A stretch of DNA of 21,314 nt from Oscillibacter ruminantium GH1 (GTDB lineage: Bacteria > Bacillota > Clostridia > Oscillospirales > Oscillospiraceae), in assembly GCF_000307265.1 (NCBI RefSeq), contig NZ_DF158896.1, positions 1 through 21,314 on the forward strand, in the 5' to 3' direction. How positions within the stretch are numbered: the first letter of the stretch is position 1; every line of letters starts with the position of its first letter. The notes under the pieces are model-generated. The model did no database searches, had not been told where the DNA came from, and worked only from the letters and a program-made list of their open reading frames with translations. The position numbers and the translations under genes were made by a program. Positions 1-21,314 of the stretch are shown here, one piece after another.

Positions 1-32
1 CTCTGATTTGTAAAAGTCAGAGTTTTGCATAT

Positions 33-108
33 TCCTCCTTAGCTCAGTTGGTAGAGCACGCGGCTGTTAACCGCGTTGTCGTTGGTTCGAGTCCAACAGG
101 GGGAGCCA
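33..108 (+). tRNA. tRNA-Asn (anticodon GTT)
   Basis: Cloverleaf read by eye. Acceptor tcctcct/aggggga, D-arm agctcagttggtagagc, anticodon loop CTGTTAA with GTT, T-arm gttgg-TTCGAGT-ccaac, and an encoded CCA at 106-108. Confidence 0.85.
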
Positions 109-118
109 AAAGAGCGTA

Positions 119-152
119 TTGCCGCCACTAGGTGGCGGCAATATTTCTCTTT
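119..152 (+). terminator. Intra-cluster hairpin (ttgccgccac-tag-gtggcggcaa) followed by a T-rich tract; possible attenuator or terminator between tRNA-Asn and tRNA-Met
   Basis: Perfect 10-bp inverted repeat at 119-141 followed by tatttctcttt. Confidence 0.4.
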
Positions 153-162
153 AAGTTGAATC

Positions 163-239
163 GGGCCTTTAGCTCAGTTGGTTAGAGCAGTCGGCTCATA
201 ACCGATCGGTCCCGGGTTCGAGTCCCCGAAGGCCCACCA
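163..239 (+). tRNA. tRNA-Met (anticodon CAT); elongator type, but tRNA-Ile2 (lysidine) cannot be excluded
   Basis: Acceptor gggcctt/aaggccc and anticodon loop CTCATAA. The anticodon stem lacks the G29-G31 triplet of initiator tRNAs. T-loop is TTCGAGT and a CCA is encoded at 237-239. Confidence 0.8.
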
Positions 240-276
240 ATTATGGTTTCGCCTGTTGGGGAGCCACAAGCGAGAT

Positions 277-352
277 AGGGGTATAGCTCAGTTGGTAGAG
301 CAGCGGTCTCCAAAACCGCGTGCCGAGGGTTCAAGTCCTTCTGCCCCTGCCA
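277..352 (+). tRNA. tRNA-Trp (anticodon CCA)
   Basis: Acceptor aggggta/tgcccct, anticodon stem gcggt/accgc with loop CTCCAAA, T-arm gaggg-TTCAAGT-ccttc, and CCA at 350-352. Confidence 0.8.
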
Positions 353-360
353 TAAAAGTC

Positions 361-389
361 TTTACAACGGCTGTTGTATGTGATATAAT
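361..389 (+). promoter_or_regulatory. Internal sigma-70-type promoter within the tRNA cluster (TTTACA-17-TATAAT with an extended -10 TG)
   Basis: tttaca at 361-366, a 17-nt spacer ending in tgtga, and TATAAT at 384-389. It lies just upstream of tRNA-Asp and tRNA-Thr. Confidence 0.45.
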
Positions 390-414
390 TCGTACGTTGT
401 CGAGCCGCAAATAT

Positions 415-491
415 GGCCCGGTAGTTCAGTTGGTTAGAACGCTAGCCTGTCACGCTAGAGGTCGACGGTTCGAGCCCGTTCCGGGTCGCCA
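415..491 (+). tRNA. tRNA-Asp (anticodon GTC)
   Basis: Acceptor ggcccgg/ccgggtc, anticodon stem ctagc/gctag with loop CTGTCAC, T-loop TTCGAGC, and CCA at 489-491. Confidence 0.85.
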
Positions 492-496
492 TAAAT

Positions 497-572
<76 letters not shown>

Positions 573-577
573 GAAAA

Positions 578-612
578 ATCCTTAGAACGTTCAGGTTCTA
601 AGGATTTTTTTG
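578..612 (+). terminator. Rho-independent terminator of the tRNA operon
   Basis: An 11-bp stem atccttagaac/gttctaaggat with a 6-nt loop, followed by 7 T. Confidence 0.8.
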
Positions 613-636
613 TGCTTTTATTTTTGGGGTATACAA

Positions 637-675
637 ATAGGCCGGGAAGATTACACGCTTCCCGACCTATTTTTT
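637..675. terminator. Second hairpin terminator (13-bp stem with one mismatch, then TTTTTT); A-rich on the other side, so possibly bidirectional
   Basis: ataggccgggaag ... cttcccgacctat followed by tttttt. Confidence 0.6.
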
Positions 676-782
676 GTAAACACAAAACTCAATTGTTTCG
701 AAGAAAGCTCTAAAAGGACCTATACTGGAAACCTTGTATGGCTTTCGCATTTCTATATCCTACATACATTGCGTAATTCATA

Positions 783-1307
783 ATGTGTTTGCTAGAGTGC
801 TTTCAGACTGTGCTCACCGCCCTGCGGGAAAAGCGCAAGCTGCGAGTCGAGTTTGCGGGGCGGCATGGTTGCCTGTGTCGCTGGGTCTGCGTCCCTTACC
901 GGTTAGAGTATTCCGCCAAGGATGATAAGTTCCGCCTGCTCACAGCCGGGGGTGCAAACAGTGTTACCGTCAATTTAGGCCGGATGACCCGCTGCGAACT
1001 GTTGGAGCCCTATTCCCCCAAAGCTTATCATCCGCCGCAGCCCCGCACCGAGACGCTGGTGCTGGAGCTTATCGATGAGCGCAACGCCCTGGAGCGGGTG
1101 ATGCTGCACTTTTCCCATCTGGAAAAGGAGACGGTGCGGCTGGAAAATCGGCGTTATCGTCTCACCCTGCGCTACGACCGGGAGGACCAAACAGAATTGC
1201 TCATCCGGGTACTCTCCTTTGGCCCCATGCTTCGGGTAGTGGCTCCGGACTCCTTTATCGAACAAATCAAATACCGACTGCAAAAACAGACAAGTTGCGG
1301 GCTCTAA
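783..1307 (+). pseudogene. WYL-domain plus C-terminal (WCX-like) regulator fragment. No N-terminal HTH is encoded upstream, so it is likely a 5'-truncated remnant of a WYL transcriptional regulator.
   Basis: The translation contains a WYL-like core (VPYRLEYS...DDKFRLL) and a C-terminal VLSFGPMLRVVAPDSFIEQI motif typical of PafBC/YafY-like proteins. The frame closes at a TAA at 774-776. The 170 bp upstream are AT-rich and non-coding, and there is no visible RBS. Confidence 0.5.
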
Positions 1308-1328
1308 AAGAGCTCGCAACTTTTTTTC
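1293..1328 (+). terminator. Rho-independent terminator after the WYL fragment
   Basis: agttgcgggctc-taaaa-gagctcgcaact (12 bp, one mismatch) followed by ttttttt. Confidence 0.7.
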
Positions 1329-1408
1329 CATGATTTTCTTCTGTGGGGCTGATATGCTGAGAGTGCCTCAAATCCTATGCGGGACATTGAAACCGTCCGC
1401 GGTGCCCA

Positions 1409-1523
1409 CTGCGCTGCAGTACCGGGTATGCCGGAGGAGAGGCAGTGGTAAGCCTTCGGGCGCGGGTTCGACTCCCGATTTTGGCAGCGCCGAAAGGCGT
1501 GGGTTCAAATCCCATTTGCGCAG
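1409..1523 (+). ncRNA. tRNA-like structured element with no anticodon arm (D-loop AGTGGTAA, two T-arm motifs TTCGACT and TTCAAAT, a GAAA-capped hairpin, and an outer stem ctgcgc/gcgcag). Either a Y-RNA-like tRNA mimic or degenerate tRNA 3' halves.
   Basis: Manual folding: ggc-AGTGGTAA-gcc at 1441-1454; cggg-TTCGACT-cccg at 1463-1477; gcgcc-GAAA-ggcgt at 1487-1500; tggg-TTCAAAT-ccca at 1500-1514; acceptor-like gccggag(1430-1436)/ttttggc(1479-1485); outer ctgcgc(1409-1414)/gcgcag(1518-1523). There is no anticodon stem-loop and no CCA. Confidence 0.4.
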
Positions 1524-1772
1524 TAATGCGCCACAGCCTGTTAAGCTGTCTTAAAAACAGAAGTTGTACCCCAATCCCCAGTCCTTTTGCCCATCGCGCG
1601 CTGCATGGGGGATAAGGGCGACGCCACCCGGCTCTGCCGGAATTCGGATACCGGCAACGCCGCGCTCCGGCCAAAGCAAATGCTTCCGCTGCTGCGCCGC
1701 CTGCCTCAAGAATTCCGCCGCCCCGTGGCGTGGGGCGGGTACAGCTTCCATACGAGAAAGGATGGAGACATC

Positions 1773-2879
1773 ATGAAAATAATTATTAATGAAAACGAGA
1801 GAGGCTTCCTCTTCAAAAACGGCAAGTACCTCCGTACTCTGGAGCCCGGAAAGCATGTCCTGCTGGGGCGGGGCTACGACGTGGAGCGGATGCCGGTAGA
1901 CACTTATCCCCTGTGTGTGGTGAACTGCGGTCTGGATACCCTGCTGGCGGACCCGGTACTGGCCAAGCAGCTGACCGTGACGGAGGTAGCCGACGAGACT
2001 CTTGCACTGCACTACATAGACGGGCGCTTTCAGGAGGCCCTCACCAGCGGCCGGTACGCCTTCTGGGCCATCAGCCAGAGCCACGAGTTCCGCACGGTGG
2101 ACATCCGGGAGCCTATGGCTCCTGCCGAGCTGCCCGCCGCCCTGTTTTCCAAAATGCCCGACGCCCTCTATAAGCGGGCGGAGGTACTCTCCTACCAAAA
2201 AGGCCGCCTGAGTGTGGGTGGAAAATTTGTCCGCCTGCTGGAGCCCGGCACCTATTTCTTCTGGAATAACGGCGCCAAGGTGGAAGTATCTCTCGTGGAT
2301 ACCCGCTTGCTGCAAATGAACGTTCAGGGGCAGGAAATGCTGACGCAGGATAAGGTGGCTGTGCGCATCAACTTCGTATGCCGCTATCGTATCGTGGACT
2401 TCGTCAAGGTCATGACTGAGATTGAGGACTACGAGGAGCAGATTCGGGTACTGGCCCAGCTGGCTCTGCGGGAGTATATCGGGCGCAGCCGCCTGGATGA
2501 ACTGCTGGAGAACAAAGAAAGACTGGCTGATTTTGTTCTGGCCCAGCTGAAAACCCGGGAAGAACAGTGCTTCGTCACCTTTTTCGATGCGGGCGTCAAG
2601 GACATGATCCTTCCCGGCGAGGTGCGGGAAATCATGAATACCGTTTTGATTGCTGAAAAGCGGGCTCAGGCCAATGTCATCACCCGCCGCGAAGAAGTAG
2701 CCTCCACCCGCAGCCTCTTGAACACCGCCAAACTCATGGAGGAAAATCCCACGCTGCTGCATCTCAAGGAGATGGAGTGCCTGGAGAAAATCTGCGAGAA
2801 TGTAGGCAACATCACCGTCAGCGGCACCGGCGACCTGCTGGGACAACTGGCGGGCATTATGAAAGGAACTATCACATGA
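1773..2879 (+). CDS. SPFH/band-7 (stomatin/prohibitin/flotillin/HflKC) domain protein. The N-terminal beta region is tandemly duplicated and no transmembrane segment is obvious.
   Basis: ATG 1773 preceded by aggatggag. SPFH-type core (VAVRINFVCRYRIVDF...IRVLAQLALREYIGRSRLDELL...GVKDMILPGEVREIM...AEKRAQANVI). The stop overlaps the rtcB start (ATGA). Confidence 0.75.
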   Translation: MKIIINENERGFLFKNGKYLRTLEPGKHVLLGRGYDVERMPVDTYPLCVVNCGLDTLLADPVLAKQLTVTEVADETLALHYIDGRFQEALTSGRYAFWAISQSHEFRTVDIREPMAPAELPAALFSKMPDALYKRAEVLSYQKGRLSVGGKFVRLLEPGTYFFWNNGAKVEVSLVDTRLLQMNVQGQEMLTQDKVAVRINFVCRYRIVDFVKVMTEIEDYEEQIRVLAQLALREYIGRSRLDELLENKERLADFVLAQLKTREEQCFVTFFDAGVKDMILPGEVREIMNTVLIAEKRAQANVITRREEVASTRSLLNTAKLMEENPTLLHLKEMECLEKICENVGNITVSGTGDLLGQLAGIMKGTIT

Positions 2880-4084
2880 TTACCGTACAGGGCGCTTACA
2901 ACAGCGCCGTTTGCTATACCGACATGCTGGAAAAAGCGGCGGCGGGACAGATCAAGGCCGTCTGCGACCAGAGCGCTTTTGCCGACTGCAAAATTCGCAT
3001 CATGCCGGATGTCCACGCCGGGATGGGCTGCACCATCGGCACTACCATGACCATCACCGACAAGGTGGTGCCCGGCATGGTGGGCGTGGACATCGGCTGC
3101 GGCGTGGAGACGGTGTGTATTGCTGAAAAGGAGCTTAACTTGGCCGCACTGGACGCCCTCATTCGCCGGGAGATTCCCTGTGGGCGGGAGATTCGGGATA
3201 CCGAGCACCAGTTCAACAAGGAAATAGACCTGACTGAGCTGCGCTGTGCAAACCAAGTGAATCTAGTGCGTGCCTGGCGCAGCATCGGCACTCTGGGCGG
3301 TGGTAACCACTTCATTGAGGTGGACCGGGGTGAAGATGGCGCACTCTATGTGGTGATCCACTCCGGCAGCCGCCACATTGGCAAAGAGGTGGCGAAATAC
3401 TATCAGGAGGAGGGCTTTCACGCCCTCTGCGGCAATGCCCGCTTCCAGTTGGACAAGGCCATTGCCCGCATGAAGGCCGAGGGGAACACCAAGGAAATCC
3501 ACAAGACCATCAAGAAGCTGAAATCACAGCGGGCCATGCTTACGCCCATGCCCAAGGATTTGTCCTATGTGGAGGGCAAGTTATTTGAAGACTATATCCA
3601 CGACATGAAGCTGATCCAGCGCTTTGCCGTCCTCAACCGTCAGGCCATGATGGAGGTGCTGCTCACCGGCATGGGGTTCACCGCTGTCGAGCGCTTCACC
3701 ACCATCCACAACTACATTGACACCGAGGAAATGATTCTGCGCAAGGGCGCGGTATCGGCCAAGCAGGGCGAAAAGCTGCTCATCCCCATCAACATGCGGG
3801 ACGGAAGCCTTATCTGTATGGGTAAAGGCAACGAGGACTGGAACTGCTCCGCGCCTCACGGAGCGGGGCGGCTTATGAGCCGCAAGGACGCCTTCGACCG
3901 CCTCTCCATGGAGGAATACAAGGAGCAGATGTCCGACATCTTCTCCACCTGCGTGGTGGCAGACACCTTGGACGAATCTCCCATGGCCTACAAGCCCATG
4001 GACGAAATCGTGGCGCAAATTGCGCCCACGGCGGAGATCGTCGACCGCATTAAGCCAATCTATAATTTTAAATCCACGGAATAA
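2876..4084 (+). CDS. rtcB: RNA-splicing ligase RtcB (3'-phosphate/5'-OH RNA ligase)
   Basis: Hallmark RtcB motifs PDVHAGMG, GGGNHF, HNYID and SAPHGAGR. The product is 402 aa. The start overlaps the SPFH stop by 4 nt. Confidence 0.9.
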   Translation: MITVQGAYNSAVCYTDMLEKAAAGQIKAVCDQSAFADCKIRIMPDVHAGMGCTIGTTMTITDKVVPGMVGVDIGCGVETVCIAEKELNLAALDALIRREIPCGREIRDTEHQFNKEIDLTELRCANQVNLVRAWRSIGTLGGGNHFIEVDRGEDGALYVVIHSGSRHIGKEVAKYYQEEGFHALCGNARFQLDKAIARMKAEGNTKEIHKTIKKLKSQRAMLTPMPKDLSYVEGKLFEDYIHDMKLIQRFAVLNRQAMMEVLLTGMGFTAVERFTTIHNYIDTEEMILRKGAVSAKQGEKLLIPINMRDGSLICMGKGNEDWNCSAPHGAGRLMSRKDAFDRLSMEEYKEQMSDIFSTCVVADTLDESPMAYKPMDEIVAQIAPTAEIVDRIKPIYNFKSTE

Positions 4085-4102
4085 GAAGGGAGGCAAGGCA
4101 AC

Positions 4103-4426
4103 ATGCAAGAACTGATCCAGCAAAAACTGTTGGAAATCGAGCGAACCCAGCAGGTTAAAATCCTATATGCCGCCGAGTCGGGCAGTCGCGCGTGGGGCTT
4201 TGCCTTGTCGGACAGCGACTACGATGTGCGCTTTCTCAACCTGCGCTGGGCGGAGGGCTATCTGAAAATTGACTGCCCACGGGATGTCATCGAATGGCGG
4301 TTGGACGAGTCCACAGAGGACATGGCAGAGGAGCTAGACACCCTGTTTTTTAAACTTCTATCTGCGGAGGGGAAAACAATATGCGGTTGTGGACCATTCA
4401 GCCTGCACACATCTATGAAGCCTTAA
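4103..4426 (+). CDS. Pol-beta-superfamily nucleotidyltransferase N-terminal domain (GS...DSDYD motif; resembles the RNA-repair-associated predicted NTase family). Probably the 5' part of a frameshifted gene.
   Basis: KILYAAESGSRAWGFALSDSDYDVRF matches the minimal NTase signature. A strong RBS agggagg lies 10 nt upstream. The last ~15 codons look unconstrained and overlap the next ORF. Confidence 0.6.
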   Translation: MQELIQQKLLEIERTQQVKILYAAESGSRAWGFALSDSDYDVRFLNLRWAEGYLKIDCPRDVIEWRLDESTEDMAEELDTLFFKLLSAEGKTICGCGPFSLHTSMKP

Positions 4427-4734
4427 AAGGCGGGTATGTCTATCGCTGTGACCCGGAAAAAGCGCAGCTACTTACAGAATCCAGTTTTGGCCCCGCCTAT
4501 GATTGGTTGTCTGAGCAGATGCGCCTGCGCATTGGCGCGCCACCTGACGGGGTCAAATATCCCGTGTGGGCATGGCACACACTGGAGTGGAAGCACAAAC
4601 GCCCGGACCTGAGGCGAGTAGAGTTTTGTACTTATCGTGCACAGCAGGTGTGCATGGAGATAGAAATCCCTGATACGCAAGTGCTTCTGAGCAACGAAGA
4701 TATGGTAAACTTATTTCATATATTTACTGAGTAA
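4381..4734 (+). CDS. Hypothetical protein (MRLWTIQ...). It may be the C-terminal part of the nucleotidyltransferase, reached by a -1 frameshift.
   Basis: Has its own RBS ggagggg, but overlaps the upstream ORF by 46 nt in a different frame. The combined length of about 210 aa would fit a full-length NTase of that family. Confidence 0.45.
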   Translation: MRLWTIQPAHIYEALKGGYVYRCDPEKAQLLTESSFGPAYDWLSEQMRLRIGAPPDGVKYPVWAWHTLEWKHKRPDLRRVEFCTYRAQQVCMEIEIPDTQVLLSNEDMVNLFHIFTE

Positions 4735-4855
4735 AACTATTTTGAAATGACAGTGAAGAAAAAATTGCCCTGAAAGGGTGTATTTATATTTGCTTGATTT
4801 GGATTCGGCGGATAAACATAATGAAAACGTCACTTTGAAAATAAGGGGGAACGAT

Positions 4856-5677
4856 TTGATTACTACAAACGACAAGCAATTCAATATGTTTCCCTCACAT
4901 GTAGGGCTACGAAAATATATTCTATATTACAATATCGTGTTTCCAGAAAATGATACGTTCATGGCACAATATACGCTTATGCCTAACGCTTGCGGAACAT
5001 TGACGCTTGCCTTTGATGGAACCGCTGTCATTGCTGAACTATGGGGAGCATCCCTGACACCTGTTTTGTTAGGGATGGAACCAAACAGTTATCATGTCCT
5101 GCTGCTGATCCAGCTTTCGCCCTATGGTTTGTATCAAATCACACGCCAAAGCCAAGCTGAGTTTGCTGATAAACGCCTTTCGCTTGCGGATATTGACTAT
5201 GAGCTATTTTATTCGCTGCATCAGGCTTTTGTAATGTCTAAAACCGCAACAGATTTGGCAAATGTTTGTGAAGAGGTTTTATACAGGCGTATGGAAAAGC
5301 ACGTTATTTCCGACGCTTTATTATTAGCGTCTACCGTGATTTCTGATAGCCATGGACAAGTACAAGTGAAAGAAGTCGCCCGGCAATCGGGTTACAGTGA
5401 GCGACAATTAAATCGCTTGTTTCTTGCCCAAATTGGAATGAATATTAAGGATTTTGCACGCCTAACCCGCTTTAACTATGTCTTAAAGCACATTCAAACA
5501 TCGCCTTGCTTCTTTGCGGCATTGTCGCAACAAGCCGGATATTTTGACCAAGCCCATTTTGATAAAGATTTCAAGGCTATAAGCGGTGTTTCACCTCAAG
5601 CCTATCTGAAAACAATGTCTGATTTTTACTATGACGGAACAGAGATATACGATACAATATCCTCAAAGGGGGATTGA
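4856..5677 (+). CDS. AraC-family transcriptional regulator (N-terminal ligand-binding domain plus C-terminal dual HTH)
   Basis: C-terminal AraC HTH signature (SGYSERQLNRLF...YFDQAHFDKDFKAISGVSPQAYLK). TTG 4856 sits 6 nt after the RBS aaggggg. The alternative starts are ATG 4778 and ATG 4886. Confidence 0.75.
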   Translation: MITTNDKQFNMFPSHVGLRKYILYYNIVFPENDTFMAQYTLMPNACGTLTLAFDGTAVIAELWGASLTPVLLGMEPNSYHVLLLIQLSPYGLYQITRQSQAEFADKRLSLADIDYELFYSLHQAFVMSKTATDLANVCEEVLYRRMEKHVISDALLLASTVISDSHGQVQVKEVARQSGYSERQLNRLFLAQIGMNIKDFARLTRFNYVLKHIQTSPCFFAALSQQAGYFDQAHFDKDFKAISGVSPQAYLKTMSDFYYDGTEIYDTISSKGD

Positions 5678-5680
5678 AAA

Positions 5681-6400
5681 ATGAAATATCAAGGTTGTCT
5701 TTTAGCGGTTAAAGATATATCCGCTTCTAAGCATTTTTATGAAAATGTGATTCATCAGAATGCGGTCATGGATATTGGCGTGCATGTAACCTTTGAGGGT
5801 TTTTCTCTGCAACAAGGATATGCCGAACTCGTCGGTGTGTCAGTCGATAGCGTGAAAGAGCAGTCACATAACTTTCAAGTCTATTTTGAAGTAGACGATT
5901 TGGATAAGGTGTATATTGAAATGAAAAGCATATCCGGCTTACAATGGGTGCATGAAATAAAGGAATACCCGTGGGGGCAGCGTGACATTCGAGTATATGA
6001 CCCCGATAAGCATATTGTAGAGATTGCAGAGGATATGAATACGGTAATCAAACGCTTTTTGAATCAGGGCATGTCGAAAGAAGAAGTTGCTAAGCGCACA
6101 ATGTTTCCCCTTGAAGTCGTAAACCAGTATGCGTTAGGCTTTGGTGAAGCAAAGCCGCTATTTTATTCCAAACAAGATCGGAGGAGACGGGCAATGAGTA
6201 AATATGATCCGCTTTGGAAGGCGATAGGTCAACACACGGAAAACAGCTTCACGCTGACCTATGCCGAGATTGAACAGATTCTGGACTTTCCTATCGACCA
6301 CGCCTTTTTAACCTTCAAGAAGGAACTGCCCGCCTACGGCTACGAGGTGGGTAAGATCTCCATGAAGGCACAGACGGTGACGTTCAAACGCTGCGTTTGA
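5681..6400 (+). CDS. VOC (glyoxalase/bleomycin-resistance fold) family protein carrying a ~65-aa C-terminal extension. The extension has its own internal SD-ATG.
   Basis: N-terminal ~125 aa have a VOC-like pattern (LAVKDISASKHFYENV...YFEVDDLD...DPDKHIVEI). There is an in-frame ggaggag-N7-ATG at 6181-6197 with no intervening stop. Confidence 0.55.
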   Translation: MKYQGCLLAVKDISASKHFYENVIHQNAVMDIGVHVTFEGFSLQQGYAELVGVSVDSVKEQSHNFQVYFEVDDLDKVYIEMKSISGLQWVHEIKEYPWGQRDIRVYDPDKHIVEIAEDMNTVIKRFLNQGMSKEEVAKRTMFPLEVVNQYALGFGEAKPLFYSKQDRRRRAMSKYDPLWKAIGQHTENSFTLTYAEIEQILDFPIDHAFLTFKKELPAYGYEVGKISMKAQTVTFKRCV

Positions 6401-6455
6401 CAAGCGGTTGCGTTTCTGCCATCATCGGCTTCACCCATCCAAGAGGAGGAACACT

Positions 6456-7178
6456 ATGAACTGGGAGCCATGGACAGGCTGTTACAAAATAAGTGATGGC
6501 TGTACAAATTGCTATTTTTATGGACCGTATGCAAAACGCTATGGTCAAAGCACAATACAAAAAACAGATAAATTTGATTGGCCTGTAAGGCAAAATGCAA
6601 AGGGCGAATACAACATTAAAGGAAACAAAATTCTTGCAACCTGCTTTGCGACTGACTTTTTCCTACCCGAAGCGGATGAGTGGCGTAAAGAAGTTTGGGC
6701 AATCATCAAAGAAAGAACAGATATTGATTTTTTGATTTTGACAAAGCGAATTGACCGCTTCCCCCAATCGCTTCCGTCTGATTGGGGGTCAGGCTATGAC
6801 AATGTGAATATTGGCTGTACTGTCGAAAATCAAGAATTAGCCGATTACAGACTCCCACTCTTTTTATCCTATCCGATTAAGCGGCGTTTTATTGCTTGCT
6901 CCCCACTTTTAGAAGCGATTGATTTAACACCCTATCTTCATGGAGTAGACCATGTTACTGTTGGCGGCGAAACAGGACGAGAAGCCCGTATGTGCGATTA
7001 TGATTGGGTACTTAATATCCGTGAACAATGCGTAAAAGCAGATGTAACCTTTTGGTTCAAGAATACAGGCTCACTTTTCAAACGTGACGGTGTAGTGGAA
7101 AAAATAAATCCATTTAAGCAAAACAGTGTGGCAAAAGAGCTCGATATTGATATTTCAGATGGGAAAAGATTGTTCTGA
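6456..7178 (+). CDS. DUF5131 / phage Gp37-Gp68 family protein
   Basis: N-terminal WxPWTGCxKISDGCxNCY motif, then FLILTKR...GCTVENQ...RFIACSPLLE...VGGETG...FWFKNTG, typical of this family. The RBS agaggagga lies 6 nt upstream. Confidence 0.7.
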   Translation: MNWEPWTGCYKISDGCTNCYFYGPYAKRYGQSTIQKTDKFDWPVRQNAKGEYNIKGNKILATCFATDFFLPEADEWRKEVWAIIKERTDIDFLILTKRIDRFPQSLPSDWGSGYDNVNIGCTVENQELADYRLPLFLSYPIKRRFIACSPLLEAIDLTPYLHGVDHVTVGGETGREARMCDYDWVLNIREQCVKADVTFWFKNTGSLFKRDGVVEKINPFKQNSVAKELDIDISDGKRLF

Positions 7179-7248
7179 TCAAATCAATGGAGCAAAGCAT
7201 TATTGCCTATTTTACTTCATGAATATTCTGAACGAACCAAATGAGAAA

Positions 7249-7407
7249 CCCCTCTATTAGTGACTAAGTTCATCTACACAATCAAATCTGACTTGCCACG
7301 AAATTGAGCCGCTGCACCTTACTTAGATGCAACGGCTCTTGATATATCTACATGCCCAAAATCGTCCAGAGTATCCTTGCAAAAGGATGGCGAACGGACT
7401 TTTTCAT
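7249..7407 (+). repeat. Intergenic repeat copy A (long form). A 5' part carrying the 10-bp hairpin gagccgctgca/tgcaacggctc, then the core ACATGCCCAAAATCGTCCAGAGTATCCTTGCAAAAGGATGGCGAACGG.
   Basis: About 85% identical over ~160 bp to copy B (7944-8105). The core is shared with copies at 12601, 18194 and 19559. All five copies are in the same orientation. Confidence 0.85.
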
Positions 7408-7444
7408 AGTATCTGTGTCCTTTCCATTGTTCATATTTGTTTAA

Positions 7445-7473
7445 TTGAAAGTTCCGCTTTACTATGGTAAACT
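7445..7473 (+). promoter_or_regulatory. Sigma-70 promoter TTGAAA-17-TAAACT for the ABM-like gene; part of a duplicated module (see 18295-18323)
   Basis: TTGAAA at 7445-7450, a 17-nt spacer, and TAAACT at 7468-7473. The sequence ctttactatggtaaa is conserved in the second copy. Confidence 0.6.
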
Positions 7474-7486
7474 CACTTTATATATC

Positions 7487-7515
7487 TGCCGTGTAAAACT
7501 TTTGTGAAACGGTAG
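7487..7515 (+). promoter_or_regulatory. Inverted repeat CTGCCGT-N16-ACGGTAG just downstream of the -10 element; candidate operator or 5'-leader stem
   Basis: 7-bp arms separated by 16 nt, starting 14 nt after the -10. The same architecture (CTACCGT-N16-ACGGTAG) occurs at 18336-18365. Confidence 0.55.
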
Positions 7516-7582
7516 CATGGGAAATTAACGCTCGGTGAGCAAGTTTTATATAATTTATATAATGTGTGAGGTGGTGCAATAA

Positions 7583-7930
7583 ATGTTTAATGAAATTTGT
7601 ATCTATGAGGCAAAGATTGAAAAGCAAGAGGAAATTGAGCAACTTATGAAAGAGGTTGCCGCCTTTTATATGGAGCAGGATGGTGTTATTGAAGTTAGAT
7701 ATATCAAACGCACCCACCGCCAAACAGATTTTAATGCCGTTAAAGAAGGGGCATTGCCTGTTCGCCTCACACGCAATGTAGGCAAAGTCACTTATGTTTT
7801 ACATTGGACTGTTAGAGATGAAGAAACTCACGCAAGGGTGTCAAAGTTAGGGTTAGAGCATTTTTACAAGCGATGGAACAGATGCTTAACCACTATGCCA
7901 AAAATTATTTTGGGTGAAAACATTGTGTAA
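7583..7930 (+). CDS. Small ABM-like (antibiotic biosynthesis monooxygenase / Dabb-fold-like) protein, 115 aa
   Basis: RBS gaggtgg. The composition and the pattern YVLHWTVRDEETHARV...HFYKRW resemble ABM-domain proteins, but this is a weak assignment. Confidence 0.45.
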   Translation: MFNEICIYEAKIEKQEEIEQLMKEVAAFYMEQDGVIEVRYIKRTHRQTDFNAVKEGALPVRLTRNVGKVTYVLHWTVRDEETHARVSKLGLEHFYKRWNRCLTTMPKIILGENIV

Positions 7931-7943
7931 GGGTATGAGCACA

Positions 7944-8105
7944 CCCTCTGTTAGTGGTTTAACTTCACCTACACAATAAAATCTGACTTATCACGAATTT
8001 GAGCCGTTGCATCTTACTTGACGCAACGGCTCTTGCTTTGTCTACATGCCAAGAATAGTCCAGAGTATCCTTGCATTAGGTCGGTGAACGGATTTTAATT
8101 TTCAT
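7944..8105 (+). repeat. Intergenic repeat copy B (long form, with a perfect 10-bp hairpin gagccgttgc/gcaacggctc at 8001-8032)
   Basis: Aligned by eye with copy A. It begins 14 nt after the stop of the 7583-7930 gene and ends in ...ggtgaacggattttaattttcat. Confidence 0.85.
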
Positions 8106-8125
8106 AAACAGCGCTTCCTTTCATA

Positions 8126-8154
8126 TTGACATTTTTTGATGTGAAGCATATACT
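8126..8154 (+). promoter_or_regulatory. Sigma-70 promoter TTGACA-17-TATACT for the ars operon, followed by a palindrome ATCAA-N6-TTGAT (8162-8177) that is a candidate ArsR operator
   Basis: Consensus -35 and a near-consensus -10 with 17-nt spacing. The inverted repeat lies between the promoter and the arsR RBS. Confidence 0.6.
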
Positions 8155-8192
8155 ATATCATATCAAGATAATTTGATGTGAGGTGATAAACG

Positions 8193-8507
8193 TTGGAGCT
8201 TACTCCGGAGAAGAACGCTAATGTATTTAAGGCATTTTGCGATGAAAAGCGGCTTGCCATTTTGGAACTGCTGCGCAGCGGTGAAAAATGCGCCTGCGTG
8301 CTCATTGATCAAATGGAAATCGGTCAGTCCTCCTTGTCCTATCACATGAAGATTTTATGTGAATCGGGTATTGTCGAAAGCAGACAGGAAGGCAAATGGA
8401 CACATTATAAAATCAGTGAACAGGGCAGCCACGAGGCCATGCTCCTGTTAAAAGCAATTACCACCCCCAATGCAACCGCTGAAGATACTCGTTGTTGCAA
8501 TCAATAA
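8193..8507 (+). CDS. arsR: ArsR/SmtB-family metalloregulator (arsenical resistance operon repressor)
   Basis: TTG start after the RBS gaggtga. The HTH carries a CxC metalloid-binding motif (EKCACVLIDQ) similar to ArsR ELCVCDL. Confidence 0.8.
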   Translation: MELTPEKNANVFKAFCDEKRLAILELLRSGEKCACVLIDQMEIGQSSLSYHMKILCESGIVESRQEGKWTHYKISEQGSHEAMLLLKAITTPNATAEDTRCCNQ

Positions 8508-8600
8508 CGGCCATCTGATGGAAGATGGCTTTTATTCGGCACAACATATCAAGTTTTTTTGATATGACTATTGAATTTAAGAAAGAGAGGCGCTTACCCT

Positions 8601-9614
8601 ATGGAGATCCTTCAAAATACGTGGCTGTTCTTTCAAGACCAAGTGCTTGGAATGAAATGGCTCAACGCCCTAATCGGTAATCTGCTCTCGTTGTTCGGTC
8701 TTGATGTAACAGGACGAATTGGTGGCAGCGTTCAATTCTTTATCTATGATGTACTAAAAATCACCGTACTGCTCTGCGTGCTGATTTTCATCATCTCGTA
8801 CATTCAAAGCTACTTCCCGCCGGAACGAAGCAAGAAAATTATGAGCCGCTTTCACGGCGTGTGGGCAAATATCATGGCAGCACTGCTTGGCACGGTAACG
8901 CCTTTTTGCTCTTGCTCCTCCATACCTCTGTTCATTGGATTTACCAGTGCCGGACTGCCCCTTGGCGTGACTTTTTCCTTTCTGATTTCCTCACCCATGG
9001 TAGACCTCGGGTCGCTCGTTCTGCTCATGAGCATCTTTGGCACAAAGGTCGCTATCGTCTATGTCGTTGTGGGCCTGGTTATCGCGGTCGTTGGCGGTAC
9101 GCTGATTGAAAAACTTCACATGGAAAACTATGTGGAAGAATTCATTCGCTCGGCAAGCGGCGTAGATATTGAATCGCCTGACTTAACCCGCAAAGAGCGT
9201 GTCATTTACGCCAAGGATCAGGTGGTGTCAACCTTCAAAAAAGTTCTGCCGTACATTCTGGTTGGCGTGGGCATCGGAGCTATCATCCACAACTGGATTC
9301 CTGAAAGCTGGATTGAGATGGTGCTTGGCAGCAATAATCCTTTTGGGGTAGTGCTGGCAACTCTGCTTGGCGTTCCCATGTACGCTGACATTTTCGGCAC
9401 GATTCCGGTGGCCGAAGCGCTGCTCTACAAAGGCGCGCAGCTTGGTACGGTTCTCTCCTTTATGATGGCAGTCACAACGCTTTCCCTGCCCTCCATCATC
9501 ATGCTGCGCAAGGCGGTAAAGCCGAAGCTGTTGGGCACATTTATTGCCATCTGCACCATCGGCATTATCATTGTTGGCTATCTGTTTAATATTTTCCAGT
9601 ATCTACTGGTTTAA
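8601..9614 (+). CDS. arsP: ArsP-type permease (DUF318/PF03773 family; conserved TPFCSCS motif)
   Basis: Polytopic membrane protein with GTVTPFCSCSSIP. ATG 8601 is preferred over the track's TTG at 8571, which has no RBS. Confidence 0.7.
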   Translation: MEILQNTWLFFQDQVLGMKWLNALIGNLLSLFGLDVTGRIGGSVQFFIYDVLKITVLLCVLIFIISYIQSYFPPERSKKIMSRFHGVWANIMAALLGTVTPFCSCSSIPLFIGFTSAGLPLGVTFSFLISSPMVDLGSLVLLMSIFGTKVAIVYVVVGLVIAVVGGTLIEKLHMENYVEEFIRSASGVDIESPDLTRKERVIYAKDQVVSTFKKVLPYILVGVGIGAIIHNWIPESWIEMVLGSNNPFGVVLATLLGVPMYADIFGTIPVAEALLYKGAQLGTVLSFMMAVTTLSLPSIIMLRKAVKPKLLGTFIAICTIGIIIVGYLFNIFQYLLV

Positions 9615-9629
9615 TGGGAGGGAAAGAGA

Positions 9630-10403
9630 ATGGCTAAAAACTGGTATCCAGTCATCGATTATCTTGCTTGCACTGAATGCGGAACCTGCGTGGATTTTTG
9701 CTCCCACAGTGTTTATAACAAAGCAAAAGCCCCGTCCCCTGTGGTGATGCAACCCGGAAACTGCATTGACCGTTGCCACGGCTGCGGCAACAAGTGTCCG
9801 GCAGGCGCCATCTCCTATGTAGGCGACGATACTGGCTGGACACCGCCAAACGGCGAATGCAGTGCAAAAAAAAGCGTAGATTGCTGCCGCGGCGGGGCTT
9901 GTGAGGAGGATTCCTCCAAGGCTGTGCTTGTGGAATATCTCTATCTTGATCTCAATACCTGTGACCGCTGTATCGGCGCCGATGCGGTACTGGAAGAAGT
10001 TTTGGGCAGTATCGCGCCCGCTCTGGAGACTGCCGGATATACCATGCGGCTTCAAAAGGTACAGATCGCCACAAAAGAACTGGCGGAGCACTACCGATTC
10101 CTTGCGTCGCCCACCATTCGTGTAAATGGGCAGGATATCTGCGGACCTGTTGCGGAAAACACCTGCGGCTGCTGTGGTGAAATCAGCGGAACCGATGTGA
10201 CCTGTCGTACCTTTGCATACAAAGGTCAAGCCTATGAAGTACCGCCCAAAGCCATGCTGGCCGAAGGAATTCTAAGAGCTGTGCTCGGCATGGTGCAGCC
10301 CGTTTGTGACTGCGGCGAGTATTCACTTCCAGAAAATCTCAAAAACTTCTTTGAGGGAAAAGCTGTGAAGACCGGTTGCTGCCCTGAAGGTACTTGCGGA
10401 TGA
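9630..10403 (+). CDS. 4Fe-4S ferredoxin domain fused to a Cys-rich thioredoxin-like DUF2703-type domain
   Basis: N-terminal CTECGTCVDFC...CIDRCHGCGNKCP ferredoxin motifs. The C-terminal domain carries several CxxC/CC pairs (CDRC, CGCCGE, CDCGE, CCPEGTCG). The RBS is gggaggg. Confidence 0.6.
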   Translation: MAKNWYPVIDYLACTECGTCVDFCSHSVYNKAKAPSPVVMQPGNCIDRCHGCGNKCPAGAISYVGDDTGWTPPNGECSAKKSVDCCRGGACEEDSSKAVLVEYLYLDLNTCDRCIGADAVLEEVLGSIAPALETAGYTMRLQKVQIATKELAEHYRFLASPTIRVNGQDICGPVAENTCGCCGEISGTDVTCRTFAYKGQAYEVPPKAMLAEGILRAVLGMVQPVCDCGEYSLPENLKNFFEGKAVKTGCCPEGTCG

Positions 10404-10453
10404 GTAAACAAAGGATATAAAAACAGTTATTCCACTTTTGATTTTCGCCGTCA

Positions 10454-10705
10454 TTGCCGAGATTGACCTTTACGGTTTTGGGTATCCTTGCGGCCACGGC
10501 GGGCAGCCTTGTATGGAGTGTTTTGCTACTGCTGCTCTATTTCATTGGGCACGGCATTCTCGCCGTGATTGCGGAGCCTTCCATGGGCTTTGCCCAAAAG
10601 CTCTCCCAAAGCGAGAAGTATGGAAAAGCCAGCGCTATTTTGAAAATCGTCATGGGCGCGGTGATCCTGCTCATCGGTTTCTATTTGTTATATTCAGGTT
10701 TCTAA
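10454..10705 (+). pseudogene. CcdA/DsbD-family thiol-disulfide transporter fragment (two C-terminal TM helices only); likely a truncated gene
   Basis: Only 83 aa with 2 TM helices resembling the C-terminal third of CcdA. TTG start with no RBS. An in-frame TGA at 10439 excludes an upstream extension. Confidence 0.4.
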
Positions 10706-10730
10706 TCATGAATTTAAGGAGGTTTTTATT

Positions 10731-11102
10731 ATGGCATTGTTTGGTTTTGGTAAAAAGAAAAATGCAGAGGAAGAATTGGTGCAGTGTGGTTGCGGGGAAA
10801 TGTGCAAGCCCTCCGAAATTGCCGCAAAGAAAGCTGACGAAGAAGCAAAAGTGAGCGGTTCATCCGTCAAGGTGCTTGGCTCGGGCTGTGCAAAGTGCAA
10901 TCAACTGGAAGCGGCTACCTTGGAAGCGCTCAAAGAGCTTGGCATGGATGCCACCATTGACCATGTGACAGACTTTACACAGATCGCTGCTTACGGTGTG
11001 ATGACAACTCCTGCATTGGTTGTGGACGGCAAGGTCGTTTCCTTTGGAAAGGTTTTAAAAAAGGACGAGGTCGTTAAAATCCTGCAAAAAGTACGGGGGT
11101 AA
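10731..11102 (+). CDS. Thioredoxin-family small redox protein (redox-active disulfide protein 2-like, CAKC active site)
   Basis: GSGCAKCNQLEAA thioredoxin-fold CxxC motif and ~120-aa size. Strong RBS aggagg. This type of protein is typical of ars loci. Confidence 0.7.
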   Translation: MALFGFGKKKNAEEELVQCGCGEMCKPSEIAAKKADEEAKVSGSSVKVLGSGCAKCNQLEAATLEALKELGMDATIDHVTDFTQIAAYGVMTTPALVVDGKVVSFGKVLKKDEVVKILQKVRG

Positions 11103-11106
11103 ATTT

Positions 11107-12153
11107 ATGGCAAAGGAAAAATCACAAAGCATTGGCTTCTTTCAAAAATACCTGACCGTGTGGGTTGCTCTCTGTATGACGGCAGGTGTTTTAATTGGTA
11201 AACTTTTACCTGCCGTTCCTGCATTTTTAGGCCGTTTTGAGTATGCCAGAGTTTCTATTCCGGTCGCCATCCTCATTTGGGTGATGATTTATCCCATGAT
11301 GATGAAGGTGAATTTCCAGAGCGTCAAAAATGTGGGGAAAAACCCAAAGGGGTTATTCGTCACATGGGTGACAAACTGGCTCATCAAGCCGTTCACCATG
11401 TACGGTATCGCCGCGCTATTTTTCTATGTGGTTTTTAAGGGCTTGATTGCCCCTGACCTCGCCAAGGAGTATCTGGCGGGTGCAGTACTCTTGGGTGCGG
11501 CACCCTGCACAGCGATGGTGTTCGTCTGGAGCACGCTCACCAAAGGAAACCCTGCCTACACCGTAGTACAGGTAGCAACCAACGATTTGATTATTCTGGT
11601 TGCCTTTGTGCCGATTGTGAAATTCCTACTGGGCGTTTCCAACGTGTCCGTGCCATGGGACACGCTGATTTTATCGGTCATTTTATTTGTAGTCATTCCG
11701 CTTGCGGGCGGTATTCTGACCCGTGTGCTGGTGACAAATCGCAAGGGCACAGAGTATTTTGAAAACACCTTTGTCCATAAATTTGATAATGCCACCAGCA
11801 TTGGTCTGCTGCTCACTTTGGTATTGCTGTTTTCCTTCCAAGGTGATGTGATTTTGAATAATCCGCTGCACATTCTACTCATTGCTGTGCCGCTTGTTTT
11901 GCAAACTTTCCTTATTTTCTTCATCGCTTATTTTGCTTGCAAATGGCTGAAGCTGCCCCATGATATTGCCGCCCCTGCGGGGATGATTGGCGCGTCCAAC
12001 TTCTTTGAACTGTCGGTCGCTGTGGCGATTGCATTGTTTGGTACTACTTCACCGGCGGCTCTTGCCACCGTAGTTGGCGTGCTGACCGAGGTGCCGGTGA
12101 TGCTGTTGCTTGTAAAAATCGCCAACAAAACGAAAGGATGGTTTCCAGTATGA
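11107..12153 (+). CDS. acr3: ACR3-family arsenite efflux transporter
   Basis: 10-TM protein. The N-terminal part (FQKYLTVWVALCMTAGVLIGK...IPVAILIWVMIYPMM...) is characteristic of ACR3/ArsB-type arsenite efflux transporters. Confidence 0.8.
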   Translation: MAKEKSQSIGFFQKYLTVWVALCMTAGVLIGKLLPAVPAFLGRFEYARVSIPVAILIWVMIYPMMMKVNFQSVKNVGKNPKGLFVTWVTNWLIKPFTMYGIAALFFYVVFKGLIAPDLAKEYLAGAVLLGAAPCTAMVFVWSTLTKGNPAYTVVQVATNDLIILVAFVPIVKFLLGVSNVSVPWDTLILSVILFVVIPLAGGILTRVLVTNRKGTEYFENTFVHKFDNATSIGLLLTLVLLFSFQGDVILNNPLHILLIAVPLVLQTFLIFFIAYFACKWLKLPHDIAAPAGMIGASNFFELSVAVAIALFGTTSPAALATVVGVLTEVPVMLLLVKIANKTKGWFPV

Positions 12154-12557
12154 GCAAACCTAAAGTAGCATTTATCTGCGTACACAACTCCTGCCGCAGC
12201 CAAATTGCCGAAGCACTGGGCAAGTACCTTGCGTCTGATGTCTTTGAAAGCTATTCTGCCGGAACGGAAGTAAAGCCGCAAATCAATCAGGATGCTGTGC
12301 GGCTGATGAAGCAGATTTATGGCATCGACATGGAGCGAACTCAGCGCAGTAAGCTGCTGGAGGAGATTCCCCCAGTGGATATCGTGGTGACCATGGGCTG
12401 CAATGTGCAGTGTCCTTTTTTGCCCTGTATGCACAGGGAGGATTGGGGGTTAGATGACCCAACCGGCAAAAGCGATGTGGACTTTGAACGTACTATAAAA
12501 GCAATCCGCTCTAAAATTGAGAATTTGAGAGAGCGAATCGCTGACAACAAACTATAA
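12150..12557 (+). CDS. arsC: Arsenate reductase ArsC, thioredoxin-coupled LMW-PTPase type
   Basis: CVHNSCRS P-loop (CX5R) near the N-terminus with downstream Cys residues. ATG 12150 overlaps the acr3 stop (ATGA); the track's ATG 12138 is the alternative start. Confidence 0.8.
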   Translation: MSKPKVAFICVHNSCRSQIAEALGKYLASDVFESYSAGTEVKPQINQDAVRLMKQIYGIDMERTQRSKLLEEIPPVDIVVTMGCNVQCPFLPCMHREDWGLDDPTGKSDVDFERTIKAIRSKIENLRERIADNKL

Positions 12558-12559
12558 AG

Positions 12560-12592
12560 AACGAGGCTGGCGTTTGTCAGCCTCGTTTTCCT
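12560..12592 (+). terminator. Hairpin terminator after arsC (10-bp stem aacgaggctg/cagcctcgtt, then a U-rich tail)
   Basis: Seen directly in the sequence. The U-tract is interrupted (tttcctattc). Confidence 0.55.
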
Positions 12593-12600
12593 ATTCTCCG

Positions 12601-12646
12601 TTACATCCCCAGTATCGTCCAGAGTATCCTTGCATAAGGATAGTGA
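12601..12646 (+). repeat. Intergenic repeat copy 3 (short, core only: TTACATCCCCAGTATCGTCCAGAGTATCCTTGCATAAGGATAGTGA)
   Basis: Matches the core of copies A, B and 4 at most positions. It sits between the convergent arsC and nifX-like genes. Confidence 0.75.
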
Positions 12647-12659
12647 TATTTTATAATTT

Positions 12660-12695
12660 AAAAAAACAAACCCTGCTGATTTATTTTCAACAGGG
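12660..12695 (-). terminator. Putative terminator of the minus-strand nif-like operon (hairpin plus T-run on the minus strand)
   Basis: On the minus strand: accctg-N15-cagggt followed by tttgttttttt. Confidence 0.4.
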
Positions 12696-12738
12696 TAGTC
12701 TTTTTATAATGCAATTATATCCTTGTGTTCAATGTTTT

Positions 12739-13098
12739 CTATTCGCCGCATTCATCATGATGCTGATGTTCATGGCAAACGGAACCGGTTGTCTTGAGGT
12801 CGCCCTTTAGATAGTTCTCAACAGCAGTTTTGGCGTCGCCAGAAGCTCCTACTACAACTTCAACATTCCTTTCATTAAAAATCTCAACCGCACCTCCGCC
12901 CATACCACCGCTGATAATGACATTGATACCACGATCAGCAAGAAAGTTAGGCAAGAATCCGGGTTTATGCCCGGGGTTAGCAACGGTTTCGCTTTTGATG
13001 ATTTGATTATTTTCAGTATCAAAAATCATGAAACCTTCGCAATGTCCAAAGTGCTCAGTCACCATTCCATTTTCGCTTGCTACTGCAATTTTCAGCAT
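12739..13098 (-). CDS. NifB/NifX/NafY-family dinitrogenase FeMo-cofactor-binding-domain protein with a His-rich C-terminal tail (HEHQHHDECGE)
   Basis: MLKIAVASENGMVTEHFGHCEGFMIFD... pattern of the PF02579 fold. A strong RBS ggaggaaaa sits inside the upstream gene. Confidence 0.7.
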   Translation of the reverse strand: MLKIAVASENGMVTEHFGHCEGFMIFDTENNQIIKSETVANPGHKPGFLPNFLADRGINVIISGGMGGGAVEIFNERNVEVVVGASGDAKTAVENYLKGDLKTTGSVCHEHQHHDECGE

Positions 13099-13099
13099 T

Positions 13100-13939
13100 T
13101 TAGTTTTCCTCCATTTTTTCTAAGATTTTTGCAACCGGCTCAAACCAATTGCCATCGAAAAGCTCTATCATACCCTTGTCACATGCAGCCGAAATTTTTG
13201 GGTCGATAGGTAACTTAGCAAGAACCTTTAAATTATGTTTTTCGGCAATTTCTTCAATATGACTTTCGCCAAATATCTGATAGTCCTTTCCACTATCAGG
13301 GCATTTAAAGTAGGACATGTTTTCCACCAGGCCGATAATGGGAATATTCATCATCTCTGCCATCTTGACAGCCTTTGATACAATCATGGATACAAGCTCC
13401 TGTGGGGACGTCACAACGATAATTCCGTCAACAGCAATAGACTGAAATACCGTAAGAGGAACATCGCCGGTGCCCGGTGGCATATCAATGAACATAAAAT
13501 CTACATCGCTCCAAATAACATCTGTCCAAAACTGTTTTACTGTGCCGGCAATAATCGGCCCTCTCCAGACAACCGGATCAGTATCGTTTTCTAAAAGCAA
13601 ATTAACAGACATGATATCAATCCCGGTCTTCGTTTTAACAGGGAATAAGCCGAACTCACTGCCTTTAGCTTTTTCTTTGATTCCAAATGCCTTAGGAATA
13701 GAAGGTCCGGTAACATCCGCATCTAGAATAGCGGTATGATAGCCCATTCTATTCATTGTAACTGCAAGCATTGAGGTAACAAGTGATTTTCCGACACCGC
13801 CTTTGCCGCTGACAACACCAATAACCTTTTTTACACTGCTCATCTCATGCAGCTTCTCGGAGAAATCTGTTTTTTGTTCTTTTCTTTCTGCGCAGTCCTC
13901 CGAACAACTGCTACAGCTTTGATTGCAATTTTCGCTCAT
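13100..13939 (-). CDS. Mrp/NBP35 (ApbC-like) P-loop ATPase with an N-terminal Cys-rich segment (CNQSCSSCSEDC)
   Basis: Walker A GKGGVGKS, plus ...CPDSGK... and the Mrp signature. RBS aaggag. Confidence 0.8.
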   Translation of the reverse strand: MSENCNQSCSSCSEDCAERKEQKTDFSEKLHEMSSVKKVIGVVSGKGGVGKSLVTSMLAVTMNRMGYHTAILDADVTGPSIPKAFGIKEKAKGSEFGLFPVKTKTGIDIMSVNLLLENDTDPVVWRGPIIAGTVKQFWTDVIWSDVDFMFIDMPPGTGDVPLTVFQSIAVDGIIVVTSPQELVSMIVSKAVKMAEMMNIPIIGLVENMSYFKCPDSGKDYQIFGESHIEEIAEKHNLKVLAKLPIDPKISAACDKGMIELFDGNWFEPVAKILEKMEEN

Positions 13940-13956
13940 AATCTTGCTCCTTTTAT

Positions 13957-14802
13957 TTAGATTACAATTTCACTGCCTGCTGACAGATAATCGATGCTAT
14001 CACCCATAATAGCTTTAAGCCTTTTATAAGGCTCGACACCTGTACAATGGCAAGTGTAAAACTTTGCTTTTGTATCCATTAGGTATTTACCAATTCTATC
14101 TATCATTTTAGAGTCCTCGTTTCCGCCTGAGCGGCTGGAAAGATGAAATCCACCTATCACATAGCCCGGCATTCGACCTTTTAGCGTGTGAAAATGCTCA
14201 AGTATATTTATGATGCCATTATGAGCGCAGCCTGTTACTAATAGGGTTTTCCCGTCTTCCTCTACCACGAGGTTTTGTTCATGTGCAAAGATATCATCTA
14301 TCGTTTGCCCCTTATATTCCTTGAGCAAACCACTGTTTGATTTTGGGCGTGGCTCGTTTTGGACGATATTAGAGAATACTTGGATTCCACTGTTAATAAA
14401 GAAACGGTCTGACGTGAGAATAATTTGTTTGTTTTGATTCAGTTCTTCATCAAGACCGATAAATTCCAATTCATCATTTGGGCGAATAGCATAGTGCTTT
14501 TCAAAAGCGAGACGATGTAGAAATACCTCGGCTTTTGTGTTTTCTTTCAAAAAGGTTTTTAGCCCTCCGCCGTGGTCATAGTGTCCATGCGAAATCACAA
14601 GAAAGTCAACATCAGCAATATTCACATTAAGCTTTTTTGCATTTTGAAGAAACAGCTCGCTTGCGCCCACATCAAACAATATTTTATGTTTCTTTGTTTC
14701 TATATACAGGCTAAGGCCATGCTCGCTGCCAAAGTCTTTTGATATCGAGGTGTTTTCAACCAAAGTTTTAATAAGCATGACTTTAGCCACCACCTTTTTC
14801 AA
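13957..14802 (-). CDS. MBL-fold metallo-hydrolase
   Basis: HxHxDH motif (VISHGHYDHGGG) and a downstream His/Asp pattern. The start may instead be the ATG 24 nt downstream (MLIKTLV). Confidence 0.7.
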   Translation of the reverse strand: MKKVVAKVMLIKTLVENTSISKDFGSEHGLSLYIETKKHKILFDVGASELFLQNAKKLNVNIADVDFLVISHGHYDHGGGLKTFLKENTKAEVFLHRLAFEKHYAIRPNDELEFIGLDEELNQNKQIILTSDRFFINSGIQVFSNIVQNEPRPKSNSGLLKEYKGQTIDDIFAHEQNLVVEEDGKTLLVTGCAHNGIINILEHFHTLKGRMPGYVIGGFHLSSRSGGNEDSKMIDRIGKYLMDTKAKFYTCHCTGVEPYKRLKAIMGDSIDYLSAGSEIVI

Positions 14803-15658
14803 AGAGTAGATTCATTGTTTTGTGATAAACCTCTTTAACCGCCGTACCCGATATACAGTCTATATCTACAACGGTTTGACCATTATTAATCGCTTTGACC
14901 GCGTTAGAGTCAAAGGGTATCCTGCCAATAAAGGGCAGCGCTTGTTTTTTACAAAACTCTTCAATCTTCTCTGTATTCTCAATGTTAGTATCGTATTTGT
15001 TGATACATACCGCTGTCTTTGTTCCGAATTTTGCTGCCGTATTTATAATGCGCTCCATATCGCTGATACCTGATATGGAAGGTTCTGCGACTATCAAAAC
15101 CATATCCACACCACTAAGTGATGCGATGACAGGACAGCCTATTCCGGGAGATCCATCAATAATGGCAAGTTCCGCATCAGCTGCTGTCGCCTTCATTTGC
15201 TTTTTCACCTCAGTTACAAGCATTCCGGAGGTACCACTGCCCATTTTTAGTTGCGCTGTTGAAAAAACTTTTTCTCCATCAGAATACAGCATTAATTCCC
15301 CGGCCACTGCCGGTTTCATAGTTATCGCTTCCACAGGACAAACATACTCACAAACGCCGCAGCCTTCACATGCGAAAGGATCCACTTTGTATTTTTCATC
15401 TATTGAAATAGCATCAAATCGGCAGTTTTGCCTACACTGATCGCATTTAATGCAAAGTTCCGGATCTATATCTGCTTTTGGTAGCCCATAATAATCTGTT
15501 CTTGCAGGTTTAACACTCCATCCGGTAATGAGGTGCAGGTTAGGCGCATCTACATCACAATCCGCATATGCTTTGGCATCAGCAAGCTTTATAAACGCAC
15601 TTGCTATTGTCGTTTTTCCGGTTCCGCCTTTACCGCTAAGGATTAGTAGTTGTTTCAT
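14783..15658 (-). CDS. MinD/ParA-superfamily P-loop ATPase with an inserted double 4Fe-4S ferredoxin domain (COG1149-like)
   Basis: Walker A GKGGTGKTT plus CIKCDQCRQNC...CEGCGVCEYVCP. Confidence 0.8.
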   Translation of the reverse strand: MKQLLILSGKGGTGKTTIASAFIKLADAKAYADCDVDAPNLHLITGWSVKPARTDYYGLPKADIDPELCIKCDQCRQNCRFDAISIDEKYKVDPFACEGCGVCEYVCPVEAITMKPAVAGELMLYSDGEKVFSTAQLKMGSGTSGMLVTEVKKQMKATAADAELAIIDGSPGIGCPVIASLSGVDMVLIVAEPSISGISDMERIINTAAKFGTKTAVCINKYDTNIENTEKIEEFCKKQALPFIGRIPFDSNAVKAINNGQTVVDIDCISGTAVKEVYHKTMNLLFEKGGG

Positions 15659-16493
15659 GCTGCACCTCCTTTGTCACCTTGTTAAGCAGAGAAGAAAACA
15701 ATTCCCGGTATTCCTCATTTTTATTAACGGCGATTTCCGCATTTGAGTTCAAGGTTCCAAGTTCATTGTCAAATGGAATCCTGCCTAAAATCTTAATATT
15801 TTTTTCCAAACAAAACTTCTCAGCAGGATTTTCTCCTTCCAAACATTTGTTAAGAATCACCCCATATGGCCTGTTAAATAACTTGACCAGTTCGTATACC
15901 ATGTTGAGGTTATGAACACCAAACAATGTCGGCTCAGCCACCAGTATGCAATAGTCCGCATCTTTGATGCTCTCCATCACGATACAAGCACTTCCTGGTG
16001 GACAGTCGATAAATGTTTGCTTATTTACTTCCGAACTTTCCTCAAGTAGCTTTTTTATGATAGGAATACCCGTAGCTTCACCGGTGTTCAATACTCCTGT
16101 CCATACCGCCACTTCGCCAGAAACCCCTTTTTTAATTTTGCCAATAACCTTTGCTTTCTCTGTTAGTGCACTTTCAGGACAAACCAAGATACAGCCACCG
16201 CAGGAGTGGCACACATCGTCAAAGACAATCAGTTTGTTTTTAATATAGGCAAGGGCGTTAAAGTTGCAAAATTCAACGCATTTTCGACATCCATTGCATA
16301 ACTCATGATCAACTTTTGGAATCTTTACTGATATTTCTTCCACCTGAACCCCTTCAGGCTTAAAAAACAGATGTCCATTCGGCTCTTCTACATCACAGTC
16401 TATATATGTGGATGCTTTCGCTGCCGCAGCTAAATTCACCGATACCAGTGTTTTTCCTGTGCCGCCCTTGCCGCTTAGCACAGCTATTCTCAT
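15636..16493 (-). CDS. Second MinD/ParA-type ATPase with a 4Fe-4S ferredoxin insert (paralog of the previous gene)
   Basis: MRIAVLSGKGGTGKT... plus CNGCRKCVEFC...CHSCGGCILVCP. The start was moved to the internal ATG at 16493, 1 nt after the upstream stop; the track start at 16556 would overlap by 62 nt. Confidence 0.75.
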   Translation of the reverse strand: MRIAVLSGKGGTGKTLVSVNLAAAAKASTYIDCDVEEPNGHLFFKPEGVQVEEISVKIPKVDHELCNGCRKCVEFCNFNALAYIKNKLIVFDDVCHSCGGCILVCPESALTEKAKVIGKIKKGVSGEVAVWTGVLNTGEATGIPIIKKLLEESSEVNKQTFIDCPPGSACIVMESIKDADYCILVAEPTLFGVHNLNMVYELVKLFNRPYGVILNKCLEGENPAEKFCLEKNIKILGRIPFDNELGTLNSNAEIAVNKNEEYRELFSSLLNKVTKEVQHETTTNP

Positions 16494-16494
16494 A

Positions 16495-16863
16495 TTAATT
16501 GCCCCCGTGCCCGTGAAATCCGGCATGAAATTCATCCAGCAAAGGTAATTTCCCATCTATAAAAGCATCAATATTATCTTTGGCTGAACCGGTTATCGTT
16601 TTATAAATTTTGATTTCAGCGGGTTTTAGCACTTCAGCAGCATTTTCTCCTAAGCGGGGAGTGAGTAAAACATCTGCTTTGTTATCAACTATTATTTGTG
16701 CAGCTTTAATCCCTGCACCTCCTGTGCTTGCCGCTGCACTGTTGTCAATAAATATACTTTCCTTAGTTTCTACATCGTAAATAAGAAAATAGGGAGTACG
16801 TCCAAATGACACACATACATTCGACTCCAAGGTTTTCTCATCTACTGGAATTGCTATTTTCAT
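16495..16863 (-). CDS. NifX/NifB-like FeMo-cofactor-binding-domain protein
   Basis: [30 protein letters not shown]... of the PF02579 family. Confidence 0.7.
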   Translation of the reverse strand: MKIAIPVDEKTLESNVCVSFGRTPYFLIYDVETKESIFIDNSAAASTGGAGIKAAQIIVDNKADVLLTPRLGENAAEVLKPAEIKIYKTITGSAKDNIDAFIDGKLPLLDEFHAGFHGHGGN

Positions 16864-17248
16864 AAGAATCCTCCGTTCTATTTTTGTTTAAATAATTCTC
16901 AATTGCGTTGCGTAGCGCACTCACACCTAAATTTGAGCAATGAACCTTATTTTCAGGAAGTCCATCTAAAGCCTGGATAATGTCTTCTTCCGTAATATTC
17001 AATGCTTCCTCTAAGGTTTTACCCTTTGCTAATACCGATGTCATACTGGATGTTGCAATTGAAGCACAACAGCCAAACACAAGATAGCTGATTTCATCTA
17101 CACGATTATCTTTTACCTTTAAATAAACGGTCAAATAATCTCCGCAGGAAGGATCCCCGTAGTCTCCCTCGGCATCTGCATCGGGCATACTATGAGTATT
17201 TTGCGGACACATAAAATGCTCAATTACTTTTTCTGAATATATAATCAA
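16838..17248 (-). CDS. NifU/IscU-like Fe-S cluster assembly scaffold (N-terminal domain type)
   Basis: Conserved Cys triad context (PSCGDY...VFGCCAS...HCS). Confidence 0.65.
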
Positions 17249-17622
17249 CCACCTCGATCCGTGTCATCTGTAAAGCATCGACCACGCCTATGCCTATGAC
17301 AGCCGCGACCACAACCATTCCCCAACCCTTCACAAAGCCGATATTCGCCACCCTCAATCAGTAACACCTTTCCATTTACTAAAGATTCAGCCAGCTTTTT
17401 TCTGGCTTCAATGTAAATGCCTTGAACAGTGCTACGAGCAATATTCATTTGCTTGGCACACTCTTCTTGAGTAAAGCCTTCCAAATCGATAAGTCTTATG
17501 GTCTCATACTCGTCTACAGTCATGTTTACATGGTTTTCTGTGTCGGCAGGTGAATCAAGAGGCCCAAATCTATTGCTTTCAGGCAAACAGCAAACTTTTC
17601 TCCACTTCATCGGTCTCGCCAT
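17245..17622 (-). CDS. DUF134 (UPF0251) predicted DNA-binding protein with a C-terminal Cys/His-rich tail
   Basis: [56 protein letters not shown] matches DUF134. RBS ggaggtga. Confidence 0.7.
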
Positions 17623-17685
17623 AATTCATCACCTCCATCCTAATCAGAAATAACCAGAGCGTCCTCCGGTTATCCCTGATGCCCG

Positions 17686-17964
17686 TTATAGGTTCTCCAT
17701 TTGCTTTTCAATAACTTCAAGTCGATCTTGCAACATGGCTTTCTGTTCATTCAGCAGCTCTTTTTGTGTTTTTGAGGAGGTCTGATTAATCGCAGAACCC
17801 CTACCAAAACCGCGACCGAAACCGCGTCTGCAAGCAAGTCCAAGGCCTAATCCCATTCCGAGACCAGCTCCGTACTTTACTACATTAGCACCTGTGCAAA
17901 GCCCTAATCCTCTTCCAGTCATTGATCCCGCACCCATTGGGCCGGTTCCATCCCTTCTTGGCAT
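17686..17964 (-). CDS. DUF5320-type small protein (Gly-rich N-terminal part plus a C-terminal coiled coil)
   Basis: MPRRDGTGPMGAGSMTGRGLG... Start moved to the internal ATG at 17964, which follows the RBS aaggaggtg by 7 nt. Confidence 0.65.
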   Translation of the reverse strand: MPRRDGTGPMGAGSMTGRGLGLCTGANVVKYGAGLGMGLGLGLACRRGFGRGFGRGSAINQTSSKTQKELLNEQKAMLQDRLEVIEKQMENL

Positions 17965-18008
17965 AATATTCACCTCCTTATGGTTTGTGGCATATGCCAT
18001 CTATTCTT

Positions 18009-18036
18009 ATTATACCCCGTTTATGTCATATGTCAA
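18009..18036 (-). promoter_or_regulatory. Near-consensus sigma-70 promoter (TTGACA-16-TATAAT) driving the minus-strand nif-like operon
   Basis: On the minus strand: TTGACA (18036-18031), a 16-nt spacer, and TATAAT (18014-18009). It is followed by a strong RBS before the DUF5320 gene. Confidence 0.7.
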
Positions 18037-18193
18037 TAACTTTTTGAAATAATTAAAAAAGCTGCCAATCTATAGTTTTGATTAATAATTTTGTGAACTG
18101 GAGGCAAAAATACAAACTATATACTTAAATATTTTGATGGGTTATAATAATAAAGATTAGCAGGCCGGTCCCACAAGATAAGGAGCCAGCTTG

Positions 18194-18266
18194 CTCTTTT
18201 CATCACATCCCCAAAATCGTCCAGGGTATCCTTGCAAAAAGATGGTGAGCGAATTTTAATTTTCAT
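18194..18266 (+). repeat. Intergenic repeat copy 4 (core plus the 3' tail ...ggtgagcgaattttaattttcat), fused to the promoter/IR module
   Basis: ctcttttcatcacatccccaaaatcgtccagggtatccttgcaaaaagatggtgagcgaattttaattttcat. Its first 31 nt match copy 5 at 30 of 31 positions. Confidence 0.85.
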
Positions 18267-18294
18267 CTTGCTCTTCTCCTTTCTGTTTAGTCAA

Positions 18295-18323
18295 TTGAAA
18301 CAAGCTCTTTACTATGGTAAAAT
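18295..18323 (+). promoter_or_regulatory. Sigma-70 promoter TTGAAA-17-TAAAAT for the GGDEF gene (duplicate of the 7445-7473 module)
   Basis: TTGAAA-caagctctttactatgg-TAAAAT. ctttactatggtaaa is shared with copy A's promoter. Confidence 0.6.
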
Positions 18324-18335
18324 TAGAAAAAAGTA

Positions 18336-18365
18336 CTACCGTGCAAAATCTTTGCAAAACGGTAG
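18336..18365 (+). promoter_or_regulatory. Inverted repeat CTACCGT-N16-ACGGTAG (perfect 7-bp arms) 13 nt downstream of the -10; candidate operator or leader stem
   Basis: Same geometry as 7487-7515. The spacer is itself palindromic (gcaaaatctttgcaaaa). Confidence 0.55.
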
Positions 18366-18436
18366 CTAAGACACATTGTACATATAAGGTGGATTTTCGA
18401 GTAAAATATTTAATTTAAAATAAGGAAGGGTTTATT

Positions 18437-19510
18437 GTGATAAAAGACCTATTTATAAATATGACCATTCTCATAAGTTTCATAAGTTTAGGAGGCCAAG
18501 TCGCAAAAAAGCATAATTATGAAGAAAATAATAGTCTAAGGACAAAAATCATTATTGGAACGATATTAGGTACTTTGGGCTGCTTTCTCATGCTGTTTAG
18601 CGTCAAAGTCAATGACAATACAATTATTGATTTTAGAAATATAGCCATAGTTATATCAGCACTTTTCGGGGGGCCTATACCTATTTTTATTACCACTGCA
18701 CTAATCGCTGTTTTTAGAGTAGCATACTTTGGGGTTAACATCGCTTCCCTTATAGGAGTTGTTGCAGCAGTCTTAAATTCTTTTGGCTGTTGGTACATAG
18801 CGAGGCGTAATATTAAAACATGGAGAAAGTGGGTTTACTCAATAATTTATGTTTTAGTTGTTGCAACCATAGCACTTTTTCTAATACTGGGAAACAGAAG
18901 TGACTTTCTTATAATAATATCTATATATTGGATTTCGTTCTGCTTAGTTTCAGCAATAATATATTGGTACATTAAATACAGCCTTGCCGCAAACAGATTA
19001 TTTAATAGACTACAGAAGGAATCTACCAAGGATTTTCTTACAGGTCTAAATAATGTTAGACAATTTGACTTTGTTTTTAACAGCACCATGAAAAATGCTC
19101 TTAATAAGGAAGAAAGCCTTTCTTTGTTAATGGTGGATATTGATTTTTTTAAAAAAGTTAATGACACCTACGGACACATGGAGGGGGATATTGTATTGAA
19201 AGAGTTGGGGAAAATATTATCTGAAAACTGCAGGCATTTTGATGAAGTTTCCAGAAATGGCGGTGAAGAATTTTCAGTGCTACTTCCCGATTGCGCCTAC
19301 CCGCGGGCAATGCAAATAGCGGAACGAATAAAAGATGCTGTTAAAAATCATTCTTTCACATTATCTACAGGTGTGCAAATTCAAATTACTATTTCAATAG
19401 GAGTTGCGTCATACCCTGAAACCATACAGGATATTGAAAAACTTATGGAGAAGGCAGACACGGCACTGTATGCTGCGAAGCGATCGGGGAGAAATAGGGT
19501 TTGTTCATAA
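18437..19510 (+). CDS. Membrane sensor diguanylate cyclase. The N-terminal ~190 aa form a 5-6 TM sensor (5TMR-LYT-like); the C-terminal part is a GGDEF domain with an intact GGEEF active site and an RxxD I-site.
   Basis: GTG start after aaggaaggg. LSLLMVDIDFFKKVNDTYGH...RHFDEVSRNGGEEF... Confidence 0.8.
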   Translation: MIKDLFINMTILISFISLGGQVAKKHNYEENNSLRTKIIIGTILGTLGCFLMLFSVKVNDNTIIDFRNIAIVISALFGGPIPIFITTALIAVFRVAYFGVNIASLIGVVAAVLNSFGCWYIARRNIKTWRKWVYSIIYVLVVATIALFLILGNRSDFLIIISIYWISFCLVSAIIYWYIKYSLAANRLFNRLQKESTKDFLTGLNNVRQFDFVFNSTMKNALNKEESLSLLMVDIDFFKKVNDTYGHMEGDIVLKELGKILSENCRHFDEVSRNGGEEFSVLLPDCAYPRAMQIAERIKDAVKNHSFTLSTGVQIQITISIGVASYPETIQDIEKLMEKADTALYAAKRSGRNRVCS

Positions 19511-19525
19511 GTTCCCATTTGTAGA

Positions 19526-19565
19526 GCAAGGCGAACCCGGCTTCAAGGGTTCGCCTTGCTCTTTG
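19526..19565 (+). terminator. Strong hairpin (14-bp perfect stem agcaaggcgaaccc/gggttcgccttgct) after the GGDEF gene
   Basis: Seen in the sequence. The 3' tail ctttgcatc overlaps the start of repeat copy 5. Confidence 0.6.
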
Positions 19566-19589
19566 CATCACATCCCCAAAATCGTCCAG
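19559..19589 (+). repeat. Intergenic repeat copy 5, truncated after CGTCCAG at 19589 (only the first 31 nt of the core)
   Basis: ctctttgcatcacatccccaaaatcgtccag matches copy 4. The sequence diverges completely from 19590 onward, which coincides with the GC shift. Confidence 0.8.
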
Positions 19590-19604
19590 ATACGGCTCTA
19601 TACA

Positions 19605-20285
19605 ATGTCGGCAGAACAGGACAATGACTTTGCTGCATACCGGCTCGGCAAGCTGTATCTTGGCGGTGAGGGCGTGCTGAAGGATGTGGAGTCCGCCATT
19701 CTCTGGCTGACCTTTGCCGCCGACAGAAAGAACCAATTTGCTGAATATGCCCTCGGCGTCCTCTACTTCAAGGGGGAGGATGTTCCGAAGGATGTCCCCA
19801 AAGCTCTGGAATACCTGAAACGGTCTGCCGGTCAGGGTAATCAGTTTGCACAGTACCGGCTGGGCAAGATTTATCTTATGGGCGAGGATATGCCAAAGGA
19901 TATTCAGACTGCCCTGCAATTTCTGACGGCTGCCGCTGAACAGGGAAATCAGTATGCGCAATACACCCTCGGCAAGCTGTATCTGATGGGAAAGGATGTT
20001 CCGAAGGACAAGGAAACTGCTGTCCGCTGGTTTACCTTATCGGCAGAGCAGGGCAACATTTACGCTCAGTTTTTCCTCGACCATATGGACGATTTCAAAG
20101 ACCCCTCTGTCCTGCTGGCGGGAACACGGCTCCTGCATCACATGAGCCGTGTTTTTGCGGACAACGCTCCGCCGCTGAAACCGCCCGGTCAGCGAACCGA
20201 CCGCAAGCTCCTCCGCAAGCTTCGTGAGAAAAAGCAGGCGCAGGGCCATGCGAGGGATGACCATGAGCAAACCATGTCATTATAA
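19605..20285 (+). CDS. Sel1-repeat (TPR-like) protein with a basic C-terminal tail
   Basis: At least 5 Sel1 units (AxYxLGxxYxxGxGVxKDxxxAxxWxxxAAxQGN). ATG 19605 has a weak RBS, so the start is uncertain. The upstream extension in the track overlaps the GGDEF gene and was rejected. Confidence 0.6.
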   Translation: MSAEQDNDFAAYRLGKLYLGGEGVLKDVESAILWLTFAADRKNQFAEYALGVLYFKGEDVPKDVPKALEYLKRSAGQGNQFAQYRLGKIYLMGEDMPKDIQTALQFLTAAAEQGNQYAQYTLGKLYLMGKDVPKDKETAVRWFTLSAEQGNIYAQFFLDHMDDFKDPSVLLAGTRLLHHMSRVFADNAPPLKPPGQRTDRKLLRKLREKKQAQGHARDDHEQTMSL

Positions 20286-20365
20286 CGATTGGAGGATAAC
20301 CGTGAAGAAACAGAAAAAGAAAATCAAACAGCCACCCATCAAGGGAAAATTGCTCCAAAGCCAAT

Positions 20366-20394
20366 GCCGTCCTGTAAAAAGGGCGGCTTTTTTT
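20366..20394 (+). terminator. Rho-independent terminator (gccgtcc-N8-gggcggc, then 7 T)
   Basis: Seen in the sequence, between the Sel1 gene and the primase gene. Confidence 0.6.
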
Positions 20395-20432
20395 CATAGA
20401 ATCGGCACTCGCCATAGATAGGAGGTACGCCC

Positions 20433-21314
20433 ATGGGTGTATATGTGCATTTTACGGATGACCAGAAATACCGTGCCAATAATGTGGACCTTGTGGACTT
20501 TCTCCAGCGGCAGGGCGAGAAGCTGATCTCCAGCGGTCGGGATAAGCGGCTGGCTTCTGACCGCAGTATCACTGTCCGGGGAAACGAGTGGTACGATCAC
20601 TCCGCAGAGAGCGGCGGGTATGCCATTGATTTCGTGCGGAAGTTCTACGAATGCTCTTATCCCGAAGCCGTCACTCTACTGCTGGGCGGTGAGCAGGGCG
20701 AGATTTACAGACCGGCGCAGGAAAAGAAGCAGGAGCCGAAAAAGCCCTTTGCGCTCCCACCGGCGCATACGGATATGCGCCGAGCCTATGCCTATCTGGT
20801 AAAAACCCGGCACATCGGCCGGGAGGTGGTCAGCTTCTTTGCAAAGAAGAAGCTCCTCTATGAAAGCTGCGAAAAATCGAAGGATGGCATGAAGGAATAC
20901 CATAACGCCGTGTTTGTGGGCTTGGATGAAAACGGAGTTGCCCGTCATGCGCACAAGCGCGGAATTTACACCTTGGGGCAGGCGTTTAAAGGAAATGTGG
21001 ACGGCTGCGATCCCCGGCACAGCTTTCACTGGCTTGGCGAAAGTGAGCATCTGTATGTTTTTGAAGCGCCGGTGGATATGCTGTCGTTTATCACCCTGCA
21101 CCCACAGGACTGGCAGCGGCACAGCTATGTGTCCCTCTGCGGCGTCGGCGATCAGGCAATGCTGTGGATGCTGGAACAGTACCCGCAGCTCCGGCAGGTC
21201 TCGCTATGCTTGGATAACGATGAAGCCGGACACAAAGCAAGCGAACGGCTGAAACAGCAGCTTGAGGAACAGGGGTATACATCCGAGCGGCTCACTTCAC
21301 AGGGGAAGGACTGG
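20433..21314 (+). CDS. DUF3991 plus Toprim domain protein (conjugative-element primase-like, Tn916/Tn1549-family ICE type), 3'-partial at the window end
   Basis: RBS aggagg 6 nt upstream. Hand translation shows 294 codons with no stop through 21314. The N-terminal region and the Toprim-like motifs (YVFEAPVDMLS...LCLDNDEAG) resemble ICE DUF3991/Toprim proteins. The ORF is absent from the track because it has no stop. Confidence 0.7.
   Translation, partial: MGVYVHFTDDQKYRANNVDLVDFLQRQGEKLISSGRDKRLASDRSITVRGNEWYDHSAESGGYAIDFVRKFYECSYPEAVTLLLGGEQGEIYRPAQEKKQEPKKPFALPPAHTDMRRAYAYLVKTRHIGREVVSFFAKKKLLYESCEKSKDGMKEYHNAVFVGLDENGVARHAHKRGIYTLGQAFKGNVDGCDPRHSFHWLGESEHLYVFEAPVDMLSFITLHPQDWQRHSYVSLCGVGDQAMLWMLEQYPQLRQVSLCLDNDEAGHKASERLKQQLEEQGYTSERLTSQGKDW

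Follow-up and report, generated by a model that had tools for sequence, protein, structure and literature searches.

The window analysed here, a 21,314-nt stretch of the Oscillibacter ruminantium GH1 genome (contig NZ_DF158896.1), begins with five tRNA genes at 33-572, identified by ARAGORN. This cluster lies ~800 nt 5' of the element described below. The Pfam scan placed a WYL/WCX gene at 783-1307, in agreement with the initial annotation, which had pointed to a truncated WYL gene nearby. Neighbouring regulator genes are likewise truncated or deleted and the RlaP gene is a fragment, but close relatives with intact regulators have the same RNA. In operons of this kind, RlaP restores nucleotides to tRNA that has been cleaved (PMC12776372). 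Downstream, on the + strand, a gene at 1773-2879 encodes a 368-aa SPFH/Band-7 protein (Pfam Band_7, E = 2e-29). It is followed directly by a gene at 2876-4084 (+) for a 402-aa RtcB RNA ligase (Pfam RtcB, E = 5.5e-61). The beginning of this gene and the end of the SPFH gene share 4 nt; both this overlap and the 402-aa length of RtcB recur in relatives. The SPFH protein is soluble, with no transmembrane segment found in it, and bears an N-terminal triple beta-repeat. Foldseek searches with its AF2 model, a predicted structure, matched SPFH cages only (stomatin, HflK/C and prohibitin). No recognisable RNA-binding fold was seen in the N-terminal domain, whose beta repeats gave no informative Foldseek match. 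The Pfam scan covered 18 of the larger ORFs out of the 81 listed for the window and returned no TROVE/Ro gene among them, consistent with the earlier remark that the window holds no Ro60/Rsr gene. An integrase domain was likewise not found in the neighbouring ORFs scanned.

Transcription signals frame the interval between the WYL/WCX and SPFH genes. Its 5' limit as a transcription unit is set by the intrinsic terminator of the truncated WYL/WCX gene (1292-1322, +), a 14-bp stem followed by a T-run that is kept in close relatives. The promoter region that follows (1326-1358, +) contains TTCCATGA at 1326-1333, which includes a -35-like ATGATT, and an extended -10 element, TG-A-TATGCT, at 1350-1358. 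The pattern TGnTAnnnT is conserved at the extended -10 position in both clades, and a promoter with the TG extension was scored at the equivalent site in related locus L016. On sequence grounds, transcription is predicted to start near 1365. A Shine-Dalgarno (SD) region, AAAGGAUGGAG at 1757-1767 (+), is conserved in relatives and precedes the SPFH start codon at 1773-1775. No + strand terminator was found between 1330 and 1773 in the window, or before the SPFH start in L016 or L044. Since the RNA appears to have its own promoter and to be read through into SPFH(Band-7)-rtcB, we regard the ~410-nt RNA as the 5' leader of that operon.

The initial annotation had drawn a tRNA mimic at 1409-1523. 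Comparison with about 95 related loci (80, 92 or 96 in individual counts) revealed that the element reaches well past both of these boundaries, and that this segment is the middle of a multi-domain, structured RNA of ~410 nt spanning about 1365-1772. We are all but sure that a conserved structured RNA of this extent exists at the locus. ORFs do run through the leader (1330-1554, + strand; 1375-1674, - strand), but we reject them as coding sequences, as neither gave a Pfam match and indels of a 37-nt unit break the frame. The minimum free energy (MFE) fold of the leader had a z-score of -3.0; the single-sequence fold of 1400-1535 on the + strand was not significant (z = -1.2), and comparative data were therefore needed.

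Secondary structure and conservation of the leader

All RNA features below lie on the + strand. The first is a hairpin, P0 (1381-1398), in which GGGAC at 1381-1385 pairs with GUCC at 1395-1398; loci L085 and L086 carry GGGGC/GCCC instead, with the pairing kept as judged by eye. It is followed by a 32-nt 5' domain (1401-1432), characterised in alignment A4 of 77 distinct sequences. The outer helix of this domain joins G1401-U1403 to G1430-C1432, with A1428 and U1429 bulged, and the inner helix joins G1404-C1407 to G1424-U1427. An apical hairpin, ACUGC-GCU-GCAGU at 1408-1420, averages 4.2 of 5 pairs in 13 close relatives. Across A4 the domain is 99.1% paired, compared with 20-65% in slid controls, and its covariation score of 0.365 exceeded the 0.109 obtained in shuffles, with none of 500 shuffles scoring as high.

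The 5' domain gives way to two elbow units arranged in tandem. Unit 1 (1445-1477) comprises UGG at 1446-1448, the hairpin GCC-UUCG-GGC at 1452-1461 and T-arm 1, CGGG-UUCGACU-CCCG, at 1463-1477. Unit 2 (1481-1515), a tandem copy of unit 1, comprises UGG at 1482-1484, the GNRA hairpin CGCC-GAAA-GGCG at 1488-1499 and T-arm 2, UGGG-UUCAAAU-CCCA, at 1500-1514. Both the pair of canonical T-loops on stems and the GNRA-capped hairpin of the initial annotation were thus borne out: the 13-mer GGGTTCRANTCCC occurs three times in the window, once in a tRNA-Met gene and twice in this RNA, compared with 0.00 times in 100 shuffles, and the GNRA hairpin covaries in relatives. In alignment A2 (18 units) the elbow unit is 98.4% paired and 3 pairs show compensatory change, with 0 of 500 shuffles as high. 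The tetraloop at the position of 1452-1461 alternates between UUCG, GAAA and UUAC in relatives, and in L088 the stem of this hairpin is both extended and compensated. Close relatives have 1, 2 or 3 elbow units, the number of T-arms varying via tandem duplication of the whole 37-nt unit. The D-arm of paired GGC and GCC originally proposed for this region was not supported, as GCC at 1452-1454 forms the 5' strand of the GCC-UUCG-GGC hairpin in relatives and only the UGG at 1446-1448 is conserved. We infer that this UGG docks into the T-loop to give a tRNA-like tertiary fold. Since the bases involved are invariant, such docking is beyond the reach of covariation; a crude one-to-one count of UGG motifs and T-loops, too noisy to be informative, yielded a weak correlation (r = 0.31).

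A closed acceptor-like hairpin (AS), GCGCA-GUAA-UGCGC at 1518-1531, follows the last T-arm. It keeps 4.9 of 5 pairs in 13 clade members, with GCACA/UGUGC and UGGUA/UGCCG as compensated variants. In the main family, an AS of at least 5 bp starts 0-1 nt after the T-arm in 43 of 50 sequences, with 27 distinct strands. These counts were anchored on register, replacing an analysis by MAFFT and RNAalifold of the T-arm/AS/D region in which the variable length of AS loops left the T-arm as the sole feature recovered. The acceptor-like pairing of 1409-1414 with 1518-1523, part of the original proposal, did not survive this comparison. Although complete in the window (6/6), it averages 4.8/6 in the 13 close relatives and drops to 2/6 in L088, and both of its strands belong to local hairpins, namely 1408-1420 (4.2/5) and 1518-1531 (4.9/5).

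The initial annotation had also stated that the element lacks an anticodon arm. This holds inside 1409-1523, but an anticodon-arm-like hairpin, ACAGC-CUGUUAA-GCUGU, lies just outside at 1533-1549. Its 7-nt loop (1538-1544) displays a UGU resembling U33-G34-U35, with GUU at 1540-1542 in the place of the anticodon. Hairpins of at least 4 bp with a YUGUNAN loop occur in 29 of 89 distinct leaders, whereas shuffled sequences gave 1.4 (at most 5) and the reverse complement gave 5; the triplets at the anticodon position were counted as GUC (14), GUA (8), GUU (7) and GUG (2). Roughly two in three leaders lack the mimic, which also shifts in position from clade to clade. The U-G-U-N loop is of the type found in queuosine-family tRNAs. 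A UGUN loop matches the recognition element of both colicin E5 and tRNA-guanine transglycosylase (TGT).

In the leader MFE fold, the 3' half of the RNA (1568-1747) is closed by an 11-bp outer helix, GAAGUUGUACC at 1568-1578 paired with GGUACAGCUUC at 1737-1747, which encloses the 3' rod together with a middle hairpin at 1581-1619. This helix, which ends 10 nt 5' of the SD, carries compensated changes noted individually in L081 and L085, and an equivalent 13-bp helix is found in the main family. The 125-nt rod domain (1624-1728) was characterised in alignment A3, which comprises 63 distinct sequences with lengths of 121-138 nt. Proceeding inward, it consists of Pa (1624-1628/1724-1728), a clamp (1630-1632/1720-1722), Pb (1636-1645/1710-1718), the invariant loop GGAUACCG at 1646-1653 opposite CUCAA at 1706-1710, Pc (1653-1656/1702-1705), Pe (1666-1671/1688-1693) and Pf (1674-1677/1682-1685). 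Compensatory changes support 27 of the 31 RNAalifold pairs (A3, n = 63). The rod is 87.2% paired, compared with 61.5% in shuffled and about 40% in slid controls, and its covariation score was 0.670 versus 0.209, again with 0 of 500 shuffles as high. In 77 of 96 leaders the GGAUACCG anchor falls at most 260 nt from the ATG, its usual position being about -121 to -160. The two strings that vary least, GUAU(G)CC at 1426-1432 in the 5' domain and GGAUAC at 1646-1651 in the rod, are complementary to one another. Taken together, the alignment of orthologous loci, which the initial annotation had suggested as a check, revealed covariation in the 5' domain, the elbow units, AS and the rod.

The leader is widely distributed. 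The Band-7/SPFH and RtcB arrangement is repeated in 80 genome loci, 69 of which have T-arms 240-520 nt 5' of the SPFH start. About 80 of 92 loci, drawn from many genera, have the element at an unchanged position 5' of the SPFH gene and show compensatory changes in it, and all three domains occur together in 70 of 92 leaders. Carriers span different families and phyla, many of them gut Clostridia. Since they include cultured strains, such as Oscillibacter valericigenes Sjm18-20 (L044; AP012044.1, region 469655-478740) and Robinsoniella peoriensis (L061), experiments are feasible. In L088, L090/91 and L094 the leader stands with SPFH while rtcB is missing, so that its genomic coupling is to SPFH rather than to RtcB. 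Phages and plasmids gave no blastn match to the element. Of two viral pattern scans, one gave 0 matches and the other 14, all attributable to chance, and the sole return of a metagenome pattern scan was a copy of the window itself (L092).

Proposed role and alternative explanations

The presumed task of bacterial RtcB operons is to mend tRNA and rRNA that ribotoxins have cut, and we know of no account of how those outside the RtcR/Ro/Y-RNA systems are controlled and targeted. The SPFH family, in turn, is otherwise known from membranes. We give about an even chance to the view that the RNA is a protein-binding tRNA mimic that serves as leader or cofactor of a soluble SPFH/RtcB repair system. 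The RNA would have as its cognate protein SPFH, soluble and of a cage-forming fold, and/or RtcB. The rod and the 5' domain would anchor the protein, while enzymes that act on tRNA (ribotoxins, RtcB, RlaP) would meet a tRNA-shaped surface in the tRNA-like modules. Folding stops about 10 nt short of the ribosome-binding site, so an occupied leader would probably also feed back on translation of the operon. The closest parallel to the proposed SPFH-RNA pairing is that of Ro60 with Y RNA. If this view is true, it would assign a function to a soluble SPFH cage protein. The covariation-backed structural model would then describe an RNA partner, as we suppose it to be, of SPFH-type systems. The model concerns a conserved RNA far larger than a tRNA mimic, from a family common in gut Clostridia and missing from Rfam, and it presents testable features: modular tRNA elbows, a UGUN loop mimic, and a rod with invariant loops ending beside the ribosome-binding site.

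A purely cis-acting sensor is somewhat unlikely, but is the strongest alternative to a protein-binding mimic. According to this explanation, the 5' domain and the 3' rod would form a ligand- or RNA-sensing fold, or else the anticodon mimic would be cut by ribotoxins (those that cleave Asp/Asn/His/Tyr tRNAs) and resealed by RtcB, thereby setting expression. The length of the 5' UTR is consistent with such a sensor, as are the constant length (121-138 nt) and invariant internal loops of the covarying rod, its position within 260 nt of the start codon with no terminator before the gene, and the match of the UGUN loops to the recognition element of colicin E5 and TGT. Pairing of GUAU(G)CC with GGAUAC would compete with the local 5'-domain helix and may therefore constitute a switch, although invariance places this proposed pairing, too, beyond covariation; in a subset of leaders the strand 3' of the T-arm can pair alternatively with the 5' domain. 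However, no terminator/antiterminator pair was found, the leader resembles no known Rfam riboswitch, and most leaders lack the anticodon mimic. Sequestration of the SD by the conserved upstream loop was likewise rejected, as cognate pairs (-8.1 kcal/mol) folded no better than non-cognate (-7.5 kcal/mol) or shuffled ones (-7.3 kcal/mol).

The initial annotation had proposed a possible Y-RNA-like element. What stands of this proposal is a non-coding RNA that mimics tRNA without being one and is tied to an RtcB RNA-repair operon, a conceptual parallel to bacterial Y RNAs; its filing as YrlA does not, for want of a Ro gene among the ORFs scanned, a conserved terminal stem and an Rfam match. A YrlA-type Y RNA, with a tRNA-like module lacking the anticodon arm and a stem formed by its ends that binds a Ro60/Rsr protein encoded elsewhere, is accordingly very improbable. 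The YrlA module runs T-arm, closed acceptor-like stem, D-like element, and the RNA is encoded in an RtcB repair operon (Chen et al. 2014, PMC4201824). The same order, with a small UGG hairpin in third place, is found in our main family. In the window, T-arm 2 and its closed hairpin (1500-1531) are followed instead by the anticodon-like hairpin without GG (1533-1549), and UGG lies 5' of each T-arm. YrlA is also described as occasionally adjoining Band-7 genes (Wang et al., 10.1101/312249). Against this, TROVE was absent from the 18 ORFs scanned, neither the window nor 15 related loci gave an Rfam match, the supposed terminal stem 1409-1414/1518-1523 is not conserved (2/6 in L088), and the large extra domains are not known from Y RNAs.

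The other original suggestion, a tRNA relic without function of its own, whether decayed pseudogenes or 3' halves that were duplicated as an element integrated and excised (attL/attR), can be dismissed despite the five tRNA genes ~800 nt upstream, the truncated or deleted regulators and the RlaP fragment: across about 80 loci of different families and phyla the RNA keeps its position and shows compensatory changes, including in close relatives with intact regulators, its repeat unit is UGG plus hairpin plus T-arm rather than a tRNA 3' half with acceptor strand, the scan of neighbouring ORFs turned up no integrase, and an intact tRNA gene occupies the site in 0 of 96 related loci.

A further reading can be offered tentatively, with rather less confidence than the protein-binding view. 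The RNA may represent an undescribed class of ~400-nt, three-domain RNAs ('SPFH-rtcB leader') found across Clostridia and also in at least Coriobacteriales and Lentisphaerae, of which, to judge from a secondary description, only a tRNA-like fragment was glimpsed in 2016, so that the full RNA would be new. The 5' domain and rod, unnoticed until now, would act as a platform for sensing or protein docking. Anticodon nucleases would be baited or sensed by the elbows and the Q-type loop, and tRNA damage would in this way be coupled to the expression of a soluble SPFH cage with RtcB, or to its assembly.

Comparison with known RNAs

The initial annotation had predicted that the element would not be called as a tRNA, and this proved correct. 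ARAGORN made no call at the element and no Rfam tRNA model (RF00005) matched at the gathering threshold, despite perfect T-arms and an anticodon-like arm. All 7 acceptor pairs can form in 14 of 50 family members, and 4 of 7 in the window. The proposed check against Y-RNA and tRNA models gave no assignment, as Rfam 15 detects no part of the element: searches of the window, 15 related loci and the L016 leader at gathering thresholds and at E <= 10 matched only T-arm fragments. The sole tRNA-clan match at E <= 10 was to the tmRNA T-arm (15 bits). The best similarity in Rfam, though weak, was to mascRNA/menRNA (RF01684; 1459-1522, 16.6 bits versus a gathering threshold of 42.5, E = 1.3). This family shares a tRNA-like fold without a normal anticodon arm, a resemblance only, and differs in being eukaryotic and in serving as an RNase P/Z processing signal.

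T-box riboswitches resemble the leader as long Firmicute 5' leaders with tRNA recognition logic and T-loop motifs, and GGAUACCG is vaguely like the T-box UGGNACCGCG. In contrast to T-boxes, the T-loops here belong to full tRNA-type T-arms, making the RNA a tRNA mimic rather than a tRNA receptor. A T-box assignment (RF00230) was rejected, as Rfam gave no match in the window or 16 related leaders and no terminator/antiterminator pair was present. The E. coli thrS operator is a tRNA-mimicking, autoregulatory mRNA leader of about 100 nt without T-arms. Like the SPFH-rtcB leader, it is a structured 5' UTR that places an anticodon-arm-like hairpin directly 5' of the ribosome-binding site of a gene for a tRNA-handling product, but no SD-sequestering pairing was detected in the SPFH-rtcB leader. 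With YrlA, the element shares the joining of a protein-binding helical part to a tRNA-like part. It differs in having neither a Ro60 gene nor a Ro-binding stem made from its two ends, and in having multiple T-arm units, an anticodon-arm mimic, other conserved domains and no model match.

A better fit than YrlA, as a published concept, appears to be the Band-7-associated tRNA-like RNA (b7a-tRNA) beside RtcB that was predicted by Burroughs and Aravind (2016). [quoted passage not shown] Neither the 5' domain nor the 125-nt 3' domain was found mentioned in the published material consulted, which included the 2016 prediction through this secondary description, and the Breaker-lab motif catalogues hold no mention of rtcB, Band-7 or SPFH. 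Only the tRNA-like part seems to have been predicted before, and the element is absent from Rfam. Measured against that description, the window copy is too un-tRNA-like for ARAGORN or Rfam, covariation supports local hairpins over a tRNA acceptor stem, and the RNA is ~400 nt long with its 5' and 3' domains. Both are tRNA-like non-coding RNAs beside a Band-7/SPFH gene and RtcB (here Band_7 at 1773-2879, with RtcB next), a GU-rich cloverleaf can be drawn for some members, and ARAGORN, run on 81 upstream regions, called a tRNA in only two of 80 loci (L042 and L048). As far as the secondary description allows the two to be equated, the element most likely corresponds to b7a-tRNA.

Gene neighbourhood and conservation

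The segment at 1409-1523, which the initial annotation had called a tRNA mimic lacking an anticodon arm, lies in an intergenic interval (1330-1772) on the same strand as the downstream SPFH/Band-7 gene (1773-2879) and RtcB (2876-4084), which are followed on that strand by RlaP and DUF3841 fragments. RlaP is 252 aa long in two related loci (L084 and L089); in the window (4103-4734) it is a 107-aa N-terminal fragment overlapping the partial DUF3841 ORF, and the distal repair operon looks to be in decay. Upstream, a strong terminator (1292-1322) closes a 174-aa ORF (783-1307) whose sole match is to the WCX domain, the C-terminal one, of WYL-type regulators, bearing out the truncated WYL gene reported earlier, and ARAGORN and Rfam place five tRNA genes (Asn, Met, Trp, Asp and Thr) at 33-572. 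Close relatives carry two WYL-type regulator genes 5' of the leader (~414 aa, and ~305 aa with WYL+WCX); of the second, the window retains the last 174 codons, and the five-tRNA cluster occupies the place of the remainder (33-1307). Since the tRNAs replace all but those codons, the presumed operon regulators are deleted here.

The SPFH protein of the window has thousands of relatives. Our main sample consisted of 80 loci from one-genome-per-species contigs (SPFH 54-61% identical to that of the window), mostly Oscillospiraceae and other Clostridia, plus Coriobacteriales, Lentisphaerae and Erysipelotrichaceae; a second comprised 15 closer metagenomic loci (65-88% identical). Upstream of the SPFH gene, 240-520 nt from its start and in the same orientation, 69 of the 80 loci carry a perfect tRNA-type T-arm, usually GCGGG-UUCGAAU-CCCGC; in ~22 of these another T-loop hairpin sits directly 5' of the first, as in the window. 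ARAGORN called tRNAs in 2 of the 80 upstream regions (L042 and L048). One related locus, L048, also has a group II intron D1-D4 match (RF02001, 34.7 bits; 6437-6661, minus strand) ~2.4 kb downstream of its SPFH start, unrelated to the element. By sequence comparison, then, the element is conserved, syntenic and missing from Rfam 15, which rules out the tRNA-derived integration scar that had been offered as an alternative; nor did searches of phage and plasmid collections turn it up.

Architecture of the leader

Both T-arm hairpins are genuine: the window has three copies of GGGTTCRANTCCC (in tRNA-Met, at 1464-1476 and at 1501-1513) versus 0.00 in shuffles. As anticipated, tRNA finders miss the element; ARAGORN and Rfam report nothing in it, and the sole Rfam matches at relaxed thresholds were a 15-bit tmRNA T-arm and a 16.6-bit mascRNA match (1459-1522). 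Rfam likewise gave no match in 15 related loci, nor in the leader of L016 at E <= 10. Folded alone, 1400-1535 did no better than shuffles (z = -1.2), so its structure is not decidable from a single sequence.

On comparative grounds, the element is only part of a larger RNA. In alignments of close relatives and of a main-family subgroup, conservation spans a promoter-like site (1326-1358; TTCCATGA plus an extended -10, TG-A-TATGCT) through the start codon, and the L016 counterpart of this site scores as a TG-extended promoter. No plus-strand terminator lies between this site and the SPFH start in the window, L016 or L044. The entire 408-nt leader folds with z = -3.0, beating every shuffle, in agreement with the 3' domain obtained by comparison, and all three domains occur together in 70 of 92 leaders. 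A protein-coding reading was rejected, as Pfam gave no match and indels of a 37-nt unit disrupt the frame.

In the 5' domain (1401-1432), an AU bulge separates an outer GGU/GCC helix from an inner helix of 4 bp, which carries a triloop hairpin at its apex. Across 77 distinct sequences, the window among them, 99.1% of cells were paired (slid controls, 20-65%), five pairs showed compensatory changes, and the covariation score was 0.365 versus 0.109 in shuffles (0/500 as high). The acceptor pairing proposed for 1409-1414/1518-1523 has 6/6 pairs in the window and 4.8/6 on average, yet only 2/6 in L088; its 5' strand is instead the apical hairpin of this domain. Similarly, GCC 1452-1454 of the supposed D-arm is the 5' strand of a GCC-UUCG-GGC hairpin, and only UGG is conserved.

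Two ~37-nt elbow units follow (1445-1477 and 1481-1515), each made up of the conserved UGG, then a hairpin of 3-5 bp with a UUCG or GAAA cap, and finally a T-arm. Among 18 aligned units, 98.4% of cells were paired and three pairs were compensated; each UGG may dock into its own T-loop, as do G18/G19 in tRNA. Close relatives have one, two (as the window) or three T-arm hairpins: otherwise closely related leaders carry three unit copies (L081/L082) or one (L083, L085-L091), and the first T-arm is half-deleted in L095. Gain and loss of this module are evidently recent.

Next in line, past the last T-arm, stands a closed acceptor-like hairpin (GCGCA-GUAA-UGCGC, 1518-1531), which retains 4.9/5 pairs across 13 clade members, with variants compensated. 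Of 50 main-family sequences, 43 form a hairpin of 5 bp or more starting 0-1 nt past the T-arm, built from 27 different strands with four to six pair types per position, and a small CCAG-UGGA-UUGG hairpin comes next. A hairpin with the 7-nt loop YUGUNAN is present in 29 of the 89 distinct leaders, versus 1.4 in shuffles and 5 for the opposite strand. The 'anticodons' of these loops read GUC (14), GUA (8), GUU (7) and GUG (2), the same as in the four queuosine tRNAs. tRNA-guanine transglycosylase recognises its substrates by U33-G34-U35, which is also where colicin E5 cleaves.

Of 96 leaders, 77 have the anchor [GA]GAUA[CU]CG of the 3' rod (1624-1728) within 260 nt 5' of the ATG, in most cases at ~-121 to -160. 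The 63 distinct rod sequences are of near-constant length (121-138 nt) and align cleanly; RNAalifold predicts 31 pairs, 27 with compensatory changes. Paired cells amounted to 87.2%, versus 61.5% shuffled and ~40% slid, and the covariation score was 0.670 versus 0.209 (0/500 shuffles as high). The rod folds as one long, irregular hairpin whose internal loops (GGAUACCG opposite CUNAA, GCCG, and CCARA opposite UUCCGC) are invariant. By eye, an 11-bp outer helix (1568-1578/1737-1747) encloses the 3' half and ends 10 nt 5' of the SD; it is compensated in L081 and L085, with a 13-bp main-family counterpart. The two most invariant strings of the family, GUAU(G)CC (1426-1432) and GGAUAC (1646-1651), are mutually complementary (6 bp plus one bulged G, rising to 8 bp where the 5' domain is of 'type B', namely in L003, L007, L011, L026 and L035). 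Such pairing, rivalling the local 5'-domain helix, might serve as a switch or as a tertiary contact.

Relation to the SPFH protein

L088, L090/L091 and L094 have the leader and the SPFH gene but no rtcB downstream, where polysaccharide deacetylase, WapI or opposite-strand genes are found instead; the RNA is thus coupled to SPFH, not RtcB. The SPFH protein has no membrane segment and is modelled with a fold of the cage-forming stomatin, HflK/C and prohibitin type. Its residues 1-176 (1773-2300) form three five-stranded beta repeats (pLDDT ~90), each bearing ERGxLFxNGKxxxxLxPGxH, reminiscent of how a Band-7 domain begins. In operons of this kind, RlaP rebuilds nucleotides at the ends of cleaved tRNA (PMC12776372). 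Because the RNA tracks a soluble SPFH protein of cage type and RlaP repairs cleaved tRNA, we favour, at roughly even confidence, a protein-binding tRNA mimic acting as RNA partner of the SPFH/RtcB system; feedback on translation would be likely, since the fold abuts the ribosome-binding site. The main rival, a purely cis-acting sensor, is held less probable. No SD-sequestering pairing was found.

Comparison with known RNAs

A tRNA-type acceptor pairing is possible in 14 of 50 distinct family members (~28%; L042, L048 and 12 other main-family loci). There, GYGUAUG from the 3' strand of the 5' domain and the strand after the T-arm form a 7/7 GU-rich helix, an alternative to two local helices that have covariation support, and ARAGORN calls the resulting cloverleaf tRNA-Asp(GUC) or tRNA-His(GUG). 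Given this limited, GU-rich pairing and no model match, tRNA was rejected. The proposed YrlA-type Y RNA fails as well: no TROVE gene was present in the window ORFs scanned (in line with the earlier remark that Ro60/Rsr is missing there), the terminal stem is not conserved and no match was obtained. A T-box was rejected for want of an Rfam match and a plus-strand terminator. The initial annotation is confirmed in part as observation and supported in part as interpretation.

That ARAGORN makes two calls, and that 14 members are compatible with a cloverleaf, suggests that the leader is the same as b7a-tRNA, the Band-7-associated tRNA-like RNA predicted by Burroughs and Aravind in 2016, glimpsed through tRNA-finding tools. 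According to Wang et al. (10.1101/312249), b7a-tRNA was thought functionally redundant with YrlA and has never been validated. We found no description of the 5' domain or the 3' rod, and rtcB, Band-7 and SPFH go unmentioned in the large motif catalogues; the full architecture appears unreported so far, the 2016 prediction being known by secondary description. The element is a member of a poorly described, unvalidated RNA class, in a variant with a tandem-unit layout. In YrlA (PMC4201824) the order is T, closed acceptor, D, which is also that of the main family; the window differs, with ACAGC-CUGUUAA-GCUGU (1533-1549) as the hairpin following the closed acceptor.

What the first reader, a model, noticed from the sequence alone, without database searches (positions are those of the whole stretch)
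1773..4734. Translationally coupled SPFH(band-7)-RtcB pair with a downstream Pol-beta nucleotidyltransferase: a non-canonical RNA-repair module
The SPFH stop and the rtcB start overlap (ATGA at 2876-2879), implying co-translation and functional linkage. There is no RtcA, archease or RtcR. Instead the locus carries a soluble SPFH protein with a duplicated N-terminal beta region, and an NTase with the GS/DxD signature 19 nt after rtcB. SPFH scaffolds are not part of characterised RtcB pathways. The NTase resembles a family that comparative genomics has linked to RNA-repair loci; this is my recollection and needs HMM confirmation. Together with the upstream tRNA-like RNA and the WYL remnant, this looks like an RNA-damage response or conflict system.
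Basis: partly seen in the sequence, partly recalled or inferred. Interest (0 to 1): 0.6.

Follow-up and report, generated by a model that had tools for sequence, protein, structure and literature searches.

The report
Decayed SPFH–RNA–RtcB RNA-repair operon
This is a partly eroded copy of an RNA-repair operon type already predicted from comparative genomics in 2016 (a soluble SPFH/Band-7 scaffold protein, a tRNA-like RNA and the RNA ligase RtcB); its most interesting piece is the roughly 370-base structured RNA just upstream, which is under very strong constraint and is absent from Rfam.

Summary
A 368-aa SPFH gene (1773-2879) and an intact rtcB (2876-4084) overlap in ATGA. The window has no RtcA, RtcR or archease.

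The "downstream NTase" is not a working gene. Only the first 70 codons are RlaP (PF10127, positions 1-71 of 249). The rest of the claimed span is an unrelated, truncated DUF3841 gene in another frame.

The pairing is conserved: rtcB follows the SPFH gene in 38 of 73 species loci, and in 23 of 27 close ones. It is not new. Burroughs & Aravind (2016), as quoted by Wang et al. 2018, described RtcB next to a Band-7 protein and a "band-7-associated tRNA"; RlaP was named in the same study.

Intact relatives read: two WYL regulators, terminator, promoter, about 370-nt RNA, SPFH, RtcB, RlaP. This window lost the regulators through a clean 2,883-bp deletion. The RlaP truncation is older.

The most constant partner of the SPFH gene is the RNA (62 of 80 loci). 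It has one or two tRNA-type T-arms and strongly covarying 5' and 3' domains, has no Rfam match, and is 99.4% identical in a relative whose synonymous divergence is 10-17%.

The SPFH protein has no membrane anchor and starts with tandem beta-modules. How the system works has never been tested experimentally.

The parts
783..1307 (+). Chimeric remnant ORF (174 aa): the C-terminal WYL/WCX part of the second WYL-type regulator. Its start codon comes from the left flank of a deletion.
   Evidence: Pfam WCX 1.5e-4 and WYL 0.034, both below threshold. Homology to the 312-aa regulator of L081 starts at about residue 134, window ~801. The junction at 793 corresponds to a 2,883-bp deletion relative to L087. 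PADLOC WYL models hit the intact homologues at 5e-9.
1292..1322 (+). Intrinsic terminator of the regulator genes. It is conserved across the family.
   Evidence: 14-bp stem followed by a T-run. The block AGTTCGCAGCTTTTTTTCC is conserved in the family alignment.
1350..1358 (+). Extended -10 promoter box (TGATATGCT; family consensus TGGTAnAAT) that drives the RNA-SPFH-rtcB transcript.
   Evidence: Conserved columns 2-10 of alignment A4. Promoter function is inferred; it was not picked up by the strict two-hexamer scan.
1365..1724 (+). Conserved structured non-coding RNA of about 360-370 nt (5' end approximate), the band-7-associated tRNA-like RNA.
   Evidence: Iterative nhmmer aligns the whole interval in more than 60 loci. 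No Rfam match at gathering threshold or at E<=10. 462 of 465 nt are identical to L092, where flanking-gene dS is 0.10-0.17. ORFs inside the interval are not conserved.
1379..1432 (+). RNA 5' domain: hairpin P2 (1379-1400) and nested stem P3/P3a (1401-1432), closed by the invariant GGUG...GUAUGCC.
   Evidence: 89.6% of cells paired. 65 cells show a change on both sides, against 17.9 +/- 4 in shuffles (0 of 500 reach it). Slid controls give a covariation score of 0.09 or less, against 0.306.
1462..1478 (+). tRNA-type T-arm A (GCGGG-TTCGACT-CCCGA). This optional second T-arm is present in 11 of 45 relatives.
   Evidence: Motif scan and alignment.
1499..1531 (+). Universal T-arm B (GTGGG-TTCAAAT-CCCAT, 1499-1515) followed by the hairpin GCGC-AGTAAT-GCGC (1518-1531).
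   Evidence: A T-arm is present in 44 of 45 RNAs. The T-stem pairs are among the top covarying column pairs. The following hairpin varies in sequence but keeps its pairing (by eye).
1629..1724 (+). RNA 3' domain: a long irregular stem-loop (four stacked helices) with invariant internal loops GGAUACCG / CUnAA and GCCAAA / UUCCGC.
   Evidence: 84.1% of cells paired. 341 cells show a change on both sides, against 112 +/- 9 in shuffles (0 of 500). Slid controls give 0.12-0.18 against 0.707. RNAalifold finds the same fold independently. The covariance model hits the window at 74.5 bits, E 1.2e-14.
1773..2879 (+). Soluble SPFH/Band-7 ('slipin') protein, 368 aa: two extra beta-modules (1-66, 67-132), the SPFH domain (133-280), a long helix (282-343) and a C-terminal tail.
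2876..4084 (+). RtcB 3'-phosphate RNA ligase, 402 aa, intact, translationally coupled to the SPFH gene.
   Evidence: PF01139 4.8e-61. Aligns to P. horikoshii RtcB with the metal ligands and the guanylylated histidine conserved (D72, C75, H145, H162, H328; the HN motif H278 was identified by eye). dN/dS 0.09-0.21.
4103..4426 (+). RlaP nucleotidyltransferase pseudogene. Only 4103-4312 (70 codons, including the GS and DxD motifs) is RlaP; the ORF then reads into foreign sequence.
   Evidence: PF10127 positions 1-71 of 249. tblastn with the 252-aa RlaP of L081 ends at residue 70. The same junction is present in L092.
4381..4734 (+). Truncated DUF3841 gene (117 of about 190 aa), unrelated to the repair module. 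Homology to relatives ends at 4704, where G+C also drops.
   Evidence: PF12952 positions 1-98 of 178. Full-length homologues are 186-205 aa and sit in integrase, AbiE or Wadjet islands without RtcB. Breakpoint; composition.

Best explanation
The locus belongs to the SPFH(Band-7) / tRNA-like RNA / RtcB RNA-repair operon family.

In intact relatives, two tandem WYL-domain regulators are followed by a terminator. A sigma-70-type promoter then transcribes one unit: a structured RNA of about 370 nt carrying one or two tRNA-like T-arms, then a soluble SPFH protein, then RtcB, and sometimes RlaP (shown by comparison).

The proposed mechanism is inferred, not shown. The SPFH protein has the long C-terminal helix that lets all solved SPFH proteins build large rings or cages. 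It would oligomerise in the cytoplasm and bind the co-transcribed tRNA-like RNA. The resulting ribonucleoprotein would act as a scaffold or decoy that brings nuclease-cut tRNA or rRNA ends (2',3'-cyclic phosphate and 5'-OH) to the co-translated RtcB for sealing. RlaP, where present, would first rebuild 3' ends that have lost nucleotides. The WYL pair would switch the operon on in response to damage.

In this window the core (promoter, RNA, SPFH, RtcB) is intact and under purifying selection. The regulators were removed by a 2.9-kb deletion and RlaP is a stump. Expression is therefore probably no longer damage-regulated, and repair is limited to direct ligation.
For: Identity of the parts.

Conserved order:
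- WYL-WYL, a gap of about 480 nt, SPFH, RtcB and RlaP in L081, with the same ATGA overlap.
- rtcB lies downstream in 38 of 73 loci, and in 23 of 27 loci whose SPFH is at least 55% identical. WYL genes lie upstream in 51 of 70 loci.

RNA:
- Covariation supports both domains.
- The covariance model hits exactly once per locus, always just upstream of the SPFH gene, in 62 of 80 species loci. There are no other hits in 914 kb.
- T-arms are present in 44 of 45 RNAs.
- There is no terminator between the RNA and the SPFH gene.
- The RNA region is 99.4% identical in a relative where dS is 0.10-0.17.

Other repair enzymes join the same SPFH gene elsewhere: RlaP plus a CCA-adding enzyme in L001, and RlaP plus a zeta-toxin-type kinase in E. 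coli.

Selection: dN/dS is 0.06-0.21 for SPFH and RtcB.

Literature: RtcB + Band-7 + b7a-tRNA (10.1101/312249); RlaP adds 1-2 NMP to damaged RNA 3' ends (PMC12776372).

Deletion and truncations.
Against: - No experiment exists for any SPFH-RNA or SPFH-RtcB contact. No multimer prediction could be run.
- About 40% of SPFH+RNA loci have no ligase next door, so RtcB is an accessory rather than an obligatory partner.
- The RNA sits as a 5' leader, so it could act in cis instead.
- ARAGORN and the Rfam tRNA model do not recognise the RNA as a tRNA. I could not read Burroughs & Aravind 2016 to check that their b7a-tRNA is this RNA.
- A P. aeruginosa mutant lacking the rtc-locus SPFH gene showed no phenotype in general assays (PMC13086221).
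- In this window the loss of the regulators may have silenced the operon.
Confidence: 0.6

Rival explanations
1. The conserved RNA is a cis-acting leader, such as a riboswitch or a tRNA- or damage-sensing element. It would control translation or transcription of SPFH-rtcB and would not be a partner of the SPFH protein.
For: It lies in the 5' UTR with no terminator before the SPFH gene. The 3' domain ends only about 50 nt before the start codon. It is co-oriented in every locus.
Against: No terminator/antiterminator pair and no sequestered ribosome-binding site is evident. The T-arms mimic tRNA rather than bind it. In seven or eight loci an extra gene lies between the RNA and the SPFH gene. The nearest known analogue, Y RNA in the rsr-yrlBA-rtcBA operon, is also co-transcribed yet acts as an RNP component. 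T-box and other Rfam leader models do not match.
Confidence: 0.2
2. The window's module is a dead relic: a fragment left by two deletions, no longer expressed or useful.
For: Both flanks are broken specifically in this window (at 793 and 4704). The regulators are gone, and RlaP and DUF3841 are stumps. G+C drops from about 0.57 to 0.42 at the right edge.
Against: The promoter box, RNA, SPFH and RtcB have no frameshifts or stop codons, and the catalytic residues are intact. The RNA differs at only 3 of 465 positions from L092, and dN/dS is 0.06-0.09. The deletion may, however, be too recent for decay to show.
Confidence: 0.12
3. The SPFH protein is an ordinary membrane-microdomain or protease-modulating slipin, and its adjacency to rtcB has no mechanistic meaning.
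For: NCBI names the family 'slipin family protein'. There are weak HflK/HflC matches.
Against: It has no TM segment or hydrophobic hairpin, and the window has no NfeD or FtsH partner. The HflK/C scores are far below cut-off (58.9 against 159 bits). Linkage to RtcB, RlaP, a CCA-adding enzyme and the RNA recurs across phyla.
Confidence: 0.04

Closest known systems
Band-7/SPFH + b7a-tRNA + RtcB RNA-repair systems predicted by Burroughs & Aravind (NAR 2016; known to me through 10.1101/312249 and PMC6514570)
   Same: An SPFH protein sits next to RtcB with an adjacent tRNA-like non-coding RNA. RlaP is an accessory NTase. Distribution across lineages is patchy.
   Different: I could not read the paper, so identity of the RNA with their b7a-tRNA is unverified. 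Here the RNA is about 370 nt with separate 5' and 3' domains, not a simple cloverleaf. This copy lacks a working RlaP and its WYL regulators.
rsr-yrlBA-rtcBA operon of Salmonella (Ro60 + Y RNAs with a tRNA-like domain + RtcB/RtcA, controlled by RtcR)
   Same: A tRNA-mimicking RNA is co-transcribed with RtcB and a ring- or cage-forming scaffold protein. The proposed logic is an RNP cofactor for ligation.
   Different: The scaffold is SPFH, not Ro/TROVE. There is no RtcA. The regulators are a WYL pair rather than the sigma-54 activator RtcR. The RNA does not match Rfam Y RNA models.
P. aeruginosa rtc locus with PaFlo8 (SPFH) and RlaP (PMC13086221; PMC12776372)
   Same: SPFH and RlaP genes are embedded with rtcB.
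   Different: That locus keeps RtcR and RtcA. Whether PaFlo8 has the N-terminal modules or an upstream RNA was not tested here.
Stomatin / HflK-HflC / prohibitin / flotillin SPFH cages
   Different: There is no membrane anchor and no NfeD or FtsH partner. Two to six extra N-terminal beta-modules are present. The genomic partners are RNA enzymes and an RNA.
Major vault protein (eukaryotic vault RNP)

Membership tests
SPFH/Band-7-RtcB RNA-repair system (Burroughs & Aravind 2016) | Band-7/SPFH-domain protein | tested here: met
SPFH/Band-7-RtcB RNA-repair system (Burroughs & Aravind 2016) | RtcB ligase gene adjacent and co-oriented, with the adjacency conserved | tested here: met
   ATGA overlap. 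rtcB lies downstream in 38 of 73 loci and in 23 of 27 close relatives.
SPFH/Band-7-RtcB RNA-repair system (Burroughs & Aravind 2016) | Band-7-associated tRNA-like non-coding RNA beside the SPFH gene | tested here: inconclusive
   A conserved, covarying RNA with tRNA T-arms is present. It is not called a tRNA by ARAGORN or Rfam. The published b7a-tRNA definition could not be read.
SPFH/Band-7-RtcB RNA-repair system (Burroughs & Aravind 2016) | Accessory RlaP nucleotidyltransferase (optional component) | tested here: not met
   Only 70 of about 252 codons remain. Full-length RlaP is present in L081, L001, L029, L042, L061 and L079.
Canonical Rtc system (RtcR-RtcA-RtcB) | RtcA cyclase and the sigma-54 activator RtcR (CARF domain) next to rtcB | tested here: not met
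   No such Pfam hit among the window ORFs scanned. Relatives carry WYL regulators instead.
Ro60/Y-RNA-RtcB system | TROVE/Ro60 protein and a Y RNA | tested here: not met
   No TROVE hit. No Y RNA or YrlA match at E<=10.
RtcB ligase family (PF01139) | Metal-binding Asp/Cys/His residues and the guanylylated His | tested here: met
   D72, C75, H145, H162 and H328 align with D95, C98, H203, H234 and H404 of P. horikoshii RtcB. H278 lies in the HN motif (by eye).
RlaP (PF10127) | Complete Pol-beta NTase core plus the C-terminal RNA-binding part (about 249 profile positions) | tested here: not met
   Profile positions 1-71 only. The GS and DxD motifs are present but the remaining 180 residues are missing.
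Transfer RNA (RF00005) | Full cloverleaf recognised by tRNA models | tested here: not met
   No ARAGORN or Rfam tRNA call at 1308-1772. ARAGORN of 80 relatives, with poor acceptor stems.
Membrane SPFH scaffolds (stomatin, HflK/C, prohibitin) | N-terminal membrane anchor, and an NfeD or protease partner | tested here: not met
   Kyte-Doolittle maximum 1.34. HflK/C NCBIfam scores are far below cut-off. The window has no NfeD or FtsH.
Major vault protein-like shell | MVP-type repeat domains preceding the shoulder domain and cap helix | tested here: inconclusive
Catalogued anti-phage defence systems (PADLOC 2.0) | Match to a defence-system protein model | tested here: not met
   Only the WYL regulators of relatives match (5e-9). 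SPFH, RtcB, RlaP and DUF3841 give no hit.

The most novel reading that the evidence does not exclude
The real core of this system is not SPFH-RtcB but a cytoplasmic ribonucleoprotein. It would be built from a soluble SPFH protein whose wall is lengthened by 2, 4 or 6 tandem beta-modules and closed by a cap-type helix, together with a tRNA-mimicking RNA of about 370 nt that has not been catalogued. That would make it a bacterial counterpart of the vault or Ro-Y RNA particles, one that docks interchangeable RNA-repair enzymes (RtcB, RlaP, CCA-adding enzyme, kinase). About a quarter of complete E. coli genomes carry an SPFH-RlaP version, which would make it directly testable.
Probability: 0.2. 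Interest if true: 0.8.

Novelty: new member of a known kind. Interest (0 to 1): 0.4.

Why it matters
What bacterial RtcB acts on, and which cofactors it uses, is still largely open. The SPFH + RNA + RtcB systems have been predicted since 2016 but never tested.

This analysis gives usable anatomy for such tests:
- the boundaries and covariation-supported domains of the RNA, which has no Rfam family;
- evidence that the RNA and the SPFH protein are the constant pair, while the ligase and NTase are exchangeable;
- a soluble SPFH architecture with a variable number of repeats;
- a natural allele with the regulators deleted;
- a related SPFH-RlaP locus in many E. coli strains that could serve as an experimental model.

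For annotation, it also shows that gene callers extend the SPFH ORF by 62 codons over the RNA, and that the apparent NTase is a fusion of two pseudogene fragments.

Tried and rejected
- Burroughs & Aravind 2016 could not be read by DOI or PMC id. I therefore rely on citing papers and on my memory of its abstract.
- Rfam found nothing for the RNA, whether at gathering threshold on the window and seven loci or in permissive mode on 1250-1850.
- ARAGORN does not call the RNA. Its three calls in relatives rest on a true T-arm but have poor acceptor stems.
- Single-sequence folding was uninformative (z-scores -2.6 and -1.8) and disagrees with the comparative structure.
- A long-range helix between the conserved UUGCAAGG and GCCUUGCC blocks was considered and dropped. 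It contains recurrent A-C mismatches, and no long-range covarying pairs exist.
- An acceptor-like pairing GCGGUGC/GUAUCGC holds only in one subgroup, so I rejected it.
- DUF3841 as a module component is rejected. It is absent from all 80 loci and occurs in unrelated islands.
- The E. coli intergenic region looked similar by eye, but it does not match the 3'-domain covariance model. Only the T-arm resemblance stands.
- No phage record encodes the SPFH protein.
Full report
**What is in the window**

Five tRNA genes (33-572) and two terminators are followed by the features below.
- A 174-aa ORF (783-1307) gives weak WYL/WCX matches.
- A strong terminator lies at 1292-1322.
- A 465-nt non-coding interval follows.
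- The SPFH/Band-7 gene is at 1773-2879.
- rtcB is at 2876-4084 and overlaps the SPFH gene in ATGA.
- After 18 nt comes a 107-aa ORF at 4103-4426 that matches only the first 71 of 249 positions of RlaP.
- A 117-aa ORF at 4381-4734, in another frame, matches the first 98 of 178 positions of DUF3841.

G+C falls from about 0.57 to 0.42 near 4700. The rest of the window encodes an AraC regulator, a glyoxalase, DUF5131, an arsenic-resistance cluster, Fe-S/NifU-type genes, a GGDEF protein and a Sel1 protein. It contains no RtcA, RtcR, archease or Ro.

The "NTase" spanning to 4734 is not one gene; it is two truncated genes.

**Is the SPFH-rtcB pairing conserved?**

The SPFH protein belongs to a very large family. 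A search returned 7,087 hits at E<1e-5 (among the 8,000 candidates scored), and most of the 120 listed are 365-368 aa. I fetched 80 loci, one per species, from Clostridia, Erysipelotrichaceae, Paenibacillus, Fretibacterium and a Leptospiraceae MAG.
- Of 73 loci with enough downstream sequence, 38 have rtcB directly downstream on the same strand, and 5 more have it upstream.
- Among loci whose SPFH is at least 55% identical to the window's, 23 of 27 have rtcB downstream.
- WYL genes lie upstream in 51 of 70 loci.
- The 4-nt overlap is specific to this clade (window, L081, L082, L087-L089, L092). Other relatives have spacers of 4-100 nt or more.
- Where rtcB is absent, housekeeping genes such as prfB or a PPIase follow the SPFH gene.

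RtcB is nevertheless an accessory of the SPFH gene, not an obligatory partner.

**The intact module, and what this window lost**

L081 (SPFH 82% identical) shows the full layout. It has a 414-aa and a 312-aa protein, a 478-nt gap, SPFH, RtcB with the same overlap, an 18-nt spacer and a 252-aa RlaP (PF10127, 1.3e-87). The two upstream proteins are divergent WYL-domain proteins. They fall below Pfam thresholds but score 5e-9 against PADLOC WYL models.

Two closer relatives fix the history.
- L087 (SPFH 96% identical) and L092 (99% identical) both keep the WYL pair.
- Window 793-4094 equals L087 3052-6353 at 95.9% identity. Window 679-793 equals L087 54-168 at 100% identity.
- The window therefore carries a clean 2,883-bp deletion. 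It removed a YoaP-type acetyltransferase gene, the first WYL gene and about 131 codons of the second.
- The ORF at 783-1307 is the resulting chimera.
- Window 793-4704 equals L092 1894-5812 at 96.4% identity. The RlaP stump fused to the DUF3841 upstream region is thus an older event shared with L092. The breaks at 793 and 4704 are specific to this window.
- RlaP is also truncated independently in L082 and is absent in L088.
- DUF3841 never occurs in the 80 loci. Elsewhere it sits in integrase, AbiE or Wadjet islands, so it is unrelated cargo.

**The upstream RNA**

The interval between the WYL terminator and the SPFH gene is conserved at the DNA level over about 420 nt in more than 60 loci, including loci without rtcB. 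It opens with a conserved extended -10 box (TGGTAnAAT; TGATATGCT at window 1350-1358).

Comparative analysis resolves four parts.
1. The 5' domain (window 1379-1432) is a hairpin plus a nested stem closed by the invariant GGUG...GUAUGCC. 89.6% of cells are paired. 65 cells show a change on both sides, against 17.9 +/- 4 in shuffles (0 of 500 reach it). Slid controls are far lower.
2. A variable centre holds a canonical tRNA T-arm (5-bp stem and a UUCGAAU-type loop) in 44 of 45 RNAs, and two T-arms in 11 of 45. The window has two, at 1462-1478 and 1499-1515. The T-stem covaries.
3. A hairpin directly follows the T-arm.
4. The 3' domain (1629-1724) is a long irregular stem with invariant internal loops GGAUACCG/CUnAA and GCCAAA/UUCCGC. 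84% of cells are paired. 341 cells show a change on both sides, against 112 +/- 9 in shuffles (0 of 500). The covariation score is 0.707, against 0.12-0.18 for slid controls. RNAalifold finds the same fold independently.

A covariance model of the 3' domain hits once per locus, always just upstream of the SPFH gene on the same strand. It hits 62 of the 80 species loci plus the window and the close relatives, with no other hit in 914 kb. No long-range helices covary. The length from the -10 box to the end of the 3' domain has a median of 397 nt.

No Rfam family matches. ARAGORN calls nothing in the window and only 3 of 80 relatives, with weak acceptor stems. No terminator separates the RNA from the SPFH gene, so they are co-transcribed.

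Between the window and L092 the 465-nt interval differs at 3 positions. Synonymous divergence of the flanking genes is 0.10-0.17 and their dN/dS is 0.06-0.09. The non-coding region is therefore the most constrained part of the locus.

Gene callers annotate a 430-aa SPFH starting at TTG 1587, which overlaps this RNA. Homologue lengths show that ATG 1773 is the true start.

**The proteins**

SPFH:
- AF2 gives a confident model (pLDDT 83 for the full length and 92 for the N-terminus).
- It has three tandem five-stranded beta-modules (1-66, 67-132, 133-200), mutually related at hhalign probabilities of 96-99%. The third is the start of the SPFH domain proper.
- These are followed by the SPFH alpha/beta core and a long helix at 282-343.
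- Some family members carry four (496 aa) or six (637 aa) extra modules.

RtcB keeps the metal ligands and the guanylylated histidine. It is a divergent subfamily, falling below all NCBIfam equivalog cut-offs.

**Comparison with what is known**

[quoted passage not shown] They present this as a functional parallel to Ro60/YrlA.

The same 2016 study named RlaP, according to PMC12776372 and PMC6514570. From my own memory, its abstract lists SPFH/Band-7 modules with a novel tRNA-like molecule as putative scaffolding cofactors.

RlaP has since been shown to add one or two NMPs to damaged RNA 3' ends (PMC12776372). An SPFH gene (PaFlo8) inside the P. aeruginosa rtc locus is noted in PMC13086221, and its deletion gave no phenotype in general assays.

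The system is therefore a known, computationally predicted kind, and this window adds a decayed member. Three points appear not to be catalogued: the extended multi-domain architecture of the RNA, which has no Rfam family; the variable number of beta-modules in the SPFH protein; and the finding that the RNA, SPFH and the WYL pair recur without any ligase.

**A related locus in E. coli**

Proteobacteria encode full-length homologues at 34-37% identity. In 1,425 of 5,426 complete E. coli genomes, the yjbD-lysC interval holds the following, in order:
- a 529-nt intergenic region with a T-arm (ATGGGTTCGATTCCCACA) followed by a hairpin;
- a 375-aa SPFH protein;
- RlaP (1.4e-96);
- a convergent zeta-toxin-family kinase.

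The Firmicute 3'-domain model does not match that intergenic region, so RNA homology is unproven there.

**Mechanism and confidence**

Shown:
- gene content and order;
- co-transcription architecture;
- RNA structure and constraint;
- protein folds;
- intact catalytic residues;
- the deletions.

Inferred:
- the SPFH protein oligomerises in the cytoplasm;
- it binds the tRNA-like RNA;
- it presents cut tRNA or rRNA to RtcB;
- the WYL pair senses damage.

The main rival is that the RNA acts in cis as a leader. For this window in particular, loss of the regulators means either constitutive or silent expression, and repair without RlaP.

**Verdict**

This is a new, eroded member of a known predicted system. 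Interest is moderate, carried mainly by the uncharacterised RNA-SPFH particle.

Noticed in passing
window 33-572: An array of five tRNA genes (Asn-GTT, Met-CAT, Trp-CCA, Asp-GTC, Thr-GGT) is followed by two terminators (571-612, 643-664). The eroded repair module begins about 200 nt downstream. This looks like a rearrangement-prone spot next to a tRNA cluster.
   Followed up: partly
window 679-801 versus L087 54-168 and 3052: A clean 2,883-bp deletion with 0-1 nt of microhomology removed a YoaP-type acetyltransferase gene and the WYL regulator pair. It created the chimeric ORF at 783-1307. The left flank is 100% identical to L087, while the module itself is only 95.9% identical, which hints at a recombination mosaic.
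   Followed up: yes
window 1587-1772: Automatic gene callers extend the SPFH ORF to a TTG at 1587 (430 aa; database entries P0001 and P0002). That extension runs over the conserved 3' domain of the RNA, so it is an annotation artefact.
   Followed up: yes
P0022/P0024 (496 aa), P0013/P0014 (637 aa), P0012, P0021: Some SPFH family members carry four or six N-terminal beta-modules instead of two, as tandem R1-R2 pairs. The 'wall' in front of the SPFH domain therefore varies in length.
   Followed up: partly
L091 (E. coli WAT, NZ_CP012380.1) 2501-5916: About 26% of complete E. coli genomes carry SPFH (375 aa), RlaP and a convergent zeta-toxin-family kinase between yjbD and lysC. A tRNA T-arm motif sits in the 529-nt region upstream. 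No rtcB is adjacent. This could serve as a model system.
   Followed up: partly
L001 3830-5936: In one MAG, RlaP and a full CCA-adding enzyme (PolyA_pol, tRNA_NucTran2_2 and HD domains) lie between the SPFH gene and rtcB. This fits repair of tRNA 3' ends.
   Followed up: no
L011 5360-5977, and L008, L009, L012, L021, L041, L043: A conserved gene of about 205-250 aa with no Pfam match is inserted between the RNA and the SPFH gene in seven or eight loci. Its function is unknown.
   Followed up: no
L061 and L079 (Paenibacillus): Distant SPFH loci place RlaP directly after the SPFH gene, followed by a divergent RtcB and a Uma2-family endonuclease (L061), or by an M48 peptidase and a protein kinase (L079). 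The 3'-domain RNA model does not detect an RNA in these loci.
   Followed up: no
window 8193-12557: An arsenic-resistance cluster: ArsR, an ArsP-type permease, a Fer4/DUF2703 protein, an ACR3/SBF transporter and an LMW-phosphatase-type ArsC.
   Followed up: no
window 13100-18000 (minus strand): An operon of Fe-S and nitrogenase-cofactor-like genes: a Mrp/ParA-type NTPase, a metallo-beta-lactamase-fold protein, two CbiA-Fer4 proteins, a Nitro_FeMo-Co domain protein, NifU_N, DUF134 and DUF5320.
   Followed up: no
window 6408-7178: A DUF5131 protein (phage Gp37/Gp68-like family) lies in the low-G+C stretch right of the module, beside AraC-type and glyoxalase genes.
   Followed up: no

Follow-up and report, generated by a model that had tools for sequence, protein, structure and literature searches.

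A ~46-bp repeat that probably acts as the attachment site of exchangeable cassettes in Clostridial ICEs

The window, by which we mean the whole 21,314-nt stretch of Oscillibacter ruminantium GH1 DNA analyzed here, contains four full copies and one half copy of a repeat, all found on the + strand by repeat search, which divide positions 4701-19589 into five blocks. An earlier note on this DNA had described five same-orientation copies splitting the region into blocks, and the arrangement is real, with the fifth being a half copy. The features of the window are given below.

4381..4700, + strand: left flank, outside the array; truncated DUF3841 gene (profile positions 1-98 of 178)
4701..7369, + strand: cassette c1, 5'-truncated; AraC-type regulator (4778-5677), glyoxalase (5681-6400), and DUF5131 (6408-7178) genes, from Pfam
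7306..7338, + strand: hairpin at the c1 right end (GAGCCGCTGCACC..AGATGCAACGGCTC) within a ~110-nt end module; from sequence and DNA fold
7349..7369, - strand: left half of core A, a spare DUF3852 3' end (TGG ACG ATT TTG GGC ATG TAG, WTILGM*)
7364-7368: core A crossover, within GTCCA
7370..7393, + strand: right half of core A, the left end of c2 (AGTATCCTTGCAAAAGGATGGCGA)
7370..8063, + strand: cassette c2, 694 bp; gene for a 115-aa protein (7583-7930)
7445-7473: c2 promoter (TTGAAA-17-TAAACT with TG), followed by a leader hairpin (7488-7515)
8001..8032, + strand: hairpin at the c2 right end, from DNA fold
8043..8087, + strand: core B (left half 8043-8063, right half 8064-8087)
8064..12622, + strand: cassette c3, arsenic resistance operon, 4559 bp, with its own promoter (8126-8154)
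12560..12587, + strand: hairpin at the c3 right end
12602..12646, + strand: core C (left half 12602-12622, right half 12623-12646)
12623..18224, - strand: cassette c4, Fe-S/nif-like operon, 5602 bp; promoter 18036-18009 (matches 12/12)
18204..18248, + strand: core D (left half 18204-18224, right half 18225-18248), with an imperfect hairpin (18160-18194) before it
18225..19589, + strand: cassette c5, 1365 bp; 5TMR-LYT/GGDEF diguanylate cyclase gene (18437-19510) and hairpin (19524-19561)
18286-18366: c5 promoter module, with TTGAAA-17-TAAAAT at 18295-18323
19569..19589, - strand: terminal half-site E, left half only (CACATCCCCAAAATCGTCCAG, WTILGM* plus TGA on the minus strand)
19590..20285, + strand: right flank, outside the array; 3' part (Sel1 repeats, Pfam Sel1) of a MobL-Sel1 relaxase-associated gene

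The copies form repeat family D1 (7349-7393, 8043-8087, 12602-12646, 18204-18248, and 19569-19613, same strand), with spacings of 694, 4559, 5602, and 1365 nt between consecutive copies. Those at 8043, 12602, and 18204 are 82-89% identical to copy A across 45 nt, and at 19569-19613 the match is limited to the first 21 nt. The 21-nt pattern ATMGTCCAGRGTATCCTTGCA occurs four times on the + strand of the window versus 0 times in 100 shuffles. The core coordinates given previously hold to within 1-10 nt, but the consensus written for them finds no match at ≤3 mismatches because it was slightly mis-transcribed. Copies A and B have an extra ~85-120 nt of 5' sequence in common (D6, 7265-7324/7960-8019, at 87%, and D3 at 83%), as had been noted (~120 nt), and this stretch holds a 13-bp hairpin (7306-7338 and 8001-8032). 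Neither Pfam nor a recombinase HMM screen detected a recombinase or transposase gene in the window, which upholds the previous reading that it has no integrase or transposase.

GC content falls from 55-60% to about 40% at the left flank (4381..4700), where the truncated DUF3841 gene marks the left deletion junction. Cassette c1, 99% identical to L092, has lost its first 97 nt, right-half arm included, and its homology begins at position 98 of the complete type-3 cassette, which is window position 4701. Copies 100% identical to c2 are present in many genomes with differing neighbors, and its 115-aa protein, which has no Pfam match, is indexed in 2808 blocks of the assembly collection. The c3 genes encode ArsR, an ArsP permease, Fer4/DUF2703, thioredoxin, Acr3-type SBF, and LMWP ArsC proteins (Pfam); the cassette is 99.9% identical in L031, L074, L085, L086, L091, and L094, where the next cassette differs. 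Cassette c4 carries DUF5320, DUF134, NifU_N, two Nitro_FeMo-Co, two CbiA/ParA-Fer4, MBL, and NUBPL-type ParA genes (Pfam) and is 84-90% identical to cassettes of L066 and L065. No cassette homologous to c5 was found among the other fetched loci.

Counting copies beyond this locus, as the earlier note had proposed, gave 162 by profile search, in a single orientation in any one locus. The 21-nt core was found in 87 stretches of a one-genome-per-species collection versus about 1 by chance (our estimate), frequently several to one contig and at contig ends. The carriers are Oscillospiraceae, Lachnospiraceae, Anaerotignum, Anaerovorax, Sedimentibacter, Eubacterium, Desulfitobacterium, and others. 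In many arrays the last copy continues directly into a full gene (...APTYIWTILGM*) that matches PF12963 (DUF3852) with an E value of 1e-48 and TrbC/VirB2 weakly, and TrbL_5 lies on the opposite side of the array. DUF3852 is a VirB2-like (pilin-like) gene in the type IV secretion operon of Clostridial ICEs, and the native site of the arrays is between its 3' end and the VirB6-like TrbL_5 of a widespread Clostridial ICE family. The 111 fetched loci hold 88 repeat-bounded cassettes (188-5602 bp) of 47 types between TrbL_5 and DUF3852, with up to seven cassettes in 8 kb (L050). As to whether the flanking blocks vary among genomes, a check suggested at the outset, the 47 types occur in differing orders and combinations; the 694-bp cassette, for example, has left neighbors {1,5} and right neighbors {8,2,3,DUF3852}. 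One site is empty, the TrbL start being 71 nt from the DUF3852 stop (L098), and another holds a single cassette between duplicated 21-nt DUF3852 ends (L100).

The left half of the repeat (21 nt, YACATNCCNARNATMGTCCAG) is the reverse complement of the DUF3852 gene 3' end, its last seven codons plus stop (WTILGM*), and the right half (~25 nt, NNNATNCTTGCA..GGTGA) is a conserved non-coding arm. WTILG followed by M, L, or I and a stop is still encoded in 80 of 106 unique internal copies, with Thr as ACG or ACT, Ile as ATT or ATA, five Leu codons, all four Gly codons, and three stop codons. The left half is the coding end of the minus-strand DUF3852 gene and its variation is synonymous in that frame. 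The description of the element as non-coding thus stands for the right arm but not for the left 21 nt. The ORF test behind that description used frames other than that of DUF3852.

The small hairpin ATCCTT-GCAA-AAGGAT, found in copies A and C, has an intact stem in 53 of 104 unique copies; the changes lie on the 3' arm only, 0 are compensated, and the hairpin is not a conserved structure. Because the element is a short intergenic repeat and some of its copies contain a small palindrome, it could be MITE/PATE-like, REP/BOX-type, or a small structured RNA, regulatory or selfish in function, and the MITE/PATE and REP/BOX identities had both been put forward. We consider these identities highly improbable. 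The copies occur only in cassette arrays, in one genomic context and one orientation per locus, and are never dispersed; terminal inverted repeats are absent, as are target duplications other than the DUF3852 end; and the palindrome lacks covariation in an element whose left half is coding. Rfam, which the earlier note had proposed for excluding known RNA families, gave 0 matches at gathering or E≤1.

Across 101 distinct flank combinations, the variable core positions up to 17 track the left cassette, positions from 24 onward track the right cassette, and position 23 tracks the DUF3852 allele, and exchange is therefore confined to GTCCA. The crossover maps to this invariant GTCCA (gene strand TGGAC), in a core that by eye has no dyad symmetry. 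Conservation of core columns 15-35 is partly imposed because 87 loci were fetched by a pattern spanning those positions; this does not affect the 25 TCAAT-type copies, which were found secondarily. Exchange could also proceed with no dedicated enzyme if the repeats were conserved intergenic sequence (gene end, terminator, and promoter) and RecA-dependent homologous recombination between co-resident ICEs did the shuffling. Many cassettes do have longer modules beyond the core as possible homology, namely the ~110-nt right-end module common to c1 and c2 (13 of 94 unique cassette ends) and a ~90-nt promoter module (D5/D11). Moreover, L095 has a breakpoint within a cassette, the 115-aa protein being kept and the downstream end differing, and most arrays lack a recombinase. 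However, exchange falls within 5 nt despite an equally conserved block (positions 27-35) 4 nt off, positions 24-26 and 29 go with the right cassette rather than the left, and the identical tracts are just 6-9 nt whereas RecA requires a far longer one. The boundary is equally sharp with four right-hand partners unrelated to one another (the right half, the DUF3852 body, a three-serine-recombinase flank, and the Sel1 gene of the window), and a RecA route leaves unexplained the recombinase gene that abuts the site; we judge it improbable. The shuffled modules and the sharp exchange point instead support the remaining identity in the earlier note, a family of recombination sites belonging to a cassette system.

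Our preferred reading, to which we give a probability of roughly two in three, is that the repeat is a ~46-bp attachment site bounding exchangeable cassettes, native to the ICE DUF3852-TrbL_5 interval and most likely used by a TndX/TnpX-type enzyme, with the array of the window as a stranded remnant. The recombinase HMM screen found no serine or tyrosine recombinase gene in the bounded cassettes. A co-occurring recombinase elsewhere, another check proposed from the sequence, is present in some other arrays, where a 534-aa large serine recombinase (Resolvase+Recombinase+DUF4368+Zn_ribbon) sits between DUF3852 and TrbL within a relaxase-bearing mobilizable element. Its stop codon falls within the canonical right half in L069, L025, L081, and L109. 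Homologues of 70% and 56% identity adjoin a diverged core in L110 and L111, and the core does not adjoin that of L040. DUF4368 enzymes are members of the TndX-like clade (PMC10083194), and TnpX carries out excision and integration with no directionality factor and a 2-bp crossover (PMC5704250). A DUF4368-containing TndX/TnpX-type enzyme is the best candidate, with action in trans assumed because both the window and the one array readable from TrbL to DUF3852 (CP035281.1, L090/L091, about 18 kb) lack a recombinase. Points against the preferred reading include the L040 case, the lack of dyad symmetry in the core, and the varied integrases of the ICE family, which are tyrosine recombinases in L098 and L104 and three serine recombinases in L089 and L097.

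A tyrosine recombinase, either ICE-borne and XerC-like or the host Xer, might use the site in the manner of Acinetobacter plasmid pdif modules or of an integron. In two loci (L095 and L106, the proteins 88% identical) a 312-aa XerC-like gene does lie within DUF3852..TrbL, on the TrbL side of one cassette, and by inspection the sequence upstream of its start resembles that following the right half in standard cassettes. However, the protein shares 64-66% identity with chromosomal Clostridium XerC, the gene is missing from nearly all arrays, and no canonical core adjoins it, the DUF3852 ends of those two ICEs being divergent (WQILGV* and WKILGM*). The core also lacks inverted binding arms around a 6-8 bp spacer, dif likeness at the crossover (by inspection), and an attC-type fold, and we think use by such an enzyme unlikely. 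The repeat might otherwise be an oriT-like nick site at which an ICE/IME relaxase (HUH) starts at one copy and ends at the next, freeing single-stranded cassette circles. Every copy is a direct repeat, a hairpin lies 8-14 nt before most copies as at nick sites, the PF03432 relaxase travels with the recombinase, and the right half (TATCCTTG/CA) resembles the MOBP nick motif YATCCTG/Y. Such nicking seems very unlikely, as the hairpin is missing wherever the ICE backbone forms the left flank, and HUH sites need little 3' conservation whereas about 24 nt are conserved here. The co-segregation of positions 24-33 with the right cassette rules out a nick at CTTG/CA specifically.

Under the attachment-site reading, a cassette would consist of a right-half arm, usually its own promoter, the cargo gene or genes, usually a hairpin, and a left-half arm. 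We infer that cassettes travel as circles and insert at the DUF3852-proximal end. A presumably circular cassette would recombine with the last DUF3852 codons within GTCCA, its left half taking the place of the last seven codons and stop of DUF3852, and the displaced original end would become an internal repeat. Repeated insertion would build a head-to-tail array, and recombination between repeats would delete, excise, or reshuffle cassettes. Cassettes lacking a recombinase would move in trans by means of the enzyme of the mobilizable element (relaxase plus recombinase). Counting against this model, a search of JGI metagenome contigs did not find the junction that a 694-bp cassette would form as a circle or in tandem. 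The origin of both arms on recombinase-less cassettes is left unexplained by this model.

The array of the window is a stranded remnant of an ICE-borne array that has lost DUF3852, TrbL, and all other parts of the ICE by deletion. Its right edge is exactly at the crossover and its left edge is a truncation. What follows half-site E in intact ICEs is the DUF3852 gene body, whereas in the window it is a 5'-truncated MobL-Sel1 gene, joined exactly at the crossover and 62% identical to residues 416-577 of the L111 MobL/Sel1 protein (579 aa). The fifth copy, which the earlier note called truncated, is indeed incomplete, but it marks the end of the array, after which the DUF3852 gene body would be expected.

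We found no description of this cassette array or attachment site in the literature open to search. In how it works, the array resembles a Gram-positive version of integron or SCCmec arrays, and conceptually it is site-specific tandem accretion (CIME, SCCmec, and integron-like). SCCmec/SCC islands enter the 3' end of staphylococcal orfX (rlmH) via large serine recombinases; they are bounded by a direct repeat containing the gene's end and form tandem arrays with recombinase-less pseudo-SCC thought to be moved in trans. Integration at a conserved gene's 3' end, direct-repeat boundaries, tandem arrays, and recombinase-less modules are thus common to both. In contrast to SCC, the target here is a conjugation gene within an ICE rather than a chromosomal housekeeping gene, the candidate recombinase belongs to the DUF4368/TndX-like clade rather than being CcrAB/CcrC, and the modules, at 0.2-5.6 kb, are far smaller as well as more numerous and heavily permuted.

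Tandem accretion and CIMEs are known from Firmicutes ICEs and IMEs, as are serine-recombinase IMEs in the Maff2-related gene of Tn5252-type ICEs (PMC5704250, PMC12084326). IMEs with a serine recombinase integrate in a Maff2-related gene of these ICEs, and decayed elements that retain att sites accrete in tandem (PMC5704250). Both systems place an IME within the conjugation module of an ICE, adjoining the VirB6 gene, and have integrase-less units between att sites. The present ICE family differs (DUF3852/TrbL_5 with Tad-like pilus genes), as does the target gene, which is restored rather than disrupted, and the scale and permutation are integron-like. Simple decay of 47 separate IMEs is unlikely because no relics of integrase or mobilization genes were seen in the cassettes.

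As in integrons, the arrays are unidirectional and composed of small, mostly single-function cassettes with one recombination site each, a sharp crossover, a fixed platform site at one end, and an order shuffled between hosts. Unlike integrons, they have no IntI tyrosine recombinase, attC hairpin architecture, or GTTRRRY core; most cassettes have their own promoter and either orientation is possible, and the coding end of a gene serves as their platform site. The candidate enzyme matches the enzymes of Tn4451/Tn4453 (TnpX) and Tn5397 (TndX) in its set of domains, DUF4368 included, and likewise has a relaxase companion in a mobilizable element, with the recombinase gene at the very end. Cassette arrays have not been reported for Tn4451, and its relaxase is the MobV-type TnpZ, whereas the one found here is PF03432 and has a NikA-like partner. 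The candidate enzyme appears tied to one ~46-bp site, unlike TnpX and TndX, whose target specificity is low. The TnpX crossover is a GA dinucleotide, which TGGAC also contains.

A repeat search of the window returned one direct-repeat family (D1) with five members in the same orientation, starting at 7349, 8043, 12602, 18204 and 19569. The four full copies (cores A to D) are 82-89% identical over 45 nt, and the match of the fifth copy (19569, half-site E) is limited to its first 21 nt. A 21-nt degenerate core, ATMGTCCAGRGTATCCTTGCA, had 4 matches on the + strand of the window versus none in 100 shuffles, so the repeat search and the shuffle test agree that the five-copy family reported in an earlier note on this DNA is real. 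The coordinates given there were essentially right, but the consensus string gave 0 matches at ≤3 mismatches, and the shorter degenerate core was used in its place. The extra 5' sequence said to be common to copies A and B was also borne out (families D6 and D3), but it spans ~85 nt and its hairpin is 13 bp. A ~110-nt right-end module common to copies A and B is optional, being present in 13/94 cassette ends. A second repeated module (D5/D11) lies 3' of some copies (4701-4747, 7436-7516 and 18286-18366) and consists of a promoter (TTGAAA-17-TAAACT/TAAAAT, TG upstream) and, after it, a leader hairpin. The window has a backbone of 55-60% GC to ~4500 and beyond ~19600, with a block of 32-53% GC between. 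Pfam assignments for the block, which the repeats divide into cassettes c1 to c5, are given below together with the tRNA genes.

33-572: tRNA cluster (Asn, Met, Trp, Asp, Thr), ~4 kb from the island
4701-7369: cassette c1, AraC/glyoxalase/DUF5131
7370-8063: cassette c2, 115-aa protein without Pfam match
8064-12622: cassette c3, ars operon
12623-18224: cassette c4, minus-strand Fe-S/nif-like operon
18225-19589: cassette c5, 5TMR-LYT/GGDEF

Scanning one genome per species with the 21-nt core gave 98 matches in 87 stretches from many Clostridia families, often several per contig and often at contig ends; these repeats break metagenome assemblies. As these first 87 loci were chosen by a pattern over core positions 15-35, conservation of those columns is inflated, a bias from which the TCAAT-class copies and the loci found by protein search are free. 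A looser search gave three variant classes of the right half, AGTATCCTTGCA, TCAATRCTTGCA and ACAATCCTTGCA. The final copy of an array lacks a right half and continues straight into a minus-strand gene ending ...APTYIWTILGM*. Because the terminal copies enter a gene ending WTILGM*, the left half is the reverse complement of TGG ACN ATH YTN GGN ATG TAR. The gene is DUF3852 (PF12963, E 1e-48; weak TrbC/VirB2 pilin match), and the left half is its final 7 codons plus stop. WTILG[M/L/I]-stop is still encoded by 80/106 unique internal left halves, and the variation is overwhelmingly synonymous (2 Thr, 2 Ile, 5 Leu, 4 Gly and 3 stop codons). The site is thus an att site under protein-coding selection. 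The element had been called non-coding, which is wrong for the left half and correct for the right half, the latter being conserved in sequence to ~position 47 (AT.CTTGCA.A..G..GGTG). A forward-frame reading of the core (YIPKIVQSILAKGW*) was tempting from the CCN and ATH variation and was discarded when the terminal copies showed the minus-strand DUF3852 frame. Short minus-strand ORFs starting after the right half (MKIKIRSP...) were discarded because neither frame nor length is conserved; the RBS and ATG on the minus strand beside the right half could be the relic of some gene, although no ORF is conserved there.

The small right-half palindrome has an intact stem in 53/104 copies, with changes confined to one arm and no covariation, and no dyad symmetry was seen around the crossover by inspection. 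A larger hairpin lies 5' of most copies but not of those with ICE backbone or the beginning of a minus-strand gene on their left, which suggests a cassette terminator rather than a site component, although a simple terminator scan of the + strand did not call the hairpins upstream of the cores. The MITE-like and REP/BOX-like identities floated in the earlier note are disfavored, as copies occur only in arrays, in one context and orientation, and the palindrome is not conserved. A known RNA family fared no better: Rfam gave only tRNAs at gathering score and nothing credible at E≤1 in 7200-8250.

The far side of the arrays is TrbL_5 (VirB6-like), and their surroundings encode a DNA methylase, DUF7768, a VirB4-like DUF87 ATPase, DUF8193-5, DUF6550, DUF4320 and Tad-type pilus proteins (T2SSE, RcpC, Peptidase_A24). 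This neighborhood is an ICE conjugation module. NCBIfam names none of the ICE proteins tested. The 282-nt long form had no blastn match in PLSDB plasmids or INPHARED phages, DUF3852 had no tblastn match among plasmids, and the core was absent from IMG/VR, indicating that the cassette system is ICE-borne. In a protein search in which 8000 candidates were scored, at least 7994 DUF3852 homologues had E≤1e-5, and among the 120 matches listed identity to the query was 83-91%; DUF3852-bearing ICEs are therefore very common in Clostridia. An empty site was found in Tissierella pigra (L098), with 71 nt from the DUF3852 stop to the TrbL start codon. Single-cassette sites (L100-L102) read X...TATATT joined to TGGACAATACTCGGCTTATAG on the left, then hairpin and cassette, and on the right CGTCTTTATGCAAGTATTGAC joined to TGGACGATACTTGGGATGTAA, the original intergenic region and TrbL. 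This layout is the classical signature of site-specific insertion with gene-end duplication: the new gene end is brought by the cassette and the old end is turned internal. Two side observations concern DUF3852. Two unrelated loci (L075, oriented ~4997-7012; L109, 815-3455) have the gene split by a group II intron (5' end GTGCG), in both cases at one and the same codon (after ...GQFEW), with intron ORFs of 605 and 474 aa, respectively, the former reverse transcriptase/maturase-like by eye; the pilin-like gene is thus targeted by a second kind of mobile element. At L111 300-360 the DUF3852 body at the contig start (..APLYI TGGAC) is joined to AATCCTCGCATAAAGACGGTGAA, a right half opposite to the normal orientation, which looks like an inversion-type junction.

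The point of exchange was mapped by comparing 101 distinct left/right flank combinations. Pairs with the same left and different right cassettes stay identical through core position 23 and drop to the background level at 24. Pairs with different left and the same right cassettes show background identity at positions 8, 11, 13, 14 and 17, which vary, and resemble each other from 24 onward. Position 23 (G/A) tracks the DUF3852 allele; the 694-bp cassette ends CCAG within arrays and CCAA beside a DUF3852 that uses ATT for Ile (L033, L092). Together these data confine exchange to GTCCA (TGGAC on the gene strand), five never-varying nucleotides within a 46-nt conserved site, a resolution that stops short of the dinucleotide level. 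The second conserved block (positions 27-35), only 4 nt away, is never used for exchange, a pattern that speaks for a site-specific enzyme rather than homologous recombination. The left-half boundary is the same against four unrelated partners, namely the right half, the DUF3852 body, a serine-recombinase flank and the window Sel1 gene; in L089 and L097 the left half meets the flank of three tandem serine recombinases at GTCCA/AGCGTTCC. Three other site types were considered and rejected. A Tn554-type GATGTA core is present in the left half and exchange does not occur there, a MOBP nick at CTTG/CA was ruled out by the crossover mapping, and inspection showed no dif/Xer match where the crossover lies, the XerC-like gene being near to housekeeping XerC.

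A 54-nt site profile run over the first 87 loci and the window matched 162 copies, and those of any one locus share their orientation. The 88 complete cassettes that lie between copies are 188-5602 bp long, form 47 types at 80% identity and reach a density of seven in 8 kb. Their order is shuffled. The type 0 cassette (window c2, 694 bp) has types 1 and 5 as left neighbors and type 8, type 2 (ars), type 3 (AraC-glyoxalase) and DUF3852 as right neighbors, and next after the ars cassette comes type 11 in the window but type 1 at other loci. Presence/absence and order of the blocks are therefore polymorphic. Of the identities proposed earlier, a recombination site family for a cassette system is the one that stands, as the repeats bound modules of shuffled order and the exchange point is sharp. 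Copies of c2 at 100% and of c3 at 99.9% identity occur in different genera. Most cassettes carry their own promoter and may lie in either orientation; no integrase or relaxase relics were seen in them. Cargo includes arsenic resistance, P-type ATPases, ABC exporters, acetyltransferases and c-di-GMP enzymes. The 115-aa protein (7583-7930) belongs to the cassette seen most often in these arrays, and its exact sequence is indexed in 2808 blocks of an assembly collection; labelled ABM in the earlier note, it has no Pfam match. JGI metagenome contigs yielded no circular or tandem junction for the 694-bp cassette, a weak negative. Three copies of a 24-nt palindromic motif, TCATATCAAGATAATTTGATGTGA (window 8121-8144, 8158-8181 and 8544-8567), flank arsR and probably serve the ars cassette as ArsR operators.

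No serine or tyrosine recombinase is encoded in the 88 bounded cassettes or in the window by HMM screen, and the window ORFs contained no integrase or transposase by Pfam, as had been noted from the sequence. The loci are stretches of 8-20 kb, and recombinase absence there holds for the vicinity rather than genome-wide. A co-occurring recombinase, the search for which the earlier note had suggested, does lie beside the site in related loci. In L069, L025 and L081 a gene for a 534-aa large serine recombinase (Resolvase, Recombinase, DUF4368 and Zn_ribbon_recom domains) is immediately right of a canonical core, with its stop codon within the right half, ~21 nt from the crossover. Three homologues were examined in their genomic context. 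In L109 (99% identity) the stop codon is overlapped by a canonical core and the recombinase gene comes last in a mobilizable unit (DUF6809, AAA_25, NikA-like, PF03432 relaxase, small ORF, recombinase) inside the DUF3852..TrbL array. In L110 (70%, complete genome) an L109-type unit lies 3' of DUF3852 and one cassette, with a diverged core after the stop, and in L111 (56%) the stop is followed by a recognizable diverged core (left half WSVVGM*). Integrase genes usually adjoin their own att site, and the TnpX crossover is a GA dinucleotide; GA occurs within TGGAC. An exception to the association is a homologue in L040 without a core. Recombinases containing DUF4368 form the TndX-like clade (PMC10083194), the best-studied member of which, TnpX, integrates and excises without a directionality factor using a 2-bp crossover (PMC5704250). 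On the grounds of gene position beside the site, clade membership and the short crossover of TnpX, we infer that the DUF4368 serine recombinase is the array enzyme, working in trans on cassettes that keep both arms.

Other features of these loci bear recording. The sequence TGTCAGGGTTATCCTTGAC, just 5' of the serine recombinase start codon (L069 oriented 5240-5262, L025 2322-2344, L081 7612-7634), resembles the core around the crossover, GTCCAGGGTATCCTTGCA, and may be where the enzyme binds to control its own gene, or else a second site. An XerC-like tyrosine recombinase gene inside the DUF3852..TrbL region of L095 (8816-9754) and L106 (10001-10939) is a weaker enzyme candidate than the serine recombinase; the two proteins are 88% identical to one another and 64-66% identical to chromosomal Clostridium XerC, the gene is not beside a core, and the DUF3852 ends are divergent there (WQILGV*, WKILGM*). 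A different element in L089 (9800-15466) and L097 (9800-18257) ends in one or two cassettes, with a disrupted collagen-like (BclA_C) gene on one side of them and three large serine recombinases in tandem on the other. These enzymes share 33-36% identity with the recombinase of the arrays; GTCCA/AGCGTTCCTCGGAAC is the junction of the last left half, and a canonical right half is lacking from the first cassette.

The extensive permutation makes the array integron-like without IntI or attC. The window ORFs contain no Phage_integrase domain and gave no match to a tyrosine-recombinase HMM, and the integron core is GTTRRRY whereas that of the arrays is GTCCAG. In DNA folds of 60 unique sites the crossover was never enclosed by pairing, and the small stem lacks covariation; an attC-like fold was rejected. 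The upstream hairpins are terminator-like and missing beside backbone. SCCmec composite islands sit at orfX and follow the logic of gene-end insertion with tandem accretion. SCC elements use CcrAB/CcrC at orfX/rlmH, whereas here the target is DUF3852 and the recombinase carries DUF4368, so the likeness is in mechanism alone. The arrays also resemble CIMEs and tandem accretion in that the units are flanked by direct att repeats containing the 3' end of the target gene and lack recombination and transfer genes of their own. Serine-recombinase IMEs in a Maff2-related gene beside VirB6 of Tn5252-type ICEs, as well as CIMEs and accreted ICEs/IMEs of Firmicutes, have been described (PMC5704250, PMC12084326). 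Insertion at a gene 3' end with restoration, tandem accretion and integrase-less att-flanked units are therefore known logic. The arrays differ from the CIMEs/IMEs of Firmicutes and SCCmec in ICE family and target gene, in their many small clean cassettes with no mobility-gene relics and extensive permutation, and in an att site visibly under protein-coding selection. A TndX/TnpX-like att site fits with the recombinase gene lying beside the site in related loci, but not in the window. No prior description of DUF3852, the core sequence or integron-like cassettes of Clostridial ICEs was found in the full-text collection searched, the coverage of which is incomplete.

We offer, at a probability of roughly 40%, the reading that these arrays belong to an undescribed cassette-capture system of Gram-positive conjugative elements, a candidate "serine-recombinase integron", in which cassettes with their own promoters would be excised one by one as circles and a TndX-like enzyme acting in trans would re-insert them into the 3' coding end of pilin-like DUF3852. 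If so, the spare gene end carried by each cassette would let the conjugation gene survive every insertion, and the arrays would be one of the main ways in which gut and environmental Clostridia exchange genes for metal resistance, regulation and metabolism. This would be a candidate integron-like platform outside Gram-negatives that does not use IntI. Interchangeable, self-expressed cassettes in a defined slot with 46-bp bounds provide a simple rule to find and delimit cargo in metagenomes, and the candidate site-specific DUF4368 serine recombinase with its defined ~46-bp site could serve genome engineering.

The window array itself is a stranded remnant, a 15-kb low-GC island that is not self-mobile: its cassettes hold cargo genes only, and DUF3852, TrbL and the conjugation genes are gone. 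To its left are the five tRNA genes, a WCX-domain protein, an SPFH protein, RtcB and truncated RlaP and DUF3841, and to its right is a Sel1-repeat ORF. Cassette c1 starts at position 98 of the complete cassette, and thus the right-half arm is missing, and it is fused to the truncated DUF3841 gene; this left junction looks like an ordinary deletion. The truncated RlaP (71/249 profile positions) and DUF3841 (98/178) at 4103-4734, 3' of intact RtcB, indicate gene decay at the island's left edge. At the right edge the terminal left half (19569-19589) is followed by the last ~160 codons of a MobL-Sel1 gene, with no DUF3852, and the Sel1 part is 62% identical to residues 416-577 of the L111 protein. 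As this junction falls exactly at the crossover, it suggests a recombinase-mediated deletion to a pseudo-site. Four 108-nt Sel1 repeats (D2, 19623-20008) are part of the truncated MobL-Sel1 gene, and an ORF running off the end of the window (20282-21314) is primase/Toprim-type by eye, like the proteins that follow MobL in ICEs, indicating that ICE or IME remains flank the array on the right.

What the first reader, a model, noticed from the sequence alone, without database searches (positions are those of the whole stretch)
7445..7515. Portable promoter plus CTACCGT-N16-ACGGTAG operator module, duplicated upstream of two unrelated genes
The ~75 bp at 7445-7516 and 18295-18366 are about 70% identical. 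Both have TTGAAA-17-TAAAYT promoters sharing CTTTACTATGGTAAA. Both are followed 13-14 nt later by 7-bp inverted repeats spaced by exactly 16 nt. In both loci the module is contiguous with a repeat core, so the repeat seems to deliver an outward-reading regulated promoter. The downstream genes differ: an ABM-like small protein and a 5TM-GGDEF cyclase. This suggests a small regulon controlled by one dimeric factor, or a shared 5'-leader hairpin.
Basis: seen in the sequence. Interest (0 to 1): 0.6.

Follow-up and report, generated by a model that had tools for sequence, protein, structure and literature searches.

The report
Promoter-leader head of mobile gene cassettes
The duplicated "promoter plus operator" is the standard front end (a strong promoter and a folded mRNA leader) of small mobile gene cassettes that pile up at one recombination site inside conjugative elements of many Clostridia, so it is a portable expression unit and probably not a repressor-controlled regulon.

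Summary
Windows 7436-7516 and 18286-18366 are 70% identical. Both carry TTGAAA-17-(TGn)TAAAYT followed by a 7-nt inverted repeat spaced by 16 nt. A third copy, cut at its left end, lies at 4701-4794.

The "repeat core" is a ~45-bp site-specific recombination site. Its left half is the last codons (..WTILGM*) of DUF3852, a backbone gene of a conjugative element. Its right half travels with whatever cassette follows. Cassettes pile up there in tandem in about 100 genomes of Clostridia. A TndX-like large serine recombinase gene abuts the same site in four loci.

About 40 sequence variants of the promoter-leader head were found. They precede unrelated cargo genes: GGDEF, AraC, GNAT, glyoxalase, ECF sigma, TetR and others. 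The promoter elements are almost invariant.

The inverted repeat behaves more like an RNA hairpin than an operator:
- Wobble pairs are strand-specific (33 G-U against 10 A-C).
- There are a few compensatory changes.
- The arm spacing varies.
- No cognate regulator is linked, and there are no copies outside cassette heads.

A second small hairpin followed by AUUUAUAU has clearer covariation. The support is moderate, because RNAalifold calls no consensus. The function of the leader is inferred, not shown.

The parts
4701..4794 (+). Third copy of the module, cut at its left end. Similarity begins at the upstream edge of the -10 (TATGGTAAAC). It has a degenerate P1 (4723-4755), P2 (GCCCTGAAAGGGT, 4767-4779) and ATTTATAT, and lies upstream of the AraC-family gene 4778/4808-5677.
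   Evidence: (D11). The intact version, with its -35 and a core, is in L066 and L010.
7241..7305 (+). Conserved block in the cassette tail (3' UTR-like), upstream of the terminator hairpin. It recurs at 7935-8000 and in many other loci.
   Evidence: (D6)
7306..7338 (+). Hairpin followed by a T-rich tail; the terminator-like end of the preceding cassette (AraC-glyoxalase-DUF5131). Equivalent hairpins with different sequences lie at 8001-8032, 12560-12587, 18159-18195 and 19524-19561.
7350..7369 (+). Left half of the recombination core (ACATGCCCAAAATCGTCCAG). On the minus strand it encodes ..LWTILGM*, the C-terminus of the backbone protein DUF3852. Other left halves: 8044-8063, 12603-12622, 18205-18224, and 19570-19589 (the last one has no right half).
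   Evidence: (D1)
7370..7395 (+). Right half of the core (AGTATCCTTGCAAAAGGATGGCGAAC), which belongs to the cassette that follows. Other right halves: 8064-8089, 12623-12646, 18225-18250.
7445..7473 (+). Promoter A: -35 TTGAAA, 17-nt spacer, TG at -15/-14, -10 TAAACT
7486..7515 (+). Inverted repeat A, read here as leader hairpin P1: outer stem CUGCCGU/ACGGUAG, inner stem GUAAA/UUUGU
7530..7552 (+). Leader hairpin P2 (GCTC-GGT-GAGC, 7530-7540) and the AU-rich tract that follows (GTTTTATATAAT). It overlaps a second promoter-like match, TTAACG-18-TATAAT, at 7525-7554.
7583..7930 (+). Cargo gene of cassette 7370-8063: a 115-aa protein with no recognised family. The identical protein is listed in 2807 blocks of the public assembly collection.
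18295..18323 (+). Promoter B: -35 TTGAAA, 17-nt spacer, TG, -10 TAAAAT
18336..18365 (+). Inverted repeat B, read as leader hairpin P1: outer stem CUACCGU/ACGGUAG, inner stem GCAAA/UUUGC. This copy has no P2 and no ATTTATAT.
18437..19510 (+). Cargo gene of cassette 18225-19589: 5TM-GGDEF diguanylate cyclase
19570..19620 (+). Right end of the array: a left half of the core joined to about 30 nt of degenerate DUF3852 3' end, followed directly by a Sel1-repeat gene. In other assemblies an intact DUF3852 gene and the rest of the conjugative-element backbone follow here.

Best explanation
Each copy is the 'head' of a small mobile gene cassette.

Shown: a cassette begins with the right half of a ~45-bp recombination core. 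About 50 bp further on comes a housekeeping-sigma promoter with an extended -10 (TTGAAR, 17 nt, TGnTAAAMT). Then comes a leader of about 75-100 nt, the cargo gene or genes, a terminator-like hairpin, and the left half of the next core. That left half rebuilds the last codons of DUF3852, a backbone gene of a conjugative element (ICE).

Shown: cassettes stand in direct tandem between trbL and DUF3852 in ICEs of many Clostridia, and core halves re-assort at the central CCAG|RGTATCC.

Inferred: a TndX-like large serine recombinase (LSR) does the cutting and joining. It is carried by a mobilisable element that uses the same site.

Inferred: the CTRCCGT-N16-ACGGTAG repeat is transcribed, because it starts about 5-7 nt after the predicted transcription start, and it forms a 5'-proximal RNA hairpin (P1). 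A second short GC hairpin followed by AUUUAUAU (P2) comes after it.

Inferred function: the head makes cargo expression independent of where the cassette lands. The promoter supplies transcription. P1 most likely protects or insulates the 5' end of the mRNA. P2 may act as a weak attenuator or a processing signal.

The array in the window is a decayed remnant: it has no conjugation genes, DUF3852 is reduced to about 30 nt, and the leftmost head is cut.
For: Promoter: in 38 of 38 distinct heads the spacer is 17 nt, the -35 is TTGAA[A/G/T], TG is present in 37, and TAAA[C/A/T]T is kept, while the first seven spacer positions vary freely. The generic scan calls both window sites, each with TG.

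Portability: 41 distinct variants were found in loci L001-L193. Nearly all are preceded by a core. They lie upstream of unrelated genes: ECF sigma, glyoxalase, GNAT, TetR, alpha/beta hydrolase, MBL, DUF1835/DUF3658, GGDEF and AraC.

RNA reading of the repeat:
- On the model-based alignment of 38 distinct sequences, 79.5% of cells pair, against 32-54% when the partners are slid. The covariation score is 0.229 against 0.195 in shuffles (1 of 500 reach it) (similar on the MAFFT alignment).
- The six P1 pairs hold 161 Watson-Crick, 33 G-U and only 10 A-C cells.
- Compensatory arms exist: CTAATG/CATTAG and CTACCGA/TCGGTAG.
- Arm spacing varies.
- All five P2 pairs change on both sides (CGCTC/GAGCG, CCCC/GGGG, CACCC/GGGTG, ACCCA/TGGGT, CGTTT/AAACG). 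P2 is more stable on the + strand in 16 variants against 3 (p=0.006).
- Folding energies beat shuffles: P1 region p=9e-4, P2 region p=2e-6.

Recombination site:
- Pairs with the same right flank but a different left flank are 99.7% identical in the right half and 81.6% in the left half. The converse pairs give 76.8% and 91.9%.
- The left half equals the end of DUF3852.
- Cassette order and content differ between copies of the ICE.
- The 3' end of an LSR gene (Resolvase + Recombinase + Zn_ribbon_recom + DUF4368) lies about 30 bp from the core in L029, L079, L086 and L094, next to MobA relaxase and MobC genes.
- LSRs with DUF4368 form a multi-targeting, TndX-like clade (PMC10083194).
Against: - RNAalifold predicts no consensus structure on either alignment.
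- Single-sequence z-scores are weak: -1.0 for A and -1.5 for B.
- P1 pairs at 5 or more of 6 positions in only 28 of 38 variants. It is decayed in the AraC-cassette lineage, which includes the window's own copy at 4701.
- The P1 loop is at least as conserved as the arms, and a plain stabilising hairpin does not explain that.
- The sequences are related by descent, so cell counts and the binomial p-value overstate independence. The model-based alignment also leans towards the named structure.
- Window copy B lacks P2.
- There are no transcription-start, half-life or recombination data. The link between the recombinase and the cassettes rests on adjacency in loci that were selected for holding the core.
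Confidence: 0.55

Rival explanations
1. The inverted repeat is a DNA operator. An element-encoded dimeric repressor binds just downstream of the transcription start and switches cargo cassettes on or off together, for example during transfer.
For: Both arms are conserved as sequence: CTACCG/CGGTAG or TGGTAG in most variants. The repeat keeps a fixed distance from the -10 (alignment). The sequence between the arms is also conserved, which a protein footprint could explain. Copy B is a perfect DNA palindrome that folds equally well on either strand.
Against: The half-site centres lie about 23-24 bp apart and the spacing varies among variants. G-U exceeds A-C by 33 to 10, which a double-stranded site does not predict. 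The L004 arms changed at two pairs in a compensating way. No regulator gene is consistently next to the heads. No copy of the repeat lies outside cassette heads, for instance upstream of backbone genes, in 1.31 Mb.
Confidence: 0.15
2. The leader has no function of its own. The heads are alike only because the cassettes descend from one ancestral cassette whose cargo was repeatedly swapped, and the hairpins are decaying relics. Only the promoter is under selection.
For: P1 is decayed in about a quarter of variants, and P2 is missing in window copy B. RNAalifold finds no consensus. The heads are mosaic: the same 115-aa gene occurs behind different leader variants.
Against: P2 keeps a hairpin through many different stem sequences. 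Pairing is far higher than in the slid controls. Wobble use is strand-specific. The leader blocks AAAACTTTT and ATTTATAT stay nearly invariant while the promoter spacer drifts.
Confidence: 0.2
3. The leader is a true regulatory RNA. P2 plus the U-rich tract would be a conditional terminator, read through when an element-encoded or host factor, or a ligand, binds P1 and its conserved loop.
For: The layout is a hairpin followed by AUUUAUAU upstream of the ribosome-binding site, with a conserved P1 loop and a conserved purine-rich linker.
Against: No Rfam family matches. No conserved alternative (antiterminator) pairing was found. P2 is short (4-5 bp, -4 to -7 kcal/mol) and its U tract is interrupted and offset by 2-3 nt. 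The cargo genes have no functional theme, which argues against a ligand-sensing riboswitch. There is no conserved leader peptide (direct reading of the sequences).
Confidence: 0.1

Closest known systems
[quoted passage not shown] Sources: PMC5704250, PMC12084326.
   Same: Direct repeats of an att site delimit units that lack their own recombinase. The site lies at the end of a target gene and rebuilds it. The units are nested inside an ICE, next to the VirB6/TrbL gene. A serine-recombinase IME uses the same site.
   Different: The units here are very small, down to 686-694 bp with a single gene. They are numerous and shuffled like cassettes. Many share a standard promoter-leader head and a standard tail. 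The target gene is DUF3852, not a Maff2-related gene. Excision and mobilisation were not tested.
Tn4451/Tn5397-type large serine recombinase 'transposases' (TnpX, TndX) and the multi-targeting DUF4368 clade of LSRs (PMC10083194)
   Same: The recombinase next to the core has the Resolvase + Recombinase + Zn_ribbon_recom + DUF4368 architecture. The site is about 45 bp, with exchange at a central conserved dinucleotide region.
   Different: No experimental link exists between this recombinase and the cassettes. Identity of the att sequence with the TnpX or TndX sites was not examined. The window itself has no recombinase gene.
Integron gene cassettes
   Same: One-gene units in the same orientation, in arrays with variable order and content, re-assorting at a site between the cassettes.
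   Different: There is no IntI tyrosine recombinase next to the arrays, and no attC-type structure with R''/L''/L'/R' boxes. The cassettes carry their own promoter and terminator instead of relying on Pc. One cassette in the window (12623-18224) is an eight-gene operon on the opposite strand.
Extended -10 (TGn) sigma-A promoters of Firmicutes and 5'-terminal stem-loops that stabilise mRNA (ermC, aprE and ompA leaders; from general knowledge, not tested here)
   Same: -35 TTGAAA, 17-nt spacer, TGnTAAAYT, and a hairpin beginning a few nucleotides after the predicted start.
   Different: Neither the start site nor any stabilising effect has been measured. The hairpin loop is conserved in sequence, which simple stabilisers do not need.

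Membership tests
Sigma-70/sigma-A promoter with extended -10 | -35 hexamer close to TTGACA and -10 close to TATAAT, with A at position 2 and T at position 6 | tested here: met
   TTGAAA with TAAACT (A) or TAAAAT (B); 9/12 and 10/12 matches
Sigma-70/sigma-A promoter with extended -10 | Spacer of 16-18 nt and TG one base upstream of the -10 | tested here: met
   17 nt in 38 of 38 variants; TG in 37 of 38
Sigma-70/sigma-A promoter with extended -10 | Across homologues, the hexamers are conserved while the spacer sequence drifts | tested here: met
   Caveat: the variants were collected with a profile and a regular expression that include these elements.
Sigma-70/sigma-A promoter with extended -10 | Transcription start mapped 6-8 nt downstream of the -10 | not testable with these tools
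   No RNA data available
Operator of a dimeric transcription factor | Two half-sites at a fixed spacing | tested here: not met
   The spacing between the 6-bp arms is 18 nt in 26 variants, 17 in 7, and 6, 13, 15 or 21 in the rest
Operator of a dimeric transcription factor | Substitutions in the two arms show no strand preference | tested here: not met
   33 G-U against 10 A-C cells in P1. The cells are not phylogenetically independent.
Operator of a dimeric transcription factor | A cognate regulator gene is linked, or further sites form a regulon | tested here: not met
   Neighbouring genes are unrelated. No sites outside cassette heads in 1.31 Mb. A regulator acting in trans cannot be excluded.
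Operator of a dimeric transcription factor | A protein binds the double-stranded site | not testable with these tools
   Needs EMSA or pull-down
Structured cis-regulatory RNA (Rfam family or riboswitch) | Match to a curated covariance model | tested here: not met
   Only tRNAs reach the gathering threshold. Nothing relevant up to E=10 in 7300-7620.
Structured cis-regulatory RNA (Rfam family or riboswitch) | Conserved secondary structure supported by covariation | tested here: inconclusive
   The named structure pairs in 79.5% of cells against 32-54% when slid. The covariation score is exceeded by 1 of 500 shuffles. All P2 pairs show two-sided changes. But RNAalifold calls nothing.
Structured cis-regulatory RNA (Rfam family or riboswitch) | Downstream genes share a pathway or ligand | tested here: not met
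   The cargo genes are functionally unrelated
Integron cassette array | IntI-type tyrosine recombinase with attI next to the array | tested here: not met
   None in the window. The arrays are flanked by trbL and DUF3852. One Xer-like gene in L200 has no core beside it.
Integron cassette array | attC sites: imperfect palindromes bounded by RYYYAAC and GTTRRRY | tested here: not met
   The junction is a conserved ~45-bp sequence without these boxes. The nearby hairpins are perfect, vary in sequence and are followed by T-runs.
att site of a site-specific (serine) recombinase with tandem accretion of CIME-like units | Direct repeats in one orientation delimit the units | tested here: met
   Five cores in the window are all on the + strand. 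Counted by hand, 17 of 18 contigs with several cores have them all in one orientation.
att site of a site-specific (serine) recombinase with tandem accretion of CIME-like units | Each half-site co-segregates with its own flank, with exchange at the centre | tested here: met
   99.7% against 81.6%, and 76.8% against 91.9%
att site of a site-specific (serine) recombinase with tandem accretion of CIME-like units | The site lies at the end of a target gene, and the incoming unit restores that gene | tested here: met
   The left half encodes ..(I/L)WTILGM*, the DUF3852 C-terminus. The array ends on the native DUF3852 gene body.
att site of a site-specific (serine) recombinase with tandem accretion of CIME-like units | A recombinase gene lies next to a site in autonomous members | tested here: met
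   The 3' end of a 534-aa LSR gene is about 30 bp from the core in 4 loci. These loci had been selected for holding the core.
att site of a site-specific (serine) recombinase with tandem accretion of CIME-like units | Excision as a circle and re-integration catalysed by the recombinase | not testable with these tools
   Needs PCR for circular junctions or an in vivo or in vitro recombination assay

The most novel reading that the evidence does not exclude
Clostridial conjugative elements carry an integron-like cassette system that runs on a large serine recombinase. Self-contained one-gene expression cassettes, with a standard promoter-leader head, a terminator tail and a ~45-bp att site, are captured and shuffled at the 3' end of DUF3852. 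In this reading the conserved two-hairpin leader is a new regulatory RNA through which the element or the host sets cargo expression.
Probability: 0.25. Interest if true: 0.8.

Novelty: new variant of a known kind. Interest (0 to 1): 0.5.

Why it matters
If the reading holds, a very widespread set of accessory genes in Clostridia travels as plug-in units that bring their own promoter, leader and terminator. The identical 115-aa cargo protein alone is listed in 2807 blocks of the public assembly collection. The cargo includes arsenic resistance, detoxification enzymes, regulators and c-di-GMP cyclases. This would explain how cargo is expressed wherever it lands. It gives a simple sequence handle, the core plus the head, for delimiting cargo in fragmented metagenome assemblies; many assemblies break exactly at these repeats. 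It also offers a compact, naturally portable promoter-leader and an att site for genetic tools in Clostridia.

Tried and rejected
1. Reading the core as the N-terminus of a minus-strand protein (frame ..PSFCKDTLDDFG..). No long ORF and no conserved ATG in about 100 loci. The meaningful frame turned out to be the DUF3852 C-terminus.
2. Rfam at the gathering threshold on the whole window, and at E up to 10 on 7300-7620: nothing relevant.
3. blastn (distant mode) of 7240-7560 against plasmid and phage collections: no match.
4. Literature searches for the core sequence on either strand, and for DUF3852/PF12963: nothing relevant. A search for serine-recombinase cassette systems in Clostridia also found nothing specific.
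5. Integron attC, IS200/IS605-type ends and group II intron insertion after terminators were considered from the hairpin-plus-core geometry. They were dropped because no such enzyme is linked and the half-site segregation fits an att site.
6. An inverted repeat flanking the -35 (GAGAG..CTCTC, GCGAG..CTCGC). It is present in only a subset of variants and the excess over permutation is small, so it was not pursued.
7. A leader peptide: no conserved small ORF with a ribosome-binding site in the leaders (reading).
8. A Xer-like tyrosine recombinase next to the 115-aa gene in L200 as an integron-style integrase. There is no core beside it, and it is seen in one context only.
9. Single-sequence folding significance: weak.

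Full report
**The observation.** The two stretches are truly homologous. Windows 7436-7516 and 18286-18366 match at 57 of 81 positions without gaps. None of about 200,000 random 81-mer pairs from the window exceeded 45 matches. Both stretches carry TTGAAA, a 17-nt spacer, and TGnTAAAYT (7445-7473 and 18295-18323). Twelve nucleotides later both carry CTRCCGT-N16-ACGGTAG (7486-7515 and 18336-18365), a pattern found nowhere else in the window. The homology continues leftwards through the 'repeat core'. A third copy sits at 4701-4794, in front of the AraC-family gene. It is cut at the -10 and has a decayed repeat.

**The surroundings in the window.** The core occurs five times in the same orientation: at 7350, 8044, 12603 and 18205, and at 19570 where only the left 20 nt are present. 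A hairpin with a different sequence each time, followed by a T-run, precedes every core. The cores cut the low-GC middle of the window into five units:
- 4701-7369: AraC, glyoxalase, DUF5131
- 7370-8063: a 115-aa protein
- 8064-12622: an ars operon
- 12623-18224: an Fe-S/NifU-type operon on the other strand
- 18225-19589: 5TM-GGDEF

The flanks have higher GC content.

**The core is a recombination site.** A scan of one genome per species with a 19-base core pattern returned 100 loci. Nearly all come from Clostridia of many families, and many hold several cores in one orientation. Left and right flanks re-assort freely:
- Pairs with the same right flank but different left flanks are 99.7% identical in the right half of the core and 81.6% in the left half.
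- Pairs with the same left flank but different right flanks give 91.9% (left half) and 76.8% (right half).

So each half belongs to its own flank, and exchange happens at the central CCAG|RGTATCC.

**Where the site comes from.** I looked up contigs that encode the identical 115-aa protein and the identical GGDEF protein. The arrays lie between two backbone genes of a conjugative element (ICE). On one side is trbL (TrbL_5, with DUF7768 and a DNA methylase). On the other is DUF3852 (followed by DUF8193-8195, DUF6550, DUF4320 and a T2SSE ATPase). Read on the minus strand, the left half of the core is the end of DUF3852 (..APTYI|WTILGM*). The last left half in an array joins the native DUF3852 gene body. 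Cassette order and content differ between copies of the ICE. The AraC unit lies before or after the 115-aa unit, and one genome has a ~17-kb array with the 115-aa unit twice.

**State of the window's array.** After the last left half, only about 30 nt of degenerate DUF3852 remain, and a Sel1-repeat gene follows. The array in the window is therefore a decayed remnant without conjugation genes.

**The enzyme (inferred).** A 534-aa large serine recombinase ends about 30 bp to the right of a core in L029, L079, L086 and L094. Its domains are Resolvase, Recombinase, Zn_ribbon_recom and DUF4368. In L029 and L079 a MobA-type relaxase gene lies next to it, and in L079 a MobC/NikA gene as well. Recombinases with DUF4368 form a multi-targeting, TndX-like clade (PMC10083194). 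The picture matches what is called tandem accretion of cis-mobilisable elements, and matches mobilisable elements with serine integrases nested in conjugation genes of ICEs (PMC5704250, PMC12084326). That this recombinase moves the cassettes is an inference from adjacency, and those loci were selected for holding the core.

**The module as a promoter.** A profile built from 11 heads, plus one metagenome scan, gave 41 distinct variants. Almost all have a core, sometimes diverged, 45-55 bp upstream. In 38 of 38 the spacer is 17 nt, and TTGAA, TG (37 of 38) and TAAA-T are kept, while the first seven spacer positions drift. That is the pattern expected of a working promoter with an extended -10. 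One caveat applies: the search tools themselves favour these elements.

**The genes behind the module.** They are unrelated: ECF sigma factors, glyoxalase, GNAT, TetR, XRE, alpha/beta hydrolase, MBL, DUF1835/DUF3658, GGDEF, AraC, a hydrogenase-rubrerythrin fusion and small membrane proteins. Not every cassette has this head. The ars unit keeps only the left part of the head and uses its own ArsR-type promoter. The Fe-S unit is inverted.

**Operator or RNA: structure evidence.** I named a structure: P1 outer stem, P1 inner stem, and P2 (a short GC hairpin just before a nearly invariant ATTTATAT).
- On a MAFFT alignment of 25 variants, 78.5% of cells pair, against 32-50% when partners are slid by 1-3 columns. 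The covariation score is reached by 2 of 500 shuffles.
- On a covariance-model alignment of 38 distinct sequences the figures are 79.5%, 32-54% and 1 of 500. All five P2 pairs and three P1 pairs show two-sided changes.
- P2 exists with many different stems. It is more stable on the + strand in 16 variants against 3 (p=0.006).
- In P1 the non-Watson-Crick cells are mostly G-U (33) rather than A-C (10). Random decay of a DNA palindrome would give equal numbers.
- The L004 variant has CTAATG/CATTAG in place of CTACCG/CGGTAG. L057 has an A-U in place of U-A at the seventh pair.

**Operator or RNA: other evidence.**
- Arm spacing is 18 nt in 26 variants and differs in the other 12.
- The repeat begins about 12 nt after the -10, so it lies inside the predicted transcript, close to its 5' end.
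- No regulator gene is consistently linked.
- The repeat is absent from the rest of 1.31 Mb of ICE DNA.

**Evidence against the RNA reading.**
- RNAalifold calls no consensus on either alignment.
- Single-sequence z-scores are weak.
- P1 is decayed in about a quarter of variants, including the window's own copy at 4701.
- The P1 loop is as conserved as the arms.
- Copy B lacks P2.
- The sequences are related by descent, so the counts are not independent.

**Verdict on the mechanism.** Most likely (about 0.55) the repeat is a 5'-proximal mRNA hairpin within a two-hairpin leader, and the whole head is a portable expression unit. The promoter and the cassette context are well supported. The role of the hairpins (mRNA protection or insulation for P1; weak attenuation or processing for P2) is inferred. 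A DNA operator (0.15), a relic without function (0.2) and a true regulatory RNA (0.1) remain possible.

**Comparison with known systems.**
- It is not an integron. There is no IntI and no attC boxes, and the cassettes carry their own promoter and terminator.
- It works like accretion of CIME-type units at the att site of a serine-recombinase element nested in an ICE. That kind is known.
- What appears unreported: the very small single-gene units, their cassette-like shuffling, the DUF3852 target, and the shared promoter-leader head. No paper in the searchable library holds the core sequence or mentions DUF3852.
- No Rfam family covers the leader.

I therefore rate it a new variant of a known kind, of moderate interest.

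Noticed in passing
window 4381-4734 and 4701; L022 6690: Two independent junctions begin within 1-3 nt of the same point of the module, at the upstream edge of the -10 (|TATGGTAAAC). In the window the junction lies inside a DUF3841 gene, cut after ..VLLSNED. In L022 it lies just after the stop of a complete DUF3841 gene. This may be a secondary or pseudo recombination site.
   Followed up: partly
window 7350-7410, minus strand: A Shine-Dalgarno-like GGAAAGGA and an ATG to the right of the core open a mini-ORF (MKKSVRHPFARILWTILGM*). It runs through the core and ends with the DUF3852 C-terminus. The frame and the ATG are not kept in all variants; for example the ars head stops after 9 codons.
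   Followed up: partly
window 7241-7305 and 7935-8000: A ~65-nt block upstream of the terminator hairpin (ATGAGMAMMCCCTCT..CACAATMAAATCTGACTT..CACGAAWTT) is conserved in many cassette tails in other genomes. It may be a 3' UTR element of unknown role.
   Followed up: no
window 7525-7554 and 7544-7563: There is a second promoter-like match, TTAACG-18-TATAAT, inside leader A. Leader A also has a 10-nt tandem duplication (TTTATATAAT) that is absent from the otherwise identical L018-type leader.
   Followed up: no
window 7583-7930: The 115-aa cargo protein has no Pfam, NCBIfam or PDB sequence match, yet the identical sequence is listed in 2807 blocks of the public assembly collection. It is a very widespread orphan gene.
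   Followed up: partly
window 8121-8181 and 8544-8567: The ars cassette has repeated TCATATCAAG-N-TTTGATGTGA motifs around its TTGACA-17-TATACT promoter, and again after arsR. They look like ArsR operators.
   Followed up: no
window 4103-4426 and 4381-4734: An RlaP-family gene and a DUF3841 gene are both truncated and overlap each other, next to RtcB and an SPFH-domain gene downstream of five tRNA genes (33-569). The high-GC left flank is therefore itself a patchwork.
   Followed up: no
window 19605-20285: A Sel1-repeat gene with four 108-nt repeat units (19623-20008) starts directly at the remnant of DUF3852. GC content jumps from about 35% to about 52% at this point.
   Followed up: no
L195 5800-8124: In one metagenome contig the 115-aa cassette lies between host genes (spo0A, birA, a BclA-like gene) and three tandem large serine recombinase genes. 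Its left half of the core is joined to a different sequence about 40 nt from the end of the first recombinase gene.
   Followed up: no
L012, L026, L031, L032, L036 and others (right-flank cluster 76): The most promiscuous right-hand neighbour of the core, seen with seven different left flanks, is the 3' end of a hybrid-cluster-protein (Hcp-like) gene on the minus strand.
   Followed up: partly
L200 4816-5754: A Xer-like tyrosine recombinase gene lies directly left of the 115-aa gene with no core in between. The same cargo gene there carries a different leader variant, so the heads are mosaic.
   Followed up: partly

Follow-up and report, generated by a model that had tools for sequence, protein, structure and literature searches.

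Organization of a probably mobile ORP-type gene cassette in Oscillibacter ruminantium GH1

The minus strand of a 21,314-bp stretch of the genome of Oscillibacter ruminantium GH1 (contig NZ_DF158896.1, positions 1 to 21,314; hereafter the window) carries, from position 18036 to 12739, nine tightly packed genes (g1-g9) with a promoter at one end and a terminator at the other. The core of this cluster is very probably an ORP (ORange Protein)-type system, and there is little doubt that the cassette is horizontally mobile. Taken together (as a blended estimate), the observations are on balance best explained by a self-contained, self-regulated and horizontally mobile ORP-type cassette.

A preliminary description had presented these genes as a recurring, nif-like, Fe-S-rich operon of anaerobes, devoid of nitrogenase and with no assigned function. 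Its recurrence and domain content were confirmed (at least 80 species, Pfam domains), and a search for nitrogenase structural genes across the window found none. The physiological role is indeed unassigned, being termed 'unclear' for the ORP complex in 2021 (PMC8359166), but the core combination has already been named and partly characterised as the ORP complex of Desulfovibrio, in which MrpORP is the Fe-S carrier and loads Orp3/Orp4 in vitro (PMC6345978). The mobility of the cassette, its operators and its probable attenuator hairpin were absent from the earlier account.

Organization of the operon

All nine ORFs were found; they lie on the minus strand, follow each other as previously described and give the Pfam hits listed in Table 1. 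Their close packing was also verified: the successive junctions from g1 to g9 measure +63, -4, -26, +1, -23, +4, +17 and +1 nt, and each is accompanied by an SD-like sequence. Three start codons were corrected, those of g5 (to 16493), g7 (to 14778) and g1, for which the RBS (AAGGAGG) and the gene calls in relatives indicate ATG 17964 (92 aa) rather than 18000.

The promoter, described earlier as near-consensus, is a perfect TTGACA-16-TATAAT sequence (12/12), and more than 50 related loci have conserved it. It is the sole match of this quality within 8 kb, and approximately 0.008 equally perfect matches would be expected by chance (arithmetic for 21 kb, both strands). This single sigma-70 promoter drives the nine genes. 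Since the g1-g2 gap contains a conserved terminator-like hairpin, g1 is probably co-transcribed with g2-g9 only in part.

Table 1. Features of the cassette, in the direction of transcription.
Feature	Position	Strand	Details
Promoter, sigma-70-type	18009..18036	-	TTGACA 18036-18031, 16-nt spacer, TATAAT 18014-18009
Operator O1, 12-bp palindrome	18024..18035	.	gene strand TGACATATGACA; embeds -35 hexamer
Operator O2, perfect palindrome TGGCATATGCCA	17988..17999	.	between -10 and RBS
g1, DUF5320, 92 aa	17686..17964	-	Pfam DUF5320 1.9e-27
Intercistronic RNA hairpin, 17-bp stem	17643..17680	-	GC core CCGGAG-GACG-CUCUGG, then UUAUUUCU
g2, DUF134/UPF0251, 125 aa	17245..17622	-	Pfam DUF134 1.8e-21
g3, NifU_N/IscU-type Fe-S scaffold	16838..17248	-	Pfam NifU_N 1.8e-36
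g4, single-domain PF02579 (NifX-like), orange-protein/MTH1175/TM1290 type	16495..16863	-	Pfam Nitro_FeMo-Co 1.7e-21
g5, MinD-type P-loop ATPase (GKGGTGKT)	15636..16493	-	CbiA/MinD + two 4Fe-4S motifs
g6, MinD-type ATPase, 2x[4Fe-4S] insert	14783..15658	-	CbiA/MinD + two 4Fe-4S motifs
g7, Tflp-type MBL-fold iron/Fe-S protein, optional	13957..14778	-	Pfam Lactamase_B 1.4e-11
g8, Mrp/NBP35 P-loop half of split MrpORP, optional	13100..13939	-	ParA/NUBPL (Mrp) 1.3e-88
g9, PF02579 'Di-Nase' half of split MrpORP	12739..13098	-	Nitro_FeMo-Co 8.9e-23
Intrinsic terminator of operon	12670..12696	-	-23.2 kcal/mol, z = -5.5, U-run after

Encoded proteins and their relationship to known systems

The last gene of the operon, g9, had been regarded as a second NifX-like gene, but its product proved to be the detached C-terminal domain of MrpORP. 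The NCBIfam MrpORP profile matches g8 at positions 1-246 (350 bits) and g9 at positions 265-365 (118 bits), and the concatenated proteins match it in one stretch (1-364/365), scoring 462.9 bits where the cutoff is 450. The g9 protein contains the motifs HFGHCE, PGHKPGFLP and, at its C-terminus, CHEH. A fused homologue in the clostridial P. acidaminophilum copy is named in RefSeq 'iron-sulfur cluster carrier protein MrpORP'. With the Mrp/NBP35/ApbC carriers (2PH1/3KB1 of A. fulgidus, and Cfd1/Nbp35), g8 shares the deviant Walker A motif GKGGVGKS and a common fold (241 bits to 2PH1), and its N-terminal four-Cys motif (CX3CX2CX3C) is reminiscent of Nbp35. In contrast, the canonical bridging-cluster motif CPxC of these carriers is degenerate in g8, where it reads CPDS; among 39 relatives it is CPDN in 28 and CPDC in 9. 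The Cys missing from g8 is the second one of the CXXC with which MrpORP binds its transferable cluster, so that the carrier chemistry of g8 may differ.

The paralogous ATPases g5 and g6 share 31% identity and contain eight ferredoxin Cys each; in g5, the inserted 2x[4Fe-4S] ferredoxin domain is accompanied by further invariant Cys. Fold matches of g6, which served as the anchor for comparative work, include MinD, FlhG, NifH and CooC. As MinD-type ATPases with two [4Fe-4S] motifs each, both proteins are Orp3/Orp4-like. The g4 protein matches MTH1175 (4.7e-17), TM1290 (1.8e-16) and the D. gigas ORP (2WFB; 5.4e-13).

The cassette resembles the ORP cluster of D. vulgaris Hildenborough and D. alaskensis (orp3-4-5, orp7-8-9, orpR) in (i) a pair of paralogous MinD-type ATPases, each containing two [4Fe-4S] motifs, (ii) orange-protein homologues that consist of a single PF02579 domain, (iii) an Mrp/NBP35 protein linked to a PF02579 'Di-Nase' domain with HFGHCE, proline-rich and C-terminal Cys/His motifs, (iv) occurrence in anaerobes only, and (v) dedicated regulation by a Cys-rich sensor, a role proposed here for DUF134. 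It differs in having a single sigma-70 operon where Desulfovibrio has two divergent sigma-54 operons, DUF134 with two palindromic operators in place of OrpR and IHF, an MrpORP split into two genes and without the CXXC, additional DUF5320, NifU and Tflp-like MBL-fold proteins, and a location on mobile DNA.

The original proposal for the ORP complex of Desulfovibrio was a MinD-like function in positioning or cell division. The proteins that g6 matches best in fold (MinD, FlhG and FleN) agree with such a function, as do the morphological defects of Desulfovibrio orp/orpR mutants and the polar location of MrpORP (PMC6345978, PMC8359166). We nevertheless consider it improbable for the present cassette: a recently transferred accessory cassette is unlikely to serve a core division function, two copies may occur on one contig (L014, L020), several genes decay, MinC/MinE-type partners are absent, and all of the structural proteins are metal-cluster proteins.

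Among the remaining genes, g7 encodes not the MBL hydrolase initially assumed but a protein with full-length similarity (3e-41) to Tflp (2P4Z), a ferredoxin-like MBL-superfamily protein of Thermoanaerobacter tengcongensis. The two proteins have in common the HxHxDH motif (HGHYDH in g7), a Cys in place of Asp in motif 4 (Cys184) and a Cys following the motif-5 His; g7 has one extra conserved Cys, which creates a CHC motif (Cys243-His244-Cys245). The NifU-like protein g3 retains C35, D37, C60, H103 and C104, and scores 149.8 bits against TIGR03419, below the cutoff of 187.9. The N-terminal 62 aa of g1 consist of 31% Gly and include seven Arg (pI 11.6); the protein has one conserved Cys and a predicted C-terminal coiled coil.

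Together, g4 and g1 recall IssA (PF2025), the thioferrate iron-sulfur storage protein of Pyrococcus furiosus, which is likewise an MTH1175-type PF02579 protein (MTH1175 being the best solved relative of g4), is associated with a cationic, Gly-rich, partly aromatic disordered segment and functions in a sulfide-rich anaerobic setting. In IssA, however, this tail is fused to the domain, whereas g4 and g9 are tailless and the Gly/Arg-rich segment resides on the separate DUF5320 protein; moreover, no ATPases have been described for the IssA system.

Promoter operators, DUF134 and the intercistronic hairpin

Two conserved 12-bp palindromes (TGRCATATGYCA), whose starts are 36 bp apart, overlap or follow the promoter elements, and they are the only matches to this motif in the window. 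The pair is present in 51 of the 58 loci with upstream DNA, most often with a spacing of 36 or 39 bp, and positions 3 and 10 vary symmetrically (R/Y). The same promoter-operator unit precedes detached NifU, Mrp and MBL units and is also found in P. acidaminophilum.

The palindromes are probably binding sites of DUF134. This protein (g2) contains a sigma-70 region-4-like HTH and conserved Cys11, 55, 97, 104 and 108; its core is predicted to adopt the fold of sigma region 4, with Foldseek E-values that are weak (0.04-0.3) for this small HTH, and the Cys-bearing ends are modelled at low confidence. The identity of residue 64 (Ser/Thr) covaries with this variable operator position (G:C/A:T; positions 3 and 10) in 49 of 54 loci (MI 0.77-0.82 bits, compared with at most 0.62 for every other column), with at least five switches on the tree, a pattern that might in part stem from joint inheritance of a linked 5′ module. 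We propose g2 as a candidate operator-binding repressor and sensor, and repression through O1 and O2 appears likely. A DUF134 dimer would occupy O1, which holds the -35 hexamer, and O2, just past -10. The five conserved Cys would ligate an Fe-S cluster or metal, so that cluster, redox or metal status is proposed to control release. DUF134 would then be a functional analogue of OrpR, the Fe-S redox sensor of Desulfovibrio.

The hairpin located after g1 (-28.3 kcal/mol, z = -4.35) occurs in nearly all loci, with compensatory changes in 9 of 12 pairs. It probably either acts as a leaky terminator/attenuator or stabilises the mRNA, and by passing part of the transcripts it would generate an excess of the cationic DUF5320 protein.

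Distribution, mobility and possible role

A neighbourhood-conservation check recovered the same gene order in at least 80 species. DUF5320, DUF134, NifXa (g4), MinDa, MinDb and NifXb are near-constant, while NifU, MBL and Mrp are optional and repeatedly decaying; for nifU, independent deletions and a frameshift were detected in relatives. Upstream genes were counted in 58 loci (NifXa 58, MinDa 57, DUF134 53, DUF5320 47, NifU 21) and downstream genes in 64 (NifXb 52, Mrp 36, MBL 32). No further conserved neighbour gene was found around the cassette in 80 loci.

This distribution bears on the earlier suggestion that the operon serves an unknown client. A dedicated line of the NifB/NifX/NafY/NifH type might assemble or traffic a complex heterometal cofactor for an enzyme encoded elsewhere: PF02579 is the cofactor-binding domain of NifB, NifX and NafY (PMC5524996), the D. 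gigas ORP binds a Mo-Cu-S cluster (PMC6345978), g6 is also similar in fold to the nitrogenase Fe protein and to CooC, and the cassette contains both a scaffold and a carrier. As in nitrogenase maturation, PF02579 cluster carriers are paired with a SIMIBI-class Fe-S ATPase; however, nifHDK, nifEN and the radical-SAM NifB are lacking, and the ATPases, which are most closely related to MinD, contain a di-cluster ferredoxin insert. We regard such a line as rather unlikely, given that the conserved neighbourhood in 80 loci includes no client-like gene, that NifU and Mrp, the scaffold and the carrier, are dispensable, and that the only demonstrated targets of MrpORP are Orp3/4 of its own complex. 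Self-sufficient inter-phylum transfer is also hard to square with one specific host enzyme.

As its most likely physiological role, we tentatively suggest that the ORP-type cassette handles, buffers or stores metal-sulfide species when the redox potential is low, in sulfidic habitats. Fe-S clusters built by NifU would be passed by the split MrpORP to the g5/g6 ATPase heterodimer, a transfer that the Desulfovibrio proteins have been shown to carry out in vitro. Using the Tflp-like iron protein as redox partner, the heterodimer would load, convert or release an inorganic metal-sulfur cluster that g4 and g9, the NifX-domain proteins, bind non-covalently. The charge of an anionic cluster or polymer may be neutralised by DUF5320, acting as an IssA tail in trans, an analogy based on composition (for IssA, see PMC5524996). 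NifU, Mrp and Tflp would constitute a helper kit that travels with the cassette and becomes dispensable once it has settled in a host.

The cassette has recently been transferred across genera and across phyla. Its homology to other contigs breaks off precisely at the stop codon of g9 on one side and a short way upstream of the -35 hexamer on the other. Among cultured genera, the copies of T. caenicola, H. hemicellulosilytica and Clostridium sp. N3C share 99.2-99.6% nucleotide identity, and those of a Synergistaceae MAG and Veillonella 98.6-99.5%. Copies from Chloroflexota, Elusimicrobiota and Bdellovibrionota (78-92% amino-acid identity) are on long contigs, and some inter-phylum copies could be misassigned by MAG binning. 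Serine recombinases adjoin the cassette, whose G+C content is fixed at 0.40-0.43, compared with 0.32-0.56 in the flanks.

In the window, the cassette is joined tail-to-tail to an ars operon (8193-12557) encoding ArsR, an ArsP-like permease, Fer4/DUF2703, Thioredoxin_3, Acr3 and ArsC. An unrelated contig (L001) carries this 10-kb ars+ORP block with 99.8-99.9% identity, and ArsC or ArsP genes adjoin the cassette in L004, L006, L044, L051, L068 and L082. An accessory role in arsenic or metalloid resistance, e.g. in the handling of As-S species, is nevertheless very improbable: of the 51 species loci whose flanks are complete, just 4 contain any ars gene within 10 kb, the ars genes come with an ArsR of their own and lack a TGRCATATGYCA site, and the link is explained by co-location on mobile DNA.

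The combination of ATPases and an MBL-fold protein near recombinases might also indicate anti-phage defence or element maintenance. The flanks hold recombinase, TA and conjugation genes, and the MBL domain gives weak, generic matches to defence models. We consider this highly implausible, as PADLOC returned no significant system match, the cassette was not found in IMG/VR viral contigs, and the signature of the MBL protein is that of a Tflp iron/Fe-S protein and not a nuclease. Furthermore, older copies of the cassette are GC-ameliorated and reside in ordinary chromosomal contexts.

Organization of the cassette and its relationship to the ORP complex

The nine cassette genes (g1-g9) are consecutive minus-strand ORFs in the order given in the preliminary description, and the Pfam assignments agree with it. 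A near-consensus promoter had also been proposed; a promoter scan returned a single perfect (12/12) site, which confirms the observation of a nine-gene operon under a perfect promoter. After correction of three start codons, the successive junctions measure +63, -4, -26, +1, -23, +4, +17 and +1 nt, and a GGAGG-like site lies ahead of every one of them. The only Rfam matches were five tRNA genes; neither the leader nor the gaps gave a match to a riboswitch or any other known RNA. The features and their positions are listed below.

Location of the cassette, its regulatory elements and neighboring features within the window
Feature	Position	Strand	Remarks
ORFs g1-g9	18000 to 12739	minus	Pfam, in operon order: DUF5320, DUF134, NifU_N, Nitro_FeMo-Co, CbiA/MinD (two), Lactamase_B, ParA/NUBPL (Mrp), Nitro_FeMo-Co
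Sigma-70-type promoter	TTGACA 18036-18031; TATAAT 18014-18009	minus	16-nt spacer; promoter scan
O1, putative operator	18024-18035		12-bp palindrome; contains the -35 hexamer
O2, putative operator	17988-17999		perfect palindrome TGGCATATGCCA; between -10 and RBS
Corrected start codons	g1 17964; g5 16493; g7 14778	minus	agree with gene calls of related contigs
Terminator-like hairpin	12696-12670	minus	
ars operon	8193-12557	plus	ArsR, ArsP-like permease (PF03773), Fer4+DUF2703, Thioredoxin_3, Acr3, LMW-PTP ArsC
ars+cassette block	8042-18123		shared with ENA contig L001
60-80-nt element, four direct copies	~7330-7411; 8044-8105; 12603-12664; 18205-18266	minus-strand sense	core TGCAAGGATACYCTGGACGA
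tRNA genes (five in a row)	33-569	plus	left end of the window
Diguanylate cyclase gene	18437-19510	plus	5TM-LYT/GGDEF
Two overlapping ORFs	1551-2879	both	~430 aa each

The cassette is of a known kind, the ORP (ORange Protein) complex of Desulfovibrio. It was previously taken to be an unnamed cluster with no assigned function; the latter part of this statement holds, and the former is not right because the cassette belongs to the ORP complex. In Desulfovibrio, this complex includes (i) the MinD-like Orp3 and Orp4, each of which bears two [4Fe-4S] motifs, (ii) Orp5, and (iii) Orp8, the orange protein, which carries a Mo-Cu-S cluster; Orp9 hands an Fe-S cluster to Orp3/Orp4 in vitro (PMC6345978).

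The NCBIfam equivalog profile NF041136 (iron-sulfur cluster carrier protein MrpORP) matched g8 at positions 1-246 (350 bits) and g9 at positions 265-365 (118 bits). When g8 and g9 were joined in silico, the match became one stretch (1-364/365) scoring 462.9 bits (curated cutoff 450). The two proteins are therefore predicted to constitute a MrpORP, comprising a P-loop domain (Mrp/NBP35) together with one of Di-Nase type (PF02579) at the C-terminus, in split form. Fused versions were found in two related loci (L081 and L091), and in Peptoclostridium acidaminophilum the cluster consists of DUF134, NifX, two ATPases and a fused 410-aa protein, labeled MrpORP in RefSeq. The g9 protein bears the HFGHCE, proline-rich and C-terminal Cys/His motifs known from the MrpORP Di-Nase domain. 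The Walker motif of g8 (SGKGGVGKS), invariant in 39 homologues, is that expected of Mrp/NBP35, and its N-terminal CX3CX2CX3C motif and Cys253 are conserved. At the position aligned with CPNC of 2PH1 and 3KB1, g8 reads CPDS, and its relatives read CPDN (28/39) or CPDC (9/39); the defining CXXC motif of Mrp, the binding site of the bridging [4Fe-4S] cluster, is thus missing from g8.

The g4 protein matched the ORP of D. gigas (2WFB; E = 5.4e-13, residues 2-108), as well as MTH1175 and TM1290, and is a single-domain PF02579 homologue of Orp8. The ATPases g5 and g6 are paralogues (31% identity), both with a CbiA/MinD match and two 4Fe-4S (Fer4) motifs, in which eight ferredoxin cysteines plus several others are invariant (75-80 homologues). 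They probably correspond to Orp3/Orp4 (DVU2103/2104), a likeness drawn through domains and motifs. The AlphaFold2 model of g6 (pLDDT 79.7) has its best structural matches in MinD, FlhG and FleN, followed by the nitrogenase Fe protein and CooC, and we therefore considered whether the cassette could be a cell-division device. The NCBIfam MinD scores of its ATPases are far below the cutoff, there are no genes for the Min partners MinC/MinE in the window or the related loci, and such a role would sit oddly with a cassette that is mobile, at times present in two copies and partly decaying.

In the NifU-like protein g3, residues C35, D37, C60, H103 and C104, which match the three cluster-ligand Cys and the Asp and His typical of U-type scaffolds, are present and conserved; it scored 125.6 bits with PF01592 and 149.8 bits with TIGR03419 (NifU_clost), below the cutoff of 187.9. 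The g7 product, formerly described as an MBL hydrolase, is homologous to Tflp (PDB 2P4Z; 3e-41) along its full length and has the Tflp-specific cysteines. Its HGHYDH, GC184AH and C243-H244-C245 motifs are conserved in 34-36 of 36 homologues and align with VTGCSH and GHCTG of 2P4Z. The Tflp type is defined by HxHxDH, an Asp-to-Cys change in motif 4 and a Cys after the motif-5 His; Tflp itself is a ferredoxin-like, iron-dependent MBL-fold protein with an Fe-S centre when reduced (10.1101/2020.04.16.045138). Judged by its sequence, g7 is a Tflp-type MBL-fold iron/Fe-S protein, and every structural gene of the operon would therefore encode a metal-cluster protein. A function in anti-phage defence was also considered, and rejected, since PADLOC was negative, giving only weak generic matches to MBL and P-loop proteins.

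The Desulfovibrio ORP cluster comprises two divergent operons controlled by sigma-54, OrpR and IHF. The cassette lacks these: it is a single operon with a sigma-70-type promoter, DUF134 and palindromic putative operators, and the window encodes no sigma-54 enhancer-binding protein. OrpR is limited to Deltaproteobacteria (PMC8359166). Compared with ORP, the new features of the cassette are (i) the single sigma-70 operon, (ii) the split, CXXC-less MrpORP, (iii) the added DUF5320, NifU and Tflp genes, (iv) the proposed DUF134/operator/hairpin control system and (v) carriage on mobile DNA across phyla. The regulatory and mobility features were not found in the literature searched, the founding 2011 ORP paper lying outside that search.

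Promoter, putative operators and candidate regulator

Alignment of the upstream regions revealed an architecture conserved across phyla, which consists of GTTATTGACATATGnCAnAAAC, TATAAT, TGRCATATGYCAnAAAC, AAGGAGGTGAA and ATG, and which P. acidaminophilum shares. O1 and O2 are the sole matches to the 12-bp palindrome within the window, and the pair occurs in 51 of the 58 related loci with upstream DNA (spacing modes 36 and 39 bp). A few further copies of the palindrome precede detached NifU+NifX, Mrp, or RG-rich-protein+MBL units, and so define a small regulon.

Because the promoter element crosses phyla, its cognate regulator should travel along with it, and DUF134 (g2) is the only DNA-binding candidate. 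The core of its AlphaFold2 model (residues 30-90, pLDDT ~80-85) superposes on region 4 of ECF sigma factors at 0.4-0.8 Å over 44-49 residues. Sigma region 4 is the -35-binding domain. Residue 64, the second in the recognition helix, covaries with a symmetric operator position: Ser64 occurs with G:C and Thr64 with A:T in 49 of 54 loci. The mutual information is 0.77-0.82 bits, versus at most 0.62 for any other DUF134 column, and the Ser64/Thr64 switch is placed at least five times on the DUF134 tree and six times on the g6 tree. Cys11, 55, 97 and 108 are invariant, and Cys104 nearly so.

We infer that DUF134 is an autoregulated repressor, which occludes the -35 hexamer and the transcription start, and whose cysteines respond to a cluster, metal or redox signal. 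It would be a functional analogue of OrpR, the Fe-S sensor of Desulfovibrio. Nothing relevant to the operator sequence, DUF134, DUF5320, UPF0251, COG1342 or COG1149 was found in the literature searched.

The 63-nt gap between g1 and g2 contains a hairpin with a 17-bp stem (-28.3 kcal/mol, z = -4.35). Nearly all loci have it, with compensatory changes at 9 of 12 consensus pairs. As a U-rich run follows its GC core, the hairpin probably acts as a leaky terminator or a stabiliser, in which case DUF5320 (g1) would exceed the downstream products in amount. In IssA, a cationic Gly/aromatic-rich C-terminal tail is fused to PF02579, whereas g4 and g9 have no such tail, ending in the short ...FHAGFHGHGGN and in ...CHEHQHHDECGE, respectively. 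The only cationic Gly-rich segment of the cassette is on the separate DUF5320 protein, whose C-terminus is a predicted coiled coil and whose N-terminal region is cationic (31% Gly, 7 Arg, pI 11.6); this region chemically resembles the thioferrate-binding tail of IssA (PMC5524996), by analogy only.

Another cationic Gly-rich protein under cassette-type control is encoded by locus L089 (19990-20885; also in L088), where a second promoter/two-operator unit precedes a gene for a Gly/Gln/Arg-rich low-complexity protein (MMRRNKMRATMAQGQGFGQGFGQGRGQGRG...), followed by a detached Tflp-like MBL gene.

These features may be combined in a broader reading, which we put forward as speculative and rather improbable as a whole. 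DUF134/UPF0251 would be a new family of Cys-ligated (Fe-S or metal) sensor-repressors, with a sigma-region-4-like HTH that reads a palindrome of two -35-like half-sites (TGACAT), in direct competition with sigma for the -35 hexamer. DUF5320 would either take the part of the IssA tail in trans or bind nucleic acid at the conserved hairpin in the manner of RGG proteins. Together they would control a mobile 'plug-in' ORP module for sequestering or processing inorganic metal-sulfide clusters in anaerobes. If this were true, the spread of the cassette in digesters and guts would reflect selection for a metal-sulfide trait, and the cassette would be a portable, minimal model for solving the function of the ORP complex.

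Gene content and horizontal transfer

A scan of one genome per species yielded at least 531 relatives of g6, and the analysis covered the best 80 of these loci (73-98% identity). In these 80 loci the gene order is invariant, i.e. DUF5320, DUF134, [NifU], NifXa, MinDa, MinDb, [MBL], [Mrp], NifXb (brackets mark optional genes). Among loci with enough flank, NifXa was present in 58/58, MinDa in 57/58, DUF134 in 53/58, DUF5320 in 47/58 and NifU in 21/58, and, at the other end, NifXb in 52/64, Mrp in 36/64 and MBL in 32/64; the complete nine-gene set occurs in 10/51. The helper-type genes (scaffold, carrier, Tflp) are thus the dispensable ones. The nifU gene was lost through different internal deletions, leaving different remnants, in the close relatives L007, L004 and L006, and is frameshifted in C. 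tyrobutyricum; Mrp and MBL are broken into fragments at some other loci.

The absence of nitrogenase genes, noted in the preliminary description, was borne out: nifHDK, nifEN and nifB are neither among the window ORFs nor recurrent near the 80 loci. All-against-all clustering of the flanking ORFs revealed no further conserved neighbour (the best non-artefact family occurs at just 9/80 loci), and the cassette is therefore self-contained. An alternative role as a cofactor line serving an external client is disfavoured, since no conserved client gene was found and the scaffold and carrier genes are optional.

Horizontal transfer of the cassette is evident from several comparisons. Oscillospiraceae, C. 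tyrobutyricum, Tepidanaerobacter, Tissierella and even Paludibacter have g6 homologues with identities of 88% or more. Among the species-level matches are those in Flexilinea and Anaerolineaceae (89-92%), in Synergistaceae and Veillonella (83%), in Elusimicrobiota (80%) and in Bdellovibrionota (78%), the contigs being between 90 kb and 1.25 Mb long. Among cultured strains, the cassette region of Thermoclostridium caenicola is 99.2% identical to that of Herbinix hemicellulosilytica over 10.8 kb, and a comparison with Clostridium sp. N3C gave 99.6% over 8.4 kb; between a Synergistaceae MAG and Veillonella absiana the identity is 98.6-99.5%. Where other contigs are homologous to the window, the shared stretch starts precisely with the g9 stop codon (12740) and stops shortly upstream of the -35 hexamer (18044). 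In the recently spread clade, the cassette has a G+C content of 0.40-0.43 within flanks of 0.32 to 0.56, and amelioration is seen in the more distant copies.

Pairs of large serine recombinases flank the cassette at 12/51 loci. In the metagenomic loci L007-L010, an eight-gene, nifU-less cassette has the 3' end of a tRNA/rRNA U5-methyltransferase gene on one side and two large serine recombinase genes on the other, in chromosomal contexts that otherwise differ, and looks like the cargo of a site-specific integrative element. Conjugation, TA and IS genes occur in the flanks of other loci. Carriage by phages was rejected, as the IMG/VR viral contigs contain no cassette relatives, and so was carriage by plasmids, from which the cassette is almost absent (three records matched, all large replicons).

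One Christensenellales contig (JAXGLZ010000003.1) carries two full nine-gene cassettes (L014 and L020), ~200 kb apart, with 91% and 89% aa identity to g6; their G+C content is ~0.42-0.43, and that of the flanks 0.52-0.56.

Putative role and genomic surroundings

In work on the Desulfovibrio homologues, MrpORP loads Orp3/Orp4 (PMC6345978). By extension, NifU would pass clusters to g8/g9 and these to g5/g6, and the g5/g6 ATPase heterodimer would load or convert a metal-sulfur species on g4/g9. The Tflp-like protein could be the redox partner and DUF5320 a counter-ion-like partner, under DUF134 as both repressor and sensor. NifU, Mrp and Tflp may represent a portable maturation kit that decays once the cassette is established. 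Our best guess at the physiological role is the handling or storage of metal sulfide at low redox potential, which is consistent with the habitats of the carriers (digesters and guts) and with the restriction of orp expression to about -425 mV in cultures that are sulfidic (PMC8359166). Carried by 65% of anaerobes versus 8% of aerobes, PF02579 proteins rank among the strongest genomic markers of an anaerobic way of life (PMC13386939).

The cassette represents a compact, self-regulated and naturally transferable version of ORP. It offers a simple sigma-70 promoter, a defined operator pair, a candidate sensor (DUF134) and a natural separation of core and helper genes, which makes the ORP question experimentally tractable. 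It also provides a first concrete, testable role for the uncharacterised DUF134 and, more tentatively, one for DUF5320, and shows that Fe-S-rich machinery can cross phyla with its own maturation factors aboard.

An accessory role in arsenic resistance was considered, since the window and L001 both have an ars operon joined to the cassette. It was rejected, because ars genes lie near only 4 of 51 species loci, and the association is read as co-carriage and not as function. The ars operon, of unusual make-up, converges on the cassette tail-to-tail, and the 10-kb ars+cassette block is 99.8-99.9% identical to L001, an otherwise unrelated contig in which mobile-element genes with no counterpart here make up the outer flanks.

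At the start of each copy of the 60-80-nt element there is an RBS with a short ORF (MKIKIRSPSFCKDTLDDFGDV...); a GC hairpin follows three of the four copies. The copies are located exactly at the borders of gene modules, and one of them marks where the block shared with L001 ends on the left. L001 also contains the element; it is absent from the 80 species loci. The element may be a recombination scar or an att-like site. The G+C content of the window is mosaic, i.e. 0.57 (1-4 kb), 0.38-0.45 (4.5-8.5 kb), 0.42 (cassette), 0.33 (18-19 kb) and 0.52 (19.5-21 kb), which suggests an island of accreted foreign modules.

The diguanylate cyclase gene adjoins the cassette promoter; GGDEF genes are also found near the cassette in L004, L028, L035, L041 and L083, which may be due to chance. 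The two ORFs in the GC-rich segment near the left end of the window overlap almost fully on opposite strands; the plus-strand ORF encodes a Band_7/SPFH domain, and the opposite one is probably a shadow ORF. Downstream of them lie the RNA-repair genes RtcB and a truncated RlaP, followed by DUF3841.
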